In this document: piece after piece, positions 1-44,278 of the stretch | Position numbering within the stretch: the first letter of the stretch is position 1 | How the letters are laid out: the number at the start of each line of letters is the position of its first letter | Virus genome (UHGV): UHGV-0261880 | Reading direction: 5' to 3' (one strand) | Length of the DNA: 44,278 bases | From: a virus | The notes under the pieces: model-generated | Databases searched by the model: none | What the model saw: only the letters and a program-made list of their open reading frames with translations | Told to the model about the DNA's origin: nothing | Made by a program: the position numbers and the translations under genes

Positions 1-2331
1 ATTATGCCTTGCTTCGTTGCCGAATGAAAACTCAGTTTTTAGCGCACTATTCCCCGTGTAGATTGCTTCTTCCGGTGCGGATAGCATAATCACCTCGCGG
101 TCGTGGCTTCCTTTGATAACAGAGATACTCTGCACAGAGCCGTCGCGCTTCTTGAGGATGATGGAGTGGTCATCGCCGGGGGTAAACGTAACCGGCTGTG
201 ACAGTGTCAGCGTAAGCCCATTAACGGCAACAACATAGCCATCCTGCGGCGCGATACGCGAGCCTTTGACCACACTGATTACGCCTCCCGGTGTAGCGAG
301 TGCCCCCTCTTCCGTAGCTTCGAACTCTACGACAACTTTACTTAATGCATTGCGCTGATAGCGACGCCACGCCAGCCAATATGCCTGTTGGTAGTTGCGC
401 ACGCCTTTTGACTCGTATTCCTCAGTGTTTGCGCCGAGTTCTTCCGGGATATAAATCGTTTCCTGTACGTTCGTATCCGGGTCGATGTACGAGAACGACA
501 GGCTATCGTAGGTTGTCGAATCGTTGAATGTGCGCGTCCATTTCTCCGTACCGGTAGTTTTACTGCGGTGGGTGAACACCATCTCAGGCCCAGCAACCGG
601 ACGGTCGAATCGCAGCATAATATCCGCGCCTTTACGATATGCGGTACAGAACACGGCTTCCGCTATAGTCTGAACGATGTCCTGCATCGTGGTGTCGTAG
701 TCGTCGAACGTGTAGCAGAACTGCCCTGCTAACTCGCTACCGAAATAGGACTCAATTTCTTCCTGCACGGCAAGCAACTTATCCATGTTTGCCGTTGTCA
801 GTTCCAGATTACCTACTGCAGGGTCACGAGCCAGTCGGATTAGCGATTGTACGGCTTGCGTGTTCGGGGTCATTACTGTATCGAATACCCCATTGCCTAG
901 ATATTTGTAGCACATCTCGGTTGCAATCATGCGCAGTTCCGGGTTGTCAATACTGGCGGCACGCGGTGTCTGTTTACGGGCGCAATGTACGGTAGTTCGG
1001 TTGCCGTAATGCGGGGTTGTGTCCAGAGACTGCCCGTACAGGTTGATGAATGTTATCTCATCACTTACGGTCCCGTCGTAACCCTTATCGAAATTCGTTA
1101 TACGGCGCATACGGGCGCGGAAACGAGATGCAGTAGGCAACTGCCCATAAATAGACGTGCCGACGTAGTCAGTATTATTGCCGGTAATTGTTGCCCGTAC
1201 CGTGTAGATATCGCTCAACGGGTTACGCCGAGAATCAATCATCTGGTACTGGAGTTCCACCGTTACGCTGGTGCGGTTATAACCGCCGTCGTATTTGTAG
1301 AGGCCGTTCTGCCCTGCGACGTTAACGAGCACCCGGTCAACTTCTCCGCGAACCATGTAATACCAGTCGGTAAGGGATACGTCATAGGTGTTGCTAGGGC
1401 CGATGAACGTATCTGAACGCTCTGTCAGGGCGTAAGTCTGCCCACTATTAAGATTGCCCCAGTTACCTATATTCCCGACGTACAACTGAACTTCGAAGTC
1501 GTCGACATATAAAACCTCAAACGAGCCGTTCAGGTTAGTGACGTCCTTAACGTCAAAATTGCTCAACACTGCGACGTCACCAACACTAAGAAACTCAGAA
1601 AAAGCCGAGTCACCAGACGGGTCATAGAGGTAGCCGGTGGTCGAAATACGTTTGGCGGTCCCACCGGCGCTTGGGTTAGCCCCAATGTCGTTTGGCGCTT
1701 TGAGCACAATACCGTCAACGTCGTCATTGGAGTACGTCACATAGAGCTTCTGGTCAATGACGTCGCCGATTTGTAGTTGTGGCGATGTGGTGTTGTTCGG
1801 TGACGTATACGGCGCATACACGGCAACAGAGGAACCAGTGATATCGCTTATCAGGGTGTCGCCTTCTGTGACACCATTTGCCTCAATATGCAGATGCCCG
1901 CGCCCCGCGTCATAGTACGAATACTCCAGCAAAGCACCAGTGGAGTTGAACGCCTTGTACGTCTGCATCAGGTCATTAGGGATTGTCTGTACAGTCCCAC
2001 AGATGTCATATGAGCGCTCGTAAGGGCGAGGCTTGTTGGATCGGTCTGTGAGGCTATTATTCGGCGACGTTGTCTGGTAGTTAGTCGCCGTGTAGTTGGC
2101 ATTAGGTGTCTTGTTAAGGCCAAATAACTTGGCAATTGGCTTAAGGATAAAACCGAATACACTCCCGATAGCTTTGCCAATGCCACCACCTGACCCCTCA
2201 ATAATGTGGTACACAGCGTCTTCGTCTTTAAGCGCTTCGAAGTCGTCTGTAACATCAGTATCATCGCCGATCTCGCCGAGATAGACGCGCACAGGTACAC
2301 CGTCAGGAATACGGTTAACAACAAACTCCAT
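1..2331 (-). CDS. Tail tip / host-specificity fibre protein (J-like), N-terminal part; 3' end lies beyond the left window edge
   Basis: Minus-strand frame opens at ATG ~2331 (alternative TTG ~2403 preceded by GGAGA) and translates MEFVVNRIPDGVPVRVYLGEIGDD... with no stop for at least ~270 codons; absent from ORF track because its stop is outside the window; sits directly downstream of the K-like gene. Continuity to position 1 was not fully verified. Confidence 0.5.
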   Translation of the reverse strand, partial: MEFVVNRIPDGVPVRVYLGEIGDDTDVTDDFEALKDEDAVYHIIEGSGGGIGKAIGSVFGFILKPIAKLFGLNKTPNANYTATNYQTTSPNNSLTDRSNKPRPYERSYDICGTVQTIPNDLMQTYKAFNSTGALLEYSYYDAGRGHLHIEANGVTEGDTLISDITGSSVAVYAPYTSPNNTTSPQLQIGDVIDQKLYVTYSNDDVDGIVLKAPNDIGANPSAGGTAKRISTTGYLYDPSGDSAFSEFLSVGDVAVLSNFDVKDVTNLNGSFEVLYVDDFEVQLYVGNIGNWGNLNSGQTYALTERSDTFIGPSNTYDVSLTDWYYMVRGEVDRVLVNVAGQNGLYKYDGGYNRTSVTVELQYQMIDSRRNPLSDIYTVRATITGNNTDYVGTSIYGQLPTASRFRARMRRITNFDKGYDGTVSDEITFINLYGQSLDTTPHYGNRTTVHCARKQTPRAASIDNPELRMIATEMCYKYLGNGVFDTVMTPNTQAVQSLIRLARDPAVGNLELTTANMDKLLAVQEEIESYFGSELAGQFCYTFDDYDTTMQDIVQTIAEAVFCTAYRKGADIMLRFDRPVAGPEMVFTHRSKTTGTEKWTRTFNDSTTYDSLSFSYIDPDTNVQETIYIPEELGANTEEYESKGVRNYQQAYWLAWRRYQRNALSKVVVEFEATEEGALATPGGVISVVKGSRIAPQDGYVVAVNGLTLTLSQPVTFTPGDDHSIILKKRDGSVQSISVIKGSHDREVIMLSAPEEAIYTGNSALKTEFSFGNEARHN

Positions 2332-2393
2332 CGGCGTCCCGACGTGTTTTGTACGGTCGAAAGCGCCGTCGGCGTTTCGCGTGTAGTGCAGGA

Positions 2394-2759
2394 TTATCGC
2401 CAAAATTCAATCTCCGTGTACGTGTCTCTGAGGTCCGCCAGCCTGTCAAGCCGTACCTGACGTGACGCAAGCTCGCAATGGCTGACCATCCCGTCGAAGT
2501 AGACTCCTGCGTGCCACACGATACGACCGCCACGGCGATACCCCATAAGCACCGCGCAGAAGTTTTCAGGCTTATCAATTTTCGTAAGCCCCTTCGTGTC
2601 CCGGCGGCCTTCGTCAAACGCTTCGTTAATCGCCGTTGGGCTTGTAACGTCGAACGCCGGTGTTTCTAACCCGGCATCCGCCCGCACAATTCGCACATGA
2701 TGCCAGCAATTGCGCTTGCGAAAGTCGTAAGGTATGCCCGTGTAGTCGTTAATGTTCAT
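2394..2759 (-). CDS. Tail assembly protein, NlpC/P60-type peptidase (lambda K-like)
   Basis: 121 aa; Cys in NCWHH and downstream His in WHAGVY resemble the NlpC/P60 Cys-His pair; position between minor tail proteins and J-like gene. Confidence 0.55.
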   Translation of the reverse strand: MNINDYTGIPYDFRKRNCWHHVRIVRADAGLETPAFDVTSPTAINEAFDEGRRDTKGLTKIDKPENFCAVLMGYRRGGRIVWHAGVYFDGMVSHCELASRQVRLDRLADLRDTYTEIEFWR

Positions 2760-3286
2760 GTGGTCAACAGGCCGCGTAATAACGGTATCTCTTTAGGTGT
2801 CATCAGTATACCAGTGCTTCGTTGGTGCAGCATAGGTGTACCAACATCTGCGGAGAACTCGCCTTTCTCCTGGTTGATAGCCTGCAACTCGTACACGACC
2901 GGGCCGTCAGCCGGATAAGACAGGTCGGTGCTGACGTAACGGCGGAAGACGAACTTAGGCAACTCAGTATTGCTCATCGGGATTTTATCCATCTCATCAT
3001 CCAGTTGATTGAGGATATCCGGTAAAGTAAACGTCGTAGTCTGGTCCATATCACTGTTGTTAGCCGCTCCCGACGCCTCCATCGGGGTTGGCTCGAATGT
3101 TATTGCTTCGCCCGTCTCCAGTGTTGCTGTAAGTTCCTGCAGCCCGCGAACAAGATAGTACGTCTTTGACAGCAACGGGTGGCTGATTTGCAACGTGATG
3201 TAGTCCATCTCGCCGTCGGGGTTTGAGGCCAGTTTACGGCGATAGGCGGCTTCTACTGATTCCTGGCTCATTGCATCGGGTCCCAA
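2756..3286 (-). CDS. Minor tail protein (L-like position)
   Basis: 176 aa ORF overlapping its neighbours by a few nt in the tail module downstream of the tape measure; call by synteny only. Confidence 0.45.
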   Translation of the reverse strand: MGPDAMSQESVEAAYRRKLASNPDGEMDYITLQISHPLLSKTYYLVRGLQELTATLETGEAITFEPTPMEASGAANNSDMDQTTTFTLPDILNQLDDEMDKIPMSNTELPKFVFRRYVSTDLSYPADGPVVYELQAINQEKGEFSADVGTPMLHQRSTGILMTPKEIPLLRGLLTT

Positions 3287-3768
3287 ATTCGTGGAAACGT
3301 TGATTGCGCGGTTCCGTAGGCTTTAAGGAAACACCCCAGCCCGTCACCATAGCAACCATACAAATCGGGCAGATTGTTAACAAGGCACTGATTCTCGAGG
3401 TCCTGGAACGGCGATTTCTCAGCGGTTGCCGTGAAAGTAATTGTCCAGTTAATGCCATCTTCTGTGGACTCTGCGATGGTTGACGTGATAGTTACCTGAT
3501 AATCCTGTATGCCCATGCCGAAGTCGTGCGCCATCCAGAAACTTGACGCACCACCATCGACTTTCTCAAGGAACGACAGAAACGCCTGTCGTCCAAGCGC
3601 TGAGGTAATCAGGGTTACACTTATCGGGAACACGTCGTAATACGTGTCACGGCCCTGACGCACCCCGCCACCTGCTAAATCAACGCTCCAGACGTTGTTG
3701 CGTCTGGTCATTGAGTAGCCTTTCGATACCACCGGCTTAAGTCTACGTGGGAAATATAAGTCGCTCAT
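3268..3768 (-). CDS. Minor tail protein (M-like position)
   Basis: 166 aa ORF immediately downstream of tape measure (start abuts the tape-measure stop); call by synteny. Confidence 0.45.
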   Translation of the reverse strand: MSDLYFPRRLKPVVSKGYSMTRRNNVWSVDLAGGGVRQGRDTYYDVFPISVTLITSALGRQAFLSFLEKVDGGASSFWMAHDFGMGIQDYQVTITSTIAESTEDGINWTITFTATAEKSPFQDLENQCLVNNLPDLYGCYGDGLGCFLKAYGTAQSTFPRIWDPMQ

Positions 3769-6095
3769 TACTTGAACCCCGGCGCGTTTCTTGTGGCCTT
3801 GCGGGCCTTGCTAATCTTGCTGTTGCTGTTCTGCAAAGATGCGGCAACTTGCTCCTCGATGATAATACGCAGACGGCCTTCATCATCTTGCTCAGTGGAT
3901 ACGTTGCCGATTTGAGAACTCGTGTTGTTTACGATAGTAACATTAGATGGCCCGGAAGAAGACCCGTTTTGCCCCATAATTTCTTTCATCTGCTGTGCGG
4001 TGCGAACACGCGACGCACCAGCTGGCATGATAACTTCTGGTTTACCACGTTCTGCGATGGTGGAAGCCTGCCCAGCGGACAACTGACCGCCCTGCTCACG
4101 CGCCGAGCGGATTTTGGCGATATTAGCCAGCCCCGCGGCAACGGCAGTAGCCGCGGCAACCGGCGCCAGGAATGGGCCGACAACAGGGATGGCAGCCGTT
4201 GACTTATATGCCTCGATAGCTGATGTGTACGTGGCGATAGTTGCCTGCGCAATAGCAAACGCTTTATACGCGGTGGACGCCTCGCCAAATGCGGTTTTGG
4301 CATTAGCCGCCATGTCTCCGAAGGCATCTCCGGTGGCTTTGGCGCGCTTCATTGAATACTGCTCATCCAGGGCTAGGAGCGCCATCTGGTACTGTTCGGC
4401 GTTAATTATGCCGTCTGCCATGTATTTTGAGATGATATTCGCTTTTTGGGACTGTTGTATTTCCAGAAGCTCAAGCTCAGTAGCGTTCTGGCCCATAATC
4501 TGCGCCATGAAGTCGTCGCCTTTCTGCTGCTTTTCCTGGGCTTCTTTTCTTTTCTTATCCAGTTCTTCCTGTCGGGCCTGCTCGGCGGTGAGCATAATCT
4601 GCGTTTTGGCGTTTTCGTACTGCTGCTGGCTTATAGTTCCAGCGCGGTTGAACTCTTCAAGTTTCGCCAGTTTCTGCTCTTCTGCCGCTGTAATACGTGA
4701 AATTTCGTCTCCAGTTGTGCGGTCGACAGTAGCGAGGAAATCTTCCGCCGCTTTTTTCTGACGTTGTGCCGCCGTTTCTTCGCGTTTGGCTTGTGCCGCC
4801 AGGCGTTTCTCGTTCGATTTAGCCTCTCGGTCTGCCTTCGCTTTTTCGGTCGCGTCGATGCGAGCGATGTCCTGCTGCGCTTCCGTATCACGGGCGGCGT
4901 TATACGCGGCTATCTGTTCTTTGGTGACAGCTTCACGTTTAGCAAACGCCTGCTTATCCAGTTCAGCTTGCGCCCGGATGCGCTCACGGTCGCTTAAGAT
5001 GGCGATTTGCTGATTCTTGACGATAGCTTCGTTCTGTTCCTGGAACCTCTGCGTGGTTGAGTTAACGTTACGGCCGAGATTCTTTTGGGCCTCCGCCGCC
5101 GCGTTTGCCGACTTCTCCGCGTTCTCCAGTGCCGTGGCGTTCTTGTTGGCGTTGTCCGTCAGGCGGATAAGTTCCGGGTTCAACTGTTTTGTGTTACCGA
5201 GCCAGTCGGTAAACACATCGGCGATGCGACGGGCATTCTCGGCGGTTGGCTCTTTGTTAAACGCGCTCTGCGCCGCTATCATCTCCAGCGCCTGGTCACG
5301 GTTAACCCCGAACTTACTGCTAAGCTCTGCGATATTCTGCGCCAGCATGTTGACGCCTACGATGTTACCCTCGTAAGTGCCGCCGAGTTTTTCTAATGTG
5401 TCGCCTACATCCGCACCCTTAGAGACCAGTGCATCGTACTGGCTGATCGCCGACGCCGTGGAGGCTTTCCACGTTTCCCACGATTCAGCATCTTCACGAA
5501 CAGCTTTAGCGGTTTGCTGCGCGATAAGGTCCGCGTTAGCCTTAGCCAGGGCGAGTTGCGTTTCCGCGGCTTCGCGGCTAATTTGCGTAAGTTGAATAAG
5601 ACCGTCTGTCAGTTCGAGGGAGCCAGATGCCGTTTGCTGGAAAGTATCCTTTAACTGTTTCTGCGCGGCTTCGAGGTCTTTTGAACTACCTTCTGCTTCG
5701 GTTAGCGATTTGTACAGGACCCCGCCAACAGCCGACGCAAGAGCAATTACAGCCCCAAGCACCGCACCACCGGGGCCGAAAGCACCCGCAAGCTGCGAAC
5801 CTTGTTGCCCGATTGCTACGAATGCAGACGTACCGGATTGCAACTGGACTACCATGTCCTGCACCTGGAAGCCAACCTGCCCGGCAGCGTTACGGAACTT
5901 GGCAAAACCGTCGGACGCTGCTTTAGAGGTAGCGGAGTTTACTTTATTAACATCAGGCGTTAGTTTGTTTACTGCGGTATCCGCACGGTCTGCAGACGAT
6001 GCCATAGCGTCAAGCTGTTTGGCAGCTACGTCGGCACCTTCTGTTTTTACTCTGGCAATTAGGGAAGCCGTATCAGCCATCTTCTCTGCCCTCAA
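3768..6095 (-). CDS. Tail tape measure protein
   Basis: 775 aa, long Ala/Gln/Glu/Lys-rich coiled-coil-like middle, hydrophobic Gly/Ala-rich segments, position after G/T chaperones. Confidence 0.85.
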   Translation of the reverse strand: MRAEKMADTASLIARVKTEGADVAAKQLDAMASSADRADTAVNKLTPDVNKVNSATSKAASDGFAKFRNAAGQVGFQVQDMVVQLQSGTSAFVAIGQQGSQLAGAFGPGGAVLGAVIALASAVGGVLYKSLTEAEGSSKDLEAAQKQLKDTFQQTASGSLELTDGLIQLTQISREAAETQLALAKANADLIAQQTAKAVREDAESWETWKASTASAISQYDALVSKGADVGDTLEKLGGTYEGNIVGVNMLAQNIAELSSKFGVNRDQALEMIAAQSAFNKEPTAENARRIADVFTDWLGNTKQLNPELIRLTDNANKNATALENAEKSANAAAEAQKNLGRNVNSTTQRFQEQNEAIVKNQQIAILSDRERIRAQAELDKQAFAKREAVTKEQIAAYNAARDTEAQQDIARIDATEKAKADREAKSNEKRLAAQAKREETAAQRQKKAAEDFLATVDRTTGDEISRITAAEEQKLAKLEEFNRAGTISQQQYENAKTQIMLTAEQARQEELDKKRKEAQEKQQKGDDFMAQIMGQNATELELLEIQQSQKANIISKYMADGIINAEQYQMALLALDEQYSMKRAKATGDAFGDMAANAKTAFGEASTAYKAFAIAQATIATYTSAIEAYKSTAAIPVVGPFLAPVAAATAVAAGLANIAKIRSAREQGGQLSAGQASTIAERGKPEVIMPAGASRVRTAQQMKEIMGQNGSSSGPSNVTIVNNTSSQIGNVSTEQDDEGRLRIIIEEQVAASLQNSNSKISKARKATRNAPGFK

Positions 6096-6345
6096 ATATT
6101 CCGTCTAAGCCCATGATAACCTCGGCTTCGAACAAACTTATGCCGTAACCGGCGACATCACGAAACGCTACCAAATCTTGCCATTTGAGCGCATCGCGCG
6201 GGATTATAACGATAGTATCATCTGTTTCGCGCTGTAGGAATTTAATGGCACGGTATTTCTCGAACACGTCGATAAGAGAAACGGGGCATTCTGGCCCCGT
6301 CGTTTCTTTCATCTGCGGTTCTTTAATCACGCCCATTGCAATCAA
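6073..6345 (-). CDS. Tail assembly chaperone, frameshift-extension segment (T-like)
   Basis: Track ORF starts at a TTG; the same frame is open upstream across the stop of the 6435..6851 gene and is -1 relative to it. Confidence 0.45.
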   Translation of the reverse strand: MIAMGVIKEPQMKETTGPECPVSLIDVFEKYRAIKFLQRETDDTIVIIPRDALKWQDLVAFRDVAGYGISLFEAEVIMGLDGIFEGREDG

Positions 6346-6434
6346 AGCCGCCTGGTGGCCTGCCGCGATGTCGTCGAATTGCTTACGTTTCTGGCGGTCG
6401 ACAAAGCACCATTGCGCAAATTCATACAGCGCTT

Positions 6435-6851
6435 TTACTTTTCCGAGAGTTTCTCGCGGCTATCGGTGTGGTGTTTAACTACGGCTTCTGCCAGTCCGCT
6501 GTACTGGTCTAACAGGTTAGCCAGCGCCTCTTTGCTGAACGGTTCATCAAATGACCAACCGGTGACGATTTCCACAGCAAGCTGCTTGTTCAGGTCCATC
6601 ACCCGCCAGCCCTTCTCATCGTTATAGCGCGCCCAGTTATTCAGCGCCTCGCACTCTTTATCTAATGGCGCAAGTTCTTCCGTAAGGCGTCGAATTGCCG
6701 TTGTGTAGGCGCGGCCCGCACGAACGCCAGCATCACAGTCCGGGCCAATGACCTGCAACCATTCGCCGGAGTCTTTACCACTCGGCAGAAGGATAGGCAT
6801 TTTAGTACCGGCGGCGTGGCGGTCGGCAAAATAGAAATCAGAAAGTTTCAT
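6435..6851 (-). CDS. Tail assembly chaperone (G-like)
   Basis: 138 aa, immediately upstream of tape measure and followed by an overlapping -1 frame ORF, the conserved G/GT arrangement. Confidence 0.55.
   Translation of the reverse strand: MKLSDFYFADRHAAGTKMPILLPSGKDSGEWLQVIGPDCDAGVRAGRAYTTAIRRLTEELAPLDKECEALNNWARYNDEKGWRVMDLNKQLAVEIVTGWSFDEPFSKEALANLLDQYSGLAEAVVKHHTDSREKLSEK
6436..6446 (-). other. Candidate -1 programmed ribosomal frameshift site (CGGAAAAG) at the 3' end of the G-like chaperone gene
   Basis: Zero frame reads ...CTC TCG GAA AAG TAA; -1 frame reads ...GGA AAA GTA AAA... and stays open into the 6073..6345 ORF; heptamer resembles but is not identical to lambda G GGA AAG. Confidence 0.4.
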
Positions 6852-6958
6852 TCTTTAATCCTTTGGTTAAGAGGTTACTGGTTAAGGTTGACGCGCCAGA
6901 CGGGAACCACCCGCTTTTCGTGTGCGACACTAGGCGCAAACTTATTCTAGCACACTAC

Positions 6959-6987
6959 TTGCACACCCCAATATAATAGGGTACTAT
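6959..6987 (+). promoter_or_regulatory. Sigma70-like promoter TTGCAC-N17-TACTAT with embedded palindrome AATAG-ggta-CTATT
   Basis: TTGCACaccccaatataatagggTACTATtca about 30 nt upstream of the 7016 start; near-identical copies at 16871 (+), 29274 (-), 28141 (-). Confidence 0.5.
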
Positions 6988-7015
6988 TCACCCGTAACTT
7001 ATTGAGGAAATAATT

Positions 7016-7342
7016 ATGCGTAAATCAGTATTAGCTCTAGGGTTTATGTCTTTTTCTACCTTTGGGTCCCCGTGCGAACAGGTATTTAGTGAATCTGTTC
7101 TTATTACCTCTGGTGTACTTGAGAAAGCCGACCCTACTATTGTAAAGGCGTTTAAGGACTCTACTGTTCGCGAGTGTGAGGCTGCCGTAGAGGTTGGTAA
7201 ATCGGGCCTGCCTCCGCAAGCCGTAACATACTCTGTAATACGTTCGGTAGAGAAAAACGGAGACGCGTTTTACAGCCTACTGACAGCCACCCGTCTGCAA
7301 ATGGTAATGACTGGATGGGCAATAGGCGCAGAAAGTAAATAG
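7016..7342 (+). CDS. Small secreted/periplasmic protein (signal peptide), opposite-strand insertion in tail module
   Basis: 108 aa; N-terminus MRKSVLALGFMSFSTFGSPCEQ is a signal peptide; own promoter; encoded antisense to the surrounding tail genes. Confidence 0.6.
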   Translation: MRKSVLALGFMSFSTFGSPCEQVFSESVLITSGVLEKADPTIVKAFKDSTVRECEAAVEVGKSGLPPQAVTYSVIRSVEKNGDAFYSLLTATRLQMVMTGWAIGAESK

Positions 7343-7407
7343 TCGCCTTTATTTAAGGGAATTCACTGTGGTTAAATAGGACAAATCTTAAACACGAGGA
7401 AGTAAGC

Positions 7408-8538
7408 ATGGCCAGGAAGAAAATAACTGACGAACAGTTGCAGGAAGAATTGAACGCCGGGATGAAGAACGTAGACATCGCCCGTAAATACGGCATCTCA
7501 GACCGCGTTATTCGTATCCGTAAAGCGAAGCTGGCTAAAAAAGGCGTAGGTCACGGGCGTGACGTTAGTTACCTTGTGCCAGATGGCTACAAGATTAAAG
7601 GAACGTCGTCACTTGTGGATGAGTTCGGCAACACTAAGTTGCAATGGGTTAAGACAGACACCGACGCCGAACGTCAGGTCGAGTTGATGAACGCCGTAAT
7701 CGAAGGCATGAAGTCAGAGATTACCCCCGTTGCGCCTGTTAAAGCCGCCCGCGCTAAACGAGACGATAAACTACTCAATCTTTACACGGTATCTGATTTC
7801 CATCTCGGCATGCTGGCATGGGCCGACGAGAGCGGCGACGACTGGGACATGAAAATCGCGGAAGACCTGTTTTCTCGCTGGTTCGACGCGGCGTTTCAGA
7901 AAGCACCGGATGCAGGAACAGGGGTTATTAATCTGCTTGGCGACCTCGCTCACTTCGATAGCCTGGACGCCGTTACACCGGCAAGCGGTCATGTTCTTGA
8001 CGCAGACACGCGCTATCAGAAACTTGTCCGCTACATGATTCGCATGGTCCGCCGTGTTGTCGATATGGCGCTGGTTAAGCATAAAAATGTTCGCTTGCTT
8101 ATCGTACAAGGGAACCACGACGAGAGTGGCATGATTTGGTTGGCTGAGATGTTCAGTACGCTGTATGACAATGAGCCGCGTGTGTTCGTCGATACGTCGC
8201 CGGATGTTTACAAGATGGTCCAGCACGGCAAAACGACGCTGTTCTTTACGCACGGGCATAAATGCCGGTTTGAGGTGGTCGAACCCATTATGATAGCTAA
8301 GTTCAGAAAAGCATTTGGCGAAAGCGAGTACAGTTACGCACATGTCGGGCATCTCCACCATCAAAAGATTGTAGAAAGTAGGAATATGGTAGTGGAACAA
8401 CATCGCACTCTCGCGGCGAAAGATGCATATGCTTCCCGCGGTGGGTGGATGTCTGGCCGTAGTGCAAATGTAATTACTTATAGCGCCGAATATGGCGAAG
8501 TCGCACGTTTAACTATTTCACCGGAGATGCTGGGATGA
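7408..8538 (+). CDS. Calcineurin-like metallophosphoesterase with N-terminal HTH-like domain (SbcD/Mre11-like or phosphatase)
   Basis: 376 aa; motifs SDFHLG, GDLAHFD, GNHDE, HGH, GHLHH match the metallophosphoesterase signature; N-terminal ~50 aa DIARKYGISDRVIRIRK looks like HTH. Confidence 0.75.
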   Translation: MARKKITDEQLQEELNAGMKNVDIARKYGISDRVIRIRKAKLAKKGVGHGRDVSYLVPDGYKIKGTSSLVDEFGNTKLQWVKTDTDAERQVELMNAVIEGMKSEITPVAPVKAARAKRDDKLLNLYTVSDFHLGMLAWADESGDDWDMKIAEDLFSRWFDAAFQKAPDAGTGVINLLGDLAHFDSLDAVTPASGHVLDADTRYQKLVRYMIRMVRRVVDMALVKHKNVRLLIVQGNHDESGMIWLAEMFSTLYDNEPRVFVDTSPDVYKMVQHGKTTLFFTHGHKCRFEVVEPIMIAKFRKAFGESEYSYAHVGHLHHQKIVESRNMVVEQHRTLAAKDAYASRGGWMSGRSANVITYSAEYGEVARLTISPEMLG

Positions 8539-9023
8539 AAGATATTGTGATTTTCGATTTAGACGGGACATTAGCTGATGGTACACACCGTTTACACCTG
8601 CTGCCGAAAGATAACTACAACGAAACATGGGCGTGGAAGCCTTTTAACATGGCCTGTAAAGATGATGCGCCGATATATGACAACATTCACTTGTGCAACA
8701 CGCTGTGGCATACCGGGATGACCGTAATTATCCTTACCGGGCGCAGTGATGATGCCGAGGGTGAGACTCGTAAATGGTTGCGAGAAAATAACGTTAAGTT
8801 TGACACGCTGATAATGCGCAGCAAACACGACAACAGAAAAGACATCGTAATTAAAGAAGAGGTGTTGCTCGCCATCGGGCTGGAGAGAATCTTGTGTGCG
8901 TTCGATGACTCGCCAGCGGTAATTAAGCATTTCCGCGCCCTCGGTCTGACCACACACGCGGTTACTGAATACGACTGTAACGGGAACTCTACACACTTAA
9001 AATCACACGGGAGCGATAAATAA
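8535..9023 (+). CDS. HAD-superfamily phosphatase, resembling the 3'-phosphatase domain of T4 polynucleotide kinase
   Basis: 162 aa; N-terminal nucleophile motif IFDLDGTLA; ILTGRSD, TRKWL and RKDIVIKEEV segments align by eye with my recollection of T4 Pnk C-terminal domain; start overlaps upstream stop. Confidence 0.7.
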   Translation: MKDIVIFDLDGTLADGTHRLHLLPKDNYNETWAWKPFNMACKDDAPIYDNIHLCNTLWHTGMTVIILTGRSDDAEGETRKWLRENNVKFDTLIMRSKHDNRKDIVIKEEVLLAIGLERILCAFDDSPAVIKHFRALGLTTHAVTEYDCNGNSTHLKSHGSDK

Positions 9024-9577
9024 TGGCTAAGGTAATTATTCTTAATGGCCCTGCGGGTTGCGGGAAAGACACGCTTGCTATGGCGCTGGTAGAAATGGGC
9101 TTTGCGAAAGGAACTACCAGTTTCAAGAATCCAATGTTCAATATTGCTTTGGCAGCGTTAGGCCCGGATGCTTACCACGAATTTCTCGACGGCTACGACG
9201 ACCGGGCGCGGAAAGAAAAGCCAGAGGGTTTTCTCAATGGGTTGTCCCGTCGTCAGTTCATGATTGCCATTTCTGAGCAATTCATTAAACCGGTATTCGG
9301 TGATGATTATTTCGGTAAGTATCTCGCTGAAAACTTGCCTGACGGCGACGAAGTTTTTGTAGTGTCCGACGGTGGATTCGCCAGTGAAGTTGCCCCTATC
9401 GTCGCCGCGGGGCATGACGTGCGAATCGTCCGCCTCCATCGTGACGGCTATACGTTCATCGGCGATAGCCGGGAGTATCTGTACGATGTTAGTGGTGTAA
9501 AAGATTACGACACCTACATCATACAGGGTGACGTTAAATCGAACGTTATAGACATTGCTTTAAAATTAGGTTTGTAA
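9023..9577 (+). CDS. P-loop nucleotide kinase, dNMP-kinase-like (T4 gp1 family)
   Basis: 184 aa; Walker A GPAGCGKDT at residues 9-17; overall pattern resembles T4 gene 1 dNMP kinase from memory; translationally coupled to the HAD gene. Confidence 0.65.
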   Translation: MAKVIILNGPAGCGKDTLAMALVEMGFAKGTTSFKNPMFNIALAALGPDAYHEFLDGYDDRARKEKPEGFLNGLSRRQFMIAISEQFIKPVFGDDYFGKYLAENLPDGDEVFVVSDGGFASEVAPIVAAGHDVRIVRLHRDGYTFIGDSREYLYDVSGVKDYDTYIIQGDVKSNVIDIALKLGL

Positions 9578-9601
9578 GAAAAAGGCCCCGAAAGGGGCCT
9601 T
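9576..9601. terminator. Stem-loop AAGGCCCC-GAAA-GGGGCCTT with flanking A/T run (efficient mainly for minus-strand readthrough)
   Basis: 8-bp GC-rich stem; on the minus strand it is followed by TTTTTC; lies just after the kinase stop. Confidence 0.5.
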
Positions 9602-9614
9602 ATCACAGTAGGAG

Positions 9615-10109
9615 ATGATTATGGATTGGAATGAATTTTTCATATACGATTTAATTTCAGGAAGGATATTTAACAGAGTAACCCGGTCCGGGAGGGCTAA
9701 GGCTGGAGAGGAAGCAGGTACTGTCCAGCGAGACGGATATAGAAGGATATTTTTCCGTGGTAAATGGCATGCGGCGCACCGTATAGCTTGGGACTTAAAC
9801 AATCCTAACGATAAGCTAACCTCGTCAGATCAAATAGACCATCTAGACCATGACCGAATAAACAATAGACCGCTTAACTTAGCTAAAAAGTCCAATGCGG
9901 AAAACCATAAAAATATGTCAAAACAGCGTAATAATAAATCAGGAGTAACCGGAGTTTACTGGAATGCGAAAGAAAGGTTGTGGTACGCACAGATATTCAA
10001 CAATAACGTAAAAACACATATCGGGTGCTTTAAGACGCTACTAGATGCAGTTGCCGCGAGGAGAGTTGCTGAAAGAGATTTGGGGTTCCACGAGAACCAC
10101 GGTAAATAG
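9615..10109 (+). CDS. HNH homing endonuclease with C-terminal AP2-type DNA-binding domain
   Basis: 164 aa; HNH core HAAHRIAW...DHLDHDRINNR; C-terminal SGVTGVYWNAKERLWYAQI...GCFKTLLDAVAARRVAE is AP2-like; AT-rich relative to neighbours. Confidence 0.8.
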   Translation: MIMDWNEFFIYDLISGRIFNRVTRSGRAKAGEEAGTVQRDGYRRIFFRGKWHAAHRIAWDLNNPNDKLTSSDQIDHLDHDRINNRPLNLAKKSNAENHKNMSKQRNNKSGVTGVYWNAKERLWYAQIFNNNVKTHIGCFKTLLDAVAARRVAERDLGFHENHGK

Positions 10110-10110
10110 T

Positions 10111-10137
10111 AAGGCCCCTTTCGGGGCCTTTTCCTTA
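10111..10137 (+). terminator. Rho-independent terminator AAGGCCCC-TTTC-GGGGCCTT + TTTCCTT
   Basis: Exact reverse complement of the 9582 hairpin, placed immediately after the HNH stop; U-tract on plus strand. Confidence 0.55.
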
Positions 10138-11307
10138 CGCGTAGCTAATACGCTGTATTACAATAGAAGATTGATATTGATTGCCTGTGGACTGTCCTTC
10201 TATGCTCTGAGTGATTGACTCAGGTCCGCCAATCTCTGGCGTAACCGCCGTAAGCTCTGCGCGTTTCAAACTGAAAGACATAGCCCCGTTTACCCCCGCC
10301 AGAATAGAGTTAATCTCTACCTGCTGCTCGTTGATAAACTTCTGAATCATCGCCATGTCGTATAGCTTGCCGGAGATGGAGAAGGTGTTTGCCGCGCGGC
10401 TACGTTCCACAAACGCTACGTTAGTGTTGCCGAGTTCGAACTGCGCGGATGCGCTGTTATCGTTGGTGATGGTCAGACTATCACAACGCAACGGCGTAGA
10501 ACCGTCGAACACAGACACATCTACAGACGAGAACGGCTCGTCACCAAACGTGACAGAGGAGAAATCAGAACCAGACGGCGGCTCGGTGAGAATCTCCTGA
10601 CTGCGACCGATGAACGGGAAGCTACCTGTAACCATCGCGTTAACCGCCTGCTCAACGGTAAAACCTGAAACTTCCACGCCTTTAGTCAACGTGTACGCGT
10701 CAGTCCCGCCGCACTGGCCTTTGTACCAGGTAAGAATAGAGAACGTCTTACACTGACTACCAGTCTCCAGCTTATCCCCGGTCTTAGCAGCGGTAGTAAC
10801 AGTCTCTGCGGTCAGAGTGTGCTGGATACCCGTACCAGTGACAACAGTCGCACTTATTTCGGTTACGATAAACGGTTTGGCGTTATCGCCCGTTAAGTCG
10901 GTGAACGCAATCAGGTCGCCTACTTCAACGCCGTCGGTAATAAAGCTACCGGTGGAGCGTGTAAAGGTCTTGCCAGCCGGTGCGACGGTAATCGACAGCC
11001 CTGACAGCGAGACACCTGATTGCCACGTAGAGCCTAAAGCACCTGCCAGCCAGTCATCCTGGCTACGCGAGCTAAGTTCGATAGCGTATTCACCGCTAAC
11101 CTGTTTGTTACCGGTGCGGATGGACGTAGTTTCACGGCTGCCGTCCAGTTCATTGGAGGTCAGCGTGTCTCGGGTAATAGCGGGAACACCGCCAGTGTTA
11201 CGCAACGGCGACCAGACAGGGTTGTCTGGGGTCACGCCCGGGGTAACTTCCGCCACATAGAATTGCGCGGTATTCGCGCCCTTAAAAGGAGTTGTAGCCA
11301 TACTCAC
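10135..11307 (-). CDS. Major tail (tube) protein
   Basis: 390 aa Thr/Ser/Gly-rich beta-type protein, last gene of the head-tail operon before the chaperone pair; call by synteny. Confidence 0.55.
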   Translation of the reverse strand: MSMATTPFKGANTAQFYVAEVTPGVTPDNPVWSPLRNTGGVPAITRDTLTSNELDGSRETTSIRTGNKQVSGEYAIELSSRSQDDWLAGALGSTWQSGVSLSGLSITVAPAGKTFTRSTGSFITDGVEVGDLIAFTDLTGDNAKPFIVTEISATVVTGTGIQHTLTAETVTTAAKTGDKLETGSQCKTFSILTWYKGQCGGTDAYTLTKGVEVSGFTVEQAVNAMVTGSFPFIGRSQEILTEPPSGSDFSSVTFGDEPFSSVDVSVFDGSTPLRCDSLTITNDNSASAQFELGNTNVAFVERSRAANTFSISGKLYDMAMIQKFINEQQVEINSILAGVNGAMSFSLKRAELTAVTPEIGGPESITQSIEGQSTGNQYQSSIVIQRISYA

Positions 11308-11717
11308 AGCCTCTTGGTGAATGCAATAAAGTTAACTGACAATGGTCGTTTGGCCCATCCGTTTTCTACAATCAGCGGCCCCAGGCTAACCGATTGAACC
11401 TCGGCGCAGATGTCGTTACGTGAAAATGACTTACCTGCTTTAAACGCCGTGTTAAGTAAGTCTGCCATTTTATTGATTGGCGCGCTACCTTTCACCGATG
11501 CGTAGTTAATGTCTACCTGGTAAATACCGGAGCGTTGTTCCGTGAAGAACAAATCAGCCTGCTCTGTATCCGCAAGCAACATGTAACTTGCCAGATACGG
11601 GGTATCGGTTGACGTCGGCGCGTCGATATTTTCAAGCGCTACCCTGATGCCGTTGGTGGTTCCGAAGGCTACCAGCGGCACATCGAACGCTTTGGTTAAG
11701 TCCTCAAAGTAGCCCAT
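11304..11717 (-). CDS. Tail completion / neck protein
   Basis: 137 aa, overlapping start/stop with neighbours in head-tail joining block; synteny only. Confidence 0.4.
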   Translation of the reverse strand: MGYFEDLTKAFDVPLVAFGTTNGIRVALENIDAPTSTDTPYLASYMLLADTEQADLFFTEQRSGIYQVDINYASVKGSAPINKMADLLNTAFKAGKSFSRNDICAEVQSVSLGPLIVENGWAKRPLSVNFIAFTKRL

Positions 11718-12112
11718 TATTTCACCTTGTTGGCTTCTTCGTTAATTAGTTGCTGGAAGCGTGACACATTAGTCCTGACCATGCCTTGTGGAGCCTGTTG
11801 CGACCAACCGTACTCCAGCCGTTGCGCATACGGCAGGTTATTAGTCAGCGTGAACTCGCGCCAGTCGGTGGCTTTCAGTACGAAACTTGTAGCGTTTCCG
11901 GTTGCCGTGTTTCCTGATTTATCCGTAGCGTCTGTAGTTCCGAAAGCAGGAGTGCCACCAGATGCCATCCAGTTCATACGAAAGCGACCCGTATCTACTG
12001 GACTCGCATTTATAATAGCGGAAAACAGCTTGATAGACACCTGACGAATCACCTTCTCGGGATTCTTCTTCGCCTTTTCCACGAACTTAGAGACATCAAG
12101 CGCGAAACTCAT
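11717..12112 (-). CDS. Neck / tail-terminator-like protein
   Basis: 131 aa, translationally coupled in the head-tail joining block; synteny only. Confidence 0.4.
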   Translation of the reverse strand: MSFALDVSKFVEKAKKNPEKVIRQVSIKLFSAIINASPVDTGRFRMNWMASGGTPAFGTTDATDKSGNTATGNATSFVLKATDWREFTLTNNLPYAQRLEYGWSQQAPQGMVRTNVSRFQQLINEEANKVK

Positions 12113-12468
12113 TTTCTCACCTGGATAAAGTATGCCACGACATCATCGTTAACCATCTTCTTCTCAATGGCTACGACAGACCATTGTTCGCCGCCGAATT
12201 GTACCTTGTCTTCCATCTTCGGAACGACACTGCAATCCGCTTTAACAATCATGTCACCAGCCTGAATCGTCGTACCGTTTACCCGTTCCGCGTTTACCGG
12301 AACCGGTACAGCATTCAACGGCAACACTTCATCAGCGGACCAGACGTACTCCCCGAGAACTTCATCCCACACTTTCGAGCCAGCGCGAACCAGAGATACC
12401 GTGCTACCGAATTTGGTTAGCAAGCGTGTACCCACGCCTTGCATACGTTTACTGAAAGCGGTGCTCAT
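12109..12468 (-). CDS. Head-tail joining protein
   Basis: Track ORF 12109..12522 trimmed to the internal ATG (MSTAFSKRM...) that overlaps the stop of the upstream gene. Confidence 0.4.
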   Translation of the reverse strand: MSTAFSKRMQGVGTRLLTKFGSTVSLVRAGSKVWDEVLGEYVWSADEVLPLNAVPVPVNAERVNGTTIQAGDMIVKADCSVVPKMEDKVQFGGEQWSVVAIEKKMVNDDVVAYFIQVRK

Positions 12469-13082
12469 CAGGCGGCCTCCAGTCTCGAAATAACCAGTAG
12501 CGCAGATGGCGCTGTGCCCCATGCGGTCACGGTAGCGGCTTGTGGGTACACGCCTCCGAAGTTGCTTCCGGCACTATCTCGCATAATCTGAACGGCAAAC
12601 GTCTGGCCTGCGGTGGGGTTAATAACGACACGGGATTCAATCGGGATTGTGATGTCCGCGCTTACCAGTTTCGTGGCGGCGGGCGAGCCATACTGAGCGC
12701 CGTTAAGGAGAATGCGGGACAACAGGATGGATGTACCGCTTGCCCCCGTACGCCCCGCCTGTAACTTGATGCGGACGGCGTAGTTACCCGCAGTGTTGAA
12801 CGTAACCAGACCCGCTGCATTAATCATTACCGGGTCGGATGCACTTCCCTGAGCGGAGCCGAAAGTTAACTGCAACGCCGTATCTACTGCGGTAGGCGCT
12901 TGTATCACGGTCGACGCCGCCCGGAGAACTTCAACCTCTTTAACCCCCGGAGTGGCATAAATAGGCGAGTCCGCCATCTGCGTCATTACCTCGCGCAACT
13001 TCGCTGGGGTAATAAGTCCGGTCGTGTTATCGGGGATGTTCGCGCCGATAAGGGTGAACATCTCTGATTTAGTCTTTGCCAT
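12468..13082 (-). CDS. Structural protein of head-tail region, unknown function
   Basis: 204 aa ORF in the connector block. Confidence 0.4.
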   Translation of the reverse strand: MAKTKSEMFTLIGANIPDNTTGLITPAKLREVMTQMADSPIYATPGVKEVEVLRAASTVIQAPTAVDTALQLTFGSAQGSASDPVMINAAGLVTFNTAGNYAVRIKLQAGRTGASGTSILLSRILLNGAQYGSPAATKLVSADITIPIESRVVINPTAGQTFAVQIMRDSAGSNFGGVYPQAATVTAWGTAPSALLVISRLEAA

Positions 13083-13084
13083 TT

Positions 13085-13597
13085 TTAACCCCGGTACACG
13101 TTAAATGAGAAGCCATTGTTAAGACCGCCACACAGCAACGGGCGTAAAGCGTCGTCCGCAGCGGTAATCGCGGTTGTAGCGCCACTGCTGCCGTTGTTGA
13201 AGTACGTCACGGTCACCGCACCCTCAACACGCTCAGTCTGCACGGAGCGCCCGTCTGAGTTGGCCCGCACCTCAGTACCCGCACCATATGTGGCGGAGGC
13301 GATTACCTGCGCAAGAATCACCTGTTTCGGGATGGCATTGTTTGCTACAGGGAACCCATTCAACGTTACACCAGTACGAGGATACGCCAGAGACTGTTCA
13401 GCAGATACGCGACGACCGCACATCTGCGGTTCTGCAAGCCCAACATAGGTAGCGCCATTACGCAAGGCTACCTCGGCAGCAGTATCGTCTGCTGGTAACT
13501 CAATACCATAATTAGCCGCTAACGCGCGGGCGTCAGCCAGACTAACGTAACTGTCGGCATTCGGGACGATTTCCCCAGTTTCCACGATTAGCGGCAT
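13085..13597 (-). CDS. Head-tail connector / head completion protein
   Basis: 170 aa; N-terminal SYVSLADARALAANYGIELPADDTAAEVAL resembles connector (gp6-type) N-termini; downstream of capsid. Confidence 0.4.
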   Translation of the reverse strand: MPLIVETGEIVPNADSYVSLADARALAANYGIELPADDTAAEVALRNGATYVGLAEPQMCGRRVSAEQSLAYPRTGVTLNGFPVANNAIPKQVILAQVIASATYGAGTEVRANSDGRSVQTERVEGAVTVTYFNNGSSGATTAITAADDALRPLLCGGLNNGFSFNVYRG

Positions 13598-13600
13598 AAA

Positions 13601-13780
13601 TTATTCCTCTGACTTACGGCGACGACGCTTAGCACCACCGCCGTTGTTGTGCGCTTCTTCGTTGTCCGGTTGGGTTGCAACCAGTTCATCCGCTTCTACA
13701 ACACCGCGGACTGGCATCACCTGACCGTCAACAATGCCAACGTGGGAGTACTTTTCGCGGATTACATAATTATCTGCCAT
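13601..13780 (-). CDS. Small basic-tailed protein (59 aa), below ORF-track cutoff
   Basis: ATG preceded by AGGAAAGG; translates MADNYVIREKYSHVGIVDGQVMPVRGVVEADELVATQPDNEEAHNNGGGAKRRRRKSEE; fills the gap between the Ig-like gene and the connector. Confidence 0.4.
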   Translation of the reverse strand: MADNYVIREKYSHVGIVDGQVMPVRGVVEADELVATQPDNEEAHNNGGGAKRRRRKSEE

Positions 13781-13816
13781 GACCTTTCCTTATTACGGCC
13801 CCGAAGGGCCGTTGTA

Positions 13817-14158
13817 TTAAGACACAGTTGCTACGGTGCTACTGGAGATAATATTACCATATACATCGTGAACAACCACTTTATACGTACCGGAATCGGT
13901 GGTAGTAGTGGACGCCTTCGCATAGGAAGCAGCGTTTGCCCCGGCGATAGCGTTGTTATCTTTGTACCACTGGTAGGAATACGGCCCCAGACCGCCAGTT
14001 ACCGCTACGGTCAGTGTCATGGTTTCGCCCGCGGTGACGGAGGTAGTAGCCGCCAGCGCCGATGAGAAAGACGCAGGAGAAATAGTCGCCATGTCAATCT
14101 TAGCCCCCGGGGCGTCAGCGGAGACGCCGGTGATGCGTCGCTTCAATACGTCTGCCAT
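13817..14158 (-). CDS. Ig-like domain protein (candidate capsid decoration)
   Basis: 113 aa; YSYQWYKDNNAIAGANAASYAK...GTYKVVVHDVYGN is an Ig (I-set/Big)-like pattern; directly after major capsid gene. Confidence 0.55.
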   Translation of the reverse strand: MADVLKRRITGVSADAPGAKIDMATISPASFSSALAATTSVTAGETMTLTVAVTGGLGPYSYQWYKDNNAIAGANAASYAKASTTTTDSGTYKVVVHDVYGNIISSSTVATVS

Positions 14159-14219
14159 TTAGGAATCCTCTTAGTAAATGAAAAGAGGGACCGAAGTCCC
14201 TCTCGATTATAGCTTAACC

Positions 14220-15269
14220 TTAAGCACCGACACCAGTTACCAGGAAGGCAATCGGTACATGCTTACGTTCAACCACACGGTTCCAGTTGGAGGCGTTCGC
14301 CAGGTCCTGCCAGGACGCAGAGCGTGCGACTGTCTCAGTGCCGTTGCCGGTGATTACCGCACTAGTGAAGCTGTAGCCCAGTGGGTGCAGCAGCCAGGTC
14401 TTACGGGTCCACAGGGTTTCAACGCCACCACCGTTACCGCGAGACTCTTCGCGCTCATAGGCCAGCGGGTTGGACGGAGAACCTTCACCGTAACCGATAG
14501 CGCCGTTGCCGAAGATGATGGAGATGAACTTGCGGCTCGTGCCGGTGCCGACTACGGTCATGCTGTCGTCAACAATCACGCGGTAGCCCTGGTAGGTGGC
14601 GAACAAGGTATCGTTGTCAGCGTCTTTGATGAAGTCGATAAGCTGCTGCTTACGGGCCTGTGCATAGACGAAGCTGTGCATCGCAATAGCACCGAGAACC
14701 TCACCGCCGTTGCCCATCAGCGCGTCGCCCATAGTCTGGGTAGCGTCGATGAACGCGCCTGCATCGAAGCCCAGAGTAGAGGACACGTCGATTACCATGT
14801 CGTTCTGCTCGTGGTATGCGTCGGTAGCGGCTACGTTGTCGTTGTACAGACCAAGCGCAGTAGCAATCAGACGGCGTTGTGCCTGGCGCTGCCAGAAGTT
14901 ATCCAGACGGGACGCCACTGATTGCAGCGGGTTCTGGCTGGTCAGTTCTACAGTCAAGTCCGCCTGACCGAAACCTTCGTTCAGGTACGCAACGCGCGCC
15001 ATCATCTCACCGGTCTGAACGTTACGCGGGGTTGCGATGTCCTGGTATACGTCGTTCGAGTAGTTCGGCTCGATAGAGGTATCAATCGCTTTCCAGAACG
15101 GAATATTAGCGATGTTGGACGGGCCGCGGGCAATCTCAGCAGCGTACGGAGTCGGGGTCAAAATACCGGACTGGAAGAACGCGGTTTTTTCTACCGGGTC
15201 CTCGGTCATATAAGACGCCAGGACAGGGATGTTGCCAGTTACGATATCGCCGATAGTGGTAATTGCCAT
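14220..15269 (-). CDS. Major capsid protein (HK97 fold)
   Basis: 349 aa directly downstream of scaffold gene, upstream terminator-like structure, size and composition typical of HK97-type capsid proteins. Confidence 0.85.
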   Translation of the reverse strand: MAITTIGDIVTGNIPVLASYMTEDPVEKTAFFQSGILTPTPYAAEIARGPSNIANIPFWKAIDTSIEPNYSNDVYQDIATPRNVQTGEMMARVAYLNEGFGQADLTVELTSQNPLQSVASRLDNFWQRQAQRRLIATALGLYNDNVAATDAYHEQNDMVIDVSSTLGFDAGAFIDATQTMGDALMGNGGEVLGAIAMHSFVYAQARKQQLIDFIKDADNDTLFATYQGYRVIVDDSMTVVGTGTSRKFISIIFGNGAIGYGEGSPSNPLAYEREESRGNGGGVETLWTRKTWLLHPLGYSFTSAVITGNGTETVARSASWQDLANASNWNRVVERKHVPIAFLVTGVGA

Positions 15270-15271
15270 TA

Positions 15272-15973
15272 TTATTTCCTCAGGGCTTTAAGTTGCCGTT
15301 CAAATTCGGCAGGGTTCGATTTGTACAGAGCTAAACGCTCCGCTTCACTCATGTCTTTAAACGCTGGTGCGGCCCCGCCGCCTTTGCTACCGGAAGCCCC
15401 GCCGCCGGAAGCTGCATTTGCTTTAATCAAATGCGAAAACGCTTTGTGTTCGCGCAGGTATTTGCGGAACTGTTCCGGGTCAGTCGTGATCACGTTGCCG
15501 TCTGCGCCGACAAACTTAGTAACCACATCATCACCTTCGAACTCAGTCTTAACGAACGGTGCAAGGATGTCCACTGCTTCCGGAGTAATAAAGTCACCCG
15601 CGAAAGAGCCTAACACCGCTTTACGTTCGCTGCCGAGGATGCGCTCTGCCATCTTGGAGATGCGACCATCTTTCTCGGCTAACACCGGGTCATACTGGCT
15701 ACGAATCGTCTTTTCGAACTCGTCCATCTTACCAGCGGCTTTTAACGCCTCCTGGTGCGCGCGCTGCCGTTCTTCTTCAGCCTCTTTTGCTTTACGGGCG
15801 GCTTCTTTCTTCTCCGCCAGCAATGCTTCCTGATTAGCCTTAAGCCCGGCAACTTCTTTTTCAATCAGCGCCTGAACTTCTTCGGCAGTGAACATTTTAG
15901 GCGCATCTCCGCCACCGGATTTATCTTCTGCCCCAGCTTCTTCCTGGAACGGATAACGTAAAAAACGATTCAT
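15272..15973 (-). CDS. Scaffolding protein
   Basis: Track ORF 15272..16027 trimmed to ATG ~15973 (MNRFLRYPFQEE...) with GGGGA RBS; Ala/Glu/Lys-rich coiled coil; precedes major capsid gene. Confidence 0.6.
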   Translation of the reverse strand: MNRFLRYPFQEEAGAEDKSGGGDAPKMFTAEEVQALIEKEVAGLKANQEALLAEKKEAARKAKEAEEERQRAHQEALKAAGKMDEFEKTIRSQYDPVLAEKDGRISKMAERILGSERKAVLGSFAGDFITPEAVDILAPFVKTEFEGDDVVTKFVGADGNVITTDPEQFRKYLREHKAFSHLIKANAASGGGASGSKGGGAAPAFKDMSEAERLALYKSNPAEFERQLKALRK

Positions 15974-16055
15974 AGTCAGTATGTCCCCTGGACGTTGGAA
16001 CCCGGGCCGCCCGGATTTACATGTCAAGAATAAATTATTCCAACATGCAAGGCAA

Positions 16056-16319
16056 CTATTCCAGAATATTCCTCACGTAATCCTGCAACATGAACACTTT
16101 CAGCCTCAGTTGCCGTACACATTCGGCGTTCTGGACGTCGATAGCCAAATCCTCATCCGCGTCGCTACTTGGCGCTGCCAGTTTGCACGGCGGCTGCATC
16201 ATCGTCGTATCCGGGGATGGAATTGGCGTTGGTGACGGCGCGGGACTTGAGCTGCACGCGCTCAGGGTCAAAAGTGCACACGCTGCGACCAGGCGTTTTA
16301 ATGTACTTAACGACTTCAC
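16056..16319 (-). CDS. Outer-membrane spanin (Rz1-like lipoprotein), overlapped with i-spanin gene
   Basis: 87 aa; signal peptide with lipobox LTLSAC; Pro-rich segment PAPSPTPIPSPDTTMMQPP; starts inside and extends past the 16165..16551 gene in another frame. Confidence 0.55.
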   Translation of the reverse strand: MKSLSTLKRLVAACALLTLSACSSSPAPSPTPIPSPDTTMMQPPCKLAAPSSDADEDLAIDVQNAECVRQLRLKVFMLQDYVRNILE

Positions 16320-16551
16320 GGGTAATTACCTCTGATTTCGTCTTGCCTTCGTTGTCGGCGGCTGCGGCCTTTGATTCGTCCTGCTGCTGCCGTTGTGTTT
16401 TCTTCGCCAGCTCAGCCTGTGCTTTCTGCTGTTGCTGCGAAACGAGATTCGCCCGGCCTTCGTTCCAGCCGCTGCGATACTGATAAATGCCGTGGGCGTA
16501 GACCAGGATGATGAAACAAGCTCCCGCTACGACAGTTGCTTTAAGATTCAT
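16165..16551 (-). CDS. Inner-membrane spanin (Rz-like)
   Basis: 128 aa; N-terminal TM segment VVAGACFIILVYAHGIY followed by Gln/Ala/Lys-rich predicted coiled coil; overlapped by lipoprotein ORF. Confidence 0.5.
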   Translation of the reverse strand: MNLKATVVAGACFIILVYAHGIYQYRSGWNEGRANLVSQQQQKAQAELAKKTQRQQQDESKAAAADNEGKTKSEVITREVVKYIKTPGRSVCTFDPERVQLKSRAVTNANSIPGYDDDAAAVQTGSAK

Positions 16552-16802
16552 GTTTCCCCTTTCTCGATAAGTAAAGCCCCGCCTTAAAGCGGGGCGCTAG
16601 TCCTTATCATTTAAACATAAAAACAGCGTAATCTCAGTAAACCCGTTACTTTTTACACAAGCAATAGAGTATGGCCCTTCCGAACGCGTCAGCGTAACTA
16701 CACTCAGGACTTACGTCCCGCTCCGTTACCTGCCCGCGCCGCGGTCGCTTGTTCATACTTCACAAGCTCAGGTGGAGCTTAGCACATTTTCAGTGAAAAG
16801 TC

Positions 16803-16818
16803 AACTATTCGAATAGTT
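16803..16818. promoter_or_regulatory. Perfect 16-bp palindrome AACTATTCGAATAGTT
   Basis: Contains the same AATAG/CTATT half-sites as the promoter-associated element but in everted arrangement; lies ~55 nt upstream of the 16871 promoter. Confidence 0.4.
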
Positions 16819-16870
16819 TATTCCAACATTTACAATTCGATGGAATAACTGTAATACATAATCAAATAGT

Positions 16871-16899
16871 TTGCACACACCGATATAATAGGGTACTAT
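16871..16899 (+). promoter_or_regulatory. Sigma70-like promoter TTGCAC-N17-TACTAT with embedded palindrome
   Basis: TTGCACacaccgatataatagggTACTATtca, 30 of 32 nt identical to the 6959 element; ~30 nt upstream of the 16932 GTG start. Confidence 0.5.
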
Positions 16900-16931
16900 T
16901 CATTGCATCGAAACGAGAGGAGGGGTATAAA

Positions 16932-17246
16932 GTGAAAGATGAATTTAAAGGTACGAAAGGACCGTGGGAGTTCAAGAAAGAAAAAGGAGAGCAGGAATGG
17001 TTCGTGTTCCAGAAAGGCTCATTAAAGAAAATGTACGGCTGTACTATACGGACGCCAGTAGCCGAAGAAATTAATGATAAACATGACGCCGAACTTATTT
17101 CCTCGGCTCCGGAGTTACTTGAAGCTCTTCGCCAGCTTCGCGATTATGTTGAGGATGTTTGCGCGGTATCTTCTGATGATTGCCATGAAGACCATCCATT
17201 AAATCTAGCCAACAGAGCAATCAAGAAAGCATTAGGAAAGAAATAA
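16932..17246 (+). CDS. Hypothetical protein, opposite-strand insertion in head module
   Basis: 104 aa, GTG start with GAGGAGGGG RBS; own promoter and terminator; antisense to flanking head genes; ~42% GC. Confidence 0.6.
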   Translation: MKDEFKGTKGPWEFKKEKGEQEWFVFQKGSLKKMYGCTIRTPVAEEINDKHDAELISSAPELLEALRQLRDYVEDVCAVSSDDCHEDHPLNLANRAIKKALGKK

Positions 17247-17250
17247 AACT

Positions 17251-17275
17251 AAGGCCCCATAACGGGGCCTTTTAT
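17251..17275. terminator. Bidirectional terminator AAGGCCCC-ATAAC-GGGGCCTT
   Basis: 8-bp GC stem followed by TTTATC on plus and preceded by AAATAAAA (T-run on minus); between convergent genes. Confidence 0.55.
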
Positions 17276-17736
17276 CATTCTGGCTTCGTAACCTTCGCCG
17301 CTTTGCTTACTGCCTCTACACCACCGGCATCAGTAACTTTAACGAAATATTCACCAACTGCGTTAACCGTCAGAGACAAAGCCTCTTCCGGGGCGTTTAC
17401 TACTTCCTTACCGTCTTTGTACCAGGTCATCACATATGGCGATTTACCGGCTTTAACTTCGACAGTGATGGTGGCGCTGCCGTTCGCCAGTTCAGTTTCT
17501 TTTGGCTGCACAGAGAAATACACATCGCCAGCGTCCGCCAGATACGGAATCTCGTAAAGCATCCCAGCCGCGGGTAGTGCAATACCGGTTTTATCTGCAA
17601 ACGGCATATCGTCTACAGGTGTACCCAGTACGCTTTCATCTTCAATAAACACCACGTTCTCACCGGAGCCAGACACGCGGGCGTACTGGACAACACGGCG
17701 CGACGGCACATCAGTTACTTTGAAAAAGCCCATCAT
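17275..17736 (-). CDS. Ig-like (Big_2-type) domain protein, candidate head decoration/accessory structural protein
   Basis: 153 aa; C-terminal ATITVEVKAGKSPYVMTWYKDGKEV...GEYFVKVTDAGG is Ig-like. Confidence 0.5.
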   Translation of the reverse strand: MMGFFKVTDVPSRRVVQYARVSGSGENVVFIEDESVLGTPVDDMPFADKTGIALPAAGMLYEIPYLADAGDVYFSVQPKETELANGSATITVEVKAGKSPYVMTWYKDGKEVVNAPEEALSLTVNAVGEYFVKVTDAGGVEAVSKAAKVTKPE

Positions 17737-18812
17737 TATTCCCCTTTCAGATAGTCAGCGACACGTTTATCGAGTTCCGCCATCTGCTTAAGCGTGAGCG
17801 GATTCCCGAAACCATCTACAGATATTACGCGAAACTCTTCCGGTGATATACCGCTGTTGCGGAAAATCTTACCCCGCACCGGGCCGAGAGCCTGGTCCTG
17901 AAACCATGCCGGTTGTTGTTTCAGGAACTCGTAGTACGTGGTGTCTGCGCTTACCTGAGTACCACCATCTGCGCCTTTAGCAGCACGTTTTGCGCCTTTA
18001 TCCAGGAAGTCGAACTCCGAGCTAATTACCGGCGCAGTGGTGCTTCTGCACCCAAAATGGGCGGGGGGCATTGGCCCTTTACCTATTTCCCACGTCATCC
18101 CGTCTCTGGCCCTGCAAATCGTACTGGTACGGCTGTCCAGCGTTGACACCCACTCGTATTTCTCTATGATATCGTCGTTCTGGCGGTACGTCTCGTTGCG
18201 TGCTTCGTTGGACACATGGGACAACGCAGTGCGGATTACGGTAGCTGCGTTTCGTTCTGAGATATCCGCCAGCCCACCAGCGCCCACGACATTCTTAACA
18301 ATCTGCCGTGTGGTTTGGCCTTGTACAAAGCCCATCTTAACGCCGGTTACCAGGCGCGCGACCTCCGCTTCGCCCCAACCTGACATCAGTTTAGCGAAGT
18401 CAACCGGCTTGTAACTTAACGATAATGGCTGAAACTCAGCAGCGGCCCACACCTGCTCGGCGGTAGGTGTAACAAATTCCGCGTTAACGTTAGCCGTCAG
18501 TGTCTTAGCATTCCACTCAGCCTCATATGCAGCCAGTTCTTTAAGGTCTTCTGTCAGTTTTGTTTGCCAGTCACCTGTAAGTCCGGTCAGTGCTTCTTCG
18601 AGGTCGCGTAACAGTTTATTCAGTCGCCGTGTGGAGCGACCGTCGTCGCCGAATAGCAACACCTGCCGTTTGATTTCATCCCGCATTTCCTGAATGAACG
18701 GTGCAAGGTCTTTCACTTCTCCGGAAGCGGTTCGTTGCAGCCATATCTGGTGGCTGATTAGAGATGTAAGTAAGCTCATAGATACACCCTGTGGCGCTAA
18801 AGTTAATAGCAT
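17736..18812 (-). CDS. Head morphogenesis protein (Mu F / SPP1 gp7-like minor head protein)
   Basis: 358 aa directly after portal; size and position typical of this family. Confidence 0.65.
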   Translation of the reverse strand: MLLTLAPQGVSMSLLTSLISHQIWLQRTASGEVKDLAPFIQEMRDEIKRQVLLFGDDGRSTRRLNKLLRDLEEALTGLTGDWQTKLTEDLKELAAYEAEWNAKTLTANVNAEFVTPTAEQVWAAAEFQPLSLSYKPVDFAKLMSGWGEAEVARLVTGVKMGFVQGQTTRQIVKNVVGAGGLADISERNAATVIRTALSHVSNEARNETYRQNDDIIEKYEWVSTLDSRTSTICRARDGMTWEIGKGPMPPAHFGCRSTTAPVISSEFDFLDKGAKRAAKGADGGTQVSADTTYYEFLKQQPAWFQDQALGPVRGKIFRNSGISPEEFRVISVDGFGNPLTLKQMAELDKRVADYLKGE

Positions 18813-18848
18813 ACTATAAGAAAGCCCCTTTCGGGGCTATATGTGAAC

Positions 18849-20348
18849 TTACTGCTTAGCGGTGTCTTGTTGCTTAGCGGTGTCTTGTTGCTGCGCCGAC
18901 TGCGGAATTTCTCCGGATACTTGGGTAACAGCACCCAACGGCAGAGGTGCGTCCTCAATAGCGTTCTGAATGTCCTCGTCCGTCCAGTCAGTTACACCTG
19001 CCTTGCGCAACGCAGCATAATAAGCGGTAGCCGGTAACAGGCCCGCGTTAATATCCGCCATCCACTGAGTACGGTCCTGAGCGGTCATCGGTTGCAGGAA
19101 GAACTCCATATTCAGCTTGAACTCAATCTCGGTGCCTTCACGCAATCCAAGCATCGCAGCTACCCAGCGCAACGCATCGGTATACGCCATACTTACGTTA
19201 CGTGCGATTGTTGCCATGACGGACGTATCGGCGCCGCGTTGCAGACGGGCCGATTCAGCGGTGATTTGCTGCGTCGGGGTGATAAGCTGTGCGCCAATCT
19301 GGACAGCCTGATTTTCTTTATCCAGCATGTTCTGCTTAGCGAGGTTGTTCTCCCCAGCCTGAACCAGAAACGCATTGCCGCCGTAGCCGATGTTATGGCC
19401 TGAGCGCGACCCCATGCGCACGCCGTGGGGATTGGCTTCTTTCCACTGCTCCATGCTCATGTTCTCGCCAGGGGCGATGAACAGAGTGGGCTGGCCCACA
19501 ACGAAGCTTGATTCCTCATTGTCCGCGCTGTTGCGGAAATGTCCGATATTAAGTTCAGCCAACGGCAACAAAGGGGCATCGTCGATGGTTGCGTCGTTGT
19601 TGCTCGCTCCAATGAACGTGAAGGGGATTTTGCCGCGTAACTGTTCGCCAAGTTCCGGGAAGATTTCGATTACTTCACCCTGTGCACCACCTTCTGCATC
19701 GAAGCGATAGATTCGCTGGCGGTAGTGACCGTCAATAAGGTCAAGGACGCGGTATTGCTCACCGAACTTTGTCTCAAATTCCGCGCCGGGTTCTGAGTAT
19801 TCCCATACTTCTCGCAACACAACCATTGTCACACGGTTAACTGAACCTACGCGAGTCAGTCGCCAGTTGATGATGTTCTCTGCGGTATAGAATGCGATGA
19901 CCGGGTTTAATAATCCCGCATTCTGTTCTGCCGCCGTCGCCGCGGCTGTCTCCGGGGCGTCCACCAGCAACCCGCCACGGCCTACTGAGTCAATCTCCAT
20001 CAGCGTATCCTGCGCGTGCTGCCACAGCCCGACACCAGAACCGTCGGCGTTACGTAATAGGTACTCAAGCTCAGGCGGGATAATCTGCTCGGGGTCTTTG
20101 CGCATCACGGACCCGACCATCCCCACCAGCGTTCTCTTGGTGAAGTTGTAGCAGATAGCGCCGTTCTCGTATTCTTCCTGGCGCTGTGCTGCATATTTAG
20201 GGTCCGGCTCGTTCTTCCCGACGTTGCGCAGATAGCGAATAAGGTCGCCTTCCAGCGCGTGGCGTACCTTCTGCCATTTATCGAAGTGATGCAGCCATTC
20301 CCGGTGTTTTGTCTTAACACCCTGATTCTGACCGTTCATAGTTAACAT
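18849..20348 (-). CDS. Portal protein
   Basis: 499 aa immediately downstream of large terminase; size and position. Confidence 0.85.
   Translation of the reverse strand: MLTMNGQNQGVKTKHREWLHHFDKWQKVRHALEGDLIRYLRNVGKNEPDPKYAAQRQEEYENGAICYNFTKRTLVGMVGSVMRKDPEQIIPPELEYLLRNADGSGVGLWQHAQDTLMEIDSVGRGGLLVDAPETAAATAAEQNAGLLNPVIAFYTAENIINWRLTRVGSVNRVTMVVLREVWEYSEPGAEFETKFGEQYRVLDLIDGHYRQRIYRFDAEGGAQGEVIEIFPELGEQLRGKIPFTFIGASNNDATIDDAPLLPLAELNIGHFRNSADNEESSFVVGQPTLFIAPGENMSMEQWKEANPHGVRMGSRSGHNIGYGGNAFLVQAGENNLAKQNMLDKENQAVQIGAQLITPTQQITAESARLQRGADTSVMATIARNVSMAYTDALRWVAAMLGLREGTEIEFKLNMEFFLQPMTAQDRTQWMADINAGLLPATAYYAALRKAGVTDWTDEDIQNAIEDAPLPLGAVTQVSGEIPQSAQQQDTAKQQDTAKQ
18853..18888. repeat. Perfect tandem duplication of an 18-bp unit (TGCTTAGCGGTGTCTTGT x2) at the 3' end of the portal gene
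   Basis: Encodes duplicated C-terminal peptide ...QQDTAKQQDTAKQ of the portal protein. Confidence 0.8.
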
Positions 20349-20360
20349 TGAATAATCCTC

Positions 20361-21611
20361 TTAAAGTGCGAAAGTCACCGGGATGTTGATTACGGGTTTA
20401 ACCACCGGCATCTCGTAAACTACAGGATAGCCGAGAGCATCTGCCATATGGTCAATGATGCCGTCTTTAGCGGGCTCTCCGTTATCGTCGTATGCCTGCT
20501 GCTCCAGCGTCTTCGCTATCTCAGGGCATAAGTGGTCGTTAACCCACAGCTTACCTTTTTCCAGCGCGGTATTCACCGCTAAAACACGGTCTTTAACCGG
20601 GGGGTTGGCTGATTTAGCGCGAACATCAAAACCGGCCTGCTGGAGTAACGCGATATCTGAGATTGATGCTGAGTTGGTCTTGCGGTTCTTACCGCTGGCG
20701 TCGGGGTAAACGACAATGCGGTGGCCTTGCGACTTCCACTTCTCGGTAATTACGCGCACAGTATCTGGCGTATCGAACAAGCCTTTCAGTTCAGCCACCG
20801 CGTGCCATCCGTCTTTACGCTGCACATACACTGCGCTTGCGTTCTTCGTAACGTTGAAGTCCTGCCCGATGTACAGTGTGTCGCCGGGTTGAATTGTCTC
20901 TTTGCTGCGGTGCTTATGACGGTCGTATGCGTAATACACGCTGCCGGACGTCAGGTTTACGAACTCACCATTCAGATACGCGTTAATCAGTTGCGCCGGG
21001 TAAGTCTCTGTCAGCGAGCTAATGTAATCCGAGGGAAGGAATCGCGCATTCTCGTGAGTTGATGCCTGCACCATTGAGTAACTCGGTGTGGGGTTCTCTT
21101 TGAACTTGGCGTAGACGAACTTGAACCCTTCCGGCGTCGTGGTGACGGAGATGTGGTTGGTTACACCAGGAATAACAAGTCGCATACGGGCTACGATTTT
21201 ATTCCACGCCAGCTCAGCTTTCTCGCGGCTCAGTACGTCCAACTCATCCACGACCGCCGCGGCGATTTTGAAACCCACAATCGAGCCGGGGTTATCCATC
21301 GAACGGCAGATAACAGTTCCGAGCACTGTCTTACCGCGAGTGACAACGACTTCTTTGTCGCCGGATTTAACCAGCACATCAAGGCTGAGTAGATTAGCCG
21401 CTTCCTCGAACGTCGGGTAGAAGATGTCACGTATAGCGGGGTATGTGGGGCCAAAGTAGCCCAGGCGCGTACCGGGGTGCTTGAGCATAAATGTGAGCAG
21501 GTCCAGACAGCCGACAAATGTCTTGCCACTTCCGAAGCCGCCGACGTAGGCTTTGTATTTGTTATCGCAATTCAGGAACAGCGCCTGAGGGGCGGATAGC
21601 TGAATACTCAT
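20361..21611 (-). CDS. Terminase large subunit
   Basis: 416 aa; Walker A GGFGSGKT near N-terminus; nuclease-like C-terminal half; overlaps small-subunit stop. Confidence 0.9.
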   Translation of the reverse strand: MSIQLSAPQALFLNCDNKYKAYVGGFGSGKTFVGCLDLLTFMLKHPGTRLGYFGPTYPAIRDIFYPTFEEAANLLSLDVLVKSGDKEVVVTRGKTVLGTVICRSMDNPGSIVGFKIAAAVVDELDVLSREKAELAWNKIVARMRLVIPGVTNHISVTTTPEGFKFVYAKFKENPTPSYSMVQASTHENARFLPSDYISSLTETYPAQLINAYLNGEFVNLTSGSVYYAYDRHKHRSKETIQPGDTLYIGQDFNVTKNASAVYVQRKDGWHAVAELKGLFDTPDTVRVITEKWKSQGHRIVVYPDASGKNRKTNSASISDIALLQQAGFDVRAKSANPPVKDRVLAVNTALEKGKLWVNDHLCPEIAKTLEQQAYDDNGEPAKDGIIDHMADALGYPVVYEMPVVKPVINIPVTFAL

Positions 21612-22153
21612 TCCTCTACCTCGCCCATGTTCGTGGTAACGATTTTACCTACAGGCTCTGCAACACTGAAAATAATCTCAGTCGGTGCAGTTTCTTCGGT
21701 GGATTCAACCGGTTTCTCTTTACCAAGACCCAGCTTAGCGGCAGCAAACGTCGCCGAGATGCCCGCGGCCCCTGTCTCAGTGAAGTACGCCTCTTCCAGT
21801 GCCTGTGCTGTTTCCCAGGCTTCTGCAAATGCGGGAATCTCGCGCAACCACAGCTTAATAATCGGTATAGTGACGCCGATGTGTAAGGCGAAGCGGGCCA
21901 GTGATGGTGGCTTATCCTGAATCAGCGGGCGTTCGTCGCCCTTAGACGTAGGCACAAGTTCCCACGACGTGCGGTCGAAGAACTCGATTAACGCGTCGCA
22001 ATAGTCCGGGTCCCACAACGCGGCGGAATTACGGGATGATTGATAAAGGCTCTGTTTACCGCGCGGTCGTTTACGGCGACGGTTTGCGCTAACAGCTTCT
22101 TCATGTGCAGCTTGCACCACCTCTGGCGATGGCTGCTTGAGTTTCAGCTTCAT
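21608..22153 (-). CDS. Terminase small subunit
   Basis: Track ORF trimmed to ATG ~22153 (MKLKLKQPSPE...) with AAGGGGA RBS; HTH-like PSLARFALHIGVTIPIIKLWLRE segment; immediately upstream of large terminase. Confidence 0.6.
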   Translation of the reverse strand: MKLKLKQPSPEVVQAAHEEAVSANRRRKRPRGKQSLYQSSRNSAALWDPDYCDALIEFFDRTSWELVPTSKGDERPLIQDKPPSLARFALHIGVTIPIIKLWLREIPAFAEAWETAQALEEAYFTETGAAGISATFAAAKLGLGKEKPVESTEETAPTEIIFSVAEPVGKIVTTNMGEVEE

Positions 22154-22371
22154 AGAATCCCCTTGCATATGCGTCTGACCATCAGAGCGCACCAGACGCG
22201 CCCTACGCGTCTAAAGGGATTATATAAGGGGATTGGGCGGGATGTACAGAAAACCCTCCGTAGAGGGCTTGCATCAGTTGTATAGGCCGTGTCGTGAGGC
22301 TCTTTTACCATCGCCGCCGTAATGGTCGTTAGCTACGGCAATAACCCAGGCGTTAGGGACGATTAGTAGTC

Positions 22372-22554
22372 TCATTTGAAAAACCACAAAAGGATGCCTG
22401 CCACGCCTGATACACCCATGCCTAAAAACATAGGCCACCACAGGTAACGAGGGAGACTGTTAAACAGAGTCGGTTGTTTTATCAGCACACCGAGAAAGGC
22501 CAGCCAAAACACCAGGTCACCAGCAACATTCGTAGCCCTCAAAATCTCAATCAT
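22372..22554 (-). CDS. Small membrane protein
   Basis: 60 aa with two hydrophobic segments. Confidence 0.35.
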   Translation of the reverse strand: MIEILRATNVAGDLVFWLAFLGVLIKQPTLFNSLPRYLWWPMFLGMGVSGVAGILLWFFK

Positions 22555-22811
22555 TCCCTGCTCTCCTCTTTAGCAATGCGTTGCTCTGTTTTAGTGATAC
22601 CGCGGCGCGTGAATAACACCGGGCTTGTCTTAACGTGCGTCATCAGACGGTTGTTATAAATTACGTGGCGTTCGCAATCAACGTCTTTGCTGTACTTCGC
22701 AATCGTCATTTCGTTGATGCCGGTTTGTCTGCAAGTCTCCGCCATCGTGCCAAATTCTTTAATCAGGTTCGGAATGCTGGTAATCATCCTACGAAATTCC
22801 TCGTTGTCCAC
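22551..22811 (-). CDS. Hypothetical protein, possible HTH
   Basis: 86 aa ORF in coupled early-gene array. Confidence 0.4.
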   Translation of the reverse strand: MDNEEFRRMITSIPNLIKEFGTMAETCRQTGINEMTIAKYSKDVDCERHVIYNNRLMTHVKTSPVLFTRRGITKTEQRIAKEESRE

Positions 22812-22954
22812 ATCGCATTCGGATATTTGTTATCGCGGTCCTGCACTACGGCAATCATGTTACCCCGTTGCACCAGGCAGAAGTGCCGTTGTTGCTCGCC
22901 GTTGTAACGACGCCATATTGCTTCTTCGATTGCTGCGTTGATGTCACTGAACAT
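22784..22954 (-). CDS. Hypothetical small protein (56 aa), below ORF-track cutoff
   Basis: ATG 3 nt after the upstream stop; translates MFSDINAAIEEAIWRRYNGEQQRHFCLVQRGNMIAVVQDRDNKYPNAMWTTRNFVG; stop overlaps next gene. Confidence 0.3.
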   Translation of the reverse strand: MFSDINAAIEEAIWRRYNGEQQRHFCLVQRGNMIAVVQDRDNKYPNAMWTTRNFVG

Positions 22955-22956
22955 AA

Positions 22957-23148
22957 TTACCTCACTATCTCATCACCCAGCCACGCAGTTTCTCGTATAT
23001 CATCGACCACACAAGCGGCGTGCTCGCGGCTAATTGCAAAAATGTAGAAGCTGAACTTCTTCCCGTCGGCGTCGATGTGGTTAACTGAGTAGGGTTTCCA
23101 CAGGACGCCATCGATAACTACTGGCTCAGGCGCTTTCATCGGAGTCAC
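22957..23148 (-). CDS. Hypothetical protein
   Basis: 63 aa coupled ORF. Confidence 0.4.
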   Translation of the reverse strand: MTPMKAPEPVVIDGVLWKPYSVNHIDADGKKFSFYIFAISREHAACVVDDIRETAWLGDEIVR

Positions 23149-23441
23149 TCTACGCTAATGCGGCGTATCTGGTACGTAGCTCCGAGTTCGTTTCGCAAGA
23201 GAAACGCTTTATACTCCTGTGCGTCCGATTCTTTCAAAAACGCTCTCCCTATAGTCTGTACGCCGTTTTTGGTGCGGGTTACTATACTTACACCGTTTTC
23301 ATTCTTCATGCGTTCAAGTAACATCTTAAACGCCTCCAGTTGAAACTCACCGTTAATTGACAGTTGCCCACCTAACGTCTGTTTCTCTGACTCAAGCACC
23401 AGAATACGGCGCTCAAGTGATGCTATCGTGATTTTAGGCAT
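23145..23441 (-). CDS. Hypothetical protein
   Basis: 98 aa coupled ORF. Confidence 0.45.
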   Translation of the reverse strand: MPKITIASLERRILVLESEKQTLGGQLSINGEFQLEAFKMLLERMKNENGVSIVTRTKNGVQTIGRAFLKESDAQEYKAFLLRNELGATYQIRRISVE

Positions 23442-23677
23442 TATTCGGCCCCCTCATAAAAATCTCCATTTCGGTAATCCCCGTCGAAATCGTCGGAAAT
23501 AGCGCACCCCTTGTTCAGGTTGAAGCGGTTAATCAGTTCACGACGCGTCTCGTAAAGCGACTCAACCATTTGCTCGGCTACAGCGATTTTGGTATTCAGG
23601 ACGTGCATCACGTGTCCAATATCTACGCCGCTGTTAACTGCCTCTACCATCATCTTTTCGTACTCACGGTCAGTCAT
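23441..23677 (-). CDS. Hypothetical protein
   Basis: 78 aa coupled ORF. Confidence 0.45.
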   Translation of the reverse strand: MTDREYEKMMVEAVNSGVDIGHVMHVLNTKIAVAEQMVESLYETRRELINRFNLNKGCAISDDFDGDYRNGDFYEGAE

Positions 23678-23831
23678 TTTTACGCTCTCCCCACATGCGA
23701 TTTAGATACTTGTTCTTGTCCGGCCCCGGGAAACTGTTACGTTTCATCAGTTCCTCGCGTGTCGGGAACGGGGTGTGACTTACTTTACGGCCGACTCGTA
23801 ATGGTTGACTGACTGGACCTTGTTCGCTCAT
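23674..23831 (-). CDS. Hypothetical small protein (~52 aa), below cutoff
   Basis: ATGA overlaps with both neighbours; translates MSEQGPVSQPLRVGRKVSHTPFPTREELMKRNSFPGPDKNKYLNRMWGERKND. Confidence 0.3.
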
Positions 23832-24025
23832 TCTACAACCTCCCATTTAACGCCGTGGAAACCATCGCCTTCATCGTTGCCAAAGTCTATGAAAATATCG
23901 CAGTCGTCGTCGGCGACTATATAACCGAAACCAGTAGCTGTCGGGTTGCATACATCATACACTTTGCCCTCTGTCACATAGTCAAGGGCGGGTAACCAGA
24001 GAATTTTAACGGCTTTAACTTTCAT
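23828..24025 (-). CDS. Hypothetical protein
   Basis: 65 aa coupled ORF. Confidence 0.4.
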   Translation of the reverse strand: MKVKAVKILWLPALDYVTEGKVYDVCNPTATGFGYIVADDDCDIFIDFGNDEGDGFHGVKWEVVE

Positions 24026-24171
24026 TTCTTCTCTCCTGCATAAGCTGCTTTCAGTGCCTTCATCGCCGCAGCCCAGAACGAGTCCGCAGGAATGCTTCCA
24101 CCAAGGTTGCTAACGGCGATACGTGCCATCAGTTGTGCGTCTTCGAATGCTTCTGTATCTGTGATTTTCAT
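24022..24171 (-). CDS. Hypothetical small protein (49 aa), below cutoff
   Basis: ATG preceded by AAGGGGTG; translates [49 protein letters not shown]; stop overlaps next start. Confidence 0.35.
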
Positions 24172-24270
24172 TTTCCAAACACCCCTTTAGTTTTCAGATT
24201 ATGGCGGTAGAACTGCATCACATGTTCGTTATGGAAGTTACTTGATGGATATTCTTTCATGGTGCCGCCC

Positions 24271-24438
24271 TTACCAGGCGGTACGAATCATGTTGGCAAT
24301 ATAACGGGGCGTTTCATCTTTATTCCCGTTAGCGATAACCTCAAACCATTTAGCCATCATCAAATCTACGTCCTGTTCGTTGTTGCCCCATTTTATTAAT
24401 AATGCTTTAACTTTCTGCTCTGTAGTTTGCTTAGCCAT
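24271..24438 (-). CDS. Hypothetical small protein (55 aa), below cutoff; first gene after promoter
   Basis: ATG preceded by GGAG; translates [55 protein letters not shown]. Confidence 0.35.
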
Positions 24439-24472
24439 TTCTGTTTACTCCGTTCTCGTTGTCGATGGAGTA

Positions 24473-24501
24473 AATATAATTGGTGTAAGAGTAATAGTCA
24501 A
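24473..24501 (-). promoter_or_regulatory. Sigma70-like promoter TTGACT-N17-TATATT (minus strand)
   Basis: Near-consensus hexamers with 17-bp spacer, immediately downstream of a strong terminator and ~35 nt upstream of the 24438 start. Confidence 0.5.
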
Positions 24502-24523
24502 CTAGTCATTGCAGAAAATAGAT

Positions 24524-24555
24524 AAAAAAAATCCCGGCTGGGTCAGGGCCGGGAT
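24524..24555 (-). terminator. Rho-independent terminator ATCCCGGC-loop-GCCGGGAT followed by T8 (minus strand)
   Basis: 8-bp stem, 9-nt loop, A8 on plus strand = U-tract for minus transcripts; downstream of endolysin. Confidence 0.6.
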
Positions 24556-24767
24556 AAAACTGGAGAGTAGAGGGATGAAGCAGGAGGTGATTTAAGTATC
24601 GTCGGATTAGTCTTATGTGTCAACCTTCGCCGTAACCAATAGACTCGTCGATATCGTCACGAGATTTAACTGGGTTGGTGAACTCTTGTAGTGCCATAAC
24701 GGCCCCCATTAGCAAATACGAAAAAACTTGGCCTAACCAGAATACTAAACGCCTTCGTATTCGTCCA

Positions 24768-25271
24768 TCATTTAACAGCCCTCCCAATAGCCTCTGCCTC
24801 CTGCCACGGTTTACCGTCGAACAGTGCCAGGCGACCTGCAACACGTCGGCGTAGACCTAACACAGGCTCGAGTTTACCTGTTTTCGGGTTGCGTTGGTTA
24901 ATGAACTGGCTCATCTTGTGCCGTAAGGTAGGGGTGTCACCCTGCCGCAGCGCCTTACCGGTTCCGGTAGTAGCCGCGATAACGCCGGTTCCTGCGTTAA
25001 ACACCAGGTCAACAACGGCATCGAACTGAGCCTGGGTCAGAGACGGATGGGCTACTTCATCGACTGCTTTCACCGCCCACTGCATATCGCGGTTCAGTAA
25101 CAGCAACCCCTGGCCTTCGGTAATCTTCTGCCCTTCATACACATCCGGACCGGTATGACCCCAACCTATAGTCCAGTATTTTTCGTTCTTTGTTGCTTTG
25201 TATGCAGTTCCGCGAAACTTCTCCCACGCTTTCTTGAACTGCAATCCATTATCTGAAATATTTCGAGACAC
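24768..25271 (-). CDS. Endolysin, phage lysozyme (GH24-like)
   Basis: Track ORF trimmed to GTG ~25271 with GGAGG RBS; NISDNGLQFKKAWEKF...YWTIGWGHTG matches phage lysozyme N-terminal pattern. Confidence 0.8.
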   Translation of the reverse strand: MSRNISDNGLQFKKAWEKFRGTAYKATKNEKYWTIGWGHTGPDVYEGQKITEGQGLLLLNRDMQWAVKAVDEVAHPSLTQAQFDAVVDLVFNAGTGVIAATTGTGKALRQGDTPTLRHKMSQFINQRNPKTGKLEPVLGLRRRVAGRLALFDGKPWQEAEAIGRAVK

Positions 25272-25521
25272 GCTTATGTCCTCCGTACGACAGCCACGCC
25301 TGACGAATCTGACGCAGCGCAACTAATGTGATTAACGTCTCGGGCAACGTAGGCGACATGCTGCCCTGTAACAGGTGGATACATCCGGCGGCGCAGACTA
25401 TAGCGGTCAGGATATAGAGCACCCGGCCAAATAGCCCGTCGTCAACGCTGGGATGGTACACATTAAACAGCGATGTGCCCCCGATTGCCAGCATACCGCC
25501 GAACCAGAATAACTCATTCAT
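25249..25521 (-). CDS. Small two-TM membrane protein (second holin / antiholin candidate)
   Basis: Track ORF trimmed to ATG ~25521 (MNELFWFGGMLAIGG...); two hydrophobic helices; overlaps holin stop and endolysin start. Confidence 0.45.
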   Translation of the reverse strand: MNELFWFGGMLAIGGTSLFNVYHPSVDDGLFGRVLYILTAIVCAAGCIHLLQGSMSPTLPETLITLVALRQIRQAWLSYGGHKRVSKYFR

Positions 25522-25822
25522 CTGGGCCTCCTCGACGTGCGATGTATTCTCCGGCGACGATGCTGGAGAGACGGGAATAGATAGGCATCCAGAGAACAGC
25601 GATAATGAAGCCCAGGCCTGCGATTTCACGGTCGCCCGTGATACCGAACCATTGAGCCGCGAGAGGTGCACCGAATACGGCGCAGGTGAAGCCAGTTGCA
25701 ATAAAGCAGAAGCCGTCGATAGGGCCAGAAATAACGGACTTATGTTGTCGTAGGCCGATTACCCCTCCTGCTAGTGCGGCAGCCAGAAGCCACCCCGTCA
25801 CTGTTTCAGTAAATTTATCCAA
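25514..25822 (-). CDS. Holin (three predicted TM segments)
   Basis: 102 aa; TM-like segments VTGWLLAAALAGGVIGL, GFCFIATGFTCAVFGAPLAAQWF, IAGLGFIIAVLWMPIY; charged C-terminus; upstream of endolysin. Confidence 0.55.
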   Translation of the reverse strand: MDKFTETVTGWLLAAALAGGVIGLRQHKSVISGPIDGFCFIATGFTCAVFGAPLAAQWFGITGDREIAGLGFIIAVLWMPIYSRLSSIVAGEYIARRGGPDE

Positions 25823-25881
25823 GATGAATCCTCCAGGTGCGTATTAAGTATGCAGTAACTGGAGGATAGCACGGTTAGGAT

Positions 25882-26322
25882 TTATCCTAATAGTTGTTTG
25901 GTAATAATCTTGCCACCGGTGTTAACGTCGAACTTCGATGCAACGGCTACGCCACCATGTGCCGAATACCCGCATTCCATAGCCGCTAACGCATATGGCG
26001 AGCCAGACCCCACGGCGGCAAAGCTATCGGCAACTGGAATAACAGAACTTAGTGCACAATCCCATGATTTATAAAACGCGACTTTATACACCTTTTCTGT
26101 GTCTTTCACGAACACCAGGGCTTCGAAATCGAAGTCATAGTGCTTAGGCACTAAAATTCCTCTGTCCCCAACGAGAATATCCCCGACTCCCGCGTCACCG
26201 GCCACACCGATAACGGCAAAGTCATTCTCGTATATCTTTGTGTCTGTGTTGTAGCAGTTACTTCCGCACACAACACGGGTATCACAAGCCATTGTCTTTC
26301 CGTCGAACGCGATAGTAGTCAT
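25882..26322 (-). CDS. HslV/proteasome beta-subunit-like N-terminal nucleophile hydrolase
   Basis: 146 aa; begins MTTIAFDG (Thr right after Met, as in HslV); Lys ~28 residues in; AVGSGSPYALAAM matches HslV GSGGPYA block. Confidence 0.65.
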   Translation of the reverse strand: MTTIAFDGKTMACDTRVVCGSNCYNTDTKIYENDFAVIGVAGDAGVGDILVGDRGILVPKHYDFDFEALVFVKDTEKVYKVAFYKSWDCALSSVIPVADSFAAVGSGSPYALAAMECGYSAHGGVAVASKFDVNTGGKIITKQLLG

Positions 26323-26612
26323 TTGTGTCTCCAGATGTATTGTCGTCTCTGTGGTTTCGTCGGAATATCTTCATATCCGAGCGATTTCCAGTAATTAAAT
26401 AACCGATTAGCGATTGCTGCGCGTTCCTTTGTCTTAAACTCACCGAGATTCACGGCCTTCCCGTTCTGGAACCCACAGGCGCGGACAGCTTTGCGTCTGG
26501 CCTGAATCTCTGGGTACAGCGCGTTACGGCGGCGCTTGTATATCTGTATTTTAGCTCTCGGCGACAGCGGCGCAAGGCCGCTTCGTTTCAGGATGTCAGT
26601 TGCGAGGGTCAT
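26319..26612 (-). CDS. Hypothetical basic protein with possible AP2-like DNA-binding segment
   Basis: Track ORF trimmed to internal ATG overlapping upstream stop; C-terminal GKAVNLGEFKTKERAAIANRLF resembles AP2 pattern weakly. Confidence 0.35.
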   Translation of the reverse strand: MTLATDILKRSGLAPLSPRAKIQIYKRRRNALYPEIQARRKAVRACGFQNGKAVNLGEFKTKERAAIANRLFNYWKSLGYEDIPTKPQRRQYIWRHK

Positions 26613-26803
26613 ATACCGAGAATCTCGCAGGCCATTTCTTCGGTAACTTTCGAACAAGGTGAGTACAGTACCTGGGCGGCGAAGTTACACAGTTTTCGCT
26701 CCAGCTCCGCGTAATCTTCGTACTCTACGTAACCACCTTCATCACACGGCTCCATCTCTCCACCATTGCAATGGTATAGTTCTAATTCATATCTCTGTAC
26801 CAT
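26609..26803 (-). CDS. Hypothetical small acidic Cys-containing protein
   Basis: Track ORF trimmed to internal ATG (MVQRYELELYHCNGGEMEPCDEGG...) overlapping upstream stop. Confidence 0.4.
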   Translation of the reverse strand: MVQRYELELYHCNGGEMEPCDEGGYVEYEDYAELERKLCNFAAQVLYSPCSKVTEEMACEILGI

Positions 26804-27075
26804 CACTCCACCCCTTCTACATGTGTAACTGACCCACAGTTCGCGCACTCGACGTAATCCGGGAACTGGTCTTTGTATTTCTGTAACTCAGCGTTTACTT
26901 CTGCCAATCTTGCCACAAGCCCCTCTATTTCCATGTCTGTAGTTGTTATGTAGTCCTGGAAACTGTCGTCCAGTTCCTTGTAGTCTTCATACCGAACCAC
27001 CTCCACCCAATCCTCGTAGAAGGCGTCGCCCCCTAATTCAGTACCTCGTGCTTCATATTTCCGAACCATAATCAC
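26803..27075 (-). CDS. Hypothetical protein with C-terminal CxxC
   Basis: 90 aa coupled ORF. Confidence 0.45.
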   Translation of the reverse strand: MIMVRKYEARGTELGGDAFYEDWVEVVRYEDYKELDDSFQDYITTTDMEIEGLVARLAEVNAELQKYKDQFPDYVECANCGSVTHVEGVE

Positions 27076-27290
27076 TTCTCCTGTTTACCGAGTCGCTTAG
27101 GTGAGCAGATAGCGCGTACCTCTGAATCGTTGGGCTTGTCGCCCTGAAACAGGAAGTGCGCGTTCTCTGCGGCGCGTGCTGCAGACTGGCACGCCTCCAT
27201 CGAATAAAACGTTTCTGCTGCCGCGAGTTGCATCTGGCCTGCGGACAGTACCCAGATAAATAAGATGCTGGTCATTTCTTTAACCCGCAT
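27072..27290 (-). CDS. Small secreted protein (signal peptide)
   Basis: 72 aa; N-terminus MTSILFIWVLSAGQMQLAAAE signal-peptide-like. Confidence 0.45.
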   Translation of the reverse strand: MRVKEMTSILFIWVLSAGQMQLAAAETFYSMEACQSAARAAENAHFLFQGDKPNDSEVRAICSPKRLGKQEK

Positions 27291-27685
27291 TTAAGGCACA
27301 TACATGGAAACCCTACTCCGTAAAATTGCCATTCGTGCTCGCATTCTTCAGGTTTAGCCACACCACATTTACGGCAATACGGGGTCCCAAGTCTATTCCC
27401 AAAAACTACCACACATCGCCACTCATGCTCGCATTCCTGGGTATCGTCCTTACGGCACCCGGATTGCTCAGGCACGTACCCACCTTTGCGTATAAGTTTG
27501 TACGCCTCCACGTCACCAGCAGCGGTAGCCAATGCCATATGTAACTCCTTAATCTGCGCTGACGCATCACGTAACTGATTCTTAAGTGACTGCACCTCGT
27601 GCGCCAGGTCTTCGCACTGGTTGTTATTTACCTGCTGCCGTAGCTGTTCAATCAGGTACTCGAATACTTCGTTTTTGTTACTCAT
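27272..27685 (-). CDS. Cys-rich protein with duplicated ECEHEW...C..C motif (zinc-ribbon-like) and N-terminal coiled coil
   Basis: 137 aa; ...TQECEHEWRCVVVFGNRLGTPYCRKCGVAKPEECEHEWQFYGVGFPCMCLKCG. Confidence 0.5.
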   Translation of the reverse strand: MSNKNEVFEYLIEQLRQQVNNNQCEDLAHEVQSLKNQLRDASAQIKELHMALATAAGDVEAYKLIRKGGYVPEQSGCRKDDTQECEHEWRCVVVFGNRLGTPYCRKCGVAKPEECEHEWQFYGVGFPCMCLKCGLKK

Positions 27686-27870
27686 AATACGTCTCCTACT
27701 AACCCAACCTTCATGATGCCGCGTTCACCTTTCTTGCCGGCGCGAAGCCACTCACGCGCAACTTTCTCATCAGTGAACACGAATTTCGGTACGTGCTTTC
27801 CGTCAGGGGCGATAACCCATGACGACCATACCGGGGTAACTTTAATCAAATGCTCGTTTTTGTTACTCAT
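27682..27870 (-). CDS. Hypothetical protein
   Basis: Track ORF trimmed to internal ATG MSNKNEHLIK...; shares first 17 nt with the 27685 gene. Confidence 0.4.
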   Translation of the reverse strand: MSNKNEHLIKVTPVWSSWVIAPDGKHVPKFVFTDEKVAREWLRAGKKGERGIMKVGLVGDVL

Positions 27871-28081
27871 CTTCTGGCTCCTCCCCGTTATATTCTTCGA
27901 ACACAAAGTCGTCGTCCGCAGATAGCGCCCACCAACCATACCCGGTGTAATAGACGTCAAGTTCAGTGCCGTTGTCGTCTATTATGTAGCATCGGCTCTC
28001 GTCGCCGTCTTCTTTGAGGTGGTACAAGTCATTTTTAGTCAGCGCCCAATAACCATCGTAGGATTTGCATTCCAGGAACAT
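27863..28081 (-). CDS. Hypothetical acidic protein
   Basis: 72 aa; first gene after the 28141 promoter. Confidence 0.4.
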   Translation of the reverse strand: MFLECKSYDGYWALTKNDLYHLKEDGDESRCYIIDDNGTELDVYYTGYGWWALSADDDFVFEEYNGEEPEDE

Positions 28082-28112
28082 CTTCCTTCTCTCCTCTCGT
28101 TTGTGTAAATGA

Positions 28113-28141
28113 ATAGTAGCCTATTCTATCTTAGTGTGCAA
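28113..28141 (-). promoter_or_regulatory. Sigma70-like promoter TTGCAC-N17-TACTAT with embedded palindrome (minus strand)
   Basis: Minus-strand reading TTGCACactaagatagaataggcTACTATtca; same family as 6959/16871/29274. Confidence 0.45.
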
Positions 28142-28218
28142 GTAAATTTTATTGGTGTTTGTATTGTTGCGTATCCTGCAATTGTCGCTTCGATTGTTGC
28201 GTTTGGTGAAATAGAACA

Positions 28219-28255
28219 AAAATGAGAAAAATGATACGCTGCTGTGTAGCAGCGT
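28219..28255 (-). terminator. Hairpin ACGCTGCT-GTGT-AGCAGCGT followed by T-rich tract (minus strand)
   Basis: 8-bp stem; plus-strand AAAAATGAGAAAAATGAT upstream gives U-rich tract for minus transcripts. Confidence 0.45.
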
Positions 28256-28289
28256 AAGACACAAAGCCAAATAATAACCTATTGACCTG

Positions 28290-28478
28290 TTACACCGGCG
28301 CCGGTAGCTCAGGTAAGGGCATCCAGTGGGAGATATCACCGTGGTATAAACTCTTCGCTGGCCCCCAGTAGCCATCTGAATTAACACGCATAACCTCACA
28401 ACCGACAAAACCATCAGTTACAAGAACGTATTCATAAGGCTCCGGCATCTGCTCACTACACTTAATCCACTCACCCAT
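28290..28478 (-). CDS. Hypothetical protein (DUF551-like pattern)
   Basis: 62 aa; W/P-rich pattern ...HWMPLPELP. Confidence 0.4.
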   Translation of the reverse strand: MGEWIKCSEQMPEPYEYVLVTDGFVGCEVMRVNSDGYWGPAKSLYHGDISHWMPLPELPAPV

Positions 28479-28628
28479 ATCTCACCTCGGATTTGCAACA
28501 GACAACACACCAGCTTTCCACGCCCGCCACGCTAGACGCGTCTTAACGTTCAGGTACTCTTTCTTTGAACCCTTGTTAACCGGCAGACCCTCGACGACGG
28601 CCCACCGTTCGAATGCTTCTCTCATAGC

Positions 28629-28829
28629 CTAGTCCTCCAGAATTTCACATTCACGGTCGCGTATTAACAGTTCCTCGCCACGGTGTTCAACTAGGTGACC
28701 ATAAACATTACTGAATGTGACCTCGAACTCATCTCCGACTGAGATACCGAAGTCACGTAACGAAGGGTCGCCATAATCCGGCGGCGGAACATAATCAACA
28801 TCAGTTATACGAATTCTCATTAACGGCAA
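28629..28829 (-). CDS. Hypothetical protein
   Basis: 66 aa coupled ORF. Confidence 0.4.
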   Translation of the reverse strand: MPLMRIRITDVDYVPPPDYGDPSLRDFGISVGDEFEVTFSNVYGHLVEHRGEELLIRDRECEILED

Positions 28830-29023
28830 CCTCCCTCAGAGTCGTCAGCACGAGCATCATGATTCGATGCCGTTCGGAGCGCACGTAAAACTTTTAACAA
28901 GAGCTCACATGTCCCGGAAGAAATAGTCGGGCCGTCTAGCAAAACAACCTCGTATCTGTTTACCTGGAAATGCACCTTCTCTAGTCTATGATGTTTCAGT
29001 TCTTCAAATAATTCTTCCATCAC
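28820..29023 (-). CDS. Hypothetical protein
   Basis: 67 aa coupled ORF. Confidence 0.4.
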   Translation of the reverse strand: MMEELFEELKHHRLEKVHFQVNRYEVVLLDGPTISSGTCELLLKVLRALRTASNHDARADDSEGGCR

Positions 29024-29217
29024 TTCACCCCTTTGAATTTAAAATTGTTGCCGATGAGTTCTAAATTATCGCGTAAGGCGAACCCAGTTTTCTTTCTTAC
29101 CAGGCCCCATACGTCAACCAGATTATCCTGGTCATACTCGTTCTCGTCCTGCAACACTAATACATATTGCCCTCCACGTTTAGTTTTAGCCAATTGACCC
29201 TTCTTAAACATAACCAT
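29020..29217 (-). CDS. Hypothetical protein, first gene of leftward early operon
   Basis: 65 aa; ~30 nt downstream of the 29274 promoter. Confidence 0.4.
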   Translation of the reverse strand: MVMFKKGQLAKTKRGGQYVLVLQDENEYDQDNLVDVWGLVRKKTGFALRDNLELIGNNFKFKGVK

Positions 29218-29245
29218 CGCTCCTCGGTTTCGTTTTGATAAGTGA

Positions 29246-29274
29246 ATAGTATCCTATTATATTGGGGTGTGCAA
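29246..29274 (-). promoter_or_regulatory. Sigma70-like promoter TTGCAC-N17-TACTAT with embedded palindrome (minus strand), leftward early promoter
   Basis: Minus-strand reading TTGCACaccccaatataataggaTACTATtca, 31 of 32 nt identical to the 6959 plus-strand copy. Confidence 0.5.
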
Positions 29275-29708
29275 GAGAATAGTTACGTTGCCGTTGTGAT
29301 TCTTCAGGTAGGGTTGTGCCTTTATTCTTATTACTTGGTAACTAAAGGGCAGGCCCTAAGCCTGCCCAATAATCGTTACATTTTTACGGTTGCGAATCTA
29401 CGGCACTTTAAGAAAATCAGATACTTAAGATATATTCCGCCGATGGGAATAGAGCTTGCCCAGGGCAACCGGAGATACTTAGGAAGGAAAGTTACGATAA
29501 TTCGAATGTTCAGTAAACTGCCGCCTAACACTTCGCGTTGGGCGCTCGTTTTCGGCGGGTTTTACAAGGTGAACAGGAATCAAAGTAACTAAGATATAGA
29601 AGCACCTTAAACGAAGATTTTCTTAATGTCAATAGGTGCGATTATGTTTGATTTCCCATTATTCGCAATGTATACTTGGTTTCGTTAACTGATAATGGGG
29701 GTTTGAGA

Positions 29709-29879
29709 ATGACACAGAATGAAGTAGCCGAGCGTATTGGGGTTACCCGTCGCACGCTGAATAACTGGTTAAAGAGTGGGAAGTTCCCGGATTGTTGTAT
29801 CCGTATTATGGGCCGCCGGCAGCCGGGTACTTTCGACCCGGAGAAAGTGGAAGCGTGGATTAAGGAGAATGTAAAATGA
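29709..29879 (+). CDS. AlpA/excisionase-like HTH DNA-binding protein
   Basis: Track ORF trimmed to ATG (MTQNEVAERIGVTRRTLNNWLKSGKFP...); MerR/AlpA-type HTH pattern. Confidence 0.55.
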   Translation: MTQNEVAERIGVTRRTLNNWLKSGKFPDCCIRIMGRRQPGTFDPEKVEAWIKENVK

Positions 29880-30109
29880 CCGAGTTCCAGTCCCGCGTAT
29901 TTACGGCAGTCGTTTCATTAACCTGTAAAAAAGGGTCGTGCAGCGTTATGGACTTGCGCCGTAGTTATTTTAGGTACTATAGTTCCGCCATTATTGAAGG
30001 GTCGTTGAAGGTACTGGTTAAATCTGGTGTCGTGAAAAATGTTGGCGGGAAATATAGTGCTGTTGCCGAAGTTCGCGGAATGACCGCTACTTTAGAAGAC
30101 CTGGAATAA
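29876..30109 (+). CDS. Hypothetical protein
   Basis: 77 aa, start overlaps upstream stop. Confidence 0.4.
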   Translation: MTEFQSRVFTAVVSLTCKKGSCSVMDLRRSYFRYYSSAIIEGSLKVLVKSGVVKNVGGKYSAVAEVRGMTATLEDLE

Positions 30110-30167
30110 AAGAAAGCCCCGACGCGGTGAACGCCGAGGCTAAATTACTTGCTGAAGGAAATATAAC

Positions 30168-32435
30168 ATGTCCGATGTAATTTTATCCTACTCGTGGTCT
30201 CGTCGCAACGCGCGGGCGGAGAAAAAGGATATAAACGTCAGAACCACACACACGGCAACGCTGGGCGACCTGAAAGATTTAATCCAGCCGCTTGATGCTG
30301 TCCGTGACGGAATTAACCCGAAGACCGCACCCGGTTATATCACCGCCGCGTGCGACTCCACACACAGCACCGTAAAAGACCCGGAAACAGGCGACTTTAA
30401 GCAGGCGCGTAAAGGCTTCTTCTATCGCTGCGATGCGTCTGTAAGCAAATCGTCGCTGGCGTACCTGGACTTCGACAGCACAACGCCGGAAGAGTATCAG
30501 GAAGCGGTGCGCCTGGTTAAGCGCAGCCGCCAGGCGATGTGTCTCTACACCACGGCATCACATACCGACGAGTCGCCGCGCTTTCGCGTCGTCATGCCGC
30601 TGGCCCGCCCGGTTGAAGGTGGCGACATCATCCGTGTTCGCCATGGATTACTGGAGCACTTCTTCAAAGGCATGGGCGCGGACCGCAGCGGGTTCACTCT
30701 GTCGCAGCCGATGTATCTGCCGCCGGTTGGCTCTCAGGTTATCTGGTCGCGTCGCAATGACCTGATTGACCCGGACGAGTTACTGGAAGGTATCCCCGCC
30801 GTTGATGTTAGCAGCGCATCGGATTACCAGATACCAGAAGAACTGCGCACCGCGTTTACAGACGCGTTCGAAGCACTGGCGTTTGAGTATGGCGGTATCA
30901 TGACGCCGCGCGGCCTTAAGATGCCAGCTACACCGGAACATGCAGAGAACTACAGCGACCCGACGCCGCGGCCGGATGACTTCCTGCTGTGCTTCCCACG
31001 CGAGGGATATGAAGCGCCTAACGTAACCATGATTCACGACACTGACATCACGGCAACCGAAGGCATGTCACCGAAAGAGGTGTGGAAATATGCGTGCGAT
31101 GCGACCGGGCTGCCGTTCAGTGAGGTCGCTGAGGCCATCGGTTGGGGTGCGCGTGAATCAGTTTCATGCAGTCTCGACGACCTGGAAGACGATGAGGACT
31201 CAGAGGAGGACGAGTTACCGGAGCCGGTAAAGGCTGATTTCGTCGTAGAAGGGTACATGCCGTCGGATTGCATATGGGATATTGTTGGGGAATCCGGTAC
31301 GTATAAATCATTCTATACGCTGGGGATGATGTACCTCAGCGCCGCCGGATACCGGTTTGCAGGGGCGGATACCCAGCGTTGCCACCATTTCTATATTGAC
31401 GGTGAGGGCGGCGCGGCCACACGCACACGTATCGATGCGCTCGCGGCTAAATACGGCGAGGAAGGTAAAGATTATGTACATGTTATCGACATGGGTGAAG
31501 TCGGAAAACTTAAAAGCCTGATTAAGTTAATGCGCGAAACTGCTGGCGACGAGCCAATCGGTATGGTCGCGTTCGACACCCTTAACCAGACGCTGGCCCT
31601 GACGATTGATAAGTTCGACGAGAACAGTTCATCAACGGCGATTGGCATGGGTAAAGTTATTGCCATCCTGAAAGAGGTACGCGACGCAACTAAAGCCGCT
31701 GTGGGTGTTGTCCACCATACGCCTAAGGGTGGAAAGAAAGCCCGTGGTAGCGGGGCGCTGTATGCCGGTGTTGATGTGGAGCTTACAATTGAGCGCGCAA
31801 CCGACCGTCAGATAAACGTATACCACTCGAAATTTAAGCACGGGCCACAACAGAAGACGGTTGGTATGGTGCTGGAGTCTGTACAGTTCCGTGAAGCGCC
31901 ACCGCCGAAAGAGTACCGCGCGGTTGAGTTCCTCGGTAGCACAGAGGAGTACGGCACAATCGTAAACCTCGACCTGCCAGAGCCGCACAAAGCGCTTGTG
32001 CTGATGCCGTGGGGTTTCGAGCCGTTCAAAACTGACGAGGAGAAAGAGCGGGAAGAAGGGCTGACAAAGGAAGGTAAAGAAAATGTGCGTAAAACCGTAG
32101 AGAACGCCGTCAACAGTTCGGAGGCCACGATACTGGCAGCGTTTGAACTGGCGGAGGGGACCTACAACGGCAACGAAGGTATCACGGTAGCTGCAGCGAA
32201 TAAGCTGGCACAGTCCGACCCCAACGCGAAGGCGTTTAACTCCAAAGAAGCCATAGAACGCGGGAAGATCAAGAAAATGGTTGAGGCCGGGTATCTTGTT
32301 CCAGGTACTGACGAAAACAATCAGATAATTCCAGGACGTTACAGGCTGAACACCCGAATAACGGATAACAAGATTCCGAAGACGATATACGAACCAAATG
32401 AAATGCTGACAGTGACAGAGGAGGATTTGGAATAG
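30168..32435 (+). CDS. Primase-helicase fusion (N-terminal primase-polymerase-like domain + RecA-fold/RepA-like ATPase)
   Basis: 755 aa; acidic LAYLDFD and RFRVVMPL in N-terminal half; Walker A GESGTYKS then HFYIDGEGG and VVHHTPKGG typical of RepA-like helicases. Confidence 0.65.
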   Translation: MSDVILSYSWSRRNARAEKKDINVRTTHTATLGDLKDLIQPLDAVRDGINPKTAPGYITAACDSTHSTVKDPETGDFKQARKGFFYRCDASVSKSSLAYLDFDSTTPEEYQEAVRLVKRSRQAMCLYTTASHTDESPRFRVVMPLARPVEGGDIIRVRHGLLEHFFKGMGADRSGFTLSQPMYLPPVGSQVIWSRRNDLIDPDELLEGIPAVDVSSASDYQIPEELRTAFTDAFEALAFEYGGIMTPRGLKMPATPEHAENYSDPTPRPDDFLLCFPREGYEAPNVTMIHDTDITATEGMSPKEVWKYACDATGLPFSEVAEAIGWGARESVSCSLDDLEDDEDSEEDELPEPVKADFVVEGYMPSDCIWDIVGESGTYKSFYTLGMMYLSAAGYRFAGADTQRCHHFYIDGEGGAATRTRIDALAAKYGEEGKDYVHVIDMGEVGKLKSLIKLMRETAGDEPIGMVAFDTLNQTLALTIDKFDENSSSTAIGMGKVIAILKEVRDATKAAVGVVHHTPKGGKKARGSGALYAGVDVELTIERATDRQINVYHSKFKHGPQQKTVGMVLESVQFREAPPPKEYRAVEFLGSTEEYGTIVNLDLPEPHKALVLMPWGFEPFKTDEEKEREEGLTKEGKENVRKTVENAVNSSEATILAAFELAEGTYNGNEGITVAAANKLAQSDPNAKAFNSKEAIERGKIKKMVEAGYLVPGTDENNQIIPGRYRLNTRITDNKIPKTIYEPNEMLTVTEEDLE

Positions 32436-32463
32436 GTAAAAAGAAAGGGGCATTAAGCCCCTT
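32436..32463 (-). terminator. Terminator hairpin AAGGGGC-ATTAA-GCCCCTT with U-tract on minus strand
   Basis: Overlaps the stop of the XRE gene; plus-strand A-run 32436-32444 gives U-tract for minus transcripts. Confidence 0.5.
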
Positions 32464-32668
32464 CACCTAACGCCAGCCACTTGGCGTCTACTTCCAGCAC
32501 TTCCGCCAGTTTAAACAGCGTTGCCGGGCGGACGTCCTGAGTTACTCCGAGTGCAAGCTGATTAATTGCGCCCTGAGAAACTCCCGTCAGGACAGCCAGA
32601 CGGCGCTGGGAGATGCCGAGTTCTTTACGGCGCTGTTCTACACGGATGCCTAGTTCAGATGGTTGCAT
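32453..32668 (-). CDS. XRE-family (Cro/CI-type) HTH transcriptional regulator
   Basis: 71 aa; LGISQRRLAVLTGVSQGAINQLALG is a canonical HTH_3 pattern; TAAGGAG RBS. Confidence 0.7.
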   Translation of the reverse strand: MQPSELGIRVEQRRKELGISQRRLAVLTGVSQGAINQLALGVTQDVRPATLFKLAEVLEVDAKWLALGEGA

Positions 32669-32696
32669 GTCAATTACTCCTTAGTCAGTTGATATG

Positions 32697-32712
32697 TGAA
32701 TAGTACCATATT
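32697..32712 (-). promoter_or_regulatory. Operator-like palindrome copy overlapping the -10 (TACTAT) of the predicted XRE promoter
   Basis: TGAATAGTACCATATT on plus = ...TACTATTCA on minus, ~20 nt upstream of the XRE RBS; weak -35. Confidence 0.4.
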
Positions 32713-32732
32713 AATTATTTTAGAAAAGCCCA

Positions 32733-32761
32733 TTGACAAGTGAATAGTTGGCTATTATAGT
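32733..32761 (+). promoter_or_regulatory. Sigma70-like promoter TTGACA-N17-TATAGT with embedded palindrome AATAG-ttgg-CTATT
   Basis: Consensus -35, 17-bp spacer; 32 nt upstream of the 32793 start. Confidence 0.55.
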
Positions 32762-32792
32762 TAGCCCATACCAAACGAGAGGAGAGAAACAA

Positions 32793-33302
32793 ATGTTAGA
32801 GAAATTCTTAGTATTACTGGAACGTTTCGTAGTTGCACATGAACTGATTGCTGCAAATAGTGTGAAACGCCCGGTGCCGCCGGTTGAGCGTGCAGGTGAA
32901 ATGCTTGTAGACGTGTCGGTTACGGGAGAGGTACTTGAAGTCGACCCAGGCACTGGCGTAGGTAAAGAAATCCCGGTCGAAGGTGAAGACATCGTTGACT
33001 CTAAACCGGCGGAAGAAGAGAAGCCAAAACGCAAGCCGCGTAAAGCTAAAGTAGAGGAACCTACGCCAGAGCCGGAAGAAGAGAAAGAAGAGGTTGATTA
33101 TAAGTCTCTTCGTGACCAGATTCAGGCTATCGACGACGCAATTAACGAAGGTCCGAGCGATGCTGCGTGCGACGATTCCGATGAACTGCTGGAAGAGTTC
33201 ACCGGTAAGAAGATGAAGATTGCCGCGATTAAAGATGAAGACCTGGCTGAATATCTGGAACGCCTGACGGCAATCAAGAACAAGTATTTCGAAGAAGAAT
33301 AA
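32793..33302 (+). CDS. Highly acidic protein, first gene of rightward operon
   Basis: Track ORF trimmed to ATG with GAGAGGAGA RBS; central Glu/Pro/Lys-rich low-complexity region and acidic C-terminus. Confidence 0.5.
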   Translation: MLEKFLVLLERFVVAHELIAANSVKRPVPPVERAGEMLVDVSVTGEVLEVDPGTGVGKEIPVEGEDIVDSKPAEEEKPKRKPRKAKVEEPTPEPEEEKEEVDYKSLRDQIQAIDDAINEGPSDAACDDSDELLEEFTGKKMKIAAIKDEDLAEYLERLTAIKNKYFEEE

Positions 33303-33309
33303 CTATCCC

Positions 33310-33329
33310 GCGGCCTTCGGGCCGCTTTA
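33310..33329 (+). terminator. Hairpin GCGGCC-TTCG-GGCCGC + TTTAA (weak/partial terminator)
   Basis: GC stem with short U-tract just after the 33302 stop. Confidence 0.4.
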
Positions 33330-33345
33330 ACTGAGGGTCGGAATT

Positions 33346-33735
33346 ATGAAATACGAAGATATGAGTGATTTTGAAATTAATTGTGCAGTGGCAGTCGCAT
33401 TAGATTTGAATGAACATTTGTTCTTTCCATCTGGCGTCGATGACTTTGATAGTGATACTAATGATTCAGATATGGGGCCGGTGTGGCAAACACGAATGCC
33501 GTTTGTTAAAGGTTTTAGACCATCTAATGGTAATTTATTCAGCCCGTGCAACAACCTAGATATTACGTGGCAAATTATGACTCAAAATCATATATCGATT
33601 GAATGCGTTACGGTTAACCGACATACGTTTACGTATAAGGCGTATCACTCGGAATCGTTCACCGAAAGTACGCACGAAAACCCTCTCCGCGCAGCTATGA
33701 TTGTCTTCCTTAAAATGCAGGAGACAAAGAAATGA
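33346..33735 (+). CDS. Hypothetical protein, AT-rich gene
   Basis: 129 aa; visibly lower GC (~38-40%) than flanking genes. Confidence 0.5.
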   Translation: MKYEDMSDFEINCAVAVALDLNEHLFFPSGVDDFDSDTNDSDMGPVWQTRMPFVKGFRPSNGNLFSPCNNLDITWQIMTQNHISIECVTVNRHTFTYKAYHSESFTESTHENPLRAAMIVFLKMQETKK

Positions 33736-34004
33736 TTTATCAACTCTACCTTGCCGTGGACAGGCGGGATAACACAGAGGCTCTGTGGCTGTTGCGTGCG
33801 CCGTCGGGTGCGCACCAGATGGAAGAGATGGCGTACTTAGGCAAAGTACCGCGGCCTAAAGATATAGGCCGTCACGTGTCGCAGATTAAGCGCACGACAT
33901 TCGCCAAACCTGACTTTTATGTCTTCGAGTCGATGTATGGGTGGGCTATGCACTGCGACCATAAGACCAGACATTTAATTGACCAGTGGGAGAACAGGGT
34001 ATGA
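33732..34004 (+). CDS. Hypothetical protein
   Basis: 90 aa, coupled to neighbours. Confidence 0.45.
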   Translation: MIYQLYLAVDRRDNTEALWLLRAPSGAHQMEEMAYLGKVPRPKDIGRHVSQIKRTTFAKPDFYVFESMYGWAMHCDHKTRHLIDQWENRV

Positions 34005-35242
34005 TTCTAAAAGAACGCGGCGGTAATAACGATGTGCACTCCCTGTTGTCGCCGTCTGGGGCTAAAAAGTGGCTGGCGTGCAGTGCGTCACTGGCCTGTG
34101 AAAAAGATATCCCTAACACGTCCGGTAAAGCTGCTGTTACGGGGACCGCGTGCCACACTATAGCAGAGGTCCATCTAAACCAGTACATCAAAGGCACTGC
34201 ATTGCCGTTAGAGCGCGAAGTAGGTGCTTACGTGCTGGAAGAAGGCAAAGGTCAGATTAAGGCGCTAATCAGCCCGATGAAAGGCGCGGTACTGATTACG
34301 GCTGATATGATTGAGCAGGTTCGCAAGTACACCGACTACTGCAAAGCAATTATCGACGTCGCGACTTACGCCAAGCTGGAAATGCGCGTCAATCTTACTG
34401 AGGTATTGCATCCAGGCTATGAAGGCGTTGAGACGTTCGGGACTGCTGACCTTGTTGCCGTCCAGGAACTGGCTAACACCGACGAGCACATGCTAATCAT
34501 CGGCGACCTGAAAACAGGACGACATCGTGTCGAAGCGAAAGAAAACAAGCAGCTTATGCTTTACGCTCTCGGTGTCTATCGCCGACTCAAGAGACGTTAC
34601 AACATCACCGTGGTTCGCCTGGGCATCTTCCAGCCGTACGCCGGGGGCGCGTCGGAGTGGGACATCTCGGTTGAAGGTCTGGAACTGTTCGCTAAGTTCG
34701 CACAGAAACGCGCGCTGTTAGCTCTCGATGCGTATTTCCGTGGCAAGAAGAACCTGAAAGCGTCGGACTTCAGGCCGTCGGTCGATGGTTGTCAGTGGTG
34801 TCGGTTCTCAGAGCAGTGCGCCGCGCGTACAAAAACCGTTAATTCCGTACTGGCGGAAGAACTGGAAGACGACTTTGCGCTGGAACTGACGCCAGAGCAA
34901 CTCGTCGCTGAGTATGAGAAGTTGCCGTTGTTGCGCCAGCACATCGACAAGGTTGAGAAAGCGATGGCTGCTGCTTTGCATTCTGGTAAGAAAGTGCCGG
35001 GGTACAAGTTGGTTGAGGGCCGCCCTGGTAATCGTGCGTGGAAAGACGCAGAGAAAGTAGCAGAACTCTACGGCGACAAGCTGACTAAAGAAGTGCTTAT
35101 GGCGCCGACCGAGGCCGTTAAAGTTATACCGGAAGAAGAACTGAAAGGCTTCATTACCCGTAAGCCCGGTGCGCCATGCGTCGCAACGGCAGACGACAAA
35201 CGACCAGAGTGGAATCAGGTTAGTGAAGAAGATTTAGAATAA
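34001..35242 (+). CDS. PD-(D/E)XK exonuclease, Cas4-like (DUF2800-type) with Cys cluster
   Basis: Track ORF trimmed to ATG (MILKERGG...) overlapping upstream stop; GTADLV...IGDLKTG...QLMLYALG nuclease motifs; N-terminal Cys in LACSAS and C-terminal CQWCRFSEQC. Confidence 0.75.
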   Translation: MILKERGGNNDVHSLLSPSGAKKWLACSASLACEKDIPNTSGKAAVTGTACHTIAEVHLNQYIKGTALPLEREVGAYVLEEGKGQIKALISPMKGAVLITADMIEQVRKYTDYCKAIIDVATYAKLEMRVNLTEVLHPGYEGVETFGTADLVAVQELANTDEHMLIIGDLKTGRHRVEAKENKQLMLYALGVYRRLKRRYNITVVRLGIFQPYAGGASEWDISVEGLELFAKFAQKRALLALDAYFRGKKNLKASDFRPSVDGCQWCRFSEQCAARTKTVNSVLAEELEDDFALELTPEQLVAEYEKLPLLRQHIDKVEKAMAAALHSGKKVPGYKLVEGRPGNRAWKDAEKVAELYGDKLTKEVLMAPTEAVKVIPEEELKGFITRKPGAPCVATADDKRPEWNQVSEEDLE

Positions 35243-35246
35243 AGTC

Positions 35247-35275
35247 TTGACACCTGAATAGTTAGCTATTATAGT
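35247..35275 (+). promoter_or_regulatory. Sigma70-like promoter TTGACA-N17-TATAGT with embedded palindrome AATAG-ttag-CTATT
   Basis: Near-identical to the 32733 promoter; ~55 nt upstream of the 35331 start. Confidence 0.55.
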
Positions 35276-35330
35276 TCTAATCACTGGCCGGGCAGTTCCC
35301 GGAGTAAACTGAAAACTGAGGAATCGAGAT

Positions 35331-35954
35331 ATGGGACTGAAATTAAATCTGCGTAAAGTAAACACTGCTTGGGTTAACGTATTCGAACGCGAAAAAGACC
35401 GTGAAAACGATGATGGCTCAATCACTAAAGGCCAGTACAGCGCAACTATTATCCTGCCGTCTGACCATGCTCAAATCGATGCGCTATACGACACTGTTTA
35501 CGCTGTGGTTGAAGAAGCGTTAGGCGCAGCCGCCGCCGAGAAATGGATGAAGTCCAACTACGGCGAGGGTAAGCACATGGATAAATGCGCGATTAAAGAC
35601 ATTGCCGAGCGCGACAATCCGTTTGAAGACTTCCCGGAAGGCTTCTACTTCAAAGCGAAGGCACAGAAACAGCCGCTGATTGTAACCTCTAAAAAAGGCG
35701 AGACTCAGGTAGAGCAGGACTTCAACGTAGACGGCGAACAGATTGAAGGTGAACAGGTTTACAGCGGCTGCGTCGCTAACGTAAGCGTCGAAATCTGGTT
35801 CAGCCAGAAATACAAAGTCCTCGGCGTTAACCTGTTGGCGATTAAATACGTGGGTGAAGGTAAAGCGTTCGGCGGTTCTAAAGTCGCTGCTAGCGTCAAT
35901 GACCTGGAAGATGACGAAGAAGACGCACCGCGTCGCGAACGTCGCCGCCGTTAA
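35331..35954 (+). CDS. SSB-like protein (DUF2815-type) with acidic C-terminal tail
   Basis: 207 aa; C-terminus ...NDLEDDEEDAPRRERRRR; position between Cas4-like nuclease and DNA polymerase. Confidence 0.5.
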   Translation: MGLKLNLRKVNTAWVNVFEREKDRENDDGSITKGQYSATIILPSDHAQIDALYDTVYAVVEEALGAAAAEKWMKSNYGEGKHMDKCAIKDIAERDNPFEDFPEGFYFKAKAQKQPLIVTSKKGETQVEQDFNVDGEQIEGEQVYSGCVANVSVEIWFSQKYKVLGVNLLAIKYVGEGKAFGGSKVAASVNDLEDDEEDAPRRERRRR

Positions 35955-35973
35955 TTTCTGAATCAATTTAACT

Positions 35974-35998
35974 AAGGCCCTTCATTGGGCCTTTTTAC
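35974..35998 (+). terminator. Rho-independent terminator AAGGCCC-TTCATT-GGGCCTT + TTT
   Basis: 7-bp GC stem followed by TTTTTAC just after the 35954 stop. Confidence 0.55.
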
Positions 35999-36013
35999 TA
36001 AGGGTCGAAAATA

Positions 36014-36292
36014 ATGGCAGCGGAACTTAAGAGATACAGACGCATCACATACTGCAAATTTTGTAAGGCAGAAGGTAAAAAAGTTAGAGCAATTTGGATG
36101 ACTAAATACCCTCCAGCTTACGGTGTACGAGACTGGTATAAACACTATGCATGCGAGGAGCATAAACATTTAATAGAAGACACAGACCCAGACCGGACTT
36201 GGGCAGAAATCATAGAACGCGGTAAAAACAAGAAACAAGATCGCGACGACCATCTCACAGAAGCAGACTATCAGACGTGGTACAGACTATGA
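36014..36292 (+). CDS. Small zinc-ribbon-like protein
   Basis: 92 aa; CKFCK...YACEEHKH; lower GC than the polymerase gene it overlaps. Confidence 0.45.
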   Translation: MAAELKRYRRITYCKFCKAEGKKVRAIWMTKYPPAYGVRDWYKHYACEEHKHLIEDTDPDRTWAEIIERGKNKKQDRDDHLTEADYQTWYRL

Positions 36293-38541
36293 ACACATTG
36301 CTTTACTTAGACTTTGAAACCTACAGCGACATCGGTTTGAAGAAAGTCGGTTCCTACGCTTACGCTGAACACCCGTCAACCGAAGTGCTTATCTGTACCT
36401 ATGCTTTTGACGAAGAGCCTGTGCAGGTATGGGATTGCACCGACGGCAGCGACATGCCAGGTGATTTACACCGCGCGCTACGCCGTCTGGTTAAACCGAA
36501 CAGCCGCATCAAGATGGTATGGCACAACGGCTCAATGTTCGATAGGTTAATCATGAAGCACTGCTGGGGTTTTGACATCCCGGTAAGCAACACCATTGAT
36601 ACGATGATTTGGGCGTTTCGCCACGCGCTGCCGGGTTCACTTGATGCATTGTGCGAAGTGCTGGGTGTATCTGCGGACAATGCAAAAGATAAACGCGGCA
36701 AGGCGCTGATTCAGCGTTTTTCTAAACCGACACCGAAGAACTACAAAATTCGCCGCTATACCGCCGAAACGCACCCGGACGAGTGGGCGCTGTTCATCAA
36801 GTACGCCGTCAGCGACATCACCGCAATGCGTGAAGTCTTCCATAAGCTACCACGTTGGGGTAACTCCGAGTTCGAGGACCGGGTACTGGAACTGGACCAG
36901 TTAATCAACGACCGAGGGTTTAAGGTTGACGTCGCACTGGCGGAAGCCGCGATTGAAGCCGTTGAGAAACACAAAGCGCAGTTACAGGAAGAAGCCCAAC
37001 GCAAATACGGCGGCTCGCTTACGGGTAAAGACTTTCTGCCAATTCTACGTGAACTGGCTCCTGCGCACCGCATCCACAACGCGCAGAAGTCTACGCTTAA
37101 CGACCTGTTGGCGGACGATGATTTACCGGACGACGCACGCACGATTATCGAAATGCGCCTCGGGGCCGCGTCCACAGCGTCAACGAAATATAACCCGCTA
37201 CTGTTGGGCCGCTCTTCTGACGACCGCCGTCGCGGTTGCATCCAGTATGGTGGCGCTAAGCGTACGTTACGGTTCGCAGGTAAAGGCTTCCAGCCACAGA
37301 ACCTGGCGCGCGGGTACTATCATGATGACCCGAAGAATAAAAAGAAGAAAGTACGTTATGACTGGATGTCAGAGAAGGACTGGTGGAGAGTAACACACCC
37401 ATTGTCCTACGGAATCGACCTGTTGTTTAAAGGCCGCGCGCATCGCCGTTTCGATGTAGCCAAGCTAACGGCATCGACGGTGCGTAGCTGCATCATACCG
37501 GAAGCCGGGCATAAGTTTGTCGTAGCTGATTACTCTAACGTTGAAGGTCGCGGGTTGGCATGGCTGGCGGGGGAAGAAACCGCTCTCGATACCTTCCGTG
37601 CGGGATTGGATATTTACTGTGTAACCGCGGGTAAGATGTTCGGCATGGACCCTGATTACATTCTCGAAAGCCGTAGTGACCTACGCCAGATAGGTAAAGC
37701 ATGTGAATTGGGCCTTGGCTACGCTGGTGGTGTCGGTGCTTTCGTTCAGTTTGCTAAGAACCTCGGCTTAAACCTGGTTGATATGGCTAAAACAATGGAC
37801 GGTACTTTCCCGGACCACATATGGGCGGCTACTGCACGGGGCTATGAGTGGGCGCGTATACAGGAGGCAAAGCGACCGCCGCGGCCTGGTGAAAAGGATG
37901 ATCGACCCTCGTATATTCTTGATAAGAAAGTGTGGCGTACCTGTGACGCTATCAAGCGTATGTGGCGAGAGTCACACCCTGAAACAGTAGCTTTCTGGCG
38001 AGATATTGAAGACGCAGCTATGGCGGCTATCCGCAATCCTGGCAAAGAGTTCACCGCTGGGCCGCGAGGCGTTAAGTTTTCGCGTAACGTAGAGACAGAC
38101 AACAACGGCAACAAAGTCGCCGGTTGGTGGTTGCGCATGACGCTGCCGTCGGGTCGTGTTATGTCTTACCCGGGCGTCGGATTAAGCGTGTCGAAAGAGA
38201 CAGACGAAGATGGAAAGGTGTCTACTAACGTACGCATCAAGTACCAGGGAGAAAACCAGTTAACCAGACAGTGGGGGTTCCAGTACACCTACTCCGGTAA
38301 ACTGGTGGAAAACTGTACTCAGGCGCTGTGCCGTGATTTGCTGGCTAATGCCCTACTGAACGTCGAAGCAAACGGCTACCCGATTGTACTTCATGTTCAC
38401 GATGAGATTATCTGCGAGACACCAGATTTACCGGAATACAATGTTGCAGAGCTAGAGCGATTGATGTGCGAATTACCGGAATGGGCTGAGGGATTCCCTC
38501 TTGTAGCGGAAGGTGCGGAGATGAAGCGTTATGCCAAGTAA
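36277..38541 (+). CDS. DNA polymerase, family A, with 3'-5' exonuclease domain
   Basis: 754 aa; exo motif LYLDFETYS; polymerase motif A VVADYSNVEGRGLAWLAGE and motif C LHVHDEIICE. Confidence 0.9.
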   Translation: MVQTMNTLLYLDFETYSDIGLKKVGSYAYAEHPSTEVLICTYAFDEEPVQVWDCTDGSDMPGDLHRALRRLVKPNSRIKMVWHNGSMFDRLIMKHCWGFDIPVSNTIDTMIWAFRHALPGSLDALCEVLGVSADNAKDKRGKALIQRFSKPTPKNYKIRRYTAETHPDEWALFIKYAVSDITAMREVFHKLPRWGNSEFEDRVLELDQLINDRGFKVDVALAEAAIEAVEKHKAQLQEEAQRKYGGSLTGKDFLPILRELAPAHRIHNAQKSTLNDLLADDDLPDDARTIIEMRLGAASTASTKYNPLLLGRSSDDRRRGCIQYGGAKRTLRFAGKGFQPQNLARGYYHDDPKNKKKKVRYDWMSEKDWWRVTHPLSYGIDLLFKGRAHRRFDVAKLTASTVRSCIIPEAGHKFVVADYSNVEGRGLAWLAGEETALDTFRAGLDIYCVTAGKMFGMDPDYILESRSDLRQIGKACELGLGYAGGVGAFVQFAKNLGLNLVDMAKTMDGTFPDHIWAATARGYEWARIQEAKRPPRPGEKDDRPSYILDKKVWRTCDAIKRMWRESHPETVAFWRDIEDAAMAAIRNPGKEFTAGPRGVKFSRNVETDNNGNKVAGWWLRMTLPSGRVMSYPGVGLSVSKETDEDGKVSTNVRIKYQGENQLTRQWGFQYTYSGKLVENCTQALCRDLLANALLNVEANGYPIVLHVHDEIICETPDLPEYNVAELERLMCELPEWAEGFPLVAEGAEMKRYAK

Positions 38542-38662
38542 ACTGATTATCGCGGTACTGGCGGGATTTGCCGCTGGGGTCTACTGTCACGAGGGGCAAT
38601 ATGGCATGATTGTCGCTGTATTGGGTATGTTCATCGCAATTTATCTGTGGGTGCTGGAATGA
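38531..38662 (+). CDS. Tiny membrane protein (43 aa), below cutoff
   Basis: ATG overlaps the polymerase stop; MPSKLIIAVLAGFAAGVYCHEGQYGMIVAVLGMFIAIYLWVLE. Confidence 0.35.
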   Translation: MPSKLIIAVLAGFAAGVYCHEGQYGMIVAVLGMFIAIYLWVLE

Positions 38663-38748
38663 AAATTTACTGGTTCTATGAAGAAGACTGCCGAATCTGT
38701 CCGCGCTGCGGGATTGAACATACGAGACGGGAGGGGTGCGTGTTATGA
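38659..38748 (+). CDS. Tiny CxxC...C zinc-ribbon peptide (29 aa), below cutoff
   Basis: ATGA overlap with both neighbours; MKIYWFYEEDCRICPRCGIEHTRREGCVL. Confidence 0.3.
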   Translation: MKIYWFYEEDCRICPRCGIEHTRREGCVL

Positions 38749-38897
38749 CAATGTTTGTATTTTGGATGATAGTAACCATGCTTGCACTGCTACTCGGTGC
38801 GGGAATAGCTGCGATGTTCTGTTATGGTCTGTTATTTAAGTTTGTTGGCGTTGCCGTTCTAGGCGGGGCTTTCCTTACCTGGATTCTGCGGTCATGA
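38745..38897 (+). CDS. Tiny membrane protein (50 aa), below cutoff
   Basis: ATGA overlap with both neighbours; MTMFVFWMIVTMLALLLGAGIAAMFCYGLLFKFVGVAVLGGAFLTWILRS. Confidence 0.35.
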   Translation: MTMFVFWMIVTMLALLLGAGIAAMFCYGLLFKFVGVAVLGGAFLTWILRS

Positions 38898-39196
38898 CCC
38901 CGGAAGGCAAGATTCAGAAATACTCAAAAGAGCGATTCGAGGCCCTGGGCGGCCTCGTACGCAAATTGTCGTACGAAAATAGAGTGGGCGCTCCTGACCT
39001 GCTGGTAATCCTCCCCGGCGGCATCGTATGGTTCGTTGAGGTTAAGAAAGACGAAAACACGAAGCCAGACCCGCACCAGTTACGGGAGCACGATAGGATG
39101 CGTAAACGTGGCGCGAATGTTTTTGTCGTCGGTTCGTTCAAACAGGTTGACGACCTAATAGCGAACTATTATAGTAGCCATACACCAACAATATAA
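38894..39196 (+). CDS. VRR-NUC domain nuclease (PD-(D/E)XK)
   Basis: 100 aa; GAPDLLVILPGGIVWFVEVKKDE gives the D...EVK catalytic pattern. Confidence 0.65.
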   Translation: MTPEGKIQKYSKERFEALGGLVRKLSYENRVGAPDLLVILPGGIVWFVEVKKDENTKPDPHQLREHDRMRKRGANVFVVGSFKQVDDLIANYYSSHTPTI

Positions 39197-39207
39197 GGAA
39201 TTGAGAA

Positions 39208-39399
39208 ATGAAACACGAATATGACCGCAAACCAGCACGTGACATCGTACCAGGCGACATGATTTTCAACGTTAAAACCCGACAGCCGGTTGCCGTTGAT
39301 ACGGTGTACGTCGAGTCGAACGGTAAACTGGTTATCGAAGACGTAACTGGAAACGTTACGGCGTTCGGGCGTAAAGAGTTAGTTCTGGTGCTGAAATGA
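39208..39399 (+). CDS. Hypothetical protein
   Basis: 63 aa ORF between VRR-NUC and HNH genes. Confidence 0.4.
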   Translation: MKHEYDRKPARDIVPGDMIFNVKTRQPVAVDTVYVESNGKLVIEDVTGNVTAFGRKELVLVLK

Positions 39400-39893
39400 G
39401 TAAATTCAATAGAAGACCCGATATTGAGGAGGCGAAACGTCTTCTTAACTATGACCCCGAAACAGGTATATTTACACGAAAAGTAAGCATAAAAGGGAGA
39501 AATGCTGGGGAGGTAGCCGGAGGGCCAAACGACAAAGGATGCATAGTTATTACAGTCTCCGGTGTAAGAATAAAAGCCCACCATCTGGCATGGGCTTTCG
39601 TCTACGGGGAATATCACAATGGTGAGCTTGACCATAAAGACCGTAACAGGGCCAATAACGCCATAAATAATATAAGGCCCGCAACAAGGAGCCAGCAGAT
39701 TCAGAACCGCGACTGCACCTCGCATAACACCAGCGGCGCGATAGGGGTTTACCAAATACCATCGGGCAGGTGGCGCGCCAGAATAGGCGTCAATAACAGA
39801 TACATCCACCTTGGCTATTTTGACACTATAGAAGAAGCGTCGCGCGTATACCAAAGAGCCGCAGAAATATACTTCGGGGAGTTCAAGGCATGA
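39396..39893 (+). CDS. HNH homing endonuclease with AP2-type domain (second copy of this architecture)
   Basis: 165 aa; KAHHLAWAFVYGEY...DHKDRNRANN; C-terminal IGVYQIPSGRWRARIGVNNRYIHLGYFDTIEEASRVYQRAA is AP2-like. Confidence 0.75.
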   Translation: MSKFNRRPDIEEAKRLLNYDPETGIFTRKVSIKGRNAGEVAGGPNDKGCIVITVSGVRIKAHHLAWAFVYGEYHNGELDHKDRNRANNAINNIRPATRSQQIQNRDCTSHNTSGAIGVYQIPSGRWRARIGVNNRYIHLGYFDTIEEASRVYQRAAEIYFGEFKA

Positions 39894-41314
39894 GTAAGTT
39901 TAGGCGCAGGGAATATCAGAAAATAATGACGTCGTTTATGCTACAGCACCCACGTTGCAATATCTGGTGCGGTATGGGCGGCGGCAAGACCTCGTCAACG
40001 TTGTGGGTTCTCAATCGACTGTTCCGTAATGGGCAACTTAATGACGACGACCGAGTGTTAATTCTGGCTCCTTTACGTGTTGCGTCAGGTACGTGGCCCG
40101 CGGAACAGGCACGTTGGAACTTCCCTTGTCTGCGCGTCGTAGATGCGACTGGTTCAGAGAAGCGACGCATCGCGGCACTGGAATCAGACGCTAACGTGGT
40201 GTGCACGAACTACGAAGTTATCGAATGGCTTATCGACTACTACGGCAAAGACGACTGGCCTTTTACCGTTATCGTTGCCGACGAGAGCACGAAACTGAAA
40301 TCGTTCCGCAGCCGTTCAGGTGGAAGCAAGCGAGCAAAGGCGCTTAGCAAGGTTGCGTTCGGTAAGGTTAAGCGTTTCATCAACCTAACGGGTACGCCGT
40401 CCCCAAACGGACTCAAGGACTTGTGGGGGCAGAACTGGTTTATTGACGCTGGCGAGCGACTTGGGTCTTCATACACGGCGTTCACCGACCGCTGGTTTAA
40501 CTCGGTACAGAAGGGCAAATCGGCTATGGCGCGTGAGTACCACGCACGCCCTGGTGCGGATAATGAAATTCACCAGAAGATGAAGGACATCAGTCTCACG
40601 ATTGACGCTGCCGAGTGGTTCGGTTGCGAAGCGCCGATTATTGTACCGGTTGAAATAGACCTGCCGAAGAAAGCGCGTCAGGCTTACATAGATATGGAGG
40701 AGAAGTTATTCGCAGAGCTGGAAAGCGGAGAAGTTGAGGCGGCTAACGCTGCGGCGAAGACGTCGAAGTGTTTGCAGATTGCTTCCGGTGCCGTGTATGT
40801 TTCAGGCCCGGACGGCGAAGCAACCAAAGACTGGGAGAAAGTGCACGACACGAAACTGGATGCGCTGGAGTCCATTGTTGAGGAGTTACAGGGCGCTCCA
40901 CTGCTTGTGGCCTATCAGTTCAAGCACGAACTGGAGCGCATCCTTAAGCGATTCCCCCAAGCACAGGCGTTTGCGAAAGGCGCTAAGGGTAATAAGCAGA
41001 TGGAAGCGTGGAATCGTGGTGAAATCGAGATTTTATGTGTACACCCTGCATCAGCCGGGCATGGTTTGAATTTACAAGACGGCGGTCATCATCTGGCGTT
41101 CATCTCACAAGGCTGGAACCTTGAGCACTATTTGCAGGTTGTTGAGCGCATAGGTCCGGTCCGTCAGAAACAGGCGGGCCACGAGCGCCCGGTGTTCCTG
41201 TATCACATCGTCGCTAAAGACACGCTGGACGAGGTTGTCGCCGCGCGTACAGACGAAAAGAAATCGGTGCAGGAAGAGTTGCTTAATTATATGAAGAGAC
41301 GAGGTAAGAAATGA
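39890..41314 (+). CDS. SNF2/DEAD-like superfamily-2 helicase
   Basis: 474 aa; Walker A GMGGGKT; motif II VIVADESTKLK; C-terminal helicase-domain-like region. Confidence 0.8.
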   Translation: MSKFRRREYQKIMTSFMLQHPRCNIWCGMGGGKTSSTLWVLNRLFRNGQLNDDDRVLILAPLRVASGTWPAEQARWNFPCLRVVDATGSEKRRIAALESDANVVCTNYEVIEWLIDYYGKDDWPFTVIVADESTKLKSFRSRSGGSKRAKALSKVAFGKVKRFINLTGTPSPNGLKDLWGQNWFIDAGERLGSSYTAFTDRWFNSVQKGKSAMAREYHARPGADNEIHQKMKDISLTIDAAEWFGCEAPIIVPVEIDLPKKARQAYIDMEEKLFAELESGEVEAANAAAKTSKCLQIASGAVYVSGPDGEATKDWEKVHDTKLDALESIVEELQGAPLLVAYQFKHELERILKRFPQAQAFAKGAKGNKQMEAWNRGEIEILCVHPASAGHGLNLQDGGHHLAFISQGWNLEHYLQVVERIGPVRQKQAGHERPVFLYHIVAKDTLDEVVAARTDEKKSVQEELLNYMKRRGKK

Positions 41315-41826
41315 TGGATTGCGAGGAGTTACTACTTAAGGCGCATCTGCTGGCGCGTGGGTTTGACGCCGACCGTCTCCGGGTAGTCTTAGCCCCTGGC
41401 GTTGCCACATTCTACTTGTGGGGGTTTGACGGTAGGCTACGCGGATACCAGCATTACAAGCCACATGCTGAAAAGAACTGCAAGAATCCAAAGGATGCGC
41501 GGTATTTTACCAGAACAACAAGACCGTGTTTATGGGGGCTTGAGTATTTGCCGCGTAGCGGGACCGTATTTGTTACCGAAAGCATATTCAAAGCCGTAGC
41601 TTTGATGAATTGCGGGTTCAATGCAGTAAGCGCACTAGGGTCGAATATACCAGCTGACTTACGGCAGCAAATGTCACTTTTGCCGCATGAATGGGTGTGC
41701 GCCGGTGACAATGATAAAGCGGGCTTAAAGTTCAGCAAAACATTCACCAGAGGATTTGTATCTAACGACCTCGATGAACTTTGTGAAGAAGAAATAACGT
41801 ATCTTGCGAGGAAATTTACCAGATGA
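41311..41826 (+). CDS. Toprim-domain protein (primase-like catalytic core without obvious zinc-binding domain)
   Basis: 171 aa; VFVTESIFKAVAL (Glu) and VCAGDNDKAG (DxD) match the Toprim signature. Confidence 0.5.
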   Translation: MMDCEELLLKAHLLARGFDADRLRVVLAPGVATFYLWGFDGRLRGYQHYKPHAEKNCKNPKDARYFTRTTRPCLWGLEYLPRSGTVFVTESIFKAVALMNCGFNAVSALGSNIPADLRQQMSLLPHEWVCAGDNDKAGLKFSKTFTRGFVSNDLDELCEEEITYLARKFTR

Positions 41827-41960
41827 ACATCATAGCCCCAATTCCAGCATTGCAAAAACGTATCAAGGAACTTGAGGAAGAGGTTCTACGACTACGGCAA
41901 CAGAGAGATGCCGCTAATGCGCAACTGGCGTTTGTGCTGGAGAAGCTATCAGAAGAGTAG
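41823..41960 (+). CDS. Small coiled-coil peptide (45 aa), below cutoff
   Basis: ATGA overlap with Toprim gene; MNIIAPIPALQKRIKELEEEVLRLRQQRDAANAQLAFVLEKLSEE; followed by terminator. Confidence 0.35.
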   Translation: MNIIAPIPALQKRIKELEEEVLRLRQQRDAANAQLAFVLEKLSEE

Positions 41961-41964
41961 CGAA

Positions 41965-41984
41965 AAGGCCCCTAAAGGGGCCTT
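41965..41984. terminator. Terminator hairpin AAGGCCCC-TAAA-GGGGCCTT + AGTTTTATTT between convergent genes
   Basis: 8-bp GC stem; U-tract on plus strand; same stem sequence as hairpins at 9582, 10111 and 17251. Confidence 0.55.
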
Positions 41985-41992
41985 AGTTTTAT

Positions 41993-44113
41993 TTACCCAA
42001 TAACAGTCCCATCAGTAAGGCTTGTTGGCGGGGAACCAAATTTACGCACTAACTGATTTGATGAGTTTTTAAACAAATAGAATTTGCTACCAAATTCCAT
42101 GCATGGAATACCTGTTCCTGTGGTTGTAGCCAATCCGAGATTTGTTGCAATGAATGCCTTTCCATCGAAATTAATAATATTATTTACGTTATTTACCCCG
42201 TGGTAGTTTGAAATCGAACTAACCCAGTCTACAGCTGTAGTTTTTGGATTAGTAATGTTCAATGCATTTGCAGCTGCCGTCAGCGTGTCTATGCGCAGAT
42301 TGTCGATAGTTACTTTTCCGTAATTATCGATTATCCATGAAGTAGCTGGATTGCGTATATCGATGTTACGTCCTACAAACTCGCTAATGTTCTTTATTCT
42401 CGGAGCGGTTTTAATTCCGGTCAAGGTGCAAGTATAGTTCTCGACTTTGACGACCCCAAAGGTATCTCCTCCGTTAGTCGTGTTTATACTGAGAGCATTC
42501 TGCACGTTTTCACTTGTTACATTTAAAATTTTAGCATCAATTGCGCCAGAGTTCTCAATATTAACGTCAGTGTTAGCACCGTTTATGTACACACCATCGA
42601 GTGTAGCTTTACGAGTAAGTGGAGAGTTGCTCGGATACATGCTAATGATAAACCCCATCGTATTATGACGAACTGATGGGTCATCTTCATCCTCTACCGT
42701 ATTCTGGTGATAGATTCTTGTACCTTGCCCTATGTACACGTCATAGCTTCCAGATAGACGCATACCCCACTTGCCTTTCTTACTCCCGATATTGTTGCAA
42801 TATGCACCGAGAACAACCCCAGACGATATCTGGAATACAGGGCTGCCGTCAGAATTGTCTTCAGAGGTCATCAATATTGGCTCTCTCCAGCGGGATACCT
42901 GATATGACCCGCCAATTACCTTGAAGTTAGCGGTACTGTGGAAGGCCATGCCGTTACGGTCAGTGTCATAAGTGCGACAACGCGTCACCTGCACATCAGT
43001 ACAGAACTTAAACATTATCCCAGGTTGACCGCCACGAGAGCCATAAGCATTAACAACCGAGCAGTCAGTTAATTTAATGCGAGTGGCCTGGTGGAACCAG
43101 AAACCATTAAATGTTGACGTATCTACTGTTGTGTCCCACGTCACATTAGACTTATTACCATCAATAACAAGTCCATTTACGGTGATGTCATAATGCTCAG
43201 GGATACCTGCGTCATAAGTATACGCCTTACGGTTGGTTATCCCGGTGGAAATGCTTGGGTAGTGACCGGGTTTTAATTTCAGCGTACATCCGTAAGCATT
43301 AATTGTTGTACCGGGCTTAACAATTAAAGGTGTCCCGTCCCAATAAATTGTTCGTGCGGGGAAAGCAATCGTCGAGGCTCCTGAATTTAGCGCGGCCTTA
43401 ATGGCTGCCGTATGATCCCCAGCAGTTTCCATTGCTGGAGTAATGAAGCTCTCTACGCTGACGTGTGCACCATACCCACGATGCCCATTGCCCTGTGAAT
43501 ACCAGTTACTATCTGGCGCGCTACCCGGTGCGATGCTAACTGGGAATGTGGACGCCCCCTTATATGCATACCAATTCCCATCAGCAGCCTGGGCCAGGTC
43601 GTTCGGGCCTGACACTGAACCACCGGCAGCAAAAGTAACACGTCTGGTAGTAGCAGTTTTGGCGTAGTCACTGTAGACGGTACCGCCAAAACTGCTACCG
43701 ACTATCTTATCGCCGTTGCTTTCTAAATCGTTTCTCAAATCAGGGTCCGTCTGAGGTTTCCAATCCGCATTACCCACAGGGTTAAAACCTGCTGGAACCG
43801 TAACAGGCAGAGCACCGGCGTACGAGTACCACGTCTTGCTTACAGGGTCATACACCACTTTGTCACGGTCATTAACTGTTAACGTACCGCCGGTAGAAAA
43901 GTCCCACGACACAGGAGAAAATCCAGCGTCACGCAACACGGCGGGGAGCGTTTTTTGGGTCTGGCCTGTAACAGGGTTGGTCGCGTAATCGATATTGGTA
44001 CCCCCAGCAACCCCGCCGGATTTGCCGGTGATAACCTCGGCCTCGAAAATCTGGTGCTTCTTGGCGGTTTGTAAATCCGCCAGGCTTAAAACGTCACCAC
44101 ATCCGCTTGACAT
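41993..44113 (-). CDS. Tailspike / tail fibre with right-handed beta-helix (pectate-lyase-like) central region
   Basis: 706 aa; central segment rich in short repeated Asn/Gly/Thr/Val turns (VIDGNKSNVTWDTTVDTS...VQVTRCRTYDTDRNGMAFHS...) typical of beta-helix depolymerases; AAAGAGGA RBS. Confidence 0.7.
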   Translation of the reverse strand: MSSGCGDVLSLADLQTAKKHQIFEAEVITGKSGGVAGGTNIDYATNPVTGQTQKTLPAVLRDAGFSPVSWDFSTGGTLTVNDRDKVVYDPVSKTWYSYAGALPVTVPAGFNPVGNADWKPQTDPDLRNDLESNGDKIVGSSFGGTVYSDYAKTATTRRVTFAAGGSVSGPNDLAQAADGNWYAYKGASTFPVSIAPGSAPDSNWYSQGNGHRGYGAHVSVESFITPAMETAGDHTAAIKAALNSGASTIAFPARTIYWDGTPLIVKPGTTINAYGCTLKLKPGHYPSISTGITNRKAYTYDAGIPEHYDITVNGLVIDGNKSNVTWDTTVDTSTFNGFWFHQATRIKLTDCSVVNAYGSRGGQPGIMFKFCTDVQVTRCRTYDTDRNGMAFHSTANFKVIGGSYQVSRWREPILMTSEDNSDGSPVFQISSGVVLGAYCNNIGSKKGKWGMRLSGSYDVYIGQGTRIYHQNTVEDEDDPSVRHNTMGFIISMYPSNSPLTRKATLDGVYINGANTDVNIENSGAIDAKILNVTSENVQNALSINTTNGGDTFGVVKVENYTCTLTGIKTAPRIKNISEFVGRNIDIRNPATSWIIDNYGKVTIDNLRIDTLTAAANALNITNPKTTAVDWVSSISNYHGVNNVNNIINFDGKAFIATNLGLATTTGTGIPCMEFGSKFYLFKNSSNQLVRKFGSPPTSLTDGTVIG

Positions 44114-44125
44114 ATAGAGTCCTCT

Positions 44126-44278
44126 TTAATTAAAGCCATTGCTGAATCCGTCGGAGAAACCGCTGCCGTATGGCGCGACGCCGTCGTATTTGTAGAATCC
44201 GTCGTCATAGTTGTAACCAGTAATCCTGACCGTGCGGTCGTCGCCCGGGTCGATTGAAGAAACAACTATCTTCTGAGC
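44126..44278 (-). CDS. 3' end of a minus-strand gene that starts beyond the right window edge (tail-fibre-like Gly/Tyr/Asp-rich C-terminus)
   Basis: Open minus frame ending in TAA just upstream of the tailspike RBS; translates ...VRITGYNYDDGFYKYDGVAPYGSGFSDGFSNGFN. Confidence 0.4.
   Translation of the reverse strand, partial: AQKIVVSSIDPGDDRTVRITGYNYDDGFYKYDGVAPYGSGFSDGFSNGFN

What the first reader, a model, noticed from the sequence alone, without database searches (positions are those of the whole stretch)
6073..6851. Probable -1 programmed frameshift joining the two tail chaperone ORFs at a non-canonical slippery site
The G-like ORF ends ...CTC TCG GAA AAG TAA. The -1 frame (GGA AAA GTA...) is open from there through the 6073..6345 ORF, whose only in-frame start is a TTG. 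The site CGGAAAAG resembles but does not equal the lambda G GGA AAG heptamer, so the mechanism or efficiency may differ from the textbook case.
Basis: partly seen in the sequence, partly recalled or inferred. Interest (0 to 1): 0.4.

Follow-up and report, generated by a model that had tools for sequence, protein, structure and literature searches.

The report
Tail chaperone frameshift at near-canonical site
This is the well-known ribosomal frameshift that lets tailed phages make a short and a long tail-assembly chaperone from one gene pair. It is already annotated in near-identical phages, and here it uses a one-letter variant of the textbook slippery sequence placed right against the stop codon.

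Summary
The window is a Kagunavirus (Guernseyvirinae) siphophage genome, 95-97% identical to K1H, NTEC3 and fFiEco02. On the minus strand, a 138-aa G-like chaperone (6851..6435) ends CTC TCG GAA AAG TAA. The -1 frame is open from 22 nt before that stop to 6073, where it overlaps the tape measure gene start.

A -1 frameshift giving a 259-aa GT fusion is strongly supported by comparison. Across 78 distinct relatives in 19 clusters:
- A_AAG followed by TAA or TAG is invariant.
- Synonymous variation vanishes over codons 136-142.
- The T frame shows coding constraint right up to the slip site, with no conserved start codon.
- In two relatives the -1 frame opens only 7 nt before the stop.
- Rare relatives carry canonical A_AAA_AAG or G_GGA_AAG at the same spot.

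The joined CDS is already annotated in RefSeq K1H and in other records, so this is known. The site belongs to the known A_AAG / NNA_AAG class.

Three things remain unresolved:
- what stimulates the shift, since no conserved downstream structure was found;
- why GCG-YTG after the stop is invariant;
- why the stop is never TGA.

Side observations: a covarying terminator-like hairpin inside T, and an int-alpA-like RNA in the G leader.

The parts
6435..6851 (-). G-like tail assembly chaperone ORF. It is 138 aa and 15.5 kDa and is the zero-frame product. The stop TAA is at 6437..6435.
   Evidence: Pfam Phage_TAC_4 E=7.7e-9. PHROG 15027 positions 1-138. Mass.
6438..6444 (-). Shift site G_GAA_AAG. 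The invariant core A_AAG is 6441..6438. After the -1 slip the codons read GGA AAA.
   Evidence: AAG was found in 78/78 sequences, the preceding codon is always NNA, and GAA was found in 55/55 Glu codons.
6435..6437 (-). G stop codon TAA, immediately 3' of the shift codon. In relatives it is TAA or TAG and never TGA. It is a possible 'shifty stop' contributor.
   Evidence: 19/19 clusters use TAA or TAG. Background in the window is TGA 33, TAA 33, TAG 8 of 74 ORFs.
6427..6432 (-). Invariant GCGCTG (GCG-YTG in the family), starting 6 nt 3' of the AAG codon (5 nt between). It shows constraint beyond protein coding, and its role is unknown.
   Evidence: Ala is GCG in 78/78 and Leu is only CTG or TTG; columns 18-20, 22 and 23 are invariant.
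6073..6438 (-). T segment in the -1 frame: 121 codons plus stop TGA 6075..6073. It is translated only by shifted ribosomes. The GT fusion is 259 aa and 29.3 kDa.
   Evidence: Pfam Phage_TAC_18 E=8.3e-18 on residues 32-116. PHROG 15027 positions 139-259.
6460..6462 (-). TAG in the -1 frame that closes that frame upstream. It limits the permitted shift window to the last 7 codons of G.
   Evidence: -1 frame open from -22.
3768..6080 (-). Tape measure protein gene. Its ATG 6080..6078 overlaps the T stop as ATGGCTGA.
   Evidence: PHROG 1538 E=8e-188. K1H annotation.
6270..6301 (-). Side feature inside T: a GC-rich hairpin GACGGGGC-CAGAAT-GCCCCGTT (-14.1 kcal/mol) followed by TCTCTTATCG. It looks like an intrinsic terminator.
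6876..6940 (-). Side feature: an int-alpA-like structured RNA motif in the leader of the G gene.
   Evidence: The window scores 30.3 bits, below the gathering score of 35.8. Relatives score 30.3-36.6 bits at the same position.

Best explanation
G and T are the two halves of the lambda-type tail assembly chaperone pair. Most ribosomes translate G (6851..6438) and terminate at TAA, giving the 15.5-kDa chaperone. A small fraction slip back one base on G_GAA_AAG: tRNA-Lys(UUU) re-pairs from AAG to AAA, and in this phage tRNA-Glu can re-pair from GAA to GGA with a central G.U. Those ribosomes read GTA AAA GCG... to TGA at 6073, giving a 29.3-kDa GT fusion.

By analogy with lambda, the G part of the fusion binds the tape measure protein and the T part recruits the tail tube protein. 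The essential sequence element is the tetramer A_AAG, which is shift-prone in hosts with a single tRNA-Lys. The adjacent, never-TGA stop codon and the invariant GCG-YTG just downstream are the likeliest modulators of efficiency.

Shown here: the sequence anatomy, the conservation, the coding constraint and the homology. Inferred: that slippage occurs, its rate, whether one or two tRNAs slip, and the roles of the stop codon and the 3' hexamer.
For: (1) Anatomy: the frames and coordinates hold, and the tape measure gene lies immediately downstream with an ATGGCTGA overlap.

(2) Family assignment: Pfam Phage_TAC_4 on G and Phage_TAC_18 on T. PHROG 15027 is a 259-position profile of the joined product, matched by G at positions 1-138 and by T at 139-259.

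(3) Conservation in 78 distinct sequences in 19 clusters at 80% aa identity: AAG 78/78, never AAA. The preceding codon is always NNA. Glu is always GAA. There is no synonymous variation over codons 136-142, while neighbouring Leu, Arg and Ala columns use 4-6 codons.

(4) When the penultimate codon is GAA, the base before it is always G (61/61 loci). This allows near-cognate P-site re-pairing.

(5) Rare relatives have canonical A_AAA_AAG (L030, L031) or G_GGA_AAG (L069) at the identical position.

(6) In L041 and L045 the -1 frame opens only 7 nt before the stop, so the shift can only occur on GCA_AAG.

(7) Between the slip site and the first common ATG, entropy by codon phase in the T frame is 0.72 / 0.59 / 1.39. 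There are no stops, and there is no conserved start codon; the first in-frame start varies and 5 of 64 sequences have none.

(8) Relatives at 24-30% identity (Vibrio 1.117.O, Pseudomonas Almagne, Variovorax VBv52) carry canonical T_TTT_TTC a few codons upstream of the homologous point. The Almagne and Variovorax fusions align with this one across the junction.

(9) Literature: A_AAG is the most shift-prone tetramer in E. coli, giving 5.6% with a pseudoknot (PMC4066793). NNA_AAG sites are used by IS1222 and B. subtilis cdd, and the shiftiness is tied to the single tRNA-Lys(UUU) of E. coli (PMC5009743).

(10) The joined CDS is already annotated in K1H RefSeq, fFiEco02, fFiEco03 and Shelanagig.
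Against: No experimental data for this site were found.

In E. coli reporters, tetramers without a stimulator were barely above background: 0.147% against 0.112% (PMC4066793). No conserved stimulator was detected here:
- RNAalifold finds only a 3-bp stem (-0.28 kcal/mol).
- Downstream folding z-scores are mostly -0.5 to +0.4.
- No conserved SD-like sequence lies upstream.

The Atkins review notes that a slow-to-decode A site matters more for +1 than for -1 shifting.

Some annotators rejected a frameshift in this group. The Shashou paper says there is 'no canonical slippery sequence', and several records call T as a separate gene.

The G gene is not adjacent to the tail tube gene, as it is in the classical layout.
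Confidence: 0.82

Rival explanations
1. T is made as a separate protein. Ribosomes would initiate independently, or re-initiate after terminating at the G stop. The start could be the conserved YTG 6 nt downstream (CTG 6429..6427 here) or the TTG/ATG at 6345/6336. Under this reading the purine-rich GGAAAAG would serve as a weak Shine-Dalgarno sequence rather than a slip site.
For: Several GenBank records annotate T this way (Bas71, Jersey, SETP13, Tsm2, Shashou). Shashou even marks GGAA inside the motif as the RBS. The Leu codon after the stop is restricted to CTG or TTG in all sequences, and a stop adjacent to a restart codon is typical of coupling. An in-frame ATG at alignment column 114 is present in 56 of 64 sequences.
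Against: 61 of 78 sequences have CTG, a very poor initiator, although TTG would be synonymous. Six of the 19 clusters (the GCA_AAG variants such as AAC GCA AAG) have no SD-like purine run. An SD role would not need AAG rather than AAA, nor an A at the third position of the preceding codon. The codons upstream of the column-114 ATG are under coding constraint and free of stops. Homologues with canonical heptamers are clearly fusions. In the lambda model, T must be tethered to G to function (PMC5009743).
Confidence: 0.1
2. The fusion arises from transcriptional slippage. RNA polymerase would add one extra A in the A-run, so the mRNA itself is shifted into the T frame.
For: An extra A in GGAAAAG would give the same protein as a -1 ribosomal shift (from the sequence). 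One clade has a longer run, GCAAAAAAG.
Against: The run is only four A's here, and three A's in the GCA_AAG and GTA_AAG variants. From general knowledge, productive slippage in bacteria needs much longer homopolymers. The strict requirement for G after the A's (AAG, never AAA) fits tRNA-Lys re-pairing rules and not polymerase slippage, which would favour a longer A run.
Confidence: 0.03
3. The overlap is an incidental leftover. Under this reading T would be dispensable or unexpressed, and the A_AAG + stop arrangement would be conserved only by descent.
For: All sequences belong to one subfamily, so the counts are not independent. A stop codon at the end of G would be kept anyway, because the next zero-frame stop is 30 codons away (from the sequence).
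Against: Neighbouring synonymous sites are saturated, yet the motif shows none. The T frame carries a clear coding signature and a Pfam chaperone domain. The penultimate codon changes identity (GAA, GCA, GTA, AAA, GGA) but always keeps the third-position A.
Confidence: 0.02

Closest known systems
Phage lambda G/GT programmed -1 frameshift (Levin, Hendrix & Casjens 1993; Xu, Hendrix & Duda 2004, 2013, 2014, as summarised in PMC5009743)
   Same: Two overlapping chaperone ORFs lie directly upstream of the tape measure gene, and the second is in the -1 frame and lacks a conserved start. The slip ends on Lys AAG near the end of G. The result is a short abundant product and a rare fusion.
   Different: The heptamer is G_GAA_AAG rather than G_GGA_AAG, so P-site re-pairing is only near-cognate. 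The shift codon is the last sense codon of G and is directly followed by the stop. G and T share only family-level (Pfam Phage_TAC) similarity with other chaperones. The G gene is separated from the tail tube gene by about 3.3 kb of genes on the opposite strand.
Annotated GT frameshift of Kagunavirus and Jerseyvirus phages (K1H NC_027994 gp21/gp22, fFiEco02, fFiEco03, Shelanagig; PHROG 15027)
   Same: This is the same gene pair with the same motif, CTC TCG GAA AAG TAA, at 95-97% nucleotide identity. The joined CDS is already deposited.
   Different: Nothing of substance differs. Those annotations are predictions too, and other records of the same group annotate two separate genes.
NNA_AAG hexanucleotide / A_AAG tetranucleotide -1 sites (IS1222 G_CGA_AAG, B. 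subtilis cdd A_CGA_AAG; reviewed in PMC5009743; systematic test in PMC4066793)
   Same: The slip depends on tRNA-Lys moving from AAG to AAA. The preceding codon only needs a third-position A. Family variants with GCA_AAG and GTA_AAG have no P-site re-pairing at all.
   Different: Those cases have identified stimulators (an upstream SD-like sequence or downstream structure). None is evident here. The zero-frame stop is immediately adjacent here, and this is conserved across the family.
'Shifty stop' frameshifting (Weiss et al. 1987; prfB CUU_UGA +1; cited in PMC5009743)
   Same: A stop codon sits directly 3' of the shift-prone codon, so a slow-to-decode A site could give peptidyl-tRNA time to slip.
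   Different: The classical natural examples are +1 shifts, and this would be a -1 case. The effect of the stop here is untested.

Membership tests
Tail assembly chaperone G/GT -1 frameshift (lambda type) | Two ORFs immediately upstream of the tape measure gene, with the second overlapping the first in the -1 frame | tested here: met
   The T stop overlaps the tape measure ATG.
Tail assembly chaperone G/GT -1 frameshift (lambda type) | The pair lies between the major tail (tube) gene and the tape measure gene | tested here: not met
   The tail gene at 10135..11307 (-) is separated from G by plus-strand genes at 7016..10109. The layout is the same in K1H and Shashou. This is a synteny variant of the whole subfamily and does not bear on the mechanism.
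Tail assembly chaperone G/GT -1 frameshift (lambda type) | Canonical X_XXY_YYZ slippery heptamer in the overlap | tested here: not met
   G_GAA_AAG differs at one position from G_GGA_AAG. Canonical heptamers occur at the same spot in L030, L031 and L069.
Tail assembly chaperone G/GT -1 frameshift (lambda type) | Downstream ORF lacks its own conserved start, and coding constraint reaches back to the overlap | tested here: met
   phase entropies 0.72 / 0.59 / 1.39, 0 stops, variable first start codon.
Tail assembly chaperone G/GT -1 frameshift (lambda type) | Sequence homology to tail assembly chaperone families | tested here: met
   PF08748 and PF23812 are above their cut-offs. PHROG 15027 and 313 match.
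Tail assembly chaperone G/GT -1 frameshift (lambda type) | Both G and GT proteins are produced, at a fixed low ratio of GT | not testable with these tools
   Needs a western blot, mass spectrometry or a reporter assay.
A_AAG / NNA_AAG -1 shift sites of E. coli-type bacteria | Zero-frame A_AAG, with the host decoding AAA and AAG through a single tRNA-Lys(UUU) | tested here: met
   The motif is in register. The hosts of the family are Escherichia, Salmonella and Serratia. The tRNA point comes from PMC5009743. The phage encodes no tRNA.
A_AAG / NNA_AAG -1 shift sites of E. coli-type bacteria | A stimulatory element: a downstream hairpin or pseudoknot at 5-9 nt, or an upstream SD-like sequence | tested here: inconclusive
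   No conserved structure was found. A candidate long-range helix 7-9 nt downstream is 81.5% paired, but that equals the shuffle expectation. The invariant GCG-YTG is unexplained.
Shifty-stop frameshifting | Stop codon immediately 3' of the shift codon, with the stop's identity or context affecting efficiency | tested here: inconclusive
   The adjacency is invariant. The stop is TAA or TAG in 19/19 clusters and never TGA, and the +4 base is only A or C. The window background is 45% TGA. The functional effect is not testable here, and the +4 base is also a T-frame second codon position.
Rfam RF02996 int-alpA RNA (side observation) | Score at or above the family gathering threshold (35.8 bits) | tested here: not met
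   The window scores 30.3 bits, E=1e-4. One relative (L072) reaches 36.6 bits at the same position upstream of G, and six others score 30.3-33.5 bits.

The most novel reading that the evidence does not exclude
The site may be a natural -1 'shifty stop'. Slippage of tRNA-Lys on A_AAG would be driven by slow termination at a UAA or UAG stop (never UGA) in a weak context, plus a conserved non-structural 3' hexamer GCG-YUG.

The stretch of mRNA that only shifted ribosomes translate also carries a conserved terminator-like hairpin (6301..6280) that covaries at positions that change amino acids. Frameshifting and transcription attenuation could therefore act together to set the G : GT : tape-measure ratio. 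A shifted ribosome trailing the polymerase might even act as the anti-terminator.
Probability: 0.12. Interest if true: 0.6.

Novelty: already known. Interest (0 to 1): 0.25.

Why it matters
For annotation, the result settles an inconsistency. Records of the same phage group either join G and T or call two genes, and one paper states that no slippery sequence exists. The family-wide invariance of A_AAG + stop shows that the join is the better call, and that heptamer-only rules miss it.

For recoding biology, the interest is modest. This would be a large natural family (hundreds of Escherichia, Salmonella and Serratia phages) relying on a minimal tetramer next to a stop codon with no recognisable stimulator. 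Reporter data say such tetramers alone are barely active. That makes the family a convenient system for asking what else tunes low-level -1 shifting.

Tried and rejected
- **Conserved downstream stimulatory structure.** RNAalifold on 64-69 distinct sequences gives only a 3-bp stem. Single-sequence folds of 19 representatives have unremarkable z-scores. The local hairpin in the window's own clade starts only 2 nt after AAG and is not conserved.
- **Long-range helix (A2 columns 20-32 with 69-80).** Its register is specific against slid controls, but pairing equals the shuffle expectation and rests on two palindromic GAATT-type codon pairs. I left it as inconclusive.
- **Upstream SD-like stimulator.** One is present in the Jersey clade (AAGGAG) but it is not conserved.
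- **Sequence search of solved structures with the GT fusion.** Nothing meaningful came back. I did not run structure prediction or the large protein database searches, because they would not decide the question.
- **GE_vB_HIL, which looked like an in-frame fusion (one tblastn piece).** It is an UNVERIFIED record with frame errors, so I discarded it.
- **Papers I could not obtain.** Licznar et al. 2003 (NNA_AAG data) and Anany et al. 2015 (Jerseyvirinae description) were not held.
- **Kagunavirus transcriptome paper.** It has no per-gene table usable for testing the terminator idea.
Full report
**What the window is.** The 1.1 kb around the finding matches 117 phage records at 80-97% identity. 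Nearly all are Escherichia phages of the genus Kagunavirus in the subfamily Guernseyvirinae, such as K1H, NTEC3 and fFiEco02. The genes in question are on the minus strand.

**Checking the observation.** The ORF 6851..6435 encodes 138 aa and ends CTC TCG GAA AAG TAA. The -1 frame has a TAG at 6462..6460. From 6459 it reads ...CTC GGA AAA GTA AAA GCG CTG... without a stop to TGA 6075..6073. That stop overlaps the ATG (6080) of a 770-aa tape measure protein, PHROG 1538, E=8e-188.

A shift on AAG gives a fusion of 138 + 121 = 259 aa and 29.3 kDa, against 15.5 kDa for G alone. One statement was wrong: TTG 6345 is only the first canonical start in that frame, and ATG 6336 follows three codons later.

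**What the two ORFs are.** G matches Pfam Phage_TAC_4, and the T segment matches Phage_TAC_18. Both halves match one 259-position PHROG, 15027, 'tail assembly chaperone': G at positions 1-138 and T at 139-259. So joined products of this kind are already in the databases.

A two-piece joined CDS is annotated in RefSeq K1H, fFiEco02, fFiEco03 and Shelanagig. Other records call two separate genes: Bas71, Jersey, SETP13, Tsm2 and Shashou. [quoted passage not shown] Yet Shashou carries CAG GAA AAG TAG at the end of its G gene.

**Comparative test of the shift site.** I collected 80 loci from IMG/VR plus annotated phages. This gave 78 distinct G+T sequences in 19 clusters at 80% amino-acid identity, with G identity to the window as low as ~47%. 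The findings were:
- Every G ends N_NNA_AAG followed at once by TAA or TAG.
- Lys is AAG in 78/78. The preceding codon is GAA, GCA, GTA, AAA or GGA, always with A at the third position. Glu is GAA in 55/55.
- Codons 136-142 show no synonymous variation, while nearby conserved Leu, Arg and Ala columns use 4-6 codons.
- Whenever the penultimate codon is GAA, the base before it is G (61/61 loci). This gives G_GAA_AAG, in which tRNA-Glu could re-pair to GGA with a central G.U.
- Two loci have the canonical A_AAA_AAG and one has G_GGA_AAG at the same place.
- In L041 and L045 the -1 frame opens only 7 nt before the stop, so a productive shift is only possible on GCA_AAG.

**Is the T frame translated from the slip site?** I looked at the 99 nt between the slip site and the first widely shared ATG (alignment A2, 64 distinct sequences). 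Mean column entropy by codon phase in the T frame is 0.72 / 0.59 / 1.39. The T frame has no stop, against 144 and 164 in the other two frames. The first in-frame ATG, GTG or TTG falls at different columns in different sequences, and in five sequences there is none. These codons are therefore under protein-coding selection without a conserved way to initiate.

**Distant relatives.** Three phages at 24-30% identity (Vibrio 1.117.O, Pseudomonas Almagne, Variovorax VBv52) have the same G / -1 T / tape measure layout. Each has a canonical T_TTT_TTC, 6-18 codons before its G stop. Fusions built on those heptamers for Almagne and Variovorax align with this window's fusion over ~250 residues, straight across the junction. 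Their slip points lie 4-5 residues upstream of the one here. The frameshift architecture is therefore ancestral. What changed in Guernseyvirinae is the site type and its position flush against the stop.

**How it probably works.** A_AAG is the most shift-prone tetramer in E. coli because the single tRNA-Lys(UUU) pairs better with AAA (PMC5009743; PMC4066793). NNA_AAG sites are used by IS1222 and occur in B. subtilis cdd. The enteric hosts of this family fit that rule, and the phage encodes no tRNA.

In reporters, however, tetramers without a stimulator were at background (0.147% against 0.112%), and A_AAG reached 5.6% only with a pseudoknot. I found no conserved stimulator:
- RNAalifold gives a 3-bp stem.
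- Folding z-scores are unremarkable.
- There is no shared upstream SD-like sequence.
- A candidate long-range helix starts 7-9 nt after AAG. It is 81.5% paired against 32-49% in slid registers, but shuffles give 81.1%, so column composition explains it.

Two further conserved features may matter:
- **The stop codon.** It is TAA or TAG in 19/19 clusters and never TGA, although TGA ends 33 of 74 ORFs in this window. The next base is only A or C.
- **The hexamer GCG-YTG.** It starts 6 nt after AAG (5 nt between) and is invariant. Ala is always GCG and Leu is only CTG or TTG, although the homologous Leu in distant relatives is CTC or TTA.

These features are compatible with a slow-termination ('shifty stop') contribution and a 3' context effect. 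Neither can be tested here, and the review notes that slow A sites matter more for +1 than for -1 shifts.

**Rivals.**
- **Independent initiation or re-initiation of T.** This is the annotators' alternative. It would explain the YTG. But 61 of 78 sequences have CTG, six clusters lack any purine-rich SD-like run, and it explains neither AAG-not-AAA nor the third-position A.
- **Transcriptional slippage.** This is unlikely on three or four A's.
- **Pure inheritance.** This cannot explain a motif with no synonymous change among saturated neighbours.

**Novelty and verdict.** It is, however, the classical tail chaperone frameshift, it is already annotated for phages with the identical motif, and the site type belongs to a described class. 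I rate it already known, with interest 0.25. What may be new is the family-wide picture: a minimal tetramer, an obligatory adjacent non-TGA stop, and an invariant 3' hexamer with no visible structure.

**Seen in passing.**
- **Terminator-like hairpin inside T.** About 135 nt past the slip site lies GACGGGGC-CAGAAT-GCCCCGTT plus a T-rich tail (6301..6270), at -14.1 kcal/mol. That is as strong as the intergenic terminator-like hairpins in this genome, including the one after the capsid gene. In relatives, the codons flanking the G-P-E-C-P motif change amino acid in a correlated way that keeps the stem: ACG/CGT, GAG/CTC, AAG/CTT, GGT/GCC. G.U pairs occur only in the mRNA sense, and most versions are followed by TTTTT. 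A comparable hairpin is present in about 13 of 19 clusters, including a different-sequence hairpin in the L021 Jersey-like clade, and it is weak in the SETP13-like clade.
- **int-alpA-like RNA in the G leader.** The leader (6940..6876) matches Rfam int-alpA RNA at 30.3 bits, below the 35.8 threshold. Seven relatives match upstream of G, six of them at the same offset (L027 about 140 nt upstream), and one reaches 36.6 bits.
- **Position of G.** G starts its own transcription unit and is separated from the tail tube gene by a block of genes on the opposite strand.

Noticed in passing
window 6270..6301, minus strand (inside the T ORF): A terminator-like hairpin, GACGGGGC-CAGAAT-GCCCCGTT, is followed by TCTCTTATCG. 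Its energy is -14.1 kcal/mol, equal to the intergenic terminator-like hairpins of this genome.

In relatives, the stem extension covaries through amino-acid-changing substitutions (ACG/CGT, GAG/CTC, AAG/CTT, GGT/GCC). It contains G.U pairs in the mRNA sense and is usually followed by TTTTT. It is present in about 13 of 19 clusters and weak in the SETP13-like clade. On alignment A3, 0 of 500 shuffles reach the observed pairing or covariation.

It could be an attenuator between G and the tape measure gene, in RNA that only frameshifted ribosomes translate.
   Followed up: partly
window 6876..6940, minus strand (leader of the G gene): This stretch matches Rfam RF02996 int-alpA RNA at 30.3 bits (E=1e-4), below the gathering score of 35.8. 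Seven divergent relatives also match upstream of G at 30.3-36.6 bits, six at the same position and L027 about 140 nt upstream, and L072 is above threshold. This is a structured leader of unknown function in a virulent phage's tail operon.
   Followed up: partly
window 6427..6432, minus strand: GCGCTG (GCG-YTG in the family), starting 6 nt after the shift codon, is invariant at synonymous positions in all 78 distinct relatives. The T protein sequence does not explain this.
   Followed up: partly
window 6435..6437 and the homologous stops in L004-L089: The G stop is TAG (about two-thirds) or TAA and never TGA. The next base is only A or C. In the window's own 74 gene-like ORFs the stops are TGA 33, TAA 33 and TAG 8.
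   Followed up: partly
window 7016..10109 (+) between 6851 and 10135: About 3.3 kb of plus-strand genes separates the tail tube-type gene (10135..11307, minus) from the G/T/tape measure genes. These genes include a PHROG 14165 protein, a DNA repair exonuclease and an HNH endonuclease. The chaperone pair therefore heads its own transcription unit. K1H and Shashou have the same layout.
   Followed up: partly
L007 (Salmonella phage GE_vB_HIL, MG969408.1): This UNVERIFIED record has frame breaks in the chaperone gene: a 21-codon ORF at the G start. These are probably sequencing errors. It briefly looked like an in-frame GT fusion in the tblastn search.
   Followed up: yes
L005/L024 (phage Jersey), about 10 nt upstream of the slip site: Jersey-clade sequences have AAGGAG about 10 nt upstream of A_AAG, the spacing of the dnaX SD-like stimulator. 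It is not conserved in other clades.
   Followed up: no

Follow-up and report, generated by a model that had tools for sequence, protein, structure and literature searches.

Palindromes in the predicted promoters

The window analysed here (44,278 nucleotides) is the complete circular genome of a Kagunavirus (Guernseyvirinae), a virulent E. coli phage. Kagunaviruses are described as lytic, and neither an integrase nor a CI is annotated in close relatives. Palindromes with the core AATAG-N4-CTATT recur throughout the genome. In total ten sites were counted, three of which (39157, 24493 and 16796) are new relative to the initial annotation. They are listed below together with the genes of two small HTH proteins. 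All promoters are predicted, and the operators are candidate binding sites.

6975..6988, plus strand: operator over the -10 of TTGCAC(6959)-N17-TACTAT(6987)
16796..16809, minus strand: imperfect operator AATAG-TTGA-CTTTT, overlapping the -35 of TTGACT(16804..16799)-N17-TAAGCT(16781..16776)
16887..16900, plus strand: operator over the -10 of TTGCAC(16871)-N17-TACTAT(16899)
24493..24506, minus strand: imperfect operator ACTAG-TTGA-CTATT, overlapping the -35 of TTGACT(24501)-N17-TATATT(24473)
28112..28125, minus strand: operator with perfect core over the -10 of TTGCAC(28141..28136)-N17-TACTAT(28118..28113)
29245..29258, both directions: operator common to two back-to-back promoters
29274..29246, minus strand: leftward promoter at this operator, TTGCAC(29274..29269)-N17-TACTAT(29251..29246)
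29235, plus strand: rightward promoter at this operator, TTGATA(29235)-N17-TATATT(29263), 10/12 match to sigma-70
29709..29879, plus strand: gene of the HTH_17 protein (family of 56-67 aa), first gene of the rightward arm
32453..32668, minus strand: gene of an XRE/Cro-like HTH protein of 71 aa (XRE), the proposed operator-binding repressor
32699..32712, minus strand: operator with imperfect core AATAT-GGTA-CTATT, at the promoter of the XRE gene itself
32705..32700, minus strand: -10 TACTAT of the XRE promoter, preceded by TG at 32708-32707
32743..32756, plus strand: operator with perfect core in the spacer and -10 of TTGACA(32733)-N17-TATAGT(32761)
35257..35270, plus strand: operator with perfect core within TTGACA(35247)-N17-TATAGT(35275)
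39157..39170, plus strand: operator with perfect core within TTGACG(39147)-N17-TATAGT(39175), upstream of the helicase operon

The predicted promoter at 6959 serves an opposite-strand cassette (7016-10109) that is closed by a hairpin at 10111, and the one at 16871 serves a single-gene cassette (16932-17246) closed by a hairpin at 17251. Spanin, scaffold and capsid genes follow the promoter TTGACT(16804..16799), while small genes, terminase and head genes follow TTGACT(24501). The leftward promoter at 28141 lies upstream of small early genes, and TTGACA(35247) upstream of the genes for a Gp2.5-like ssDNA-binding protein and the DNA polymerase. The rightward promoter TTGACA(32733), which matches the sigma-70 consensus at 11/12 positions, is divergent from the XRE gene. 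The operators 32699-32712 and 32743-32756 precede the XRE start by 31 and 75 bp, respectively. The XRE gene is thus adjoined by its own operators, as in autoregulation of the Cro/CI type; lambdoid cro homologues likewise adjoin 14-bp dyads. A lambdoid immunity region with a bistable cI-cro switch was considered and rejected, since no divergent CI and, in the relatives, no annotated integrase is present. The protein divergent from XRE (about 166-184 aa) gave no Pfam match.

Seven exact copies of the core, including 39157-39170, compare with 0.032 expected from 500 shuffles. For the 18-mer TGAATAGTNNCCTATTAT with up to 3 mismatches, 8 matches were found against 0.21 expected in dinucleotide shuffles (maximum 2), which confirms the observation of the initial annotation. 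In an unbiased count AATAG-N4-CTATT ranks first among 5-Nx-5 palindromes. A PHIRE-like 18-mer scan returned just two clear repeat families, the palindrome and terminator hairpins. Strong terminators are numerous in the genome. The conserved block around the palindrome is approximately 7-N4-7, with an operator length of 14 bp.

All seven 18-bp sites of the initial annotation exist at their coordinates, but the one at 32697 has an imperfect half-site (ATATT). The identity of 6959-6990 to the reverse complement of 29243-29274 at 31/32 positions was reproduced, as were the TTGCAC-N17-TACTAT and TTGACA-N17-TATAGT contexts of the cited sites. The everted palindrome at 16803-16818 is also present; it is formed by an additional lone half-site beside the 16796 operator.

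Each of the ten sites lies in a sigma-70-like promoter context upstream of genes. Conversely, eight sites in the genome match the sigma-70 consensus at 10/12 positions or more, and five of them carry the palindrome. The palindrome lies on almost every recognisable promoter of the phage. Relative to the -35 and -10 it occurs in three registers and in both orientations. The operator centre is at about -12.5 in the TTGCAC-N17-TACTAT promoters and XRE's own promoter, at about -18.5 in the TTGAC(A/G)-N17-TATAGT promoters and at about -33.5 in the TTGACT promoters. The operators overlap core elements of the predicted promoters, as expected for the Cro/CI type. MerR-type operators, with a dyad in an over-long spacer of 19-20 bp, were ruled out, because the spacer is 17 bp in all classes. 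The palindrome is the sole feature common to the TTGCAC-, TTGAC(A/G)- and TTGACT-type promoters. Its varying register and orientation fit an independent operator rather than a promoter element. The weakest link is the promoter status of the TTGCAC-N17-TACTAT class, since these promoters match the sigma-70 consensus at just 7/12 positions.

Conservation of the half-sites and the earlier promoter label

Across seven orthologous sites in 28-39 Kagunavirus genomes, nucleotide diversity is 0.007 and 0.011 in the two half-sites, compared with 0.123 for the four bases of the centre; the flanks reach 0.155 and 0.133. The half-sites are thus more than 10-fold more conserved than centre and flanks, which in sequence terms is the footprint that a dimeric HTH protein leaves. 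The half-sites of the 29245 operator are perfect in 35/35 relatives; those of the 32743 operator are invariant in 39 genomes while its centre varies, and the 39157 operator is conserved in 34 relatives. Imperfect copies are maintained as well. The mismatch of the 24493 operator is also found in K1G, Jersey and 28 Kagunavirus loci, and the 16796 operator is conserved in K1G. The G-to-T "mismatch" of the 32699 operator is present in 39/39 Kagunavirus genomes and presumably creates a TGn extended -10.

One might suppose that the copies merely remain from promoter-leader cassettes that were duplicated and carried along by inserted genes, and that no selection acts on the palindrome itself. The two copies identical at 31/32 nt would fit this idea, and so would the leader AAACGAGAGGAG, which is common to several cassettes. 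It is nevertheless hardly credible, as the 10 half-site positions are almost invariant in about 35 genomes and into Jerseyvirus, while the flanks and the central 4 bp diverge; moreover, the three promoter types share the palindrome alone.

The motif has been described before under a different label. In the Kagunavirus fBC-Eco01, seven "phage RNAP promoters" with the consensus tgAATAGTa-ccTATTat-T were reported by use of PHIRE (PMC9825357). They represent the same motif at equivalent genome positions, and the promoter at the 16796 operator is given as host promoter HP1 in fBC-Eco01 (PMC9825357). Seven PHIRE promoters are likewise reported for Golestan (PMC7203180). Relative to these papers, the proposed operator function is new, and so are the three sites missed by PHIRE or by the initial annotation.

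The initial annotation, too, had offered a phage-specific promoter signature as its alternative. In such a case a polymerase would read the motif directly, be it an RNA polymerase of the phage, a host enzyme that has been modified or one directed by a phage sigma factor, and a dedicated repressor would be lacking. Besides the published label (PMC9825357), this agrees with the overlap of the half-site CTATT with -10-like hexamers (TACTAT, TATTAT) and with the conservation of the TTGCAC-type copies over 32 nt. We nevertheless regard it as very unlikely, because a promoter element would hold one register and one orientation, whereas good -35 and -10 hexamers are combined here with the palindrome in three registers and either orientation. 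One site (29245) serves two divergent promoters, and the conservation is dyad-symmetric with a free centre. The phage-encoded RNA polymerase to which the fBC-Eco01 paper ascribes the motif is absent from these phages: every ORF of more than 700 aa is otherwise assigned (tape measure, helicase-primase, DNA polymerase, tailspike and tail protein only), and no sigma or polymerase domain was detectable among 30 scanned proteins, mainly small or unannotated ones. Finally, the same palindrome flanks CI-type repressor genes of unrelated phages (see below). Most likely, the motif is mislabelled in fBC-Eco01 as a phage-polymerase promoter.

Candidate binding proteins

XRE matches Pfam HTH_3 (PF01381) with E=2.3e-12 and 47 bits against a cut-off of 23. 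Its best solved-structure matches are 434 Cro and the N-terminal domain of the 434 repressor (E about 1e-5, residues 6-68). The protein is conserved at 94-100% in Kagunavirus, 48% in Jerseyvirus and 41-43% in Cornellvirus. The recognition helices differ at 4/7 positions between Kagunavirus (SQGAINQ) and Jerseyvirus (SQSLITH), despite the same operator core. Cornellvirus has kept the XRE gene, and its promoters at the corresponding places of the genome carry a related palindrome (ATATTA-N6-TAATAT). RNA-seq of the Kagunavirus K1B4 places one HTH gene, XRE or another, among just four early genes (PMC12645636), which lends weak support to XRE.

Further evidence comes from temperate phages. Loci were collected by protein homology alone, giving 23 outside the Guernseyvirinae (13 clusters at 90% identity, GC 50-63%). 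All 23 encode XRE homologues with the helix GV[ST]QG.I.Q, and in all 23 an exact A[AT]TAG-N4-CTA[AT]T lies 30-92 bp upstream of the homologue gene. These loci contain 62 matches to this pattern in 130 kb, against 0.155 expected. As negative controls, XRE homologues with other recognition helices lack the motif upstream. The homologues at the temperate loci are full-length CI-type repressors, and a small divergent partner has a matching helix. The XRE clade is hence specifically associated, at the level of sequence, with the AATAG-type operator. This association is a correlation, and many of the loci share the ancestry of the whole switch region.

The second candidate named in the initial annotation is the protein encoded at 29709..29879. 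It was called AlpA-like there, a label that we do not retain: the protein matches the generic HTH_17 family (PF12728, E=3e-7), whereas Phage_AlpA (PF05930) gave no match at E up to 0.01 and a PDB search extending to E values of 10 listed no AlpA chain. That this protein binds the operators instead of XRE is unlikely, even though it shares its distribution with the exact AATAG-N4-CTATT core, being confined to Kagunavirus and Jerseyvirus (443 records with identities of 60% or more). It is 82-89% identical between the two genera, compared with 48% for XRE; within the subfamily, the motif is thus matched more closely by its conservation than by that of XRE. Its gene also lies downstream of the bidirectional 29245 operator and could be autoregulated. 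Yet it is missing from Cornellvirus, where the related promoter palindrome is present, and a homologue is absent from the checked subset of the 23 temperate loci with the same operator type, while all 23 encode an XRE-type HTH. The HTH_17 protein has no dimerisation region and no significant match to a solved structure. The neighbourhood of p77 and the helicase-primase points to a role in replication; a neighbouring gene is annotated as "replication protein" in some records. Comparative evidence therefore favours XRE of the two candidates.

A positive role was also considered, in which the element is the loading site for a processive antiterminator of the Q/AlpA type that allows read-through of hairpin terminators from these promoters. 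In Pseudomonas aeruginosa, AlpA, like the candidate regulator here a small HTH protein, binds an element between the -35 and -10 of its target promoters (PMC7969949). The TTGAC(A/G)-N17-TATAGT sites occupy exactly this spacer, and the genome has many strong terminators. Such a function is highly improbable. The spacer position holds solely for the four TTGAxx-N17-TATAGT/TATATT promoters; no fixed contact to a paused polymerase could accommodate register shifts of 6 and 21 bp between the classes, and sites overlapping the -10 or -35 should block initiation. The AlpA element, in turn, is non-palindromic (GGGACG-N5-GGTA) and of fixed register, and it acts positively by antitermination (PMC7969949). 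The HTH_17 protein matches neither Pfam Phage_AlpA nor AlpA chains in the PDB.

Proposed repressor circuit and known systems

Consequently, we propose, with a probability of about 70%, that the palindromes are operators of XRE, an orphan Cro-like repressor that turns down most phage promoters. According to the initial annotation, many transcription units, among them the two opposite-strand cassettes, may be under the control of a single regulator. This idea gains support from the dyad-symmetric conservation footprint, from the three registers of the palindrome relative to the -10 and -35, and from the occurrence of the same palindrome type beside XRE homologues in unrelated phages.

From the arrangement of the sites we infer promoter activity, XRE binding, repression and a temporal order as follows. 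Transcription from every phage promoter would be initiated by the host's sigma-70 RNA polymerase. XRE, which is homologous to the DNA-binding domain of CI repressors but stands alone as a protein, would be made from its own promoter with the extended -10 and then bind, as a dimer, to the 14-bp operators at the three positions. Each position covers the -10 or -35, and binding would block the polymerase. The perfect operators are found at the predicted promoters for small early genes, for replication genes and for both opposite-strand (moron) cassettes. The imperfect but conserved operator on XRE's own promoter may cause weak autorepression, and two further imperfect conserved operators are located on the promoters ahead of structural genes. 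As XRE accumulates, transcription of the early and middle phases would presumably be shut down first, and that of the late phase would be affected least. Repressing the structural-gene promoters as well would be an odd design, for which graded affinity is a purely conjectural explanation.

A more far-reaching version, which we consider doubtful, is that XRE acts as a genome-wide brake with operators on essentially every promoter of a supposedly strictly lytic phage, and that superinfection immunity follows. If so, an infected cell filled with XRE would silence incoming genomes carrying the same operators, resulting in repressor-type immunity between Kagunavirus and Jerseyvirus phages. It might even permit a silent (carrier) state that is transient and reversible and needs neither integrase nor CI, and it would bear on the behaviour of these widely used therapy phages in cocktails.

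Comparable known systems include CI-type repressors of temperate phages, such as "repressor protein C" of Burkholderia phage KL4, RdgA of Erwinia phage phiEt88 and the 23 IMG/VR relatives. Their N-terminal HTH is 40-43% identical to XRE over the aligned region. These proteins comprise about 130-240 aa, whereas XRE is the DNA-binding domain alone, in a virulent phage. Judged from sequence, most of them have a C-terminal domain with a cleavage-type motif (GDSME-like). At their loci, a Cro partner is encoded divergently and the operators form one or two clusters.

The operators of P22 c2 repressor and Cro are 18 bp long (ATTTAAG-N4-CTTAAAT). They show the same 5-N4-5 geometry, with two conserved flanking bases and four non-contacted central bases. 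The N-terminal domain of P22 c2 is a weak sequence match to XRE (E=0.006), and half-site and recognition helix differ from those of the XRE system.

434 Cro has the same length as XRE (71 aa). The operators of 434 Cro and repressor (ACAA-N6-TTGT) are likewise 14-bp dyads with conserved outer bases and a variable centre that overlap the -10 or -35, and the regulator gene adjoins its own operators, as with XRE. In contrast to 434, the half-site here is AATAG, and a partner CI repressor and a lysogeny module are lacking. Furthermore, the operators are placed on about 10 promoters around the genome, compared with two clusters in 434. Most likely, the palindromes belong to a classical kind of switch, which in this phage would be used across the whole genome.

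Palindromic sites on predicted promoters

The 14-bp core AATAG-N4-CTATT is a real, strongly non-random and conserved element. It occurs exactly seven times in the window against 0.032 times in shuffled sequence, and no other spacing of the two half-sites is enriched there. For the 18-mer around it, as defined in the initial annotation, eight matches were found at ≤3 mismatches (0.21 expected). In an unbiased count of 5-Nx-5 palindromes the core ranks first in the window, Bas76, K1G and Salmonella phage Jersey, and in a PHIRE-like 18-mer scan only the core motif and a terminator-hairpin family form clear repeat families. At least seven sites had been listed initially. All of those listed are real and correctly placed, as are the 31 of 32 identical positions between two of the promoters and the everted palindrome at 16803-16818, but three sites had been missed.

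Sites, named by their first core base, and the promoter-like sequences that carry them
Cores 6975, 16887, 28112 and 29245: TTGCAC-N17-TACTAT promoters; operator centre at about -12.5, over the -10 element
Core 32699: own promoter of the gene for XRE, a Cro-like protein; centre at about -12.5, register as in the TTGCAC type
Cores 32743, 35257 and 39157: TTGAC(A/G)-N17-TATAGT promoters; centre at about -18.5, in the spacer and touching the -10 element
Core 29245: TTGATA-N17-TATATT, rightward from this site; centre at about -18.5, in the spacer and touching the -10 element
Cores 24493 and 16796: TTGACT-N17-TATATT or TAAGCT promoters; centre at about -33.5, over the -35 element
39157-39170: perfect site missed initially, in TTGACG-N17-TATAGT
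24493-24506 and 16796-16809: conserved one-mismatch sites missed initially, overlapping the -35 element TTGACT

Ten sites thus lie on 11 promoter-like sequences in three registers, the 29245 site being common to two back-to-back promoters. The palindrome is present on five of the eight genome positions that score at least 10/12 against the sigma-70 consensus. Promoters of the TTGCAC type match this consensus at only 7/12 positions, so their promoter status is least secure. The flanks (TG...AT) show a slight asymmetry, which has opposite orientation in the TTGCAC and TTGAC(A/G) types. Since the palindrome keeps its own symmetry while it slides by 6 and 21 bp and flips, its behaviour is that of an independent site for protein binding rather than of an element recognised by polymerase. 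The same displacement relative to -10 and -35 argues against a phage-specific promoter signature, which had initially been offered as the alternative to a common regulator. In Kagunavirus fBC-Eco01, seven copies with the consensus tgAATAGTa-ccTATTat-T were predicted by PHIRE to be 'phage RNAP promoters' (PMC9825357), and the Golestan paper likewise gives seven PHIRE promoters. No RNA polymerase gene was found, and consequently this label is wrong.

Further one-mismatch cores at 744, 18805 and 28270 were rejected as chance or doubtful matches, located in or at the edge of a CDS or beside a terminator. Two of them, 18805-18818 at the start of the head-morphogenesis gene and 28270-28283 close to where a small early gene ends, adjoin terminators and could be chance matches or weak sites. 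Beside the hairpin equivalent to that at the 28270 site, a comparable one-mismatch core is present in Jersey (39668).

Several of the operator-bearing promoters are followed, ahead of the start codon, by a conserved leader, AAACGAGAGGAG:
16911-16922 (+), leader AAACGAGAGGAG
28091-28102 (-), leader AAACGAGAGGAG
32773-32784 (+), leader AAACGAGAGGAG
Looser copies follow the 29245 and 24493 promoters. The leader is found in different promoter classes, also in K1G and Jersey, and perhaps represents a strong ribosome-binding or leader module that they have in common.

Genome layout

Many Escherichia phages in Kagunavirus (Guernseyvirinae), e.g. BEU35, SZH-1 and Bas76, share about 90% identity with the window. 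Since an 852-aa tail-protein ORF is continuous over the end junction (1-2391 + 44101-44278), the window represents an entire genome in circularly permuted form, its ends falling within the tail-protein gene. Two divergent arms begin near 29.2 kb. The rightward arm comprises the replication genes and the leftward arm the small early and lysis genes, then the packaging, head and tail genes. Two short opposite-strand cassettes are located within the structural block:
7016-10109, opposite-strand cassette
16932-17246, opposite-strand cassette

Four near-identical bidirectional hairpin terminators, AAGGCCCC-N4/5-GGGGCCTT (9582-9601, 10111-10130, 17251-17271 and 41965-41984), close or flank these cassettes and the terminus of the rightward arm. 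In Jersey and the Salmonella virus VSiP, this hairpin family likewise provides the other top repeat. Between the bidirectional promoter and the gene for the small helix-turn-helix (HTH) protein HTH_17 there is a noncoding stretch of some 450 nt (29264-29708) with hairpins at 29347-29367 and 29522-29544 and short repeats, AGATACTTARGA at 29419 and 29473 and TAAGATATA at 29426 and 29590. A repeat search in this leader gave nothing convincing, and an Rfam scan of the window, including this stretch, gave no matches. The stretch may act as a regulatory leader or as an origin of replication.

Conservation of the sites and the candidate binding protein

For seven orthologous sites, the sequences of 28-39 Kagunavirus genomes from GenBank and IMG/VR were compared in an alignment anchored on the core.

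Mean nucleotide diversity at the aligned sites
Left half-site: 0.007
Right half-site: 0.011
Four central bases: 0.123
12-nt flanks: 0.155 and 0.133

About two further bases are conserved on either side of the core, and the invariant half-sites enclose several centres per site, e.g. GATA, GTTA, GCTA, GGTA and TATA. In sequence terms, this conserved-variable-conserved dyad is the classical footprint of a dimeric HTH protein. The same core is found in Jersey at promoters in equivalent genome positions. Operator 'defects' are conserved as well: AATAT is present at the XRE promoter in 39 of 39 genomes, and the ACTAG variant at the 24493 promoter is likewise retained. The T of AATAT (32700-32708) creates a TGn extended -10 ahead of TACTAT in a promoter with a poor -35 element; a single base seems both to weaken this operator and to strengthen its promoter. 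At 24491-24508, TGACTAGTTGACTATTAC agrees at most positions with the half-site of the E. coli trp operator, ACTAG-N4-CTAGT, a likeness that is a lead or coincidence only.

Only two DNA-binding proteins were recognisable among the scanned proteins, and twenty other small proteins showed no regulator, sigma or polymerase domain:
32453-32668 (-), XRE, 71 aa
29709-29879 (+), HTH_17

XRE matches HTH_3 (E=2e-12), and its best solved-structure matches are 434 Cro, also of 71 aa, and the DNA-binding domain of the 434 repressor. Outside Guernseyvirinae, phage homologues of XRE are the lambdoid cro genes, which adjoin 14-bp ACAG-N6-CTGT dyads. We consider XRE the probable binder of the motif, with a probability of about 0.7.

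Retrieval by protein homology alone, not by motif, yielded 23 IMG/VR loci from unrelated, mostly GC-rich phages, whose XRE homologues carry the recognition helix GV[ST]QG.I.Q and form 13 clusters at 90% identity. In 23/23 loci the homologue gene is preceded, at 30-92 bp, by an exact A[AT]TAG-N4-CTA[AT]T, and over all of them there are 62 matches in 130 kb against 0.155 expected. With ~130-240 aa, these homologues belong to the CI-type repressors, and most have a C-terminal motif of the cleavage type. The one in Burkholderia phage KL4 goes by the name 'repressor protein C' and that in Erwinia phage phiEt88 is called RdgA. Next to them, a small divergent partner has the matching helix GVTQ[GS]AIS[QH]. 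Most loci have a second operator pair 0.6-2.2 kb downstream of the CI gene start. Its members are exactly 25 bp apart (start to start), e.g. ATTAGTTTCCTATT then ATTAGCGTTCTAAT, and it looks like a second operator cluster of uncharacterised immunity regions.

At homologues with other helices (26 bacterial loci and phages IdasGreatGrand and BTP1) the motif is absent. A bacterial-contig scan with the XRE alignment returned mostly proteins with other helices that share only the C-terminal LFKxAEVLEV, none of them near the motif. Since the motif accompanies every helix-matching locus and is absent with other helices, the operator type appears to travel with the HTH clade of XRE. This would assign the operator A[AT]TAG-N4-CTA[AT]T to a CI/Cro clade in temperate phages of other hosts. 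Possible cross-immunity with resident prophages was rejected, since the E. coli/Salmonella lambdoid CI homologues (IdasGreatGrand, BTP1) have different helices and no motif.

The main evidence against XRE comes from within the subfamily, where the identical core is better tracked by HTH_17 (56-67 aa). This protein is confined to Kagunavirus and Jerseyvirus and 82-89% conserved, whereas XRE is 48% identical between these genera and differs at 4/7 positions of the recognition helix. Cornellvirus (VSiP, TS6), however, has kept XRE and lacks HTH_17, and its promoters in equivalent positions carry a related palindrome, ATATTA-N6-TAATAT, which resembles ATTAG-N4-CTAAT. In temperate relatives, AATAG and ATTAG half-sites occur together in a single switch region, and position 2 of the half-site therefore appears tolerant. 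No HTH_17 homologue was found in the checked subset of temperate loci, and the initial name 'AlpA-like' is only generic, as no relationship of HTH_17 to AlpA is detectable. We therefore regard HTH_17 as an unlikely binder and XRE as the better candidate.

No clear and simple recognition-helix code across the genera emerged, since helix and motif groupings conflict. At the 434 contact positions, Jersey equals Cornell and both differ from Kaguna, whereas by motif Kaguna equals Jersey and both differ from Cornell. The apparent tolerance at position 2 explains this mismatch partly. Cornellvirus has neither HTH_17 nor p77, and in this genus XRE shares its strand with the helicase-primase gene. In VSiP a 291-bp intergenic stretch 3' of this gene (37129-37419), with G-rich GGGGGAG-like repeats and two copies of GTGAATAGTTAT, may be an origin.

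Proposed regulation and related systems

Dyad footprint and HTH clade association make it most likely that the element serves an orphan Cro-like repressor as its set of operators, in line with the initial idea of one regulator for many transcription units. Host sigma-70 polymerase would initiate at all phage promoters. XRE, expressed from its own extended -10 promoter, would bind as a dimer and repress by occluding the -10 or -35 element. The early small genes, three replication operons and the two opposite-strand cassettes have promoters with perfect operators; those on the XRE promoter and on two promoters ahead of packaging, head and lysis-accessory genes are conserved but imperfect. Given this placement and presumably graded affinities, increasing XRE would reduce early and middle transcription first, restrict its own synthesis and affect late transcription last. 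Coarse RNA-seq of Kagunavirus K1B4 places one HTH gene, which one not being specified, among only four early genes (PMC12645636), which is compatible with the XRE model. Immunity of the repressor type among related lytic phages, or a silent state of limited duration, is an improbable further effect of such a genome-wide brake.

Kagunavirus and Jerseyvirus are among the most often isolated E. coli and Salmonella phage-therapy candidates and were proposed as small synthetic-biology chassis in the BASEL preprint. Their regulation is undescribed: we found no paper on operators or a repressor regulon in Guernseyvirinae, and the sole recurring motif was published under the wrong label. New here is the operator reading of an already printed motif, together with a published mislabel to correct. 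If one repressor acts at all sites, the result is a testable regulatory map of 10 operators, 11 promoters and one candidate regulator gene. It would explain how the opposite-strand cassettes join the phage programme, predict cross-regulation among co-infecting relatives and offer a compact repressor-operator pair for engineering. As the mechanism is classical, the advance is one of annotation and understanding and no new principle.

By sequence, the system does not belong to the phage-polymerase promoters, the AlpA/Q loading sites (PMC7969949) or the MerR-type spacer operators. Nor is it a lambdoid immunity region, since the phage has neither CI nor lysogeny genes. Its features are those of Cro/CI of 434 or P22 with their operators, and it presumably works alike. 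The proposed action is the same as that of lambdoid Cro at PL and PR, but genome-wide and in a phage without CI.

Follow-up and report, generated by a model that had tools for sequence, protein, structure and literature searches.

Superinfection exclusion by the virulent phage T4 involves Sp (spackle), a small periplasmic protein of helical structure that is synthesised with a signal peptide. Cor, from phages T1, phi80 and N15, blocks the protein receptor FhuA, and the gene for Llp adjoins the receptor-binding gene in T5. Llp likewise blocks FhuA (PMC9586334). T4 Imm is included in protein family phrog_1039 (PMC9409062), and Ltp of Streptococcus phage TP-J34 is described as a surface lipoprotein that blocks DNA injection via the tape measure protein (PMC3952083).

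The window analysed here is the whole 44,278-nt stretch of the UHGV virus genome UHGV-0261880. It carries a gene for a 108-aa protein that resembles none of the characterised exclusion proteins Cor, Llp, Sp, Imm and Ltp, either in sequence or in fold. Our tentative reading is that this protein is an envelope-level superinfection-exclusion factor. It would most likely act on genome entry because it is interchangeable with an Imm-type protein of sister phages; the slot that the two genes share demonstrates interchangeability, not equal function.

The gene, its cassette and its promoter

DNA comparison places this E. coli phage in Kagunavirus (subfamily Guernseyvirinae). The 2.2-kb region around the gene was ~92% identical to Escherichia phages K1H, G AB-2017 and CR01 and to other Kagunavirus genomes, and gave weaker matches to Salmonella Jerseyvirus phages. 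The features of the region are:

6435..6851, minus strand: tail assembly chaperone gene (phrog_15027, E 8.4e-66; PF08748), divergent from the ORF at 7016-7342
6959..6987, plus strand: putative sigma-70 promoter, TTGCAC (6959-6964), 17-nt spacer, TACTAT (6982-6987), from sequence and positional conservation
6993..7375, plus strand: exchangeable segment (5' UTR, ORF and ~30 nt), from the alignment of the window, K1ind2 and K1H
7004..7008, plus strand: Shine-Dalgarno GAGGA, 7 nt before the ATG, read from sequence
7016..7342, plus strand: ORF encoding a 108-aa member of phrog_14165, predicted to be exported, ATG start, TAG stop
7016..7066, plus strand: predicted Sec signal peptide, residues 1-17 (MRKSVLALGFMSFSTFG), likely cleavage TFG↓SP, from rule-based features
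7067..7339, plus strand: mature domain, 91 aa, five helices, from the AF2 model and invariant columns
7408-8538, plus strand: metallophosphoesterase/DNA-repair exonuclease (PHROG/Pfam, K1H annotation)
8535-9023, plus strand: HAD polynucleotide-kinase-type phosphatase (PHROG/Pfam, K1H annotation)
9023-9577, plus strand: dNMP-kinase-like P-loop protein (PHROG/Pfam, K1H annotation)
9615-10109, plus strand: HNH endonuclease (PHROG/Pfam hits)
10112..10138, plus strand: terminator-like hairpin AAGGCCCCTTTCGGGGCCTT followed by TTCCTTA, closing the cassette, read from sequence
10135..11307, minus strand: tail tube (major tail) gene (K1H annotation; PF18906 on homologues; phmmer hits across loci)

The ORF at 7016-7342 is a real, constrained gene, because median pairwise dN/dS was 0.057 among 11 Kagunavirus alleles, the product matches phrog_14165, and homologues reach down to ~20% identity. 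Purifying selection was strong in the window's own allele as well, with dN/dS of 0.05-0.13 in the pairs that include it. The original prediction of a 108-aa ORF was therefore borne out.

The gene overlaps no tail gene. It opens a 3.1-kb plus-strand cassette (7016-10109) that interrupts the minus-strand tail module and separates the chaperone gene from the tube gene. It had been described as lying antisense within the tail module; the opposite strand was confirmed, but overlap with tail genes was not, and the gene does not stand alone, as nucleic-acid-metabolism genes follow it. The content of the cassette downstream (7408-10109) varies among relatives.

Two details of the flanks bear on neighbouring genes. 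The terminator hairpin (10112-10131) has an inverted copy at 9582-9601, the pair flanking the HNH gene at 9615-10109; both are GC-rich, AAGGCCCC(GAAA/TTTC)GGGGCCTT, with loops inverted between the two positions. In K1H, where a mere ~30 nt separate the kinase-like gene from the tail tube gene, no HNH gene is present at this point. The two flanking hairpin copies, together with the absence of the HNH gene from K1H, suggest insertion of a homing endonuclease at or in a bidirectional terminator, which was duplicated in the process. Beyond the opposite end of the cassette, the chaperone gene (6435-6851) and the short minus-strand ORF downstream of it (6073-6345) correspond to the two-piece 'joined' chaperone CDS of K1H; a programmed frameshift of this layout is usual ahead of the tape measure gene, here at 3768-6095.

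The promoter originally proposed for the gene, TTGCAC-N17-TACTAT, is present as described. It is weak by consensus (7 of 12 sigma-70 positions), and a consensus scan at ≥9 of 12 positions did not list it, the regional sites being no more numerous than in shuffled sequence. Its position, however, is conserved: TTGCNN-N16/17-TAnnnT was kept in 17 of 20 divergent relatives at equal distance from the chaperone start codon in the intergenic alignment, compared with a control in which 30% of shuffled sequences matched somewhere, at any position. For this putative promoter, conserved position is better evidence than consensus. A perfect TATAAT at 6972-6977 was considered as the -10 box and rejected, being unconserved in Jersey-type phages and having no usable -35.

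On the minus strand at 6945-6972, TTGGGG-N16-TAGAAT may be a divergent promoter of the chaperone operon, its -35 interleaved with that of the plus-strand promoter. Overlapping back-to-back promoters of this kind could make the chaperone and plus-strand units mutually exclusive. The TAGAAT, which recurs in several relatives, is 7-8 nt before a conserved structured element at ~6876-6940 on the minus strand, directly upstream of the chaperone gene. The element comprises three helices, an outer helix around two hairpins, and 14 of its 16 base pairs showed compensatory changes among 15 relatives; the covariation score was 0.53, against 0.18 for shuffles and ~0.1 for slid controls, and ~ten G-U cells point to the minus strand, that of the chaperone gene. 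Over the full model of Rfam int-alpA (RF02996), which it resembles, the element scores 30.3 bits (E 4.7e-5), below the gathering score of 35.8; a search of seven related loci for int-alpA gave no match at E≤0.01. A covariance model built from the element found exactly one copy before the chaperone gene in 21 loci, including phages without the cassette. Since the single copy always precedes the chaperone gene, with or without the cassette, this comparison assigns the element to the chaperone/tape-measure leader, separate from the ORF at 7016-7342. In the chaperone/tape-measure mRNA it may act as a leader, or serve processing or regulation.

Predicted export, fold and family

A rule-based check of the window protein found an n-region MRK (+2), an h-region spanning residues 4-16 and small residues at -3/-1 (TFG↓SP). 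The same features (charged n-region, hydrophobic core, small -3/-1) were present in 59/59 family members checked, in agreement with the signal peptide of the original prediction; the h-region of the window allele was the weakest of the set (KD 1.9). Many members have canonical signal-peptidase-I sites (SFA↓HPCE, ALA↓SPCE, AEA↓VSC), and 15/59 have a PROSITE-type lipobox (..[LI]GC↓SYVG) with the cysteine at residue 17, followed by a short linker and the conserved domain. Several known exclusion proteins are lipid-anchored, as is predicted for this part of the phrog_14165 family. The window protein itself has no lipobox, its first cysteine being preceded by G-S-P.

The N-terminal segment varies in sequence across the family yet remains hydrophobic, and AF2 gave pLDDT <50 for residues 1-12 of the window protein. 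The mature domain was modelled as a compact helical bundle (pLDDT 90.9, pTM 0.81) and has no transmembrane segment. It opens with the invariant cysteine C20, and C20, C54, G64, W101 and G104 were invariant in 29/29 aligned sequences; the C-terminal motif is GWAIGAE. A charged N-terminus, a drifting hydrophobic segment and invariant cysteines are what would be expected of an exported, disulphide-bonded protein. Export is likely because the N-terminal features occur in all 59 members, 15 of these have lipoboxes, the cysteines are invariant and the helical domain is free of transmembrane segments. The Sec pathway would deliver the protein to the periplasm with removal of ~17 residues, leaving a 91-residue five-helix domain that probably contains one disulphide, C20-C54.

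Along its full length the window protein belongs to phrog_14165, a PHROG of unknown function (E 1.4e-53, residues 1-108 against profile positions 1-109). This was its only PHROG match at E≤0.01, and there was none to Cor (phrog_1119). Three large searches (one word-indexed, one an exhaustive HMMER run over 1.84 billion representatives and one a further profile search) returned ~40 to 67 clusters, all of 108-123 aa and without protein names. Every family hit in two protein-database searches was on a contig of ≤46 kb, the largest (~40-46 kb) being phage-genome-sized, and no bacterial-chromosome member was among the hits. As far as the searches reached, the family thus seems to be confined to the Guernseyvirinae-type phage lineage.

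Other resources gave little to name the protein by. Pfam, NCBIfam and PADLOC had no meaningful match for it or its relatives, the window protein and 13 relatives had no Pfam match (PF14373 included), a PDB sequence search with the family profile found no match, and known defence and anti-defence families did not match the 108-aa protein. The K1H homologue, ORF18 (gp20), is annotated as a hypothetical protein, and a literature search found no paper discussing the phrog_14165 family.

Several database entries were set aside. The homologues in PV696613.1, PQ571306.1 and OQ660438.1 carry the labels 'glycoprotein precursor' (two records) and 'DUF3718 domain-containing protein' (one, from phage S4lw); the first label has nothing to support it and is not reproduced by Pfam or PHROG, and the second has no Pfam support at E≤10. 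A family-profile match to P0029, a 744-aa repeat protein, was spurious, involving ~40 profile positions on a repeated VLKTSGDLNATD-like stretch. Three places in PP935706.1 (Salmonella phage vB_SE130_2P, 164,642 bp) match the 108-aa protein; at ~4x the size of a Jerseyvirus genome, this record looks like a concatenated or mixed assembly.

Related phages also have a branch of 120-aa proteins, predicted to be secreted and with two cysteines, in which the motif is GYAFGE as opposed to GWAIGAE. Direct profile-profile comparison of the 108-aa and 120-aa branches gave a probability of 8.8%, whereas one sequence (L032) matched the profiles of both (hhalign 99.5%). Because of this bridging sequence and the corresponding C-terminal motifs, the 120-aa branch is, on sequence grounds, part of the same superfamily, for which phrog_14165 is too narrow.

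A slot shared with an Imm-type gene

The slot between the tube and chaperone genes was surveyed in 49 related viral contigs and in reference genomes, anchored on the chaperone gene. The gap was 80-135 nt in relatives without an insert. A gap of 290-580 nt corresponded to exactly one opposite-strand gene for a predicted envelope protein, whether superfamily member, lipoprotein or membrane protein. It was 3283 nt in the window, where DNA-metabolism genes follow the first gene, and what lay beyond the first slot gene in the remaining relatives was variable: DNA-metabolism genes, homing endonucleases or small ORFs. A phrog_14165-family gene, in every relative in which it was found, was the first opposite-strand gene beside the chaperone, while the rest of the insert varied or was absent; it was the sole insert between the tube and chaperone genes in five loci (L036, L038, L039, L041 and L049).

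The predicted envelope-protein gene is thus the constant element of the slot. Its behaviour is that of a classical moron under a promoter of its own, because the promoter is positionally conserved and the insertion separates structural genes that are contiguous in relatives. Some relatives have an empty slot, and the function is therefore dispensable. The phage lineage would, on our reading, reserve this slot for small envelope-targeted accessory proteins, and the ORF at 7016-7342 would be transcribed from its own conserved sigma-70-type promoter in the direction opposite to the tail genes.

What else occupies the slot gives the strongest indication of function. In Salmonella phage SETP3 the occupant is a 59-aa protein that matches PF14373 (Imm_superinfect) at 56.7 bits (E 2.3e-15; cut-off 27.9) and also phrog_1039, the family that includes T4 Imm. 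The Kagunavirus K1ind2 has a 63-aa Imm-type gene exactly where the ORF at 7016-7342 sits, with, as in the window, the chaperone gene at one flank and genes for an exonuclease, a kinase and an ATP-binding protein at the opposite flank. The window and K1ind2 are near-identical through the -35 and -10 boxes, the promoter that precedes the K1ind2 Imm-type gene being identical to that of the window; the identity ends a few bases past the -10, at ~6993, and resumes at ~7376, at ATAGGACAAATC, ~30 nt before the exonuclease start. On this alignment the exchange is limited to the 5' UTR and ORF, and both alleles share the promoter. The Imm-type role in Kagunavirus and Jerseyvirus is itself predicted from the family match.

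The Imm type was found in ~350 phage records and the phrog_14165 family in ~100, with no accession common to the two among the matches listed. Nor did any locus or complete genome examined hold both genes.

Further occupants were seen in distant relatives (L059 747-1001, L061 3845-4099, L067 1283-1552 and L043 959-1165). They include unrelated lipoproteins of 84-89 aa with the lipobox LSGC or LAGC (MKLLIIAAAVALSGC.., ..CLAGC..) and no informative family match, and a 68-aa single-helix membrane protein that belongs to phrog_5031, of unknown function. These lipoproteins and the membrane protein are further candidate exclusion proteins.

Proposed function, alternatives and known systems

The reading that we tentatively favour is that the 108-aa protein, made in the infected cell, would stop the DNA of related phages from crossing the periplasm or inner membrane, a role equal to that of the T4 Imm-type membrane protein in the identical slot of sister phages. 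The original prediction had also raised superinfection exclusion, and that part gains from the presence of an Imm-type PF14373 gene in the same slot behind the same promoter; the likeness to Cor and Llp that it drew is not upheld, as there is no match in sequence or fold and no lipobox in the window protein. Structure prediction with a fold search, among the checks suggested at the time and here run against the PDB, gave a confident AF2 model and no match to Cor or Llp.

Alleles 94% identical to the window protein occur in K1-capsule phages (the K1H, K1G group) and in O16-dependent phages of the BASEL collection, whose dependence on the O16 O-antigen is documented (PMC11990801). Because near-identical alleles occur across phages with different glycan receptors, the target of the protein is probably not the variable surface glycan. 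This point and the lipid anchoring predicted for part of the family both fit the exclusion reading.

Several points count against exclusion: the 108-aa protein resembles no characterised exclusion protein, its h-region is the weakest of the family, the function is dispensable, and the timing of expression is not as expected. Early expression would be expected from the example of T4 imm and sp and of T5 llp. The only Kagunavirus transcriptome, that of K1B4, places the Imm-type gene among the last-peaking genes, in time classes that are coarse and that put DNA polymerase in the late class as well (PMC12645636). The late timing of the Imm-type gene speaks against the exclusion reading, and the coarseness of the classes tempers the objection.

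The alternative that survives best, though we consider it doubtful, is some other form of periplasmic host manipulation or counter-defence, in which the protein would inhibit a protease, a nuclease, an envelope-stress sensor or an envelope defence to the benefit of the phage producing it rather than against rivals. An inhibitor could well have such export signals and a compact helical domain of binding type, and a dispensable gene in a variable slot is typical of accessory genes. However, the lack of a match to known defence or anti-defence families argues against this, a protein made after infection cannot guard the producing genome during its own entry, and the only slot alternative of recognisable family is a superinfection-immunity protein.

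A receptor blocker of the Cor or Llp type, an exported protein that inactivates an outer-membrane protein and so prevents further adsorption and loss of progeny on debris, is unlikely and ranks below exclusion at the level of entry. Predicted export and a place within the tail module, like that of llp beside the T5 receptor-binding gene, would fit such a protein. About a quarter of the family are predicted lipoproteins with Ser at +2, which under the +2 rule of the E. coli Lol system implies sorting to the outer membrane. Against this stand the lack of similarity to Cor (phrog_1119) or Llp in sequence or fold and the absence of a lipobox from the window allele. Guernseyvirinae, moreover, depend on O-antigen or capsule via their tailspikes, with no outer-membrane protein receptor reported (PMC11990801), and the protein is 94% conserved between phages that use different glycan receptors.

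It is still less probable that the protein modulates the timing of lysis or lysis from without, tuning a holin, endolysin or spanin or protecting the wall in the manner of T4 RI and spackle. It recalls RI and Sp in its size, its helical periplasmic domain and an N-terminus that is Gly/Ser-rich and weakly hydrophobic. The gene, however, lies at a distance from the lysis genes (located elsewhere in SETP3), there is no PHROG or Pfam match to the RI or Sp families, and a signal-anchor-release mechanism does not suit those members of the family that are anchored as lipoproteins. That the protein is not exported at all, its N-terminus being a buried segment or membrane anchor and its function lying with the downstream DNA-metabolism enzymes, is very improbable: the h-region of the window allele is short and weak and the gene is apparently co-transcribed with nucleic-acid enzymes, but every member keeps the n-region, hydrophobic core and small -3/-1 residues despite sequence drift, the family has 15 lipoboxes, many canonical AXA sites and two invariant cysteines, and the downstream enzymes are absent from many relatives that retain the gene.

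Returning to exclusion at the level of genome entry, a broader form of the proposal is possible. The 108-aa protein may be the founding member of an unrecognised family of periplasmic or lipoprotein exclusion factors, and the tube/chaperone junction a dedicated site for the exchange of exclusion genes. Such a family, in virulent siphophages that depend on glycans, would block genome entry by binding either a conserved factor of the envelope or a tail component of the incoming phage; at least four unrelated exclusion genes would have been swapped under one promoter, namely the phrog_14165 family, the Imm type, the small lipoproteins and the one-helix membrane protein.

Kagunavirus and Jerseyvirus are common isolates in work on phage therapy and biocontrol against E. 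coli and Salmonella, and an exclusion gene decides whether the phages of a cocktail interfere with one another. We know of no secondary receptor or entry factor for the glycan-dependent siphophages of the Guernseyvirinae; a block to genome entry, if confirmed, would give a handle on how these phages cross the periplasm. The tube/chaperone junction would then also be useful for discovering further exclusion proteins by position alone.

Among known systems, the T4 Imm type (PF14373, phrog_1039; SETP3 gp23 and K1ind2 gp22) shares the slot, promoter and transcription unit in sister phages. Both it and the 108-aa protein are small products of virulent phages that are predicted to be envelope-targeted. 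They are not homologous, the 108-aa protein failing to match PF14373, and they differ in build: the Imm type has ~60 aa, nearly all in hydrophobic membrane segments, whereas the 108-aa protein is predicted to combine a signal peptide that is cleaved off with a soluble helical domain of 91 aa. T4 Sp resembles the 108-aa protein in overall design, with no PHROG or PDB sequence match and no place among the structural matches listed.

Llp of T5 and Cor of T1, phi80 and N15 (phrog_1119) are exported accessory proteins encoded in or beside tail genes, and part of the phrog_14165 family is, in addition, predicted to be lipoprotein. PDB searches found no structural match between either and the 108-aa protein, and their target is FhuA, whereas the Guernseyvirinae have no known protein receptor. 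Ltp, which has no sequence match to the 108-aa protein, acts through the tape measure protein, and the ORF at 7016-7342 adjoins the chaperone and tape-measure genes; unlike the virulent phage studied here, the phage that encodes Ltp is a temperate phage of Gram-positive bacteria, and Ltp is expressed from the prophage. If the proposed function is right, the phrog_14165 family, so far catalogued only as an unknown PHROG, would be a non-homologous addition to these exclusion proteins.

Follow-up and report, generated by a model that had tools for sequence, protein, structure and literature searches.

Why would a bacteriophage keep a metallophosphoesterase, a small phosphatase and a P-loop kinase together on one strand, in the middle of tail genes that lie on the other? 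We asked this for a stretch of 44,278 nucleotides from the virus UHGV-0261880 (the window), which belongs to a Kagunavirus (K1G-like). A first-pass annotation had offered two readings of the three genes, here called P1, P2 and P3: a Pnkp-like set for the healing of nucleic-acid ends, or dNMP salvage from degraded host DNA. The gene content and arrangement are already known: K1G-like and T1-like phages carry them as an accessory cassette with many database annotations. Our question concerns what the cassette does.

The plus-strand island

The ORFs and their junctions confirm the layout that had been described, three overlapping plus-strand genes flanked by those for the tail chaperones and the tail tube protein, all on the minus strand (Table 1). 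The start codon of P2 is overlapped by the stop codon of P1 (ATGA) and that of P3 by the stop codon of P2 (TAATG), and a GGAG-like Shine-Dalgarno sequence precedes both starts. The plus-strand island is wider than these three genes and extends from a 108-aa ORF to an HNH gene. The 108-aa protein has a hydrophobic N-terminus, and its gene occupies a variable "moron" slot: the same position holds a "superinfection immunity protein" in other kagunaviruses.

Table 1. Features of the island and its flanks, with positions in the window
Feature	Position	Strand	Description
Tail assembly chaperones	6435-6851 and 6073-6345	-	Pfam Phage_TAC_4 and Phage_TAC_18
Divergent intergenic region, tail chaperone (-) vs plus-strand island	6852-7015		sequence
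108-aa ORF, first gene of the island	7016-7342	+	phrog_14165 (unknown function), 1.4e-53
P1	7408-8538	+	ORF, 376 aa, HTH + calcineurin-like metallophosphoesterase
P2	8535-9023	+	ORF, 162 aa, stand-alone HAD phosphatase
P3	9023-9577	+	ORF, 184 aa, P-loop kinase
GC-rich hairpin terminator, left arm of 29-nt inverted repeat	9574-9602		directly after the P3 stop codon
HNH homing-endonuclease gene	9615-10109	+	Pfam HNH_3 3.6e-6; phrog_99 5.6e-50
Second hairpin copy, right arm of inverted repeat	10110-10138		the tail tube stop codon lies within it
Tail tube protein	10135-11307	-	Pfam Phage_tube_2

Promoters for both directions presumably lie in the divergent intergenic region. A promoter scan of this region returned weak consensus matches only, in a number within chance expectation, and the same holds for the single 9/12 sigma-70-like match on the plus strand (6987-7014). 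At the other end of the island, the two arms of the inverted repeat are 97% complementary, and a terminator-like site is also found on the minus strand (9601-9582). The HNH homing-endonuclease gene sits between the two hairpin copies. It is missing from the closest relatives, and the megablast matches of the nearest phages end at about position 9602. The HNH gene is not a member of the cassette.

The three genes had been described as "inserted" into the tail block. We see no recent insertion, as the P1 slot is conserved and filled throughout the Guernseyvirinae, Jersey and Bas73 included. Jerseyviruses and Bas73 keep P1 alone in this slot, and the pair of HAD and kinase genes is variably present among otherwise near-identical kagunaviruses; K1G and K1H have it, as does the phage studied here. 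Within the island P1 is thus the fixed element, from which P2 and P3 can be separated and travel together.

The families of the three proteins

The three superfamily calls of the first-pass annotation are correct according to profile and fold matches, and the motifs on which they were based are present: SDFHLG, GDLAHFD, GNHDE and GHLHH in P1, IFDLDGTLA and RKDIVIKEEV in P2, and GPAGCGKDT in P3.

P1 begins with an HTH that resembles those of LuxR, GerE and sigma-70 region 4 (about residues 8-44). A beta-hairpin linker domain separates it from the calcineurin-like metallophosphoesterase domain (about residues 119-370). This fusion is standard rather than atypical, as had been thought: clustered at 50% identity, the family has 4,662 representatives, and almost all of them are 370-420 aa long. 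P1 matches phrog_704 "DNA repair exonuclease" (4.6e-166), reaches Pfam Metallophos_2 slightly below the cut-off (1.9e-5) and weakly matches a PHROG "late transcriptional activator". Its five phosphoesterase motifs, GD-x-x-H included, hold a complete set of metal ligands. In an alignment of 37 homologues at 32-50% identity D130, H132, D179, N236, H237, H282 and H317 are invariant, while H182 and H315 are kept in at least 90%.

The AF2 model of P1 (pLDDT 81) finds Mre11 (4nzv, 4tug) and SbcD (4m0v) as its top Foldseek matches. The match to Mre11 has an E-value of 7e-9 but a TMq of about 0.4, with generic phosphoesterases close behind. A single-sequence search of the PDB gave nothing useful; with the family profile SbcD 2q8u and the MPE nuclease 6nvo appear at an E-value of about 0.2. 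Judged by its predicted fold, P1 is a Mre11/SbcD-like metallophosphoesterase. Mre11/SbcD and the stand-alone bacterial nuclease 6nvo share with P1 the two-metal fold and the series DxH, GDxxH, GNHD, H and GHxH, although at 11-14% identity. P1 lacks the Mre11-type capping domain and has the N-terminal HTH and beta-hairpin domain instead. No Rad50/SbcC partner is annotated in the Bas73 genome, and no recurrent SMC-like neighbour of the P1 family appears among 80 loci. We also considered a 2',3'-cyclic phosphodiesterase of the Clostridium Pnkp or lambda phosphatase type and rejected it; neither is among the best 50 fold matches.

For P2 the suspected likeness to the 3'-phosphatase domain of T4 Pnkp is real. 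The protein matches Pfam HAD_PNKP (PF25109) well above the cut-off (2.7e-20; 73 bits against 27.6) and phrog_415 (1.2e-65), and in the PDB it finds Pnkp1 4xrp (6e-6) and T4 Pnkp 1ltq (4e-3). It is 32% identical to the C-terminal phosphatase domain of a T4-like Pnkp over 154 aligned columns (E 1e-15). The DLDGT, LTGR, RKD and FDD segments line up with T4 and T4-like Pnkp; the counterpart of T4 Arg176 is ambiguous in the alignment with the T4-like protein. By sequence, then, P2 is assigned to the Pnkp phosphatase-domain family as a small stand-alone HAD phosphatase. The 5'-dNMP phosphatase Dmp of phage T5 belongs to the same PHROG (3.6e-57) but has no match to HAD_PNKP, and a pairwise BLAST of P2 and Dmp aligns 17 residues around motif I only. 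In pairwise comparison P2 is much nearer to the Pnkp domain than to Dmp. A stand-alone homologue of P2 (39% identity) lies directly after nrdB, within the nrd operon of Krischvirus W115, which also encodes a complete pseT and an RNA ligase. Since this phage has a full Pnkp and an RNA ligase, its stand-alone HAD is no substitute for Pnkp.

P3 is a member of the family of the T4 gp1 dNMP kinase and the animal phosphomevalonate kinases. Its only PHROG match is phrog_139 (6.2e-45), which T4 gp1 matches too (1.8e-65); it has no match to phrog_505 and phrog_2071, the Pnkp kinase PHROGs that a T4-like Pnkp matches. In Foldseek searches with the AF2 model (pLDDT 94) scores were all moderate. T4 gp1 (1DEK) has the highest TM-score (TMq 0.67) and ranks second by E-value, after an adenylate-kinase-like protein. 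The adenylate-kinase-like 3lw7 and the phosphomevalonate kinase 7xnd are among the fold matches, whereas no Pnkp chain is found among the best 50. With hhalign, the P3 family aligns over 60 columns with T4 gp1 but only over 24 P-loop columns with Pnkp. Searches of PDB sequences were less informative: the family profile finds generic P-loop matches to AAA+ ATPases only, and P3 as a single sequence finds nothing useful. The invariant acidic columns of the family are D16 in the P-loop, E85, D116, E122 and D148. The short segment that follows strand 2, where we take the general base of Pnk to be, contains none of them. To our knowledge, every characterised member of the gp1/phosphomevalonate kinase family phosphorylates a phosphate group, never a hydroxyl. 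A 35%-identical homologue of P3 adjoins thyX and nrdA in an rV5-like phage.

T4 gp1 and P3 have the GKD(T) P-loop in common and, by eye, an S-x-R-R...M/L helix motif and a D-x5-E segment. They differ in length (241 aa in gp1, 184 aa in P3) and are about 18% identical; the "PDTR" motif of gp1 aligns by eye with SDGGF in P3. Gene 1 of T4 also lies among virion structural genes. The comparison with T4 Pnkp (PseT, which works with Rnl1) is more mixed. Its C-terminal phosphatase domain is homologous to P2, and in both cases a P-loop kinase adjoins the phosphatase. However, T4 Pnkp is one protein, whereas P2 and P3 are two, in reversed domain order. P3 belongs to another kinase family, that of gp1, and the cassette has no ligase partner: none is annotated in the syntenic complete genome of Bas73, and none of the ten replication-module ORFs in the window has a ligase domain. 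The absence of a ligase had also been noted in the first-pass annotation.

Hundreds of phage entries in GenBank have annotations for the three genes. NCBIfam has no specific family for P1, P2 or P3, PADLOC finds no match to a defence system, and in the literature we found no protein from any of these families, at this level, with a biochemical characterisation.

Related gene sets in other phages

The closest parallel is found in the Drexlerviridae, where the gene arrangement has already been described (PMC13164509). Their [quoted passage not shown] set consists of the same three protein families, at 42-48% (P1), about 58-60% (P2) and about 46-51% identity (P3). In Webervirus the order P1-P2-P3 and the tight spacing are identical. 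The Drexlerviridae set lies beside the lysis cassette, in Webervirus too, whereas the Guernseyvirinae set lies among the tail genes. All three are also present in T1, annotated "phosphoesterase", "pnk" and "kinase", but its phosphoesterase gene is 35 kb away from the HAD-kinase pair. Stand-alone HADs of this type lack a kinase domain, which makes their database label "polynucleotide kinase" misleading.

Linkage is much tighter for the pair than for the trio. Among kinase loci at least 45% identical to P3, which come from T1-like, K1G-like and other phages, the HAD gene lies directly upstream in 32 of 33, and all 35 HAD/kinase pairs lie within about 1.2 kb, often overlapping. The full order of MPE, HAD and kinase occurs at 23 of 80 kinase loci in IMG/VR, and P2-P3 is found beside P1 in several unrelated phage groups. 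A few loci have the kinase directly upstream of P1. Of the P1-related loci, 64 of 80 lack both other genes within 8 kb. In environmental phages the recurrent neighbours of P1, identified by eye from translations, are NinG-like, cytosine methyltransferase and dATP/dGTP-pyrophosphohydrolase-like genes. The HAD-to-kinase pair is tightly conserved.

A second parallel comes from T5. There the predicted metallophosphatase A1 is both required and sufficient for digestion of host DNA. Its gene probably shares a transcript with those of A2, which binds DNA, and of the virulence-enhancing dNMP phosphatase Dmp (bioRxiv 10.64898/2026.04.02.716235). This combination of a DNA-binding module, a metallophosphatase and a dNMP phosphatase of the HAD type, in what is probably a single operon, is reminiscent of P1-P2, and T5 also has a dNMP kinase. 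The HTH is fused within P1, whereas A2 is a separate protein. T5 moreover excretes nucleosides and does not reuse them (bioRxiv 10.64898/2026.04.02.716235). A1 is 556 aa long and belongs to phrog_1745, which P1 does not match. The C-terminal half of A1 has the metallophosphoesterase motifs in the order of P1, including NHD...S.WL and ITY. With hhalign the P1 family aligns to A1, whether full length or C-terminal half, over 20-23 columns around motif III with a probability of 17-22%, and to A2 not at all. A BFVD fold search did not recognise A1 among the best 50 matches, many of which are unnamed, uncharacterised phage phosphoesterases. As far as sequence comparison tells, the kinship of P1 and A1 appears to be limited to superfamily membership and a short shared motif.

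What the cassette may do

We tentatively favour, at somewhat less than an even chance, the reading that the cassette is an accessory module for host-DNA breakdown and dNMP re-phosphorylation, analogous to A1/A2/Dmp of T5, and that it does not serve RNA repair. P1 would be an HTH-tethered, Mre11/SbcD-like two-metal nuclease that acts without a Rad50/SbcC partner and, by analogy to A1/A2, probably attacks DNA of host or other origin. P2 would act on DNA fragments or mononucleotides and strip their terminal phosphates. P3 would convert the released 5'-dNMPs to dNDPs, which the host NDP kinase could then return to the dNTP pool for the phage polymerase. We infer the substrates, the order of the steps and the sharing of one pathway by P1 and the pair; the families, motifs, linkage and lack of a ligase are observations.

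This reading is favoured because P3 shares the PHROG of gp1, has its best TM-score with 1DEK and matches no Pnkp kinase PHROG, and because homologues of P3 and P2 lie beside thyX/nrdA and after nrdB. Dmp in the PHROG of P2, the Mre11/SbcD-like fold and invariant metal ligands of P1, the recurrent MPE-HAD-kinase order in Webervirus and IMG/VR and the missing ligase point the same way. So does the digestion of host DNA by A1 in T5, and the presence of all three genes in T1. T1 and TLS are reported to break down host DNA and to reuse the nucleotides, by genes not yet identified (PMC11447400). The KanT1 paper of 2026 came independently to "nucleotide supply" as the proposed role of the two genes that follow the exonuclease (PMC13164509).

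There are also points against it. A 5'-dNMP phosphatase together with a dNMP kinase would form a futile cycle. E. coli already has all four dNMP kinases, which we count against salvage as well. P2 is nearer to Pnkp than to Dmp, which lacks a HAD_PNKP match, and the limited kinship of P1 and A1 weakens the analogy to T5. A HAD gene directly upstream in 32 of 33 kinase loci suggests a joint function more specific than general "salvage". Nor is a three-step pipeline obligatory, since P1 mostly occurs without P2 and P3 and is the only one of the three in Jerseyviruses and Bas73. Of the two readings offered initially, dNMP salvage is still the better fit, with P3 grouping with the gp1 dNMP kinases, although P2 is nearer Pnkp. 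Profile searches that placed P2 with 5'-nucleotidases and P3 strictly with dNMP kinases, together with a lack of end-healing activity in vitro, were to reduce the set to ordinary nucleotide metabolism. The results go about two-thirds of that way: P3 falls strictly with dNMP kinases, and P2 shares the PHROG of Dmp yet is nearer Pnkp in pairwise comparison.

One could also argue that P2 and P3 are a split Pnkp-like end-healing enzyme, in which a 3'-phosphatase and a 5'-kinase make DNA or tRNA breaks with 3'-P/5'-OH ends ligatable (3'-OH/5'-P). A host ligase (LigA for DNA) would seal the breaks, P1 would trim damaged or cyclic-phosphate ends, and the purpose would be to counter host nucleases that leave "dirty" ends. 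We regard this as unlikely, although it is the strongest of the alternatives. P2 carries the argument: it is a bona fide HAD_PNKP protein with conserved DxDGT, (S/T)GR, RKD segment and DD, and its small size is close to that of the phosphatase domain in Pnkp. HADs without a cap prefer macromolecular substrates, the order of phosphatase then kinase in mammalian PNKP is that of P2-P3, and near-invariant adjacency is the linkage expected of one enzyme's two halves. What speaks for P2 does not extend to its partners. P3 belongs to a family that phosphorylates phosphate groups and, the P-loop apart, resembles Pnkp kinases neither by PHROG nor by fold; P1 is Mre11/SbcD-like by fold, with neither the Clostridium Pnkp type nor lambda phosphatase among its best 50 matches. 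The lack of a ligase in the Bas73 annotation and in the ten replication-module ORFs argues against it too, as does the coexistence of a stand-alone HAD with full Pnkp and RNA ligase in Krischvirus W115.

Less probable again is that P1 is unrelated in function to P2 and P3. P1 would then be an HTH-guided regulator or a protein or nucleotide phosphatase of the late-gene switch, in a position comparable to lambda NinI, and P2-P3 would be cargo. P1 usually occurs alone, and in the Drexlerviridae its type of gene directly precedes the lysis cassette in 508 of 522 genomes (PMC13164509). Its HTH resembles sigma-70 region 4 and GerE, the weak PHROG match is to a "late transcriptional activator", and its environmental neighbours, recognised by eye, are nin-region-like. 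However, Mre11/SbcD nucleases rank first by fold while lambda phosphatase is outside the best 50, and P1 homologues conserve the metal ligands of the nuclease type together with GD-x-x-H, as in Mre11. That P2-P3 came to lie beside P1 in more than one unrelated group of phages, and that the kinase directly precedes P1 at a few loci, suggests a degree of functional affinity. The least probable of the readings weighed here is that P2 and P3 edit the nucleotide pool as a counter-defence, blunting systems that sense m6dAMP or deplete dNTPs (Metis, PUA-Cal-HAD). P2 would dephosphorylate modified or signalling mononucleotides such as m6dAMP from the degraded host chromosome, and P3 would rebuild dNDPs once host systems strip dNTPs to dNMPs. 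Some host systems do sense the m6dAMP that is set free when a phage degrades the genome, and they act on the Tunavirinae phage Bas12 (10.64898/2026.01.15.699771; 10.1101/2025.11.05.686725). In Metis the host HAD MisB inactivates m6dAMP by dephosphorylation (10.1101/2025.11.05.686725), and PUA-Cal-HAD breaks dNTPs down to dNMPs, on which a dNMP kinase would act (10.64898/2026.01.15.699771). A virulence-enhancing phosphatase in the PHROG of P2 and the patchiness of the pair among near-identical kagunaviruses, typical of accessory or anti-defence cargo, would fit as well. Yet the case is one of context throughout, PADLOC finds no match, MisB is annotated as PF13419 while P2 matches HAD_PNKP, and Metis still restricts T5 despite Dmp (10.1101/2025.11.05.686725). 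No phage kinase or phosphatase antagonist is reported in either study (10.64898/2026.01.15.699771; 10.1101/2025.11.05.686725).

The favoured reading, host-DNA breakdown with dNMP re-phosphorylation, bears on a gap in phage biology: in 2024 the gene with which T1-like phages degrade the host chromosome was still stated to be unknown. By analogy to A1 of T5, the HTH-phosphoesterase may be a candidate, being present in 508 of 522 Drexlerviridae and in all Guernseyvirinae. A bolder combination is rather improbable, though a little less so than the last two alternatives. It would make the HTH-phosphoesterase that long-sought nuclease and the pair a two-subunit enzyme, a Pnkp-type phosphatase with a non-orthologous gp1-type kinase, acting as a new kind of end-healer or as a couple that removes danger-signal nucleotides such as m6dAMP and restores dNDPs in the face of defences that deplete dNTPs. 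Why a Pnkp-type phosphatase is nearly always paired with a dNMP-kinase-type protein bears on the recently discovered host defences that sense or exploit the nucleotides of genome degradation.

The plus-strand island and its genome

From its nucleotide matches, the window is an essentially complete genome of a K1G-like siphovirus (Kagunavirus, Guernseyvirinae). The 3.3 kb around the cassette of interest match 259 phage records at 60–95% identity. The top matches, at about 90%, are the Escherichia phages L AB-2017, M01, CR01 and K1H, and the remaining ones are mostly Kagunavirus and Jerseyvirus genomes. The window's first 25 kb show the same pattern.

The first-pass annotation had described a cassette of three coupled plus-strand ORFs: an HTH-phosphoesterase (P1), a HAD phosphatase (P2) and a P-loop kinase (P3). 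We found all three exactly where it had placed them, and every motif it quoted is present in the translations. At both junctions stop and start codons overlap (ATGA for P1/P2, TAATG for P2/P3), with a GGAG-type ribosome-binding site 5′ of the start; a GC-rich hairpin lies directly 3′ of P3. The plus-strand island is longer than these three genes, however, since it also includes a 108-aa ORF and an HNH gene.

Features of the island, its flanks and related elements (window positions)
Feature	Position	Strand	Remark
Tail assembly chaperone	6073-6345	-	flank of island
Tail assembly chaperone	6435-6851	-	flank of island
108-aa ORF, function not assigned	7016-7342	+	phrog_14165; first gene of island
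P1, HTH-phosphoesterase	7408-8538	+	376 aa ORF
P2, HAD phosphatase	8535-9023	+	162 aa ORF
P3, P-loop kinase	9023-9577	+	184 aa ORF
Inverted repeat, two arms	9574-9602 / 10110-10138		29 nt, 97% complementary
HNH homing-endonuclease gene	9615-10109	+	last gene of island
Tail tube protein	10135-11307	-	flank of island
Second homing endonuclease	39396-39893		HNH_3 + AP2

The 108-aa ORF has a hydrophobic, signal-like N-terminus. Because a "superinfection immunity protein" is encoded at the equivalent place in other kagunaviruses, this position looks like a variable moron slot. At the other end of the island, the HNH gene is bracketed by an inverted repeat. Both arms contain the GC-rich terminator hairpin, together with the stop codon of P3 in one arm and that of the convergent tail tube gene in the other. 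The HNH gene is missing from the closest relatives; hence, the endonuclease appears to have inserted in a single bidirectional terminator, which was thereby duplicated. The second homing endonuclease, 32% identical to the first, is encoded in the replication module, immediately 5′ of the SNF2 helicase gene. A nucleotide-metabolism gene within a structural block has a classical precedent in T4, where gene 1 (dNMP kinase, 4650–5375) also lies among virion genes (57A, 3, 2 and 4).

Family membership of the three proteins

The resemblance of P2 to the 3′-phosphatase domain of T4 polynucleotide kinase/phosphatase (Pnkp), initially noted by eye, is correct. P2 scores 73 bits against Pfam HAD_PNKP (cut-off 27.6), and its closest solved structures are Pnkp1 (4xrp) and T4 Pnkp (1ltq, 5uj0). 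It aligns with the C-terminal domain of a T4-like Pnkp over 154 columns (32% identity, E 1e-15), with DLDGT, (S/T)GR, the RKD segment and DD in register. No kinase domain is present in P2, and the label "polynucleotide kinase", common on P2-type proteins in GenBank, is therefore a misnomer. Among phage protein family profiles (PHROGs), P2 belongs to phrog_415 (1.2e-65). So does, over its full length (3.6e-57), T5 Dmp, a biochemically known 5′-dNMP phosphatase. Dmp has no match to HAD_PNKP, and its pairwise alignment with P2 is confined to the surroundings of motif I. In the T4-like Krischvirus W115, a stand-alone P2 homologue (39% identity, 3998–4474) directly follows nrdB and overlaps its end, and the same genome encodes full-length pseT (Pnkp) and an RNA ligase. 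Hence, at least in W115, the small HAD does not take the place of Pnkp; it adjoins nucleotide metabolism there, a location that suggests a role in nucleotide metabolism for this clade.

P3 is best described as a predicted kinase of the T4 gp1 family. While Pfam and NCBIfam recognize only its P-loop, it falls into phrog_139 (6.2e-45) together with gp1 (1.8e-65), a crystallised dNMP kinase. A T4-like Pnkp falls into phrog_505 and phrog_2071, neither of which matches P3. In a Foldseek search with the AlphaFold model (44 homologues in the alignment, pLDDT 94), the highest TM-score, 0.67, goes to T4 dNMP kinase (1DEK). Next come adenylate-kinase-like proteins, dephospho-CoA kinase and an animal phosphomevalonate kinase, all small-molecule kinases; Pnkp is absent from the best 50 matches. 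With hhalign, the P3 family aligns with gp1 over 60 columns, whereas the alignment with Pnkp ends after the P-loop. In an rV5-like phage, a P3 homologue (35% identity) adjoins thyX and nrdA. Thus the first description of P3 as dNMP-kinase-like stands, and P3 does not group with Pnkp kinases. Characterised members of the gp1 family (gp1, phosphomevalonate kinase) phosphorylate a phosphate group, not a 5′-hydroxyl.

P1 matches phrog_704, "DNA repair exonuclease" (4.6e-166). At E ≤ 1e-3 in a 50%-identity library its family comprises 4,662 cluster representatives, nearly all 370–420 aa long and matched from near the N-terminus. The HTH fusion, once thought atypical, is therefore the norm in this family. 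Across 37 homologues (32–50% identity), D130, H132, D179, N236, H237, H282 and H317 are invariant and H182 and H315 are kept in at least 90%; together they make up DxH, GD-x-x-H, GNHD, H and GHxH. Profile comparison with PDB sequences gives weak matches, to a GerE-type HTH for the N-terminus and to the stand-alone metallophosphoesterase nuclease 6nvo and SbcD/Mre11 (E ~0.2) for the catalytic part. In the AlphaFold model (pLDDT 81) a three-helix HTH is followed by a beta-hairpin domain and then the phosphoesterase domain; the model's top Foldseek matches are Mre11 (4nzv, 4tug) and SbcD (4m0v), with Rv0805, GpdQ and other generic phosphoesterases close behind. Most likely, P1 is a predicted nuclease that acts without a Rad50/SbcC partner, since no such gene is annotated in the related genome Bas73. 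Two types also considered for P1, the phosphoesterase of Clostridium Pnkp and lambda phosphatase, are both missing from the best 50 Foldseek matches.

Linkage of the HAD–kinase pair and the phosphoesterase

The island is kept across the Guernseyvirinae. P1 is always found in the slot that separates chaperone from tail tube genes, and the cargo 3′ of it is swappable: a 76-aa ORF and an anti-repressor in Salmonella phage Jersey (2609–5170), the 76-aa ORF alone in Bas73 (12507–14388), P2–P3 in many kagunaviruses, and P2–P3 plus the HNH gene in the window. By tblastn, 2,040 phage records contain P1 (373 of them Salmonella) and 1,525 contain P3 (43 of them Salmonella), which is consistent with the absence of P2–P3 from jerseyviruses.

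Among 80 IMG/VR loci with a P1 relative, all three genes occur together at 10 and P1–P2 at two; a P3-like gene lies in the flank at four (directly upstream of P1 in three of them), and at 64 neither P2 nor P3 is found within 8 kb. When 80 loci with a P3 relative are considered, 35 have a HAD gene, always upstream on the same strand within about 1.2 kb and usually overlapping or at most 50 nt away. This rises to 32 of 33 loci with at least 45% identity to P3. P1 lies upstream of the pair at 23 of the 80. These counts show that P2–P3 is a tight evolutionary unit and P1 an independent, far more widespread gene, beside which the pair has repeatedly settled. In Webervirus (Drexlerviridae), P1, P2 and P3 homologues follow one another in this order, flanked by a DNA methyltransferase gene on one side and the holin gene on the other; in T1 the HAD and kinase genes, separated by a homing endonuclease, are at 4.9–6.5 kb and the phosphoesterase is at 40.8 kb.

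A different linkage pattern is seen in three IMG/VR contigs, where a distant P3-like kinase gene directly upstream of the HTH-phosphoesterase overlaps it, with no HAD nearby. In environmental phages, the genes that recur beside the HTH-phosphoesterase (80 loci; identities assigned by eye from translations) are dATP/dGTP-pyrophosphohydrolase-like (37 loci), NinG-like (25) and cytosine-5 DNA methyltransferase genes (19), a setting like the lambda nin region.

A proposed DNA-breakdown and nucleotide-recycling module and its alternatives

The first-pass annotation had proposed a Pnkp-like end-healing set, or salvage of dNMPs from degraded host DNA. Only the phosphatase bears out the former. The kinase is in the dNMP-kinase family and the phosphoesterase in a nuclease-like family whose members normally act by themselves. 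The ligase is indeed missing, as had been noted: none is among the ten ORFs that make up the replication module of the window (primase-helicase, NinX-like protein, PD-(D/E)XK exonuclease, ssDNA-binding protein, family A DNA polymerase, HNH-AP2 endonuclease, SNF2 helicase, Toprim protein and two ORFs without match), and none is annotated in the collinear Bas73. With one of three defining parts and no ligase, the cassette differs from a Pnkp end-healing system.

The best-supported reading, which we hold tentatively, is an accessory module for DNA breakdown and nucleotide recycling: P1 would cut DNA, P2 would strip terminal phosphates off fragments or mononucleotides, and P3 would re-phosphorylate 5′-dNMPs. 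Its weakness lies in the near-constant pairing of a gene for a Pnkp-type phosphatase with one for a dNMP-type kinase: simple salvage gives no reason for it, as running a 5′-dNMP phosphatase beside a dNMP kinase would be a futile cycle. We therefore retain three alternatives. That P2–P3 is a split end-healing enzyme would suit the pairing and the ancestry of P2, and seems unlikely given the family of P3. That P1 is unrelated to the pair, with a regulatory or phosphatase role, sits well with its independent distribution and its HTH, less so with its nuclease-like relatives, and we think it quite improbable. About as improbable is nucleotide-pool editing or counter-defence. Here Metis and PUA-Cal-HAD, host defences that sense m6dAMP set free when phages degrade the genome, might supply the selection for phage enzymes that handle dNMPs; each combines a calcineurin-like enzyme with a HAD, and PUA-Cal-HAD collapses dNTPs to dNMPs (two preprints). 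PADLOC gave no match to P1–P3, and we found no direct link between them and either defence.

The recycling module has parallels in the literature. In Drexlerviridae, where the exonuclease gene lies immediately ahead of the lysis cassette in 508 of 522 genomes, the genes that most often come next to it on its downstream side are annotated "polynucleotide kinase" and "dNMP kinase" and are suggested to raise nucleotide supply (PMC13164509); hence the arrangement is already described, and the cassette is known and widely annotated. According to the TLS paper, both T1 and TLS break down the host genome and recycle its nucleotides, through genes that the paper gives as not identified (PMC11447400). 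For T5, a 2026 preprint shows that digestion of the host chromosome requires the predicted metallophosphatase A1, which is also sufficient for it; in infection A1 depends on the DNA-binding protein A2, and it is probably in one operon with Dmp (10.64898/2026.04.02.716235). The parallel with an HTH-phosphoesterase and a HAD is striking, though no more than an analogy. In its C-terminal half, A1 (gene at 1706–3376) has calcineurin-like motifs in the order seen in P1 (DIH 304, SNHD 395, HGH 476, GHTH 500) and shares two short motifs with the P1 family (NHD...S.WL and ITY); Pfam finds no domain in A1, and profile comparison with the P1 family gives a probability of only 17–22%.

Two points mainly make the cassette interesting: the unexplained HAD–kinase pairing, and the testable idea that the nuclease with which T1-like and K1G-like phages break down host DNA may be a P1-type protein.

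Follow-up and report, generated by a model that had tools for sequence, protein, structure and literature searches.

A probable free-standing HNH-AP2 homing endonuclease cassette carrying its own copy of a phage terminator hairpin

Results

The window analysed here is a stretch of 44,278 nucleotides (UHGV virus genome UHGV-0261880) from a Kagunavirus-like phage whose nearest relatives are ~90% identical, and its sequence places it among the Kagunavirus-type E. coli phages. The locus described below (Table 1) lies at what is, in Kagunavirus genomes, the junction between a variable accessory module on the plus strand and the convergent tail-tube gene. In the window, a deoxynucleoside monophosphate (dNMP) kinase gene closes the resident plus-strand module; it is 88-97% identical to its counterparts in EM1 and M01. 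Between this gene and the tail-tube gene lie a hairpin, a small open reading frame and a second copy of the hairpin. The reading frame 9615-10109, which the earlier note on this DNA had described as an AT-rich gene, is indeed present on the plus strand and has a GC content of 42.1%, compared with 50.8% for the window and 53.1% for the tail-tube gene.

Table 1. Features at the HNH locus, with positions in the window; terminators and protein functions are predictions.
Feature	Position	Strand	Description
dNMP kinase gene, left neighbour	9023..9577	+	phrog_139 at 6.2e-45
Resident terminator hairpin	9582..9601	.	AAGGCCCCGAAAGGGGCCTT; 8-bp stem, plus-strand loop GAAA
Cassette leader	9602..9620	+	ATCACAGTAGGAGATGATT; ribosome-binding site AGGAG at 9610-9614
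HNH-AP2 homing endonuclease gene	9621..10109	+	162 aa; 164 aa from start at 9615
Second terminator hairpin copy	10111..10130	.	AAGGCCCCTTTCGGGGCCTT; exact reverse complement of AAGGCCCCGAAAGGGGCCTT; plus-strand loop TTTC
Spacer TTCC	10131..10134	.	linked to cassette; AGTT at most empty sites
Tail tube protein gene, right neighbour	10135..11307	-	PF18906 Phage_tube_2 at 2.3e-35; convergent with HNH gene
Haplotype A block, last ~90 nt of tail-tube gene	10135..10224	-	linked to cassette

Upstream, the HNH frame extends no further than an in-frame TAG at 9609-9611. The ATG at 9621, which follows the AGGAG by 6 nt, is a likelier start than 9615, and the same start is used in the annotation of Ro145c2YLVW; annotation of the gene should begin at 9621. 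A scan of the region upstream of the gene yielded no promoter-like site. The encoded protein matches Pfam HNH_3 (PF13392) with 27.0 bits, above the gathering score of 24.8, over residues 53-98 of the 164-aa form, and matches phrog_99 (‘HNH endonuclease’) at 5.6e-50; an NCBIfam search with it gave no match. The motif residues H53, D73, H74, N82, N86, N95 and N98, invariant in 28 homologues, are all present in the window protein. Five records in the phage collection have 95% identity or more to it, and the other 2497 lie below 60%.

The AF2 model of the protein (pLDDT 84.9) has as its top PDB match the homing endonuclease I-HmuI of Bacillus phage SPO1 (1u3e), a match of moderate strength (Foldseek E 1.1e-3, probability 1.00, TM 0.40, 101 aligned columns). 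The two proteins share an HNH active site that includes an Asp-His pair; I-HmuI differs in being intron-encoded and in its C-terminal DNA-binding region, and the two sequences are 22% identical. As to the AP2 half of the HNH-AP2 label given to the gene in the earlier note, the full protein has no match to Pfam AP2 (PF00847) at E<=10, the isolated C-terminal fragment matches at E 0.021 with 15.5 bits, below the gathering score of 33.3, and the best PDB sequence match is an AP2 protein at a weak E of 0.035; two homologues (P0010 and P0020) carry PF00847 in precomputed annotation. In the model, the C-terminus (residues 112-154) forms a three-stranded sheet (strands 112-115, 120-127 and 130-137) and a helix (140-154), and this region superposes on the AP2 domains of Arabidopsis TEM1 and ERF1 at 1.2-1.6 Å (7et5: rmsd 1.2 Å, 48 columns, probability 1.00; 1gcc: 1.6 Å, 46 columns, probability 0.99), with modest E-values in the fold search (1e-3 for I-HmuI, 0.03-0.2 for the AP2 domains). 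The predicted structure thus supports a C-terminal AP2-type domain that is weak by sequence, and the label can be kept on that footing: the gene is intact and AT-rich, with a predicted fold consisting of an I-HmuI-like nuclease and a C-terminal AP2 domain.

The two 20-bp hairpins that flank the gene are exact reverse complements of each other, as had been reported, and none of 100 dinucleotide-preserving shuffles gave any match. The stem is self-complementary, so that ‘inverted’ and ‘direct’ copies differ by the 4-nt loop alone (GAAA vs TTTC); compared as direct repeats, the two hairpins match at 16 of 20 positions. Both have a GC-rich stem and a short loop, with stems folding at -15.4 to -16.8 kcal/mol, and both are to be read as predicted terminators. 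The left hairpin (-16.8 kcal/mol as plus-strand RNA) retains on its left the A-tract that forms the U-tract of minus-strand transcripts; a terminator scan called it on the minus strand only, with the tail TTTCTTAC. The right hairpin (-15.4 kcal/mol on the plus and -16.8 on the minus strand) retains the plus-strand U-tract, GGGGCC being followed by TTTTCCTT (tail as counted from GGGGCC), and received no terminator call on either strand by the scan's own rule. The same stem recurs at 17251 with the 5-nt loop ATAAC and at 41965 with the loop TAAA, recurrences already noticed in the earlier reading of the sequence; each lies between convergent open reading frames.

The state of the site without the gene was read from ~66 HNH-less relatives, comprising 40 listed INPHARED records and 26 IMG/VR contigs. 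The empty site has the layout TAAGAAAAAGGCCCC-loop-GGGGCCTTAGTTTTA, with a single hairpin in the 28 nt that separate the convergent stop codons. Direct reading of L AB-2017, EM1 and K1G showed this hairpin, which was also found in all 26 IMG/VR contigs; the 40 INPHARED records match the window in two pieces whose span is ~529 bp shorter. In EM1 and L AB-2017, the sole hairpin is the window's left hairpin in the same left context. The earlier note had predicted a single hairpin in relatives lacking the gene, and had named two hairpins without the gene as the contrary case; the latter arrangement occurs in none of the ~66 relatives. As proposed there, the HNH gene has been inserted where a terminator already separated the plus-strand genes from the convergent tail-tube gene. 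Among the 26 IMG/VR empty sites the loop is GAAA in 17 and TTTC in five, and the spacer is AGTT in 25. In this phage group the terminator adjoins at least four unrelated upstream genes.

The inserted cassette comprises 533 bp (9602-10134) and is found at the same site in seven other genomes: Ro145c2YLVW/Ro145clw, KMB36, 536P11 and four metagenomic contigs. It is rare: among 119 INPHARED records matching the region 5 have it, as do 2 of 28 IMG/VR contigs. Two of the carriers came from exact-protein look-ups, neither with the dNMP kinase context of the window, and a metagenome scan for the left junction yielded no contig beyond the one known from IMG/VR. Presence or absence of the gene is thus polymorphic at a single, constant intergenic site, always between the plus-strand module and the tail-tube stop codon, with eight carriers against ~66 empty sites.

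Among the eight carriers, the cassette is 94.8-99.6% identical in pairwise comparison (mean 97.1), and the first 90 nt to its right are 93-99% identical, whereas the remainder of the tail-tube gene reaches 81.6-96.8% (mean 86.9) and the left flank 69-92%, that of the window being unrelated to the others. In all seven other carriers a ~231-bp open reading frame, unrelated to the dNMP kinase gene, takes the place of the left neighbour. The left junction CCTT/ATC (slash at the boundary) is common to all carriers, and all eight have the right loop TTTC and a right spacer of TTCC or TTAC. The left loop is GAAA in six and TTTC in two, in agreement with the allele frequencies at empty sites; Ro145c2YLVW and KMB36 accordingly have two identical, direct TTTC hairpins. 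The orientation of the gene is constant, with no flipped cassette among the eight. In one carrier, L015, a 2-bp insertion breaks the HNH frame.

The first ~90 nt to the right, which we call the haplotype A block, differ between the window and the other carriers at 0-5 of 90 positions, and between the window and most HNH-less genomes at 16-20 of 90; beyond the block, carriers and HNH-less genomes are equally distant from the window. Only two amino-acid changes fall within it. The element is thus more conserved than its flanks and has a linked tract on the right, a linkage that is not exclusive, as haplotype A also occurs without the HNH gene in XY2, L026 and L030. XY2 is HNH-less and yet has the loop TTTC, the spacer TTCC, haplotype A and the ~231-bp open reading frame upstream. 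A pair of near-identical genomes differing by the cassette alone was not found among the relatives; XY2 and the carriers are 75-98% identical in the flanks. More distant homologues of the gene (65-75% identical) lie at the same position with a hairpin within 0-3 nt downstream and no left hairpin, which indicates that the HNH gene and its downstream hairpin form a conserved unit.

Discussion

Based on these patterns, we think it quite probable that the locus holds a free-standing HNH-AP2 homing endonuclease cassette which carries its own terminator copy and sits just 3' of the resident bidirectional terminator. The cassette would consist of a leader with a ribosome-binding site, the fusion of an HNH_3 nuclease with an AP2 domain, a copy of the terminator hairpin common to the family, and the spacer TTCC. 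The left hairpin would belong to the recipient or its upstream module, while the right hairpin and ~90 nt of the 3' end of the tail-tube gene would move together with the nuclease gene. The earlier proposal had been that the insertion split or duplicated the terminator; of these, splitting does not hold, the left hairpin being the intact resident, and the second copy is real and travels with the cassette.

We infer homing from the distribution of the cassette among genomes. The enzyme would nick or cut the HNH-less allele near the hairpin or the end of the tail-tube gene, a candidate target being haplotype B with the spacer AGTT, and repair from a co-infecting genome that has the gene would then copy the cassette in. 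I-HmuI, the closest structural match, nicks one strand. The tail-tube gene would provide the right homology arm, and where the upstream genes differ, the terminator of ~25 nt would be the only homology available on the left, a length at which recombinational repair has little to work with. The haplotype A block is likely a co-conversion tract and may possibly represent a cleavage-resistant allele; the linkage on this side could also reflect shared ancestry rather than co-conversion, since haplotype A is present in the three HNH-less genomes named above.

As for expression, the HNH gene would have no promoter of its own and would be transcribed by read-through of the left hairpin, which lacks a U-tract on the plus strand. 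The insertion would divide the functions of the bidirectional terminator, leaving the minus-strand U-tract with the left copy and the plus-strand U-tract with the right copy. With the two U-tracts on separate copies, the transcripts converging from either side may both run through the HNH gene. The opposite loops in the window are a chance combination of alleles, a resident GAAA and a cassette TTTC, and not a functional inverted repeat.

We speculate further, as a tentative and rather doubtful extension, that the duplicated terminator makes the gene portable, with the hairpin serving as a left arm that lets it jump across non-homologous modules; the AP2 domain may bind the GC-rich stem, and the loop may invert recurrently. 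The same conserved terminator of ~20-28 nt bounds the cassette on both sides and is found next to four or more unrelated upstream genes in the group, so that any site with a single hairpin could, once broken, be repaired with a carrier as template and the hairpin as arm; one such jump would be seen in the window, where a dNMP kinase gene takes the place of the ~231-bp open reading frame on the left. Three loop sequences do occur in both orientations (GAAA/TTTC, GGAA/TTCC and AAAC/GTTT). Minute inversions of hairpin loops have been described for non-coding DNA of chloroplasts, and the present terminator resembles them in its conserved stem and in a loop that occurs in both orientations among relatives; it differs in being a phage terminator, in which selection for a GNRA tetraloop, recombination at the stem and physical inversion are inseparable. 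No account of such loop inversion in phage terminators came up in a literature search.

A second copy of the hairpin could also have arisen in situ, if the leader and HNH gene had inserted into a single hairpin like that of XY2 with a 20-bp target duplication, the left loop having later flipped or been converted to GAAA. XY2 has the exact right-hand configuration together with the upstream ~231-bp open reading frame, Ro145c2YLVW and KMB36 have the two identical TTTC copies that such a duplication would leave, and loop orientation flips between related genomes such as L020 (GAAA) and L035 (TTTC), whose flanks are identical at 381 of 400 positions. We nonetheless regard this origin as unlikely: GAAA is the left loop in six of eight carriers, matching its frequency at empty sites, the older homologues already have the hairpin directly after the HNH gene, and a deletion by recombination between two hairpin copies could account for XY2 equally well. 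To our knowledge, target-site duplications do not occur with homing endonucleases.

Still less probable is a domesticated accessory gene, vertically inherited and no longer mobile, which might exclude co-infecting relatives or process DNA and whose second hairpin would be its own terminator. The intact reading frame and conserved catalytic motif would fit this, as would the occurrence of 65-75% identical homologues at this site in phages further removed, a hint of long residence, and marker exclusion is a known function of T4 endonucleases (PMC2988022). Against it stand the rarity of the cassette, its conservation far above that of the adjoining essential gene, the unrelated upstream gene in the window, and the broken frame in L015, as expected of a decaying selfish gene. 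Finally, we reject a transposon-like or invertible cassette with the hairpins as terminal inverted repeats, a reading for which the exact reverse complementarity of the two 20-mers speaks, as next to untenable: every empty site already has the left ‘repeat’, the copies are direct in two carriers, gene orientation and site are constant in 8/8 carriers, the sole open reading frame is the HNH nuclease, with no transposase, invertase or target duplication, and the inverted identity beyond the self-complementary stem amounts to 4 nt.

As a homing endonuclease cassette, the locus is a tidy though unremarkable representative of a familiar class of mobile phage genes. The free-standing HNH genes of T4 are intergenic, are expressed from upstream promoters with terminator read-through, and have co-converted flanks (PMC2988022). 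The mobA-E genes of T-even phages, especially mobE, and the seg genes are likewise small nuclease genes between conserved genes that occur sporadically among relatives; as is likely for the window's HNH gene, they have no promoter of their own and depend on upstream promoters acting through intrinsic terminators, and their co-converted flanks have a parallel in the linked right flank of the window's gene (PMC2988022, PMC2790892). The window differs from these systems in being a Kagunavirus-like siphovirus, in the predicted AP2-type DNA-binding module of its enzyme, and in the position of the insertion at a bidirectional terminator between convergent genes, which leaves two copies. The empty sites themselves resemble bidirectional intrinsic terminators in having a GC-rich 8-bp stem and a 4-nt loop, with an A-tract and a T-tract on opposite sides, and they lie between two stop codons separated by 28 nt; in the window, the tracts sit on two hairpin copies, both predicted terminators, 529 bp apart.

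Magnani et al. reportedly described HNH-AP2 homing endonucleases in 2004. The combination of HNH and AP2 is a recognised homing endonuclease architecture, and genes of this type lie at the borders of genetic exchange between phages (PMC10448857). The ‘IPA-HNH’ genes of Barth et al. 2023 share with the window protein an N-terminal HNH and a C-terminal AP2 domain; those of ICP1 are too divergent for the HNH_3 profile, whereas the window protein matches canonical Pfam HNH_3, and its AP2 domain is seen mainly through structure prediction (PMC10448857). Papers on Kagunavirus mention HNH genes only in passing.

The locus offers a natural example of how a probable homing endonuclease gene can settle at a convergent terminator with neither neighbour deprived of a predicted stop signal, and of a short conserved terminator that can serve as a seam for the exchange of phage modules. 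Kagunavirus genomes are in use for phage therapy, and the double hairpin marks the cassette in them.

The locus and its hairpins

The window comes from a Kagunavirus-like (K1G-like) E. coli siphophage whose nearest relatives are ~90% identical. It holds an intact HNH ORF between two copies of a 20-mer hairpin, and both their positions and their exact reverse-complement relation are as the earlier note had described; no such match arose in 100 dinucleotide-preserving shuffles. The gene is AT-rich, as also remarked there, with 42.1% GC against 50.8% for the window. The motif AGGAG (9610-9614) abuts its first ATG and lies 6 nt ahead of a second one at 9621; because of this spacing, and because the annotation of phage Ro145c2YLVW starts the gene at the second ATG, 9621 is the likelier start codon.

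Features of the HNH locus and related elements in the window
Feature	Position	Strand	Remark
dNMP kinase	9023-9577	+	left neighbour; phrog_139
Left hairpin	9582-9601		20-mer, AAGGCCCCGAAAGGGGCCTT
HNH ORF	9615-10109	+	intact; between the two hairpins
Right hairpin	10111-10130		20-mer, exact reverse complement of AAGGCCCCGAAAGGGGCCTT
Tail tube protein	10135-11307	-	right neighbour; PF18906
Further stem copies	17251; 41965		each between convergent ORFs
Related hairpin	18821-18840		AAAGCCCCTTTCGGGGCTAT; GAAA loop on - strand; stem differs at 3 positions
Second HNH-AP2-like gene	39396-39893	+	165 aa

Because the hairpin stem is its own reverse complement, any pair of copies can be read equally as direct or as inverted repeats; the two arrangements differ only in the 4-nt loop, GAAA or TTTC. 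The two further copies of the stem that had been pointed out were recovered. The one at 41965 matches, over 41958-41995, the terminator of HNH-less relatives in flanks and stem (GAAAAGGCCCC-TAAA-GGGGCCTTAGTTTTAT), and the terminators at this genome's convergent junctions look as if they were paralogues of a single unit. The hairpin at 18821-18840 is probably another terminator of the same style.

HNH-less relatives carry a single hairpin

With a 2.7-kb query, most relatives match in two pieces, their record span being ~529 bp shorter. In L AB-2017, EM1 and K1G, read directly, 28 nt separate the stop codons, and within them lies one hairpin, TAAGAAAAAGGCCCC-loop-GGGGCCTTAGTTTTA, built like a bidirectional intrinsic terminator with its A-tract to one side and its T-tract to the other. 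A pattern scan of IMG/VR found 28 contigs with the site, and all 26 without the HNH gene have exactly one hairpin. The comparison with HNH-less genomes proposed in the earlier note thus yields a single hairpin at the site, and among the relatives examined (direct reads plus the 28 contigs) none has two hairpins without the gene, the case that the note had named as refuting its reading.

The 533-bp cassette (leader, HNH gene, right hairpin and spacer; 9602-10134) occupies the same site in phages Ro145c2YLVW, Ro145clw, KMB36 and 536P11, in IMG/VR contigs L015 and L033, and in two more contigs, L051 and L052. Upstream, all these other carriers have a ~231-bp ORF unrelated to the dNMP kinase of the window; the dNMP kinase end and the HNH gene are joined in no record of the phage collection, which leaves the window as the one genome with this left context among the data searched. 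Pairwise identity among carriers is 94.8-99.6% (mean 97.1) in the cassette, 93-99% in the first 90 nt of the right flank, 81.6-96.8% (mean 86.9) in the remainder of the tail-tube gene and 69-92% in the left 250 nt, where the window is unrelated. Across the 90-nt stretch of right flank, 16-20 positions separate the window from most HNH-less genomes, with only two amino-acid changes; deeper in the gene, carriers and non-carriers are equally distant. An element that is spreading recently and co-converts a short tract would be expected to show such a profile, with the caveat that the same right-flank haplotype also occurs without the HNH gene in XY2, L026 and L030.

Origin of the second hairpin

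The right loop is TTTC in 8/8 carriers, followed by the spacer TTCC (TTAC in Ro145c2YLVW); the spacer is AGTT at 25/26 IMG/VR empty sites. The left loop is GAAA in six carriers (the window, 536P11, L015, L033, L051 and L052) and TTTC in two, Ro145c2YLVW and KMB36, where the hairpins are perfect direct repeats. The 26 empty-site loops comprise 17 GAAA, five TTTC and one each of GGAA, TTCC, GTTT and TTAC; in addition, K1G has AAAC and M01 GTCA. By these allele counts, the left loop mirrors the resident population and the right loop is clonal with the cassette; the inverted arrangement of the window is a resident GAAA allele combined with a cassette-borne TTTC allele.

Homologues 65-75% identical, in more distant contigs, lie at the same position with a hairpin 0-3 nt downstream; they have no left hairpin, and their start codon overlaps the stop of the gene before it. 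On this comparison, the HNH gene and its downstream hairpin are the older unit, and the double hairpin probably arose when this unit joined the 3' side of another module's terminator. Of the earlier proposal that an insertion split or duplicated a terminator, the two copies stand, the duplication consisting of a resident left copy and a cassette-borne right one. A less likely origin is a 20-bp duplication in place within an XY2-like genome whose loop changed afterwards; it agrees less well with the loop allele frequencies. The idea that inverted repeats bound a recombining cassette, and with it any transposon or invertible-cassette reading, is rejected, as the left hairpin is resident at empty sites and two carriers have direct copies.

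The terminator loop (window 9590-9593) is hypervariable and the stem invariant in relatives L003, L014 and L016-L042. Three reverse-complement loop pairs occur (GAAA/TTTC, GGAA/TTCC, AAAC/GTTT), which suggests recurrent inversion, within-stem conversion, or selection for a GNRA tetraloop in either transcript. Since the closest such pair, L020 and L035, shares 381/400 flanking positions, a single-step inversion or conversion is favoured there over four independent substitutions. RNA folding energies are -16.8 kcal/mol for the GAAA-loop hairpin and -15.4 for the UUUC version. In L033/L050 and L051 the left hairpin, but not the right, has a C-to-T change in its 3' arm (GGGGTCTT), at which G-U pairing in RNA stays possible.

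Probable expression and homing

No promoter-like site was found in the 19-nt leader, and a + strand transcript would continue from the left hairpin into AUCACAG, not a U-tract; the HNH gene is thus probably expressed by read-through from upstream genes, a mode of expression shared by several free-standing endonuclease genes of T4 (PMC2988022). The - strand U-tract has stayed with the left hairpin, where a terminator scan calls a - strand terminator, and the + strand tract with the right one (GGGGCC-UUUUCCUU). It follows that the former bidirectional terminator may be partitioned between the two copies, with both convergent transcripts possibly running across the HNH gene.

The gene is a free-standing HNH-AP2 homing endonuclease gene of a known general kind, like the T4 mob genes, I-HmuI-like enzymes and the ICP1 'IPA-HNH' genes. 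If it acts like the free-standing endonucleases that have been characterised, its product would cut or nick an HNH-less allele close to the junction, into which the cassette would then be copied during repair from a carrier; where upstream genes differ, as in the window, the ~25-nt terminator would be the only left homology. The AP2 domain reportedly prefers GC-rich DNA (PMC10448857), which makes the hairpin stem a candidate AP2 binding site.

The HNH gene lies at a module-exchange boundary, a position that Barth et al. described in other phages (PMC10448857), and the hairpin marks a hotspot of such exchange. At least four unrelated genes adjoin the same terminator on its left, including the dNMP kinase, the ~231-bp ORF and a gene ending ...FYEMPFKSE. 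A second mosaic block lies nearby: ~4600-7400 is 89-98% identical to XY2 and M01 and barely aligns with Ro145c2YLVW, KMB36, 536P11 or EM1. Particular to this locus are the terminator duplication, in which a resident copy can be cleanly told from one that moves with the gene, and the loop polymorphism, with three loop sequences in both orientations.

The HNH-AP2 protein

The protein matches Pfam HNH_3 above the gathering threshold and phrog_99 (5.6e-50), and its HNH motif residues are invariant among 28 homologues. Pfam AP2 gave no match to the full-length protein and 15.5 bits for a C-terminal fragment, below the threshold of 33.3; the top PDB sequence match is a Toxoplasma AP2 protein (E 0.035). 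An AlphaFold2 model built from the 28-sequence alignment (mean pLDDT 84.9) has the HNH homing endonuclease I-HmuI as its top PDB match (E 1.1e-3, probability 1.00), and its residues 112-154, three strands and a helix, superpose on the AP2 domains of Arabidopsis TEM1 and ERF1 at 1.2-1.6 A. The HNH_3 score, the motif and the model matches together support the HNH-AP2 label given earlier, its AP2 part through predicted structure; this domain combination is an established architecture of homing endonucleases (Magnani et al. 2004, as cited in PMC10448857). The gene is annotated 'HNH homing endonuclease' in KMB36. In tblastn against phage records, five matches are at least 95% identical and the remaining 2497 below 60%.

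In carriers with the leader ATCGCAACAGGAG (KMB36 (L007/L010, 997-1536), 536P11, L015, L033, L051 and L052), no stop codon interrupts the frame upstream of the HNH gene, across the left hairpin and as far as an ATG that overlaps the stop of the preceding gene; in the window and Ro145c2YLVW an in-frame TAG closes it. The longer frame gives the 179-aa form (P0001, which clusters 98 sequences), either a real protein or a gene-caller artefact. L015, from the same 44407-bp contig as L049, has a 2-bp insertion (ACACACAC replacing ACACAC) ~100 nt upstream of the HNH stop, which frameshifts the AP2-like C-terminus and reflects either a decaying endonuclease copy or a sequencing error.

The second HNH-AP2-like gene is 32% identical to the first (tblastn E 7e-7), has no flanking hairpins, and its stop overlaps the start of a helicase-like gene at 39890; endonucleases of this family are therefore encoded at least twice in the genome, each time in a different setting.

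Follow-up and report, generated by a model that had tools for sequence, protein, structure and literature searches.

A predicted overlapped spanin gene pair of the Jersey family in the head-gene module of a Kagunavirus-type genome

Gene organization of the locus

Two overlapping reading frames on the minus strand of the virus genome UHGV-0261880 (44,278 nucleotides, referred to here as the window) very probably encode a two-component spanin of the Jersey family. Both frames had been listed at these coordinates in the first-pass annotation, which left their strand unstated. The locus contains the following features:

16551..16165, minus strand: i-spanin gene (Rz-like), ATG start, TAG stop, 128 amino acids
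16319..16056, minus strand: o-spanin gene (Rz1-like lipoprotein), GTG start, TAG stop, 87 amino acids
16165..16319, minus strand: dual-coding overlap of 155 bp, read as the C-terminus of the i-spanin in one frame and as the signal peptide and linker of the o-spanin in the +1 frame
16328..16333, minus strand: Shine-Dalgarno-like AGAGGT of the o-spanin, with an 8-nt spacer to the GTG
15272..15973, minus strand: head scaffolding gene (phrog_206, E 2e-55), 82 nt downstream of the o-spanin stop

A nucleotide search with the 3.7 kb around the pair matched 498 phage records, of which 139 have a query coverage of 80% or more. Kagunavirus phages match best, with approximately 91-93% identity, namely Golestan, Bas71-76 (BASEL), and the K1-capsule phages, and the first 25 kb of the window shows the same match behavior. 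Given these matches, the window is assigned by sequence to the genus Kagunavirus of the subfamily Guernseyvirinae. Its structural and lysis genes are on the minus strand.

The i-spanin has only one hydrophobic stretch, at residues 5-23 (mean Kyte-Doolittle 1.85), which bears out the earlier designation of 16165..16551 as a transmembrane (TM) protein. A single N-terminal transmembrane helix with type II topology is predicted from this stretch. It has polyQ runs, with a predicted polyQ-containing helix, and its cysteines are Cys12 and the periplasmic Cys92, the latter invariant in seven aligned homologues, down to 33% identity. In a single-sequence AlphaFold2 model, residues 3-63 form a helix with pLDDT of 74-92, where the confident helix ends, and residues 68-128 are mostly below 50; for the i-spanin of the Jersey subfamily, Kongari et al. 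predicted two helices and two short strands (PMC6139136). Among the PHROG profiles, phrog_2536 ("Rz-like spanin") matches the i-spanin over its full length (E 4e-57). The closest match is the protein of Bas71 (98.4% identity), with 96% identity to K1ind1 and 63% to SS3e, and tblastn finds the i-spanin in 666 phage records.

The o-spanin contains the PROSITE PS51257 lipoprotein pattern at residues 12-22 (AACALLTLSAC), with the lipobox LSAC, Cys22 as the lipidated residue, and Ser23 at position +2. The signal peptide is its only hydrophobic segment. The mature protein of 66 residues has 9 prolines, a Pro-rich linker with the motif MMQPPC, and cysteines at positions 45 and 67. The lipoprotein frame with its lipobox, the overlap in another frame, and the Pro-rich stretch with MQPP were therefore all described correctly in the first-pass annotation. 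The o-spanin starts 232 nt after the i-spanin start, which places it in the +1 frame, and it extends 109 nt beyond the i-spanin stop. It matches phrog_5672 (E 3e-30) and phrog_1267 (E 2e-20), is 98.9% identical to its closest match, in EM1, and 92% identical to that of K1G, and is found by tblastn in 665 phage records with the same genus distribution as the i-spanin. The two ORFs co-occur in these 665-666 records. The products are two separate proteins and the o-spanin has no C-terminal transmembrane domain, which sets the pair apart from unimolecular spanins of the T1 gp11 type.

A Pfam search gave no match for the o-spanin and nothing above threshold for the i-spanin, where only a weak DUF2514 hit was obtained (16.8 bits versus a cutoff of 26); the lambda-type Rz and Rz1 families were not found for either protein at E <= 0.1. 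For this reason, the family assignment is based on PHROGs, BLAST, and the literature. Kongari et al. (2018) defined a "Jersey" family of overlapped spanins that includes those of Jersey, SETP3, SS3e, K1G, K1H, and K1ind1-3, with a 155-bp overlap in phage Jersey, invariant o-spanin cysteines 45 and 67, and two polyQ stretches in the i-spanin as its hallmarks (PMC6139136). The overlapped architecture, the 155-bp overlap, Cys45, Cys67, and the polyQ are all present in the pair of the window, and the identity to the spanins of K1G, K1ind1, Bas71, and EM1 is 92-99%. In the annotation of phage Shashou by the Center for Phage Technology, the i-spanin gene of 387 bp and the o-spanin gene of 264 bp, described as "containing an N-terminal lipobox", are offset by the same 232 nt. 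The earlier comparison with lambda Rz1 holds in the sense that the pair is the same kind of system, and fails at the level of homology, which is not detectable with Pfam: the pair belongs to the separate Jersey family.

Coding status of the o-spanin frame

The lipobox alone is not a significant motif in this genome, given that a relaxed scan of all six frames found one in about five other ORF loci of the window. That further lipobox-like ORFs arise by chance is what would speak for the o-spanin frame being itself a chance alternative-frame ORF, with the TM protein as the only real product. The sequence comparisons leave the likelihood of this next to nil. The o-spanin has a PHROG family match and is conserved down to 40% identity, and the 109 nt past the i-spanin stop are strongly periodic, as expected for coding in the o-spanin frame. 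It is conservation that lifts this ORF above chance. Indeed, in 80 related IMG/VR loci that were retrieved via alignment of the i-spanin and whose neighboring genes were located by tblastn, an ORF with a lipobox and a signal peptide is found in the same relation to the i-spanin in 80 of 80, by a strict or a relaxed rule. The strict lipobox rule scored 71 sequences (70 loci and the window), and the remaining 10 loci were judged by inspection; these have the relaxed lipoboxes LNGC (nine Jerseyvirus-type loci) and QCSC (one lambdoid locus). In the 71 sequences D is absent from position +2, where S, A, G, N, Q, R, or K is found, and 37 of them have the 155-bp overlap. The two periplasmic cysteines of the o-spanin keep a constant spacing of 22 residues in all loci.

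Codon-position diversity was computed on 40 distinct sequences with identical spanin geometry. In the non-overlapping segment of the o-spanin, the nucleotide diversity is 0.087, 0.032, and 0.249 at codon positions 1, 2, and 3, respectively, the pattern left by purifying selection on a protein. Within the 155-bp overlap the variation follows the frame of the i-spanin, and therefore the signal peptide and linker of the o-spanin are the tolerant partner. Taken together, conservation and codon periodicity effectively refute a chance origin of the frame.

The start of the o-spanin requires a separate discussion. The GTG at 16319 is the only start that gives the protein a signal peptide, given that a stop codon lies two codons upstream, and a ribosome-binding site is annotated in Shashou at the same place as AGAGGT 16328..16333. 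Many database records instead annotate a 47-residue product that starts at Met41 (MMQPPC...), among them RefSeq Golestan gp08 and Bas76_0009, and profile phrog_5672 likewise has 47 positions. If only this short product were made, there would be no lipoprotein. This is extremely unlikely, given that a product without a signal peptide could not get to the periplasm, that the upstream signal peptide and lipobox are kept in 80 of 80 loci despite the turnover of their sequence, and that the GTG start has a good ribosome-binding site. Moreover, 64 cases of a wrongly annotated o-spanin start were reported by Kongari et al. (PMC6139136). The truncated form in these records matters for the mining of lysis genes from these phages, which are widely used therapeutically.

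In the 1995 record of MB78 the o-spanin frame is annotated as "p11.5"; the frameshift claimed there concerns the scaffold gene and not the spanins.

Position relative to the holin and endolysin genes

The other lysis genes of the window are found upstream of the packaging genes:

25822..25514, minus strand: holin (phrog_2359)
about 25521..25249, minus strand: second holin (phrog_2508)
25322..24768, minus strand: endolysin ORF (phrog_7)
24768..25822, minus strand: holin-holin-endolysin cassette, with the same order in Bas76

The distance from the end of the endolysin gene to the start of the i-spanin is 8.2 kb, a segment that holds the terminase, portal, and head-morphogenesis genes. The minus-strand order is holin, holin, and endolysin; small genes; terminase, portal, head-morphogenesis (Mu F-like), and Hoc-like decoration genes; an opposite-strand gene; i-spanin and o-spanin; scaffold and major capsid; and tail genes. 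The spanin genes are thus not contiguous with those of the holin and endolysin, as they would be in a classical cassette of the lambda SRRzRz1 type, although contiguity is not a defining feature of spanins. No spanin features were found in the ORFs beside or after the endolysin, and there is no second credible spanin candidate anywhere in the window.

The PHROG matches and the 8.2-kb gap substantiate the earlier view of an overlapped spanin pair in the head block, unlinked from the holin and endolysin. Two of its details need adjusting. The holin-endolysin cassette at 24.8-25.8 kb is real, and the distance that had been given as about 9 kb is 8.2 kb when measured. The pair does lie between the head-morphogenesis and scaffold genes, but the Hoc-like decoration gene, the opposite-strand gene, and a 380-nt regulatory region intervene on the upstream side.

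This layout is widely shared. The pair is beside head genes in 63 of the 80 loci (i-spanin 42-97% identical), typically between the head-morphogenesis and scaffold genes. Downstream, these 63 loci have the scaffold gene and usually that of the major capsid protein; upstream, every contig of sufficient reach has the head-morphogenesis gene. Where the upstream flank is long enough, most of these loci have the holin and/or endolysin gene 6.7-9.7 kb upstream on the same strand. Almost without exception, the Kagunavirus and Jerseyvirus loci have the scaffold gene at a fixed offset of +524-526 nt from the i-spanin start. The pair of the remaining 17 of the 80 loci (approximately 40% identical) is found about 500 bp after the start of an endolysin gene, with no head genes adjacent. 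Placement in the head module is also seen in Jerseyvirus SS3e, in Cornellvirus VSiA, and in two Dhillonvirus genomes, and the split layout is present in every Kagunavirus, Jerseyvirus, Cornellvirus, and Dhillonvirus locus examined.

Given that the 63 loci, SS3e, VSiA, and the two Dhillonvirus genomes share this placement, the comparison marks the split arrangement as a fixed trait of a large lineage, with the same protein family in the classical position elsewhere. The arrangement is also in print: the separation of the spanins from the holin and endolysin was stated in 2019 for the Guernseyvirinae-like phage Schulenberg (PMC6763661), and in Golestan the spanins are ORF7/8 while the holins and endolysin are ORF66-68 (PMC7203180). 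It is clear that the pair was already known: its family is catalogued, it is a typical representative of that family, and it occupies the position published as typical. The suggestion that a split lysis cassette is uncommon is not borne out for this lineage, and the modular acquisition proposed for this genome finds no support in a layout that is fixed across the lineage; acquisition would be an old event at most, and not a feature of this genome.

The region upstream of the spanin pair

Immediately upstream of the i-spanin, approximately 300 nt show very strong conservation, which exceeds that of the neighboring genes. In 179 phage records, a region of 299 nt that comprises leader, promoter, and palindrome has 93-98% identity; among them are Salmonella phages with an i-spanin of only about 77% identity. 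The features of the region, including the hairpin beyond it, are:

16818..16848, no strand assigned: inverted repeat TTATTCCA-N15-TGGAATAA, just upstream of the -35, a candidate operator or activator site
16776..16804, minus strand: predicted sigma-70-type promoter TTGACT-17-TAAGCT with extended -10 TG, called from its conservation
16552..16775, minus strand: structured 5' leader of 224 nt, from the predicted promoter to the i-spanin ATG, with a Shine-Dalgarno sequence at 16556-16562
16576..16595, minus strand: GC-rich terminator-like hairpin in the leader, 24 nt before the i-spanin ATG, with a weak U-tract (UUUACUUAUC)
17251..17271, no strand assigned: bidirectional terminator-like hairpin after the Hoc-like gene, matched in position by an annotated terminator of Shashou

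The inverted repeat is unique in the window, with 0.01 copies expected by chance, and is largely conserved in the Kagunavirus and Jerseyvirus loci; it is also seen in one Cornellvirus-like locus, L060. The promoter motif is present in every distinct Kagunavirus or Jerseyvirus upstream sequence scanned except L017, where the -35 is one base off (CGACT), and the predicted promoter is the only zero-mismatch copy of the motif in the window. A standard sigma-70 scan of the window did not report it, given that the -10 hexamer is weak (3/6). In the Kagunavirus type of leader the promoter motif lies mostly 224 nt from the ATG (range 212-225), and in the Jerseyvirus type 197-198 nt.

The leader has a predicted fold with a minimum free energy of -82.7 kcal/mol (z = -4.4). 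The consensus of 38 distinct sequences contains 36 pairs, 9 of which have compensatory double changes, and 98.7% of cells are paired, versus 33-53% when the partners are slid by one to three columns. This covariation is suggestive rather than proof, because most of it reflects one split between Kagunavirus and Jerseyvirus and because the structure was derived from the same alignment. Independent compensations are seen in one internal hairpin of the leader (L025, L035) and in the terminator-like hairpin (L021/L022, L054), for which the Jerseyvirus loci also have compensatory changes. A predicted long-range helix pairs the 5' end of the leader (16757-16766) with 16563-16572, between the hairpin and the ribosome-binding site of the i-spanin, of which it touches two bases. 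Rfam gave no match in the whole window at gathering thresholds, and none for 16500-17000 at E <= 10. A covariance model of the leader and nhmmer found no copy in the Cornellvirus-like, Dhillonvirus, or lambdoid loci.

Two further observations concern this region. In the Cornellvirus-like locus L060, a similar palindrome and a GGAAGGGCC motif can be recognized by eye, where no reliable alignment is obtained. The leader also contains an ORF of 36 codons (16756..16646), which is annotated as "hypothetical" in Shashou and Bas76 and whose start codon is lost in Jerseyvirus; on these sequences it is probably not a gene.

The hairpin at 17251..17271 would separate an upstream packaging and head unit from a unit of spanin, scaffold, and capsid genes. 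What lies between this hairpin and the pair varies among loci, from nothing to a small ORF, a sliding-clamp-like gene, or an opposite-strand transcriptional regulator. We infer that the spanin, scaffold, and capsid genes form a unit with a promoter of its own, in which the spanin genes come first and the leader is regulated or processed. Such a unit lends some substance to the "separate late regulation" that had been raised for the pair, which is plausible given the conserved predicted promoter and leader directly upstream. More tentatively, and with considerable doubt, the palindrome, promoter, and leader (16552-16848, minus strand) may form an undescribed regulatory element that controls the timing or strength of spanin-scaffold-capsid expression. 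It could work by attenuation or antitermination, by RNA processing, or by translational masking. An antitermination of the promoter-leader-terminator by a lambda-like Q was considered and rejected: the annotation of the close relative Bas76 contains no Q-like gene, and the U-tract of the hairpin is poor. In the sole transcriptome paper on a Guernseyvirinae phage, lysozyme is among the middle-stage genes, spanins and holins are unmentioned, and there is no operon-level resolution.

Proposed function of the pair

Small phage lipoproteins with roles in exclusion are known, for example Llp of T5 and Cor. Together with a location in the structural-gene block and not beside the endolysin, this allows the pair to be read as an envelope module with a role outside lysis, such as a superinfection-exclusion or receptor-blocking lipoprotein and its membrane partner, co-expressed with the structural genes. 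The position among head genes is indeed atypical of a classical lysis gene and counts against a spanin, as do the lack of a Pfam match above threshold and the low model confidence for the C-terminal half of the i-spanin. Nonetheless, a role outside lysis is very unlikely, given that in the lambdoid-type loci homologues of both proteins directly follow the endolysin and that the genome would otherwise have no spanin. Furthermore, the pairing of a TM protein with a lipoprotein, with conserved periplasmic cysteines, is the signature of spanins (PMC6139136). The preferred reading of the two genes is that of a two-component spanin, for which the ORF structure, the targeting signals, the family membership, the conserved position, and the co-occurrence are direct observations. 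In the literature consulted on the Jersey family, no experimental test of any of its spanins was found.

The localization of the two proteins, their complex formation, membrane fusion, and the transcription unit are modeled on lambda Rz/Rz1, as summarized in PMC6139136, and on the homologues found in canonical cassettes. The N-terminal helix of the i-spanin would anchor it in the inner membrane, with the remainder reaching into the periplasm. After export, the o-spanin would receive its lipid at Cys22 and proceed to the outer membrane, given that its +2 residue is Ser and not Asp. The two proteins would then bind via their C-terminal parts to give disulfide-linked complexes that cross the periplasm, stabilized by homotypic disulfides for which Cys92 of the i-spanin and Cys45 and Cys67 of the o-spanin are the candidates. 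Degradation of the peptidoglycan by the endolysin, which the holins encoded at 25.2-25.8 kb make possible, would leave the spanin complexes free to act. They would disrupt the outer membrane, most likely via its fusion with the inner membrane, and lysis would be complete.

For the spanin pair itself little is at stake, and the analysis confirms a correct gene call. In this lineage, the genes for the last step of lysis probably share their transcription with the most abundant structural genes and not with the holin. This placement agrees with a view in which spanins are synthesized early and the cell wall keeps them inactive up to the action of the endolysin. The part worth experimental attention is the conserved upstream promoter and leader. 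The promoter-palindrome-leader element is the only item of the locus that may be new.

Comparison with known spanin systems

Like lambda Rz/Rz1, the pair combines a type II inner-membrane protein with a lipoprotein of the outer membrane, whose gene is in the +1 frame, and it shares with that system a Pro-rich o-spanin and periplasmic cysteines. There is no detectable sequence homology between the two. Lambda Rz1 is fully embedded in Rz, whereas the o-spanin of the window runs 109 nt past the i-spanin stop. The position also differs, given that Rz and Rz1 come immediately after S and R in the lambda late operon, whereas the pair described here is 8.2 kb from the holin and endolysin genes. In this last respect it is similar to pseT.3/pseT.2 of T4, where the spanin genes are also not near those of the holin and endolysin (PMC6139136). 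T4, however, is a myovirus in which all lysis genes are scattered, and its spanin genes are separated instead of overlapped and belong to an unrelated sequence family.

The Dhillonvirus spanins (gp05/gp06 of TheodorHerzl, gp58 of JL1) occupy the same slot in the head module, between the minor capsid and scaffold genes. They are distant homologues, with 33% identity in the i-spanin and approximately 50% in the C-terminal half of the o-spanin. The Dhillonvirus i-spanin is shorter (109 residues) and abuts the head-morphogenesis gene without the promoter or leader element, and the slot for opposite-strand insertions is after the pair, whereas in the window it is before it. In the lambdoid Klebsiella phage 2 LV-2017 and in related prophage-like contigs, the i-spanin is about 40% identical, the PCK...DEDL...C.RQLRL core of the o-spanin is conserved, and the overlap is 125 bp. 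Unlike the pair of the window, that of Klebsiella phage 2 LV-2017 is part of a canonical cassette, directly after the endolysin (lysozyme) and downstream of the Q antiterminator.

The closest likeness is with the Jersey family itself, which has products of 128 and 87 residues, the 155-bp overlap, Cys45 and Cys67, the polyQ, and the same slot before the scaffold gene. Nothing of substance differs between this family and the pair of the window, which is a further allele of it.

Predicted promoter and leader of the i-spanin gene, and the holin neighbourhood

The DNA immediately upstream of the i-spanin gene, together with the slot that lies beyond it, contains the following features:

16552-16848, minus strand: palindrome, predicted sigma-70-like promoter and structured 224-nt leader, conserved, adjoining the i-spanin gene
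16646-16756, minus strand: 36-aa ORF inside the leader, 'hypothetical protein' in relatives (Shashou_007, Bas76_0007)
16932-17271: slot carrying a plus-strand 104-aa ORF (phrog_1273, unknown function) that ends at a bidirectional terminator

The 299-nt promoter-leader region is found in 179 phage records at 93-98% identity, which makes it more conserved than the genes that flank it. The structure of the leader upstream of the i-spanin gene has covariation support, and the leader includes a terminator-like hairpin on the minus strand of the window. No Rfam family was found for the region. In Jerseyvirus, an 11-nt deletion takes out the ATG of the 36-aa leader ORF while the RNA helices are retained and, for this reason, the ORF is probably not coding. 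Separating the Hoc-like gene from the predicted spanin promoter, the slot at 16932-17271 is a site of variable insertion. In relatives it is empty, or occupied by a sliding-clamp-like gene or by a transcriptional regulator.

The holin neighbourhood comprises:

25882-26322, minus strand: HslV-family peptidase-like gene (phrog_1040, E 4e-35), adjoining the first holin gene upstream
25249-25822, minus strand: two tandem holin-family genes of different families, phrog_2359 then phrog_2508

The two holin genes of the window overlap by 8 nt, and the descriptions given for relatives are of a holin/antiholin pair or of class I/II holins.

Start and overlap of the o-spanin gene

The conserved form of the o-spanin is the 87-aa, GTG-initiated protein. 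Many GenBank/RefSeq records, and the 47-position profile phrog_5672, place the start at Met41, an annotation that loses the signal peptide and the lipobox:

2857-3000 of the Golestan locus L001 (gp08) and of the Bas76 locus L002 (Bas76_0009), equivalent to window 16056-16199: Met41-start o-spanin

In the 1995 record of the Salmonella phage MB78 (X87092.1, L090 1232-1555), the o-spanin frame appears as 'p11.5' with an extended N-terminus. According to a claim in the same record, the scaffold gene (p26/p28) undergoes ribosomal frameshifting close to its 3' end (L090 2252-2258). An alternative-frame ORF inside the tail-gene region of the window (2315-2617, minus strand) also has a lipobox-like signal (…AVAVVSCG), probably a chance match, and served solely as a background estimate for such matches.

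Within the dual-coding overlap (16165-16319), nucleotide variation is highest at the third codon positions of the i-spanin, which are second positions for the o-spanin, and therefore the i-spanin frame is the constrained one. The signal and linker of the o-spanin are tolerant of change, provided that hydrophobicity and the lipobox persist.

Insertion into the overlap in a related phage

In Escherichia virus fEg-Eco19 (locus L009) the spanin overlap has been interrupted:

3001-4065 of L009: HNH homing endonuclease gene, an insertion in the spanin overlap

The i-spanin of this phage has a new C-terminus (119 aa), with a remnant of the old one persisting downstream, and the signal peptide of its o-spanin is new and non-canonical (MRLPILLLVIWCYGC). 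With the insertion and the altered spanin ends, the architecture of the pair is thus now 'separated', which resembles the T5/Shivani case in the 2018 survey of Kongari et al. (PMC6139136).
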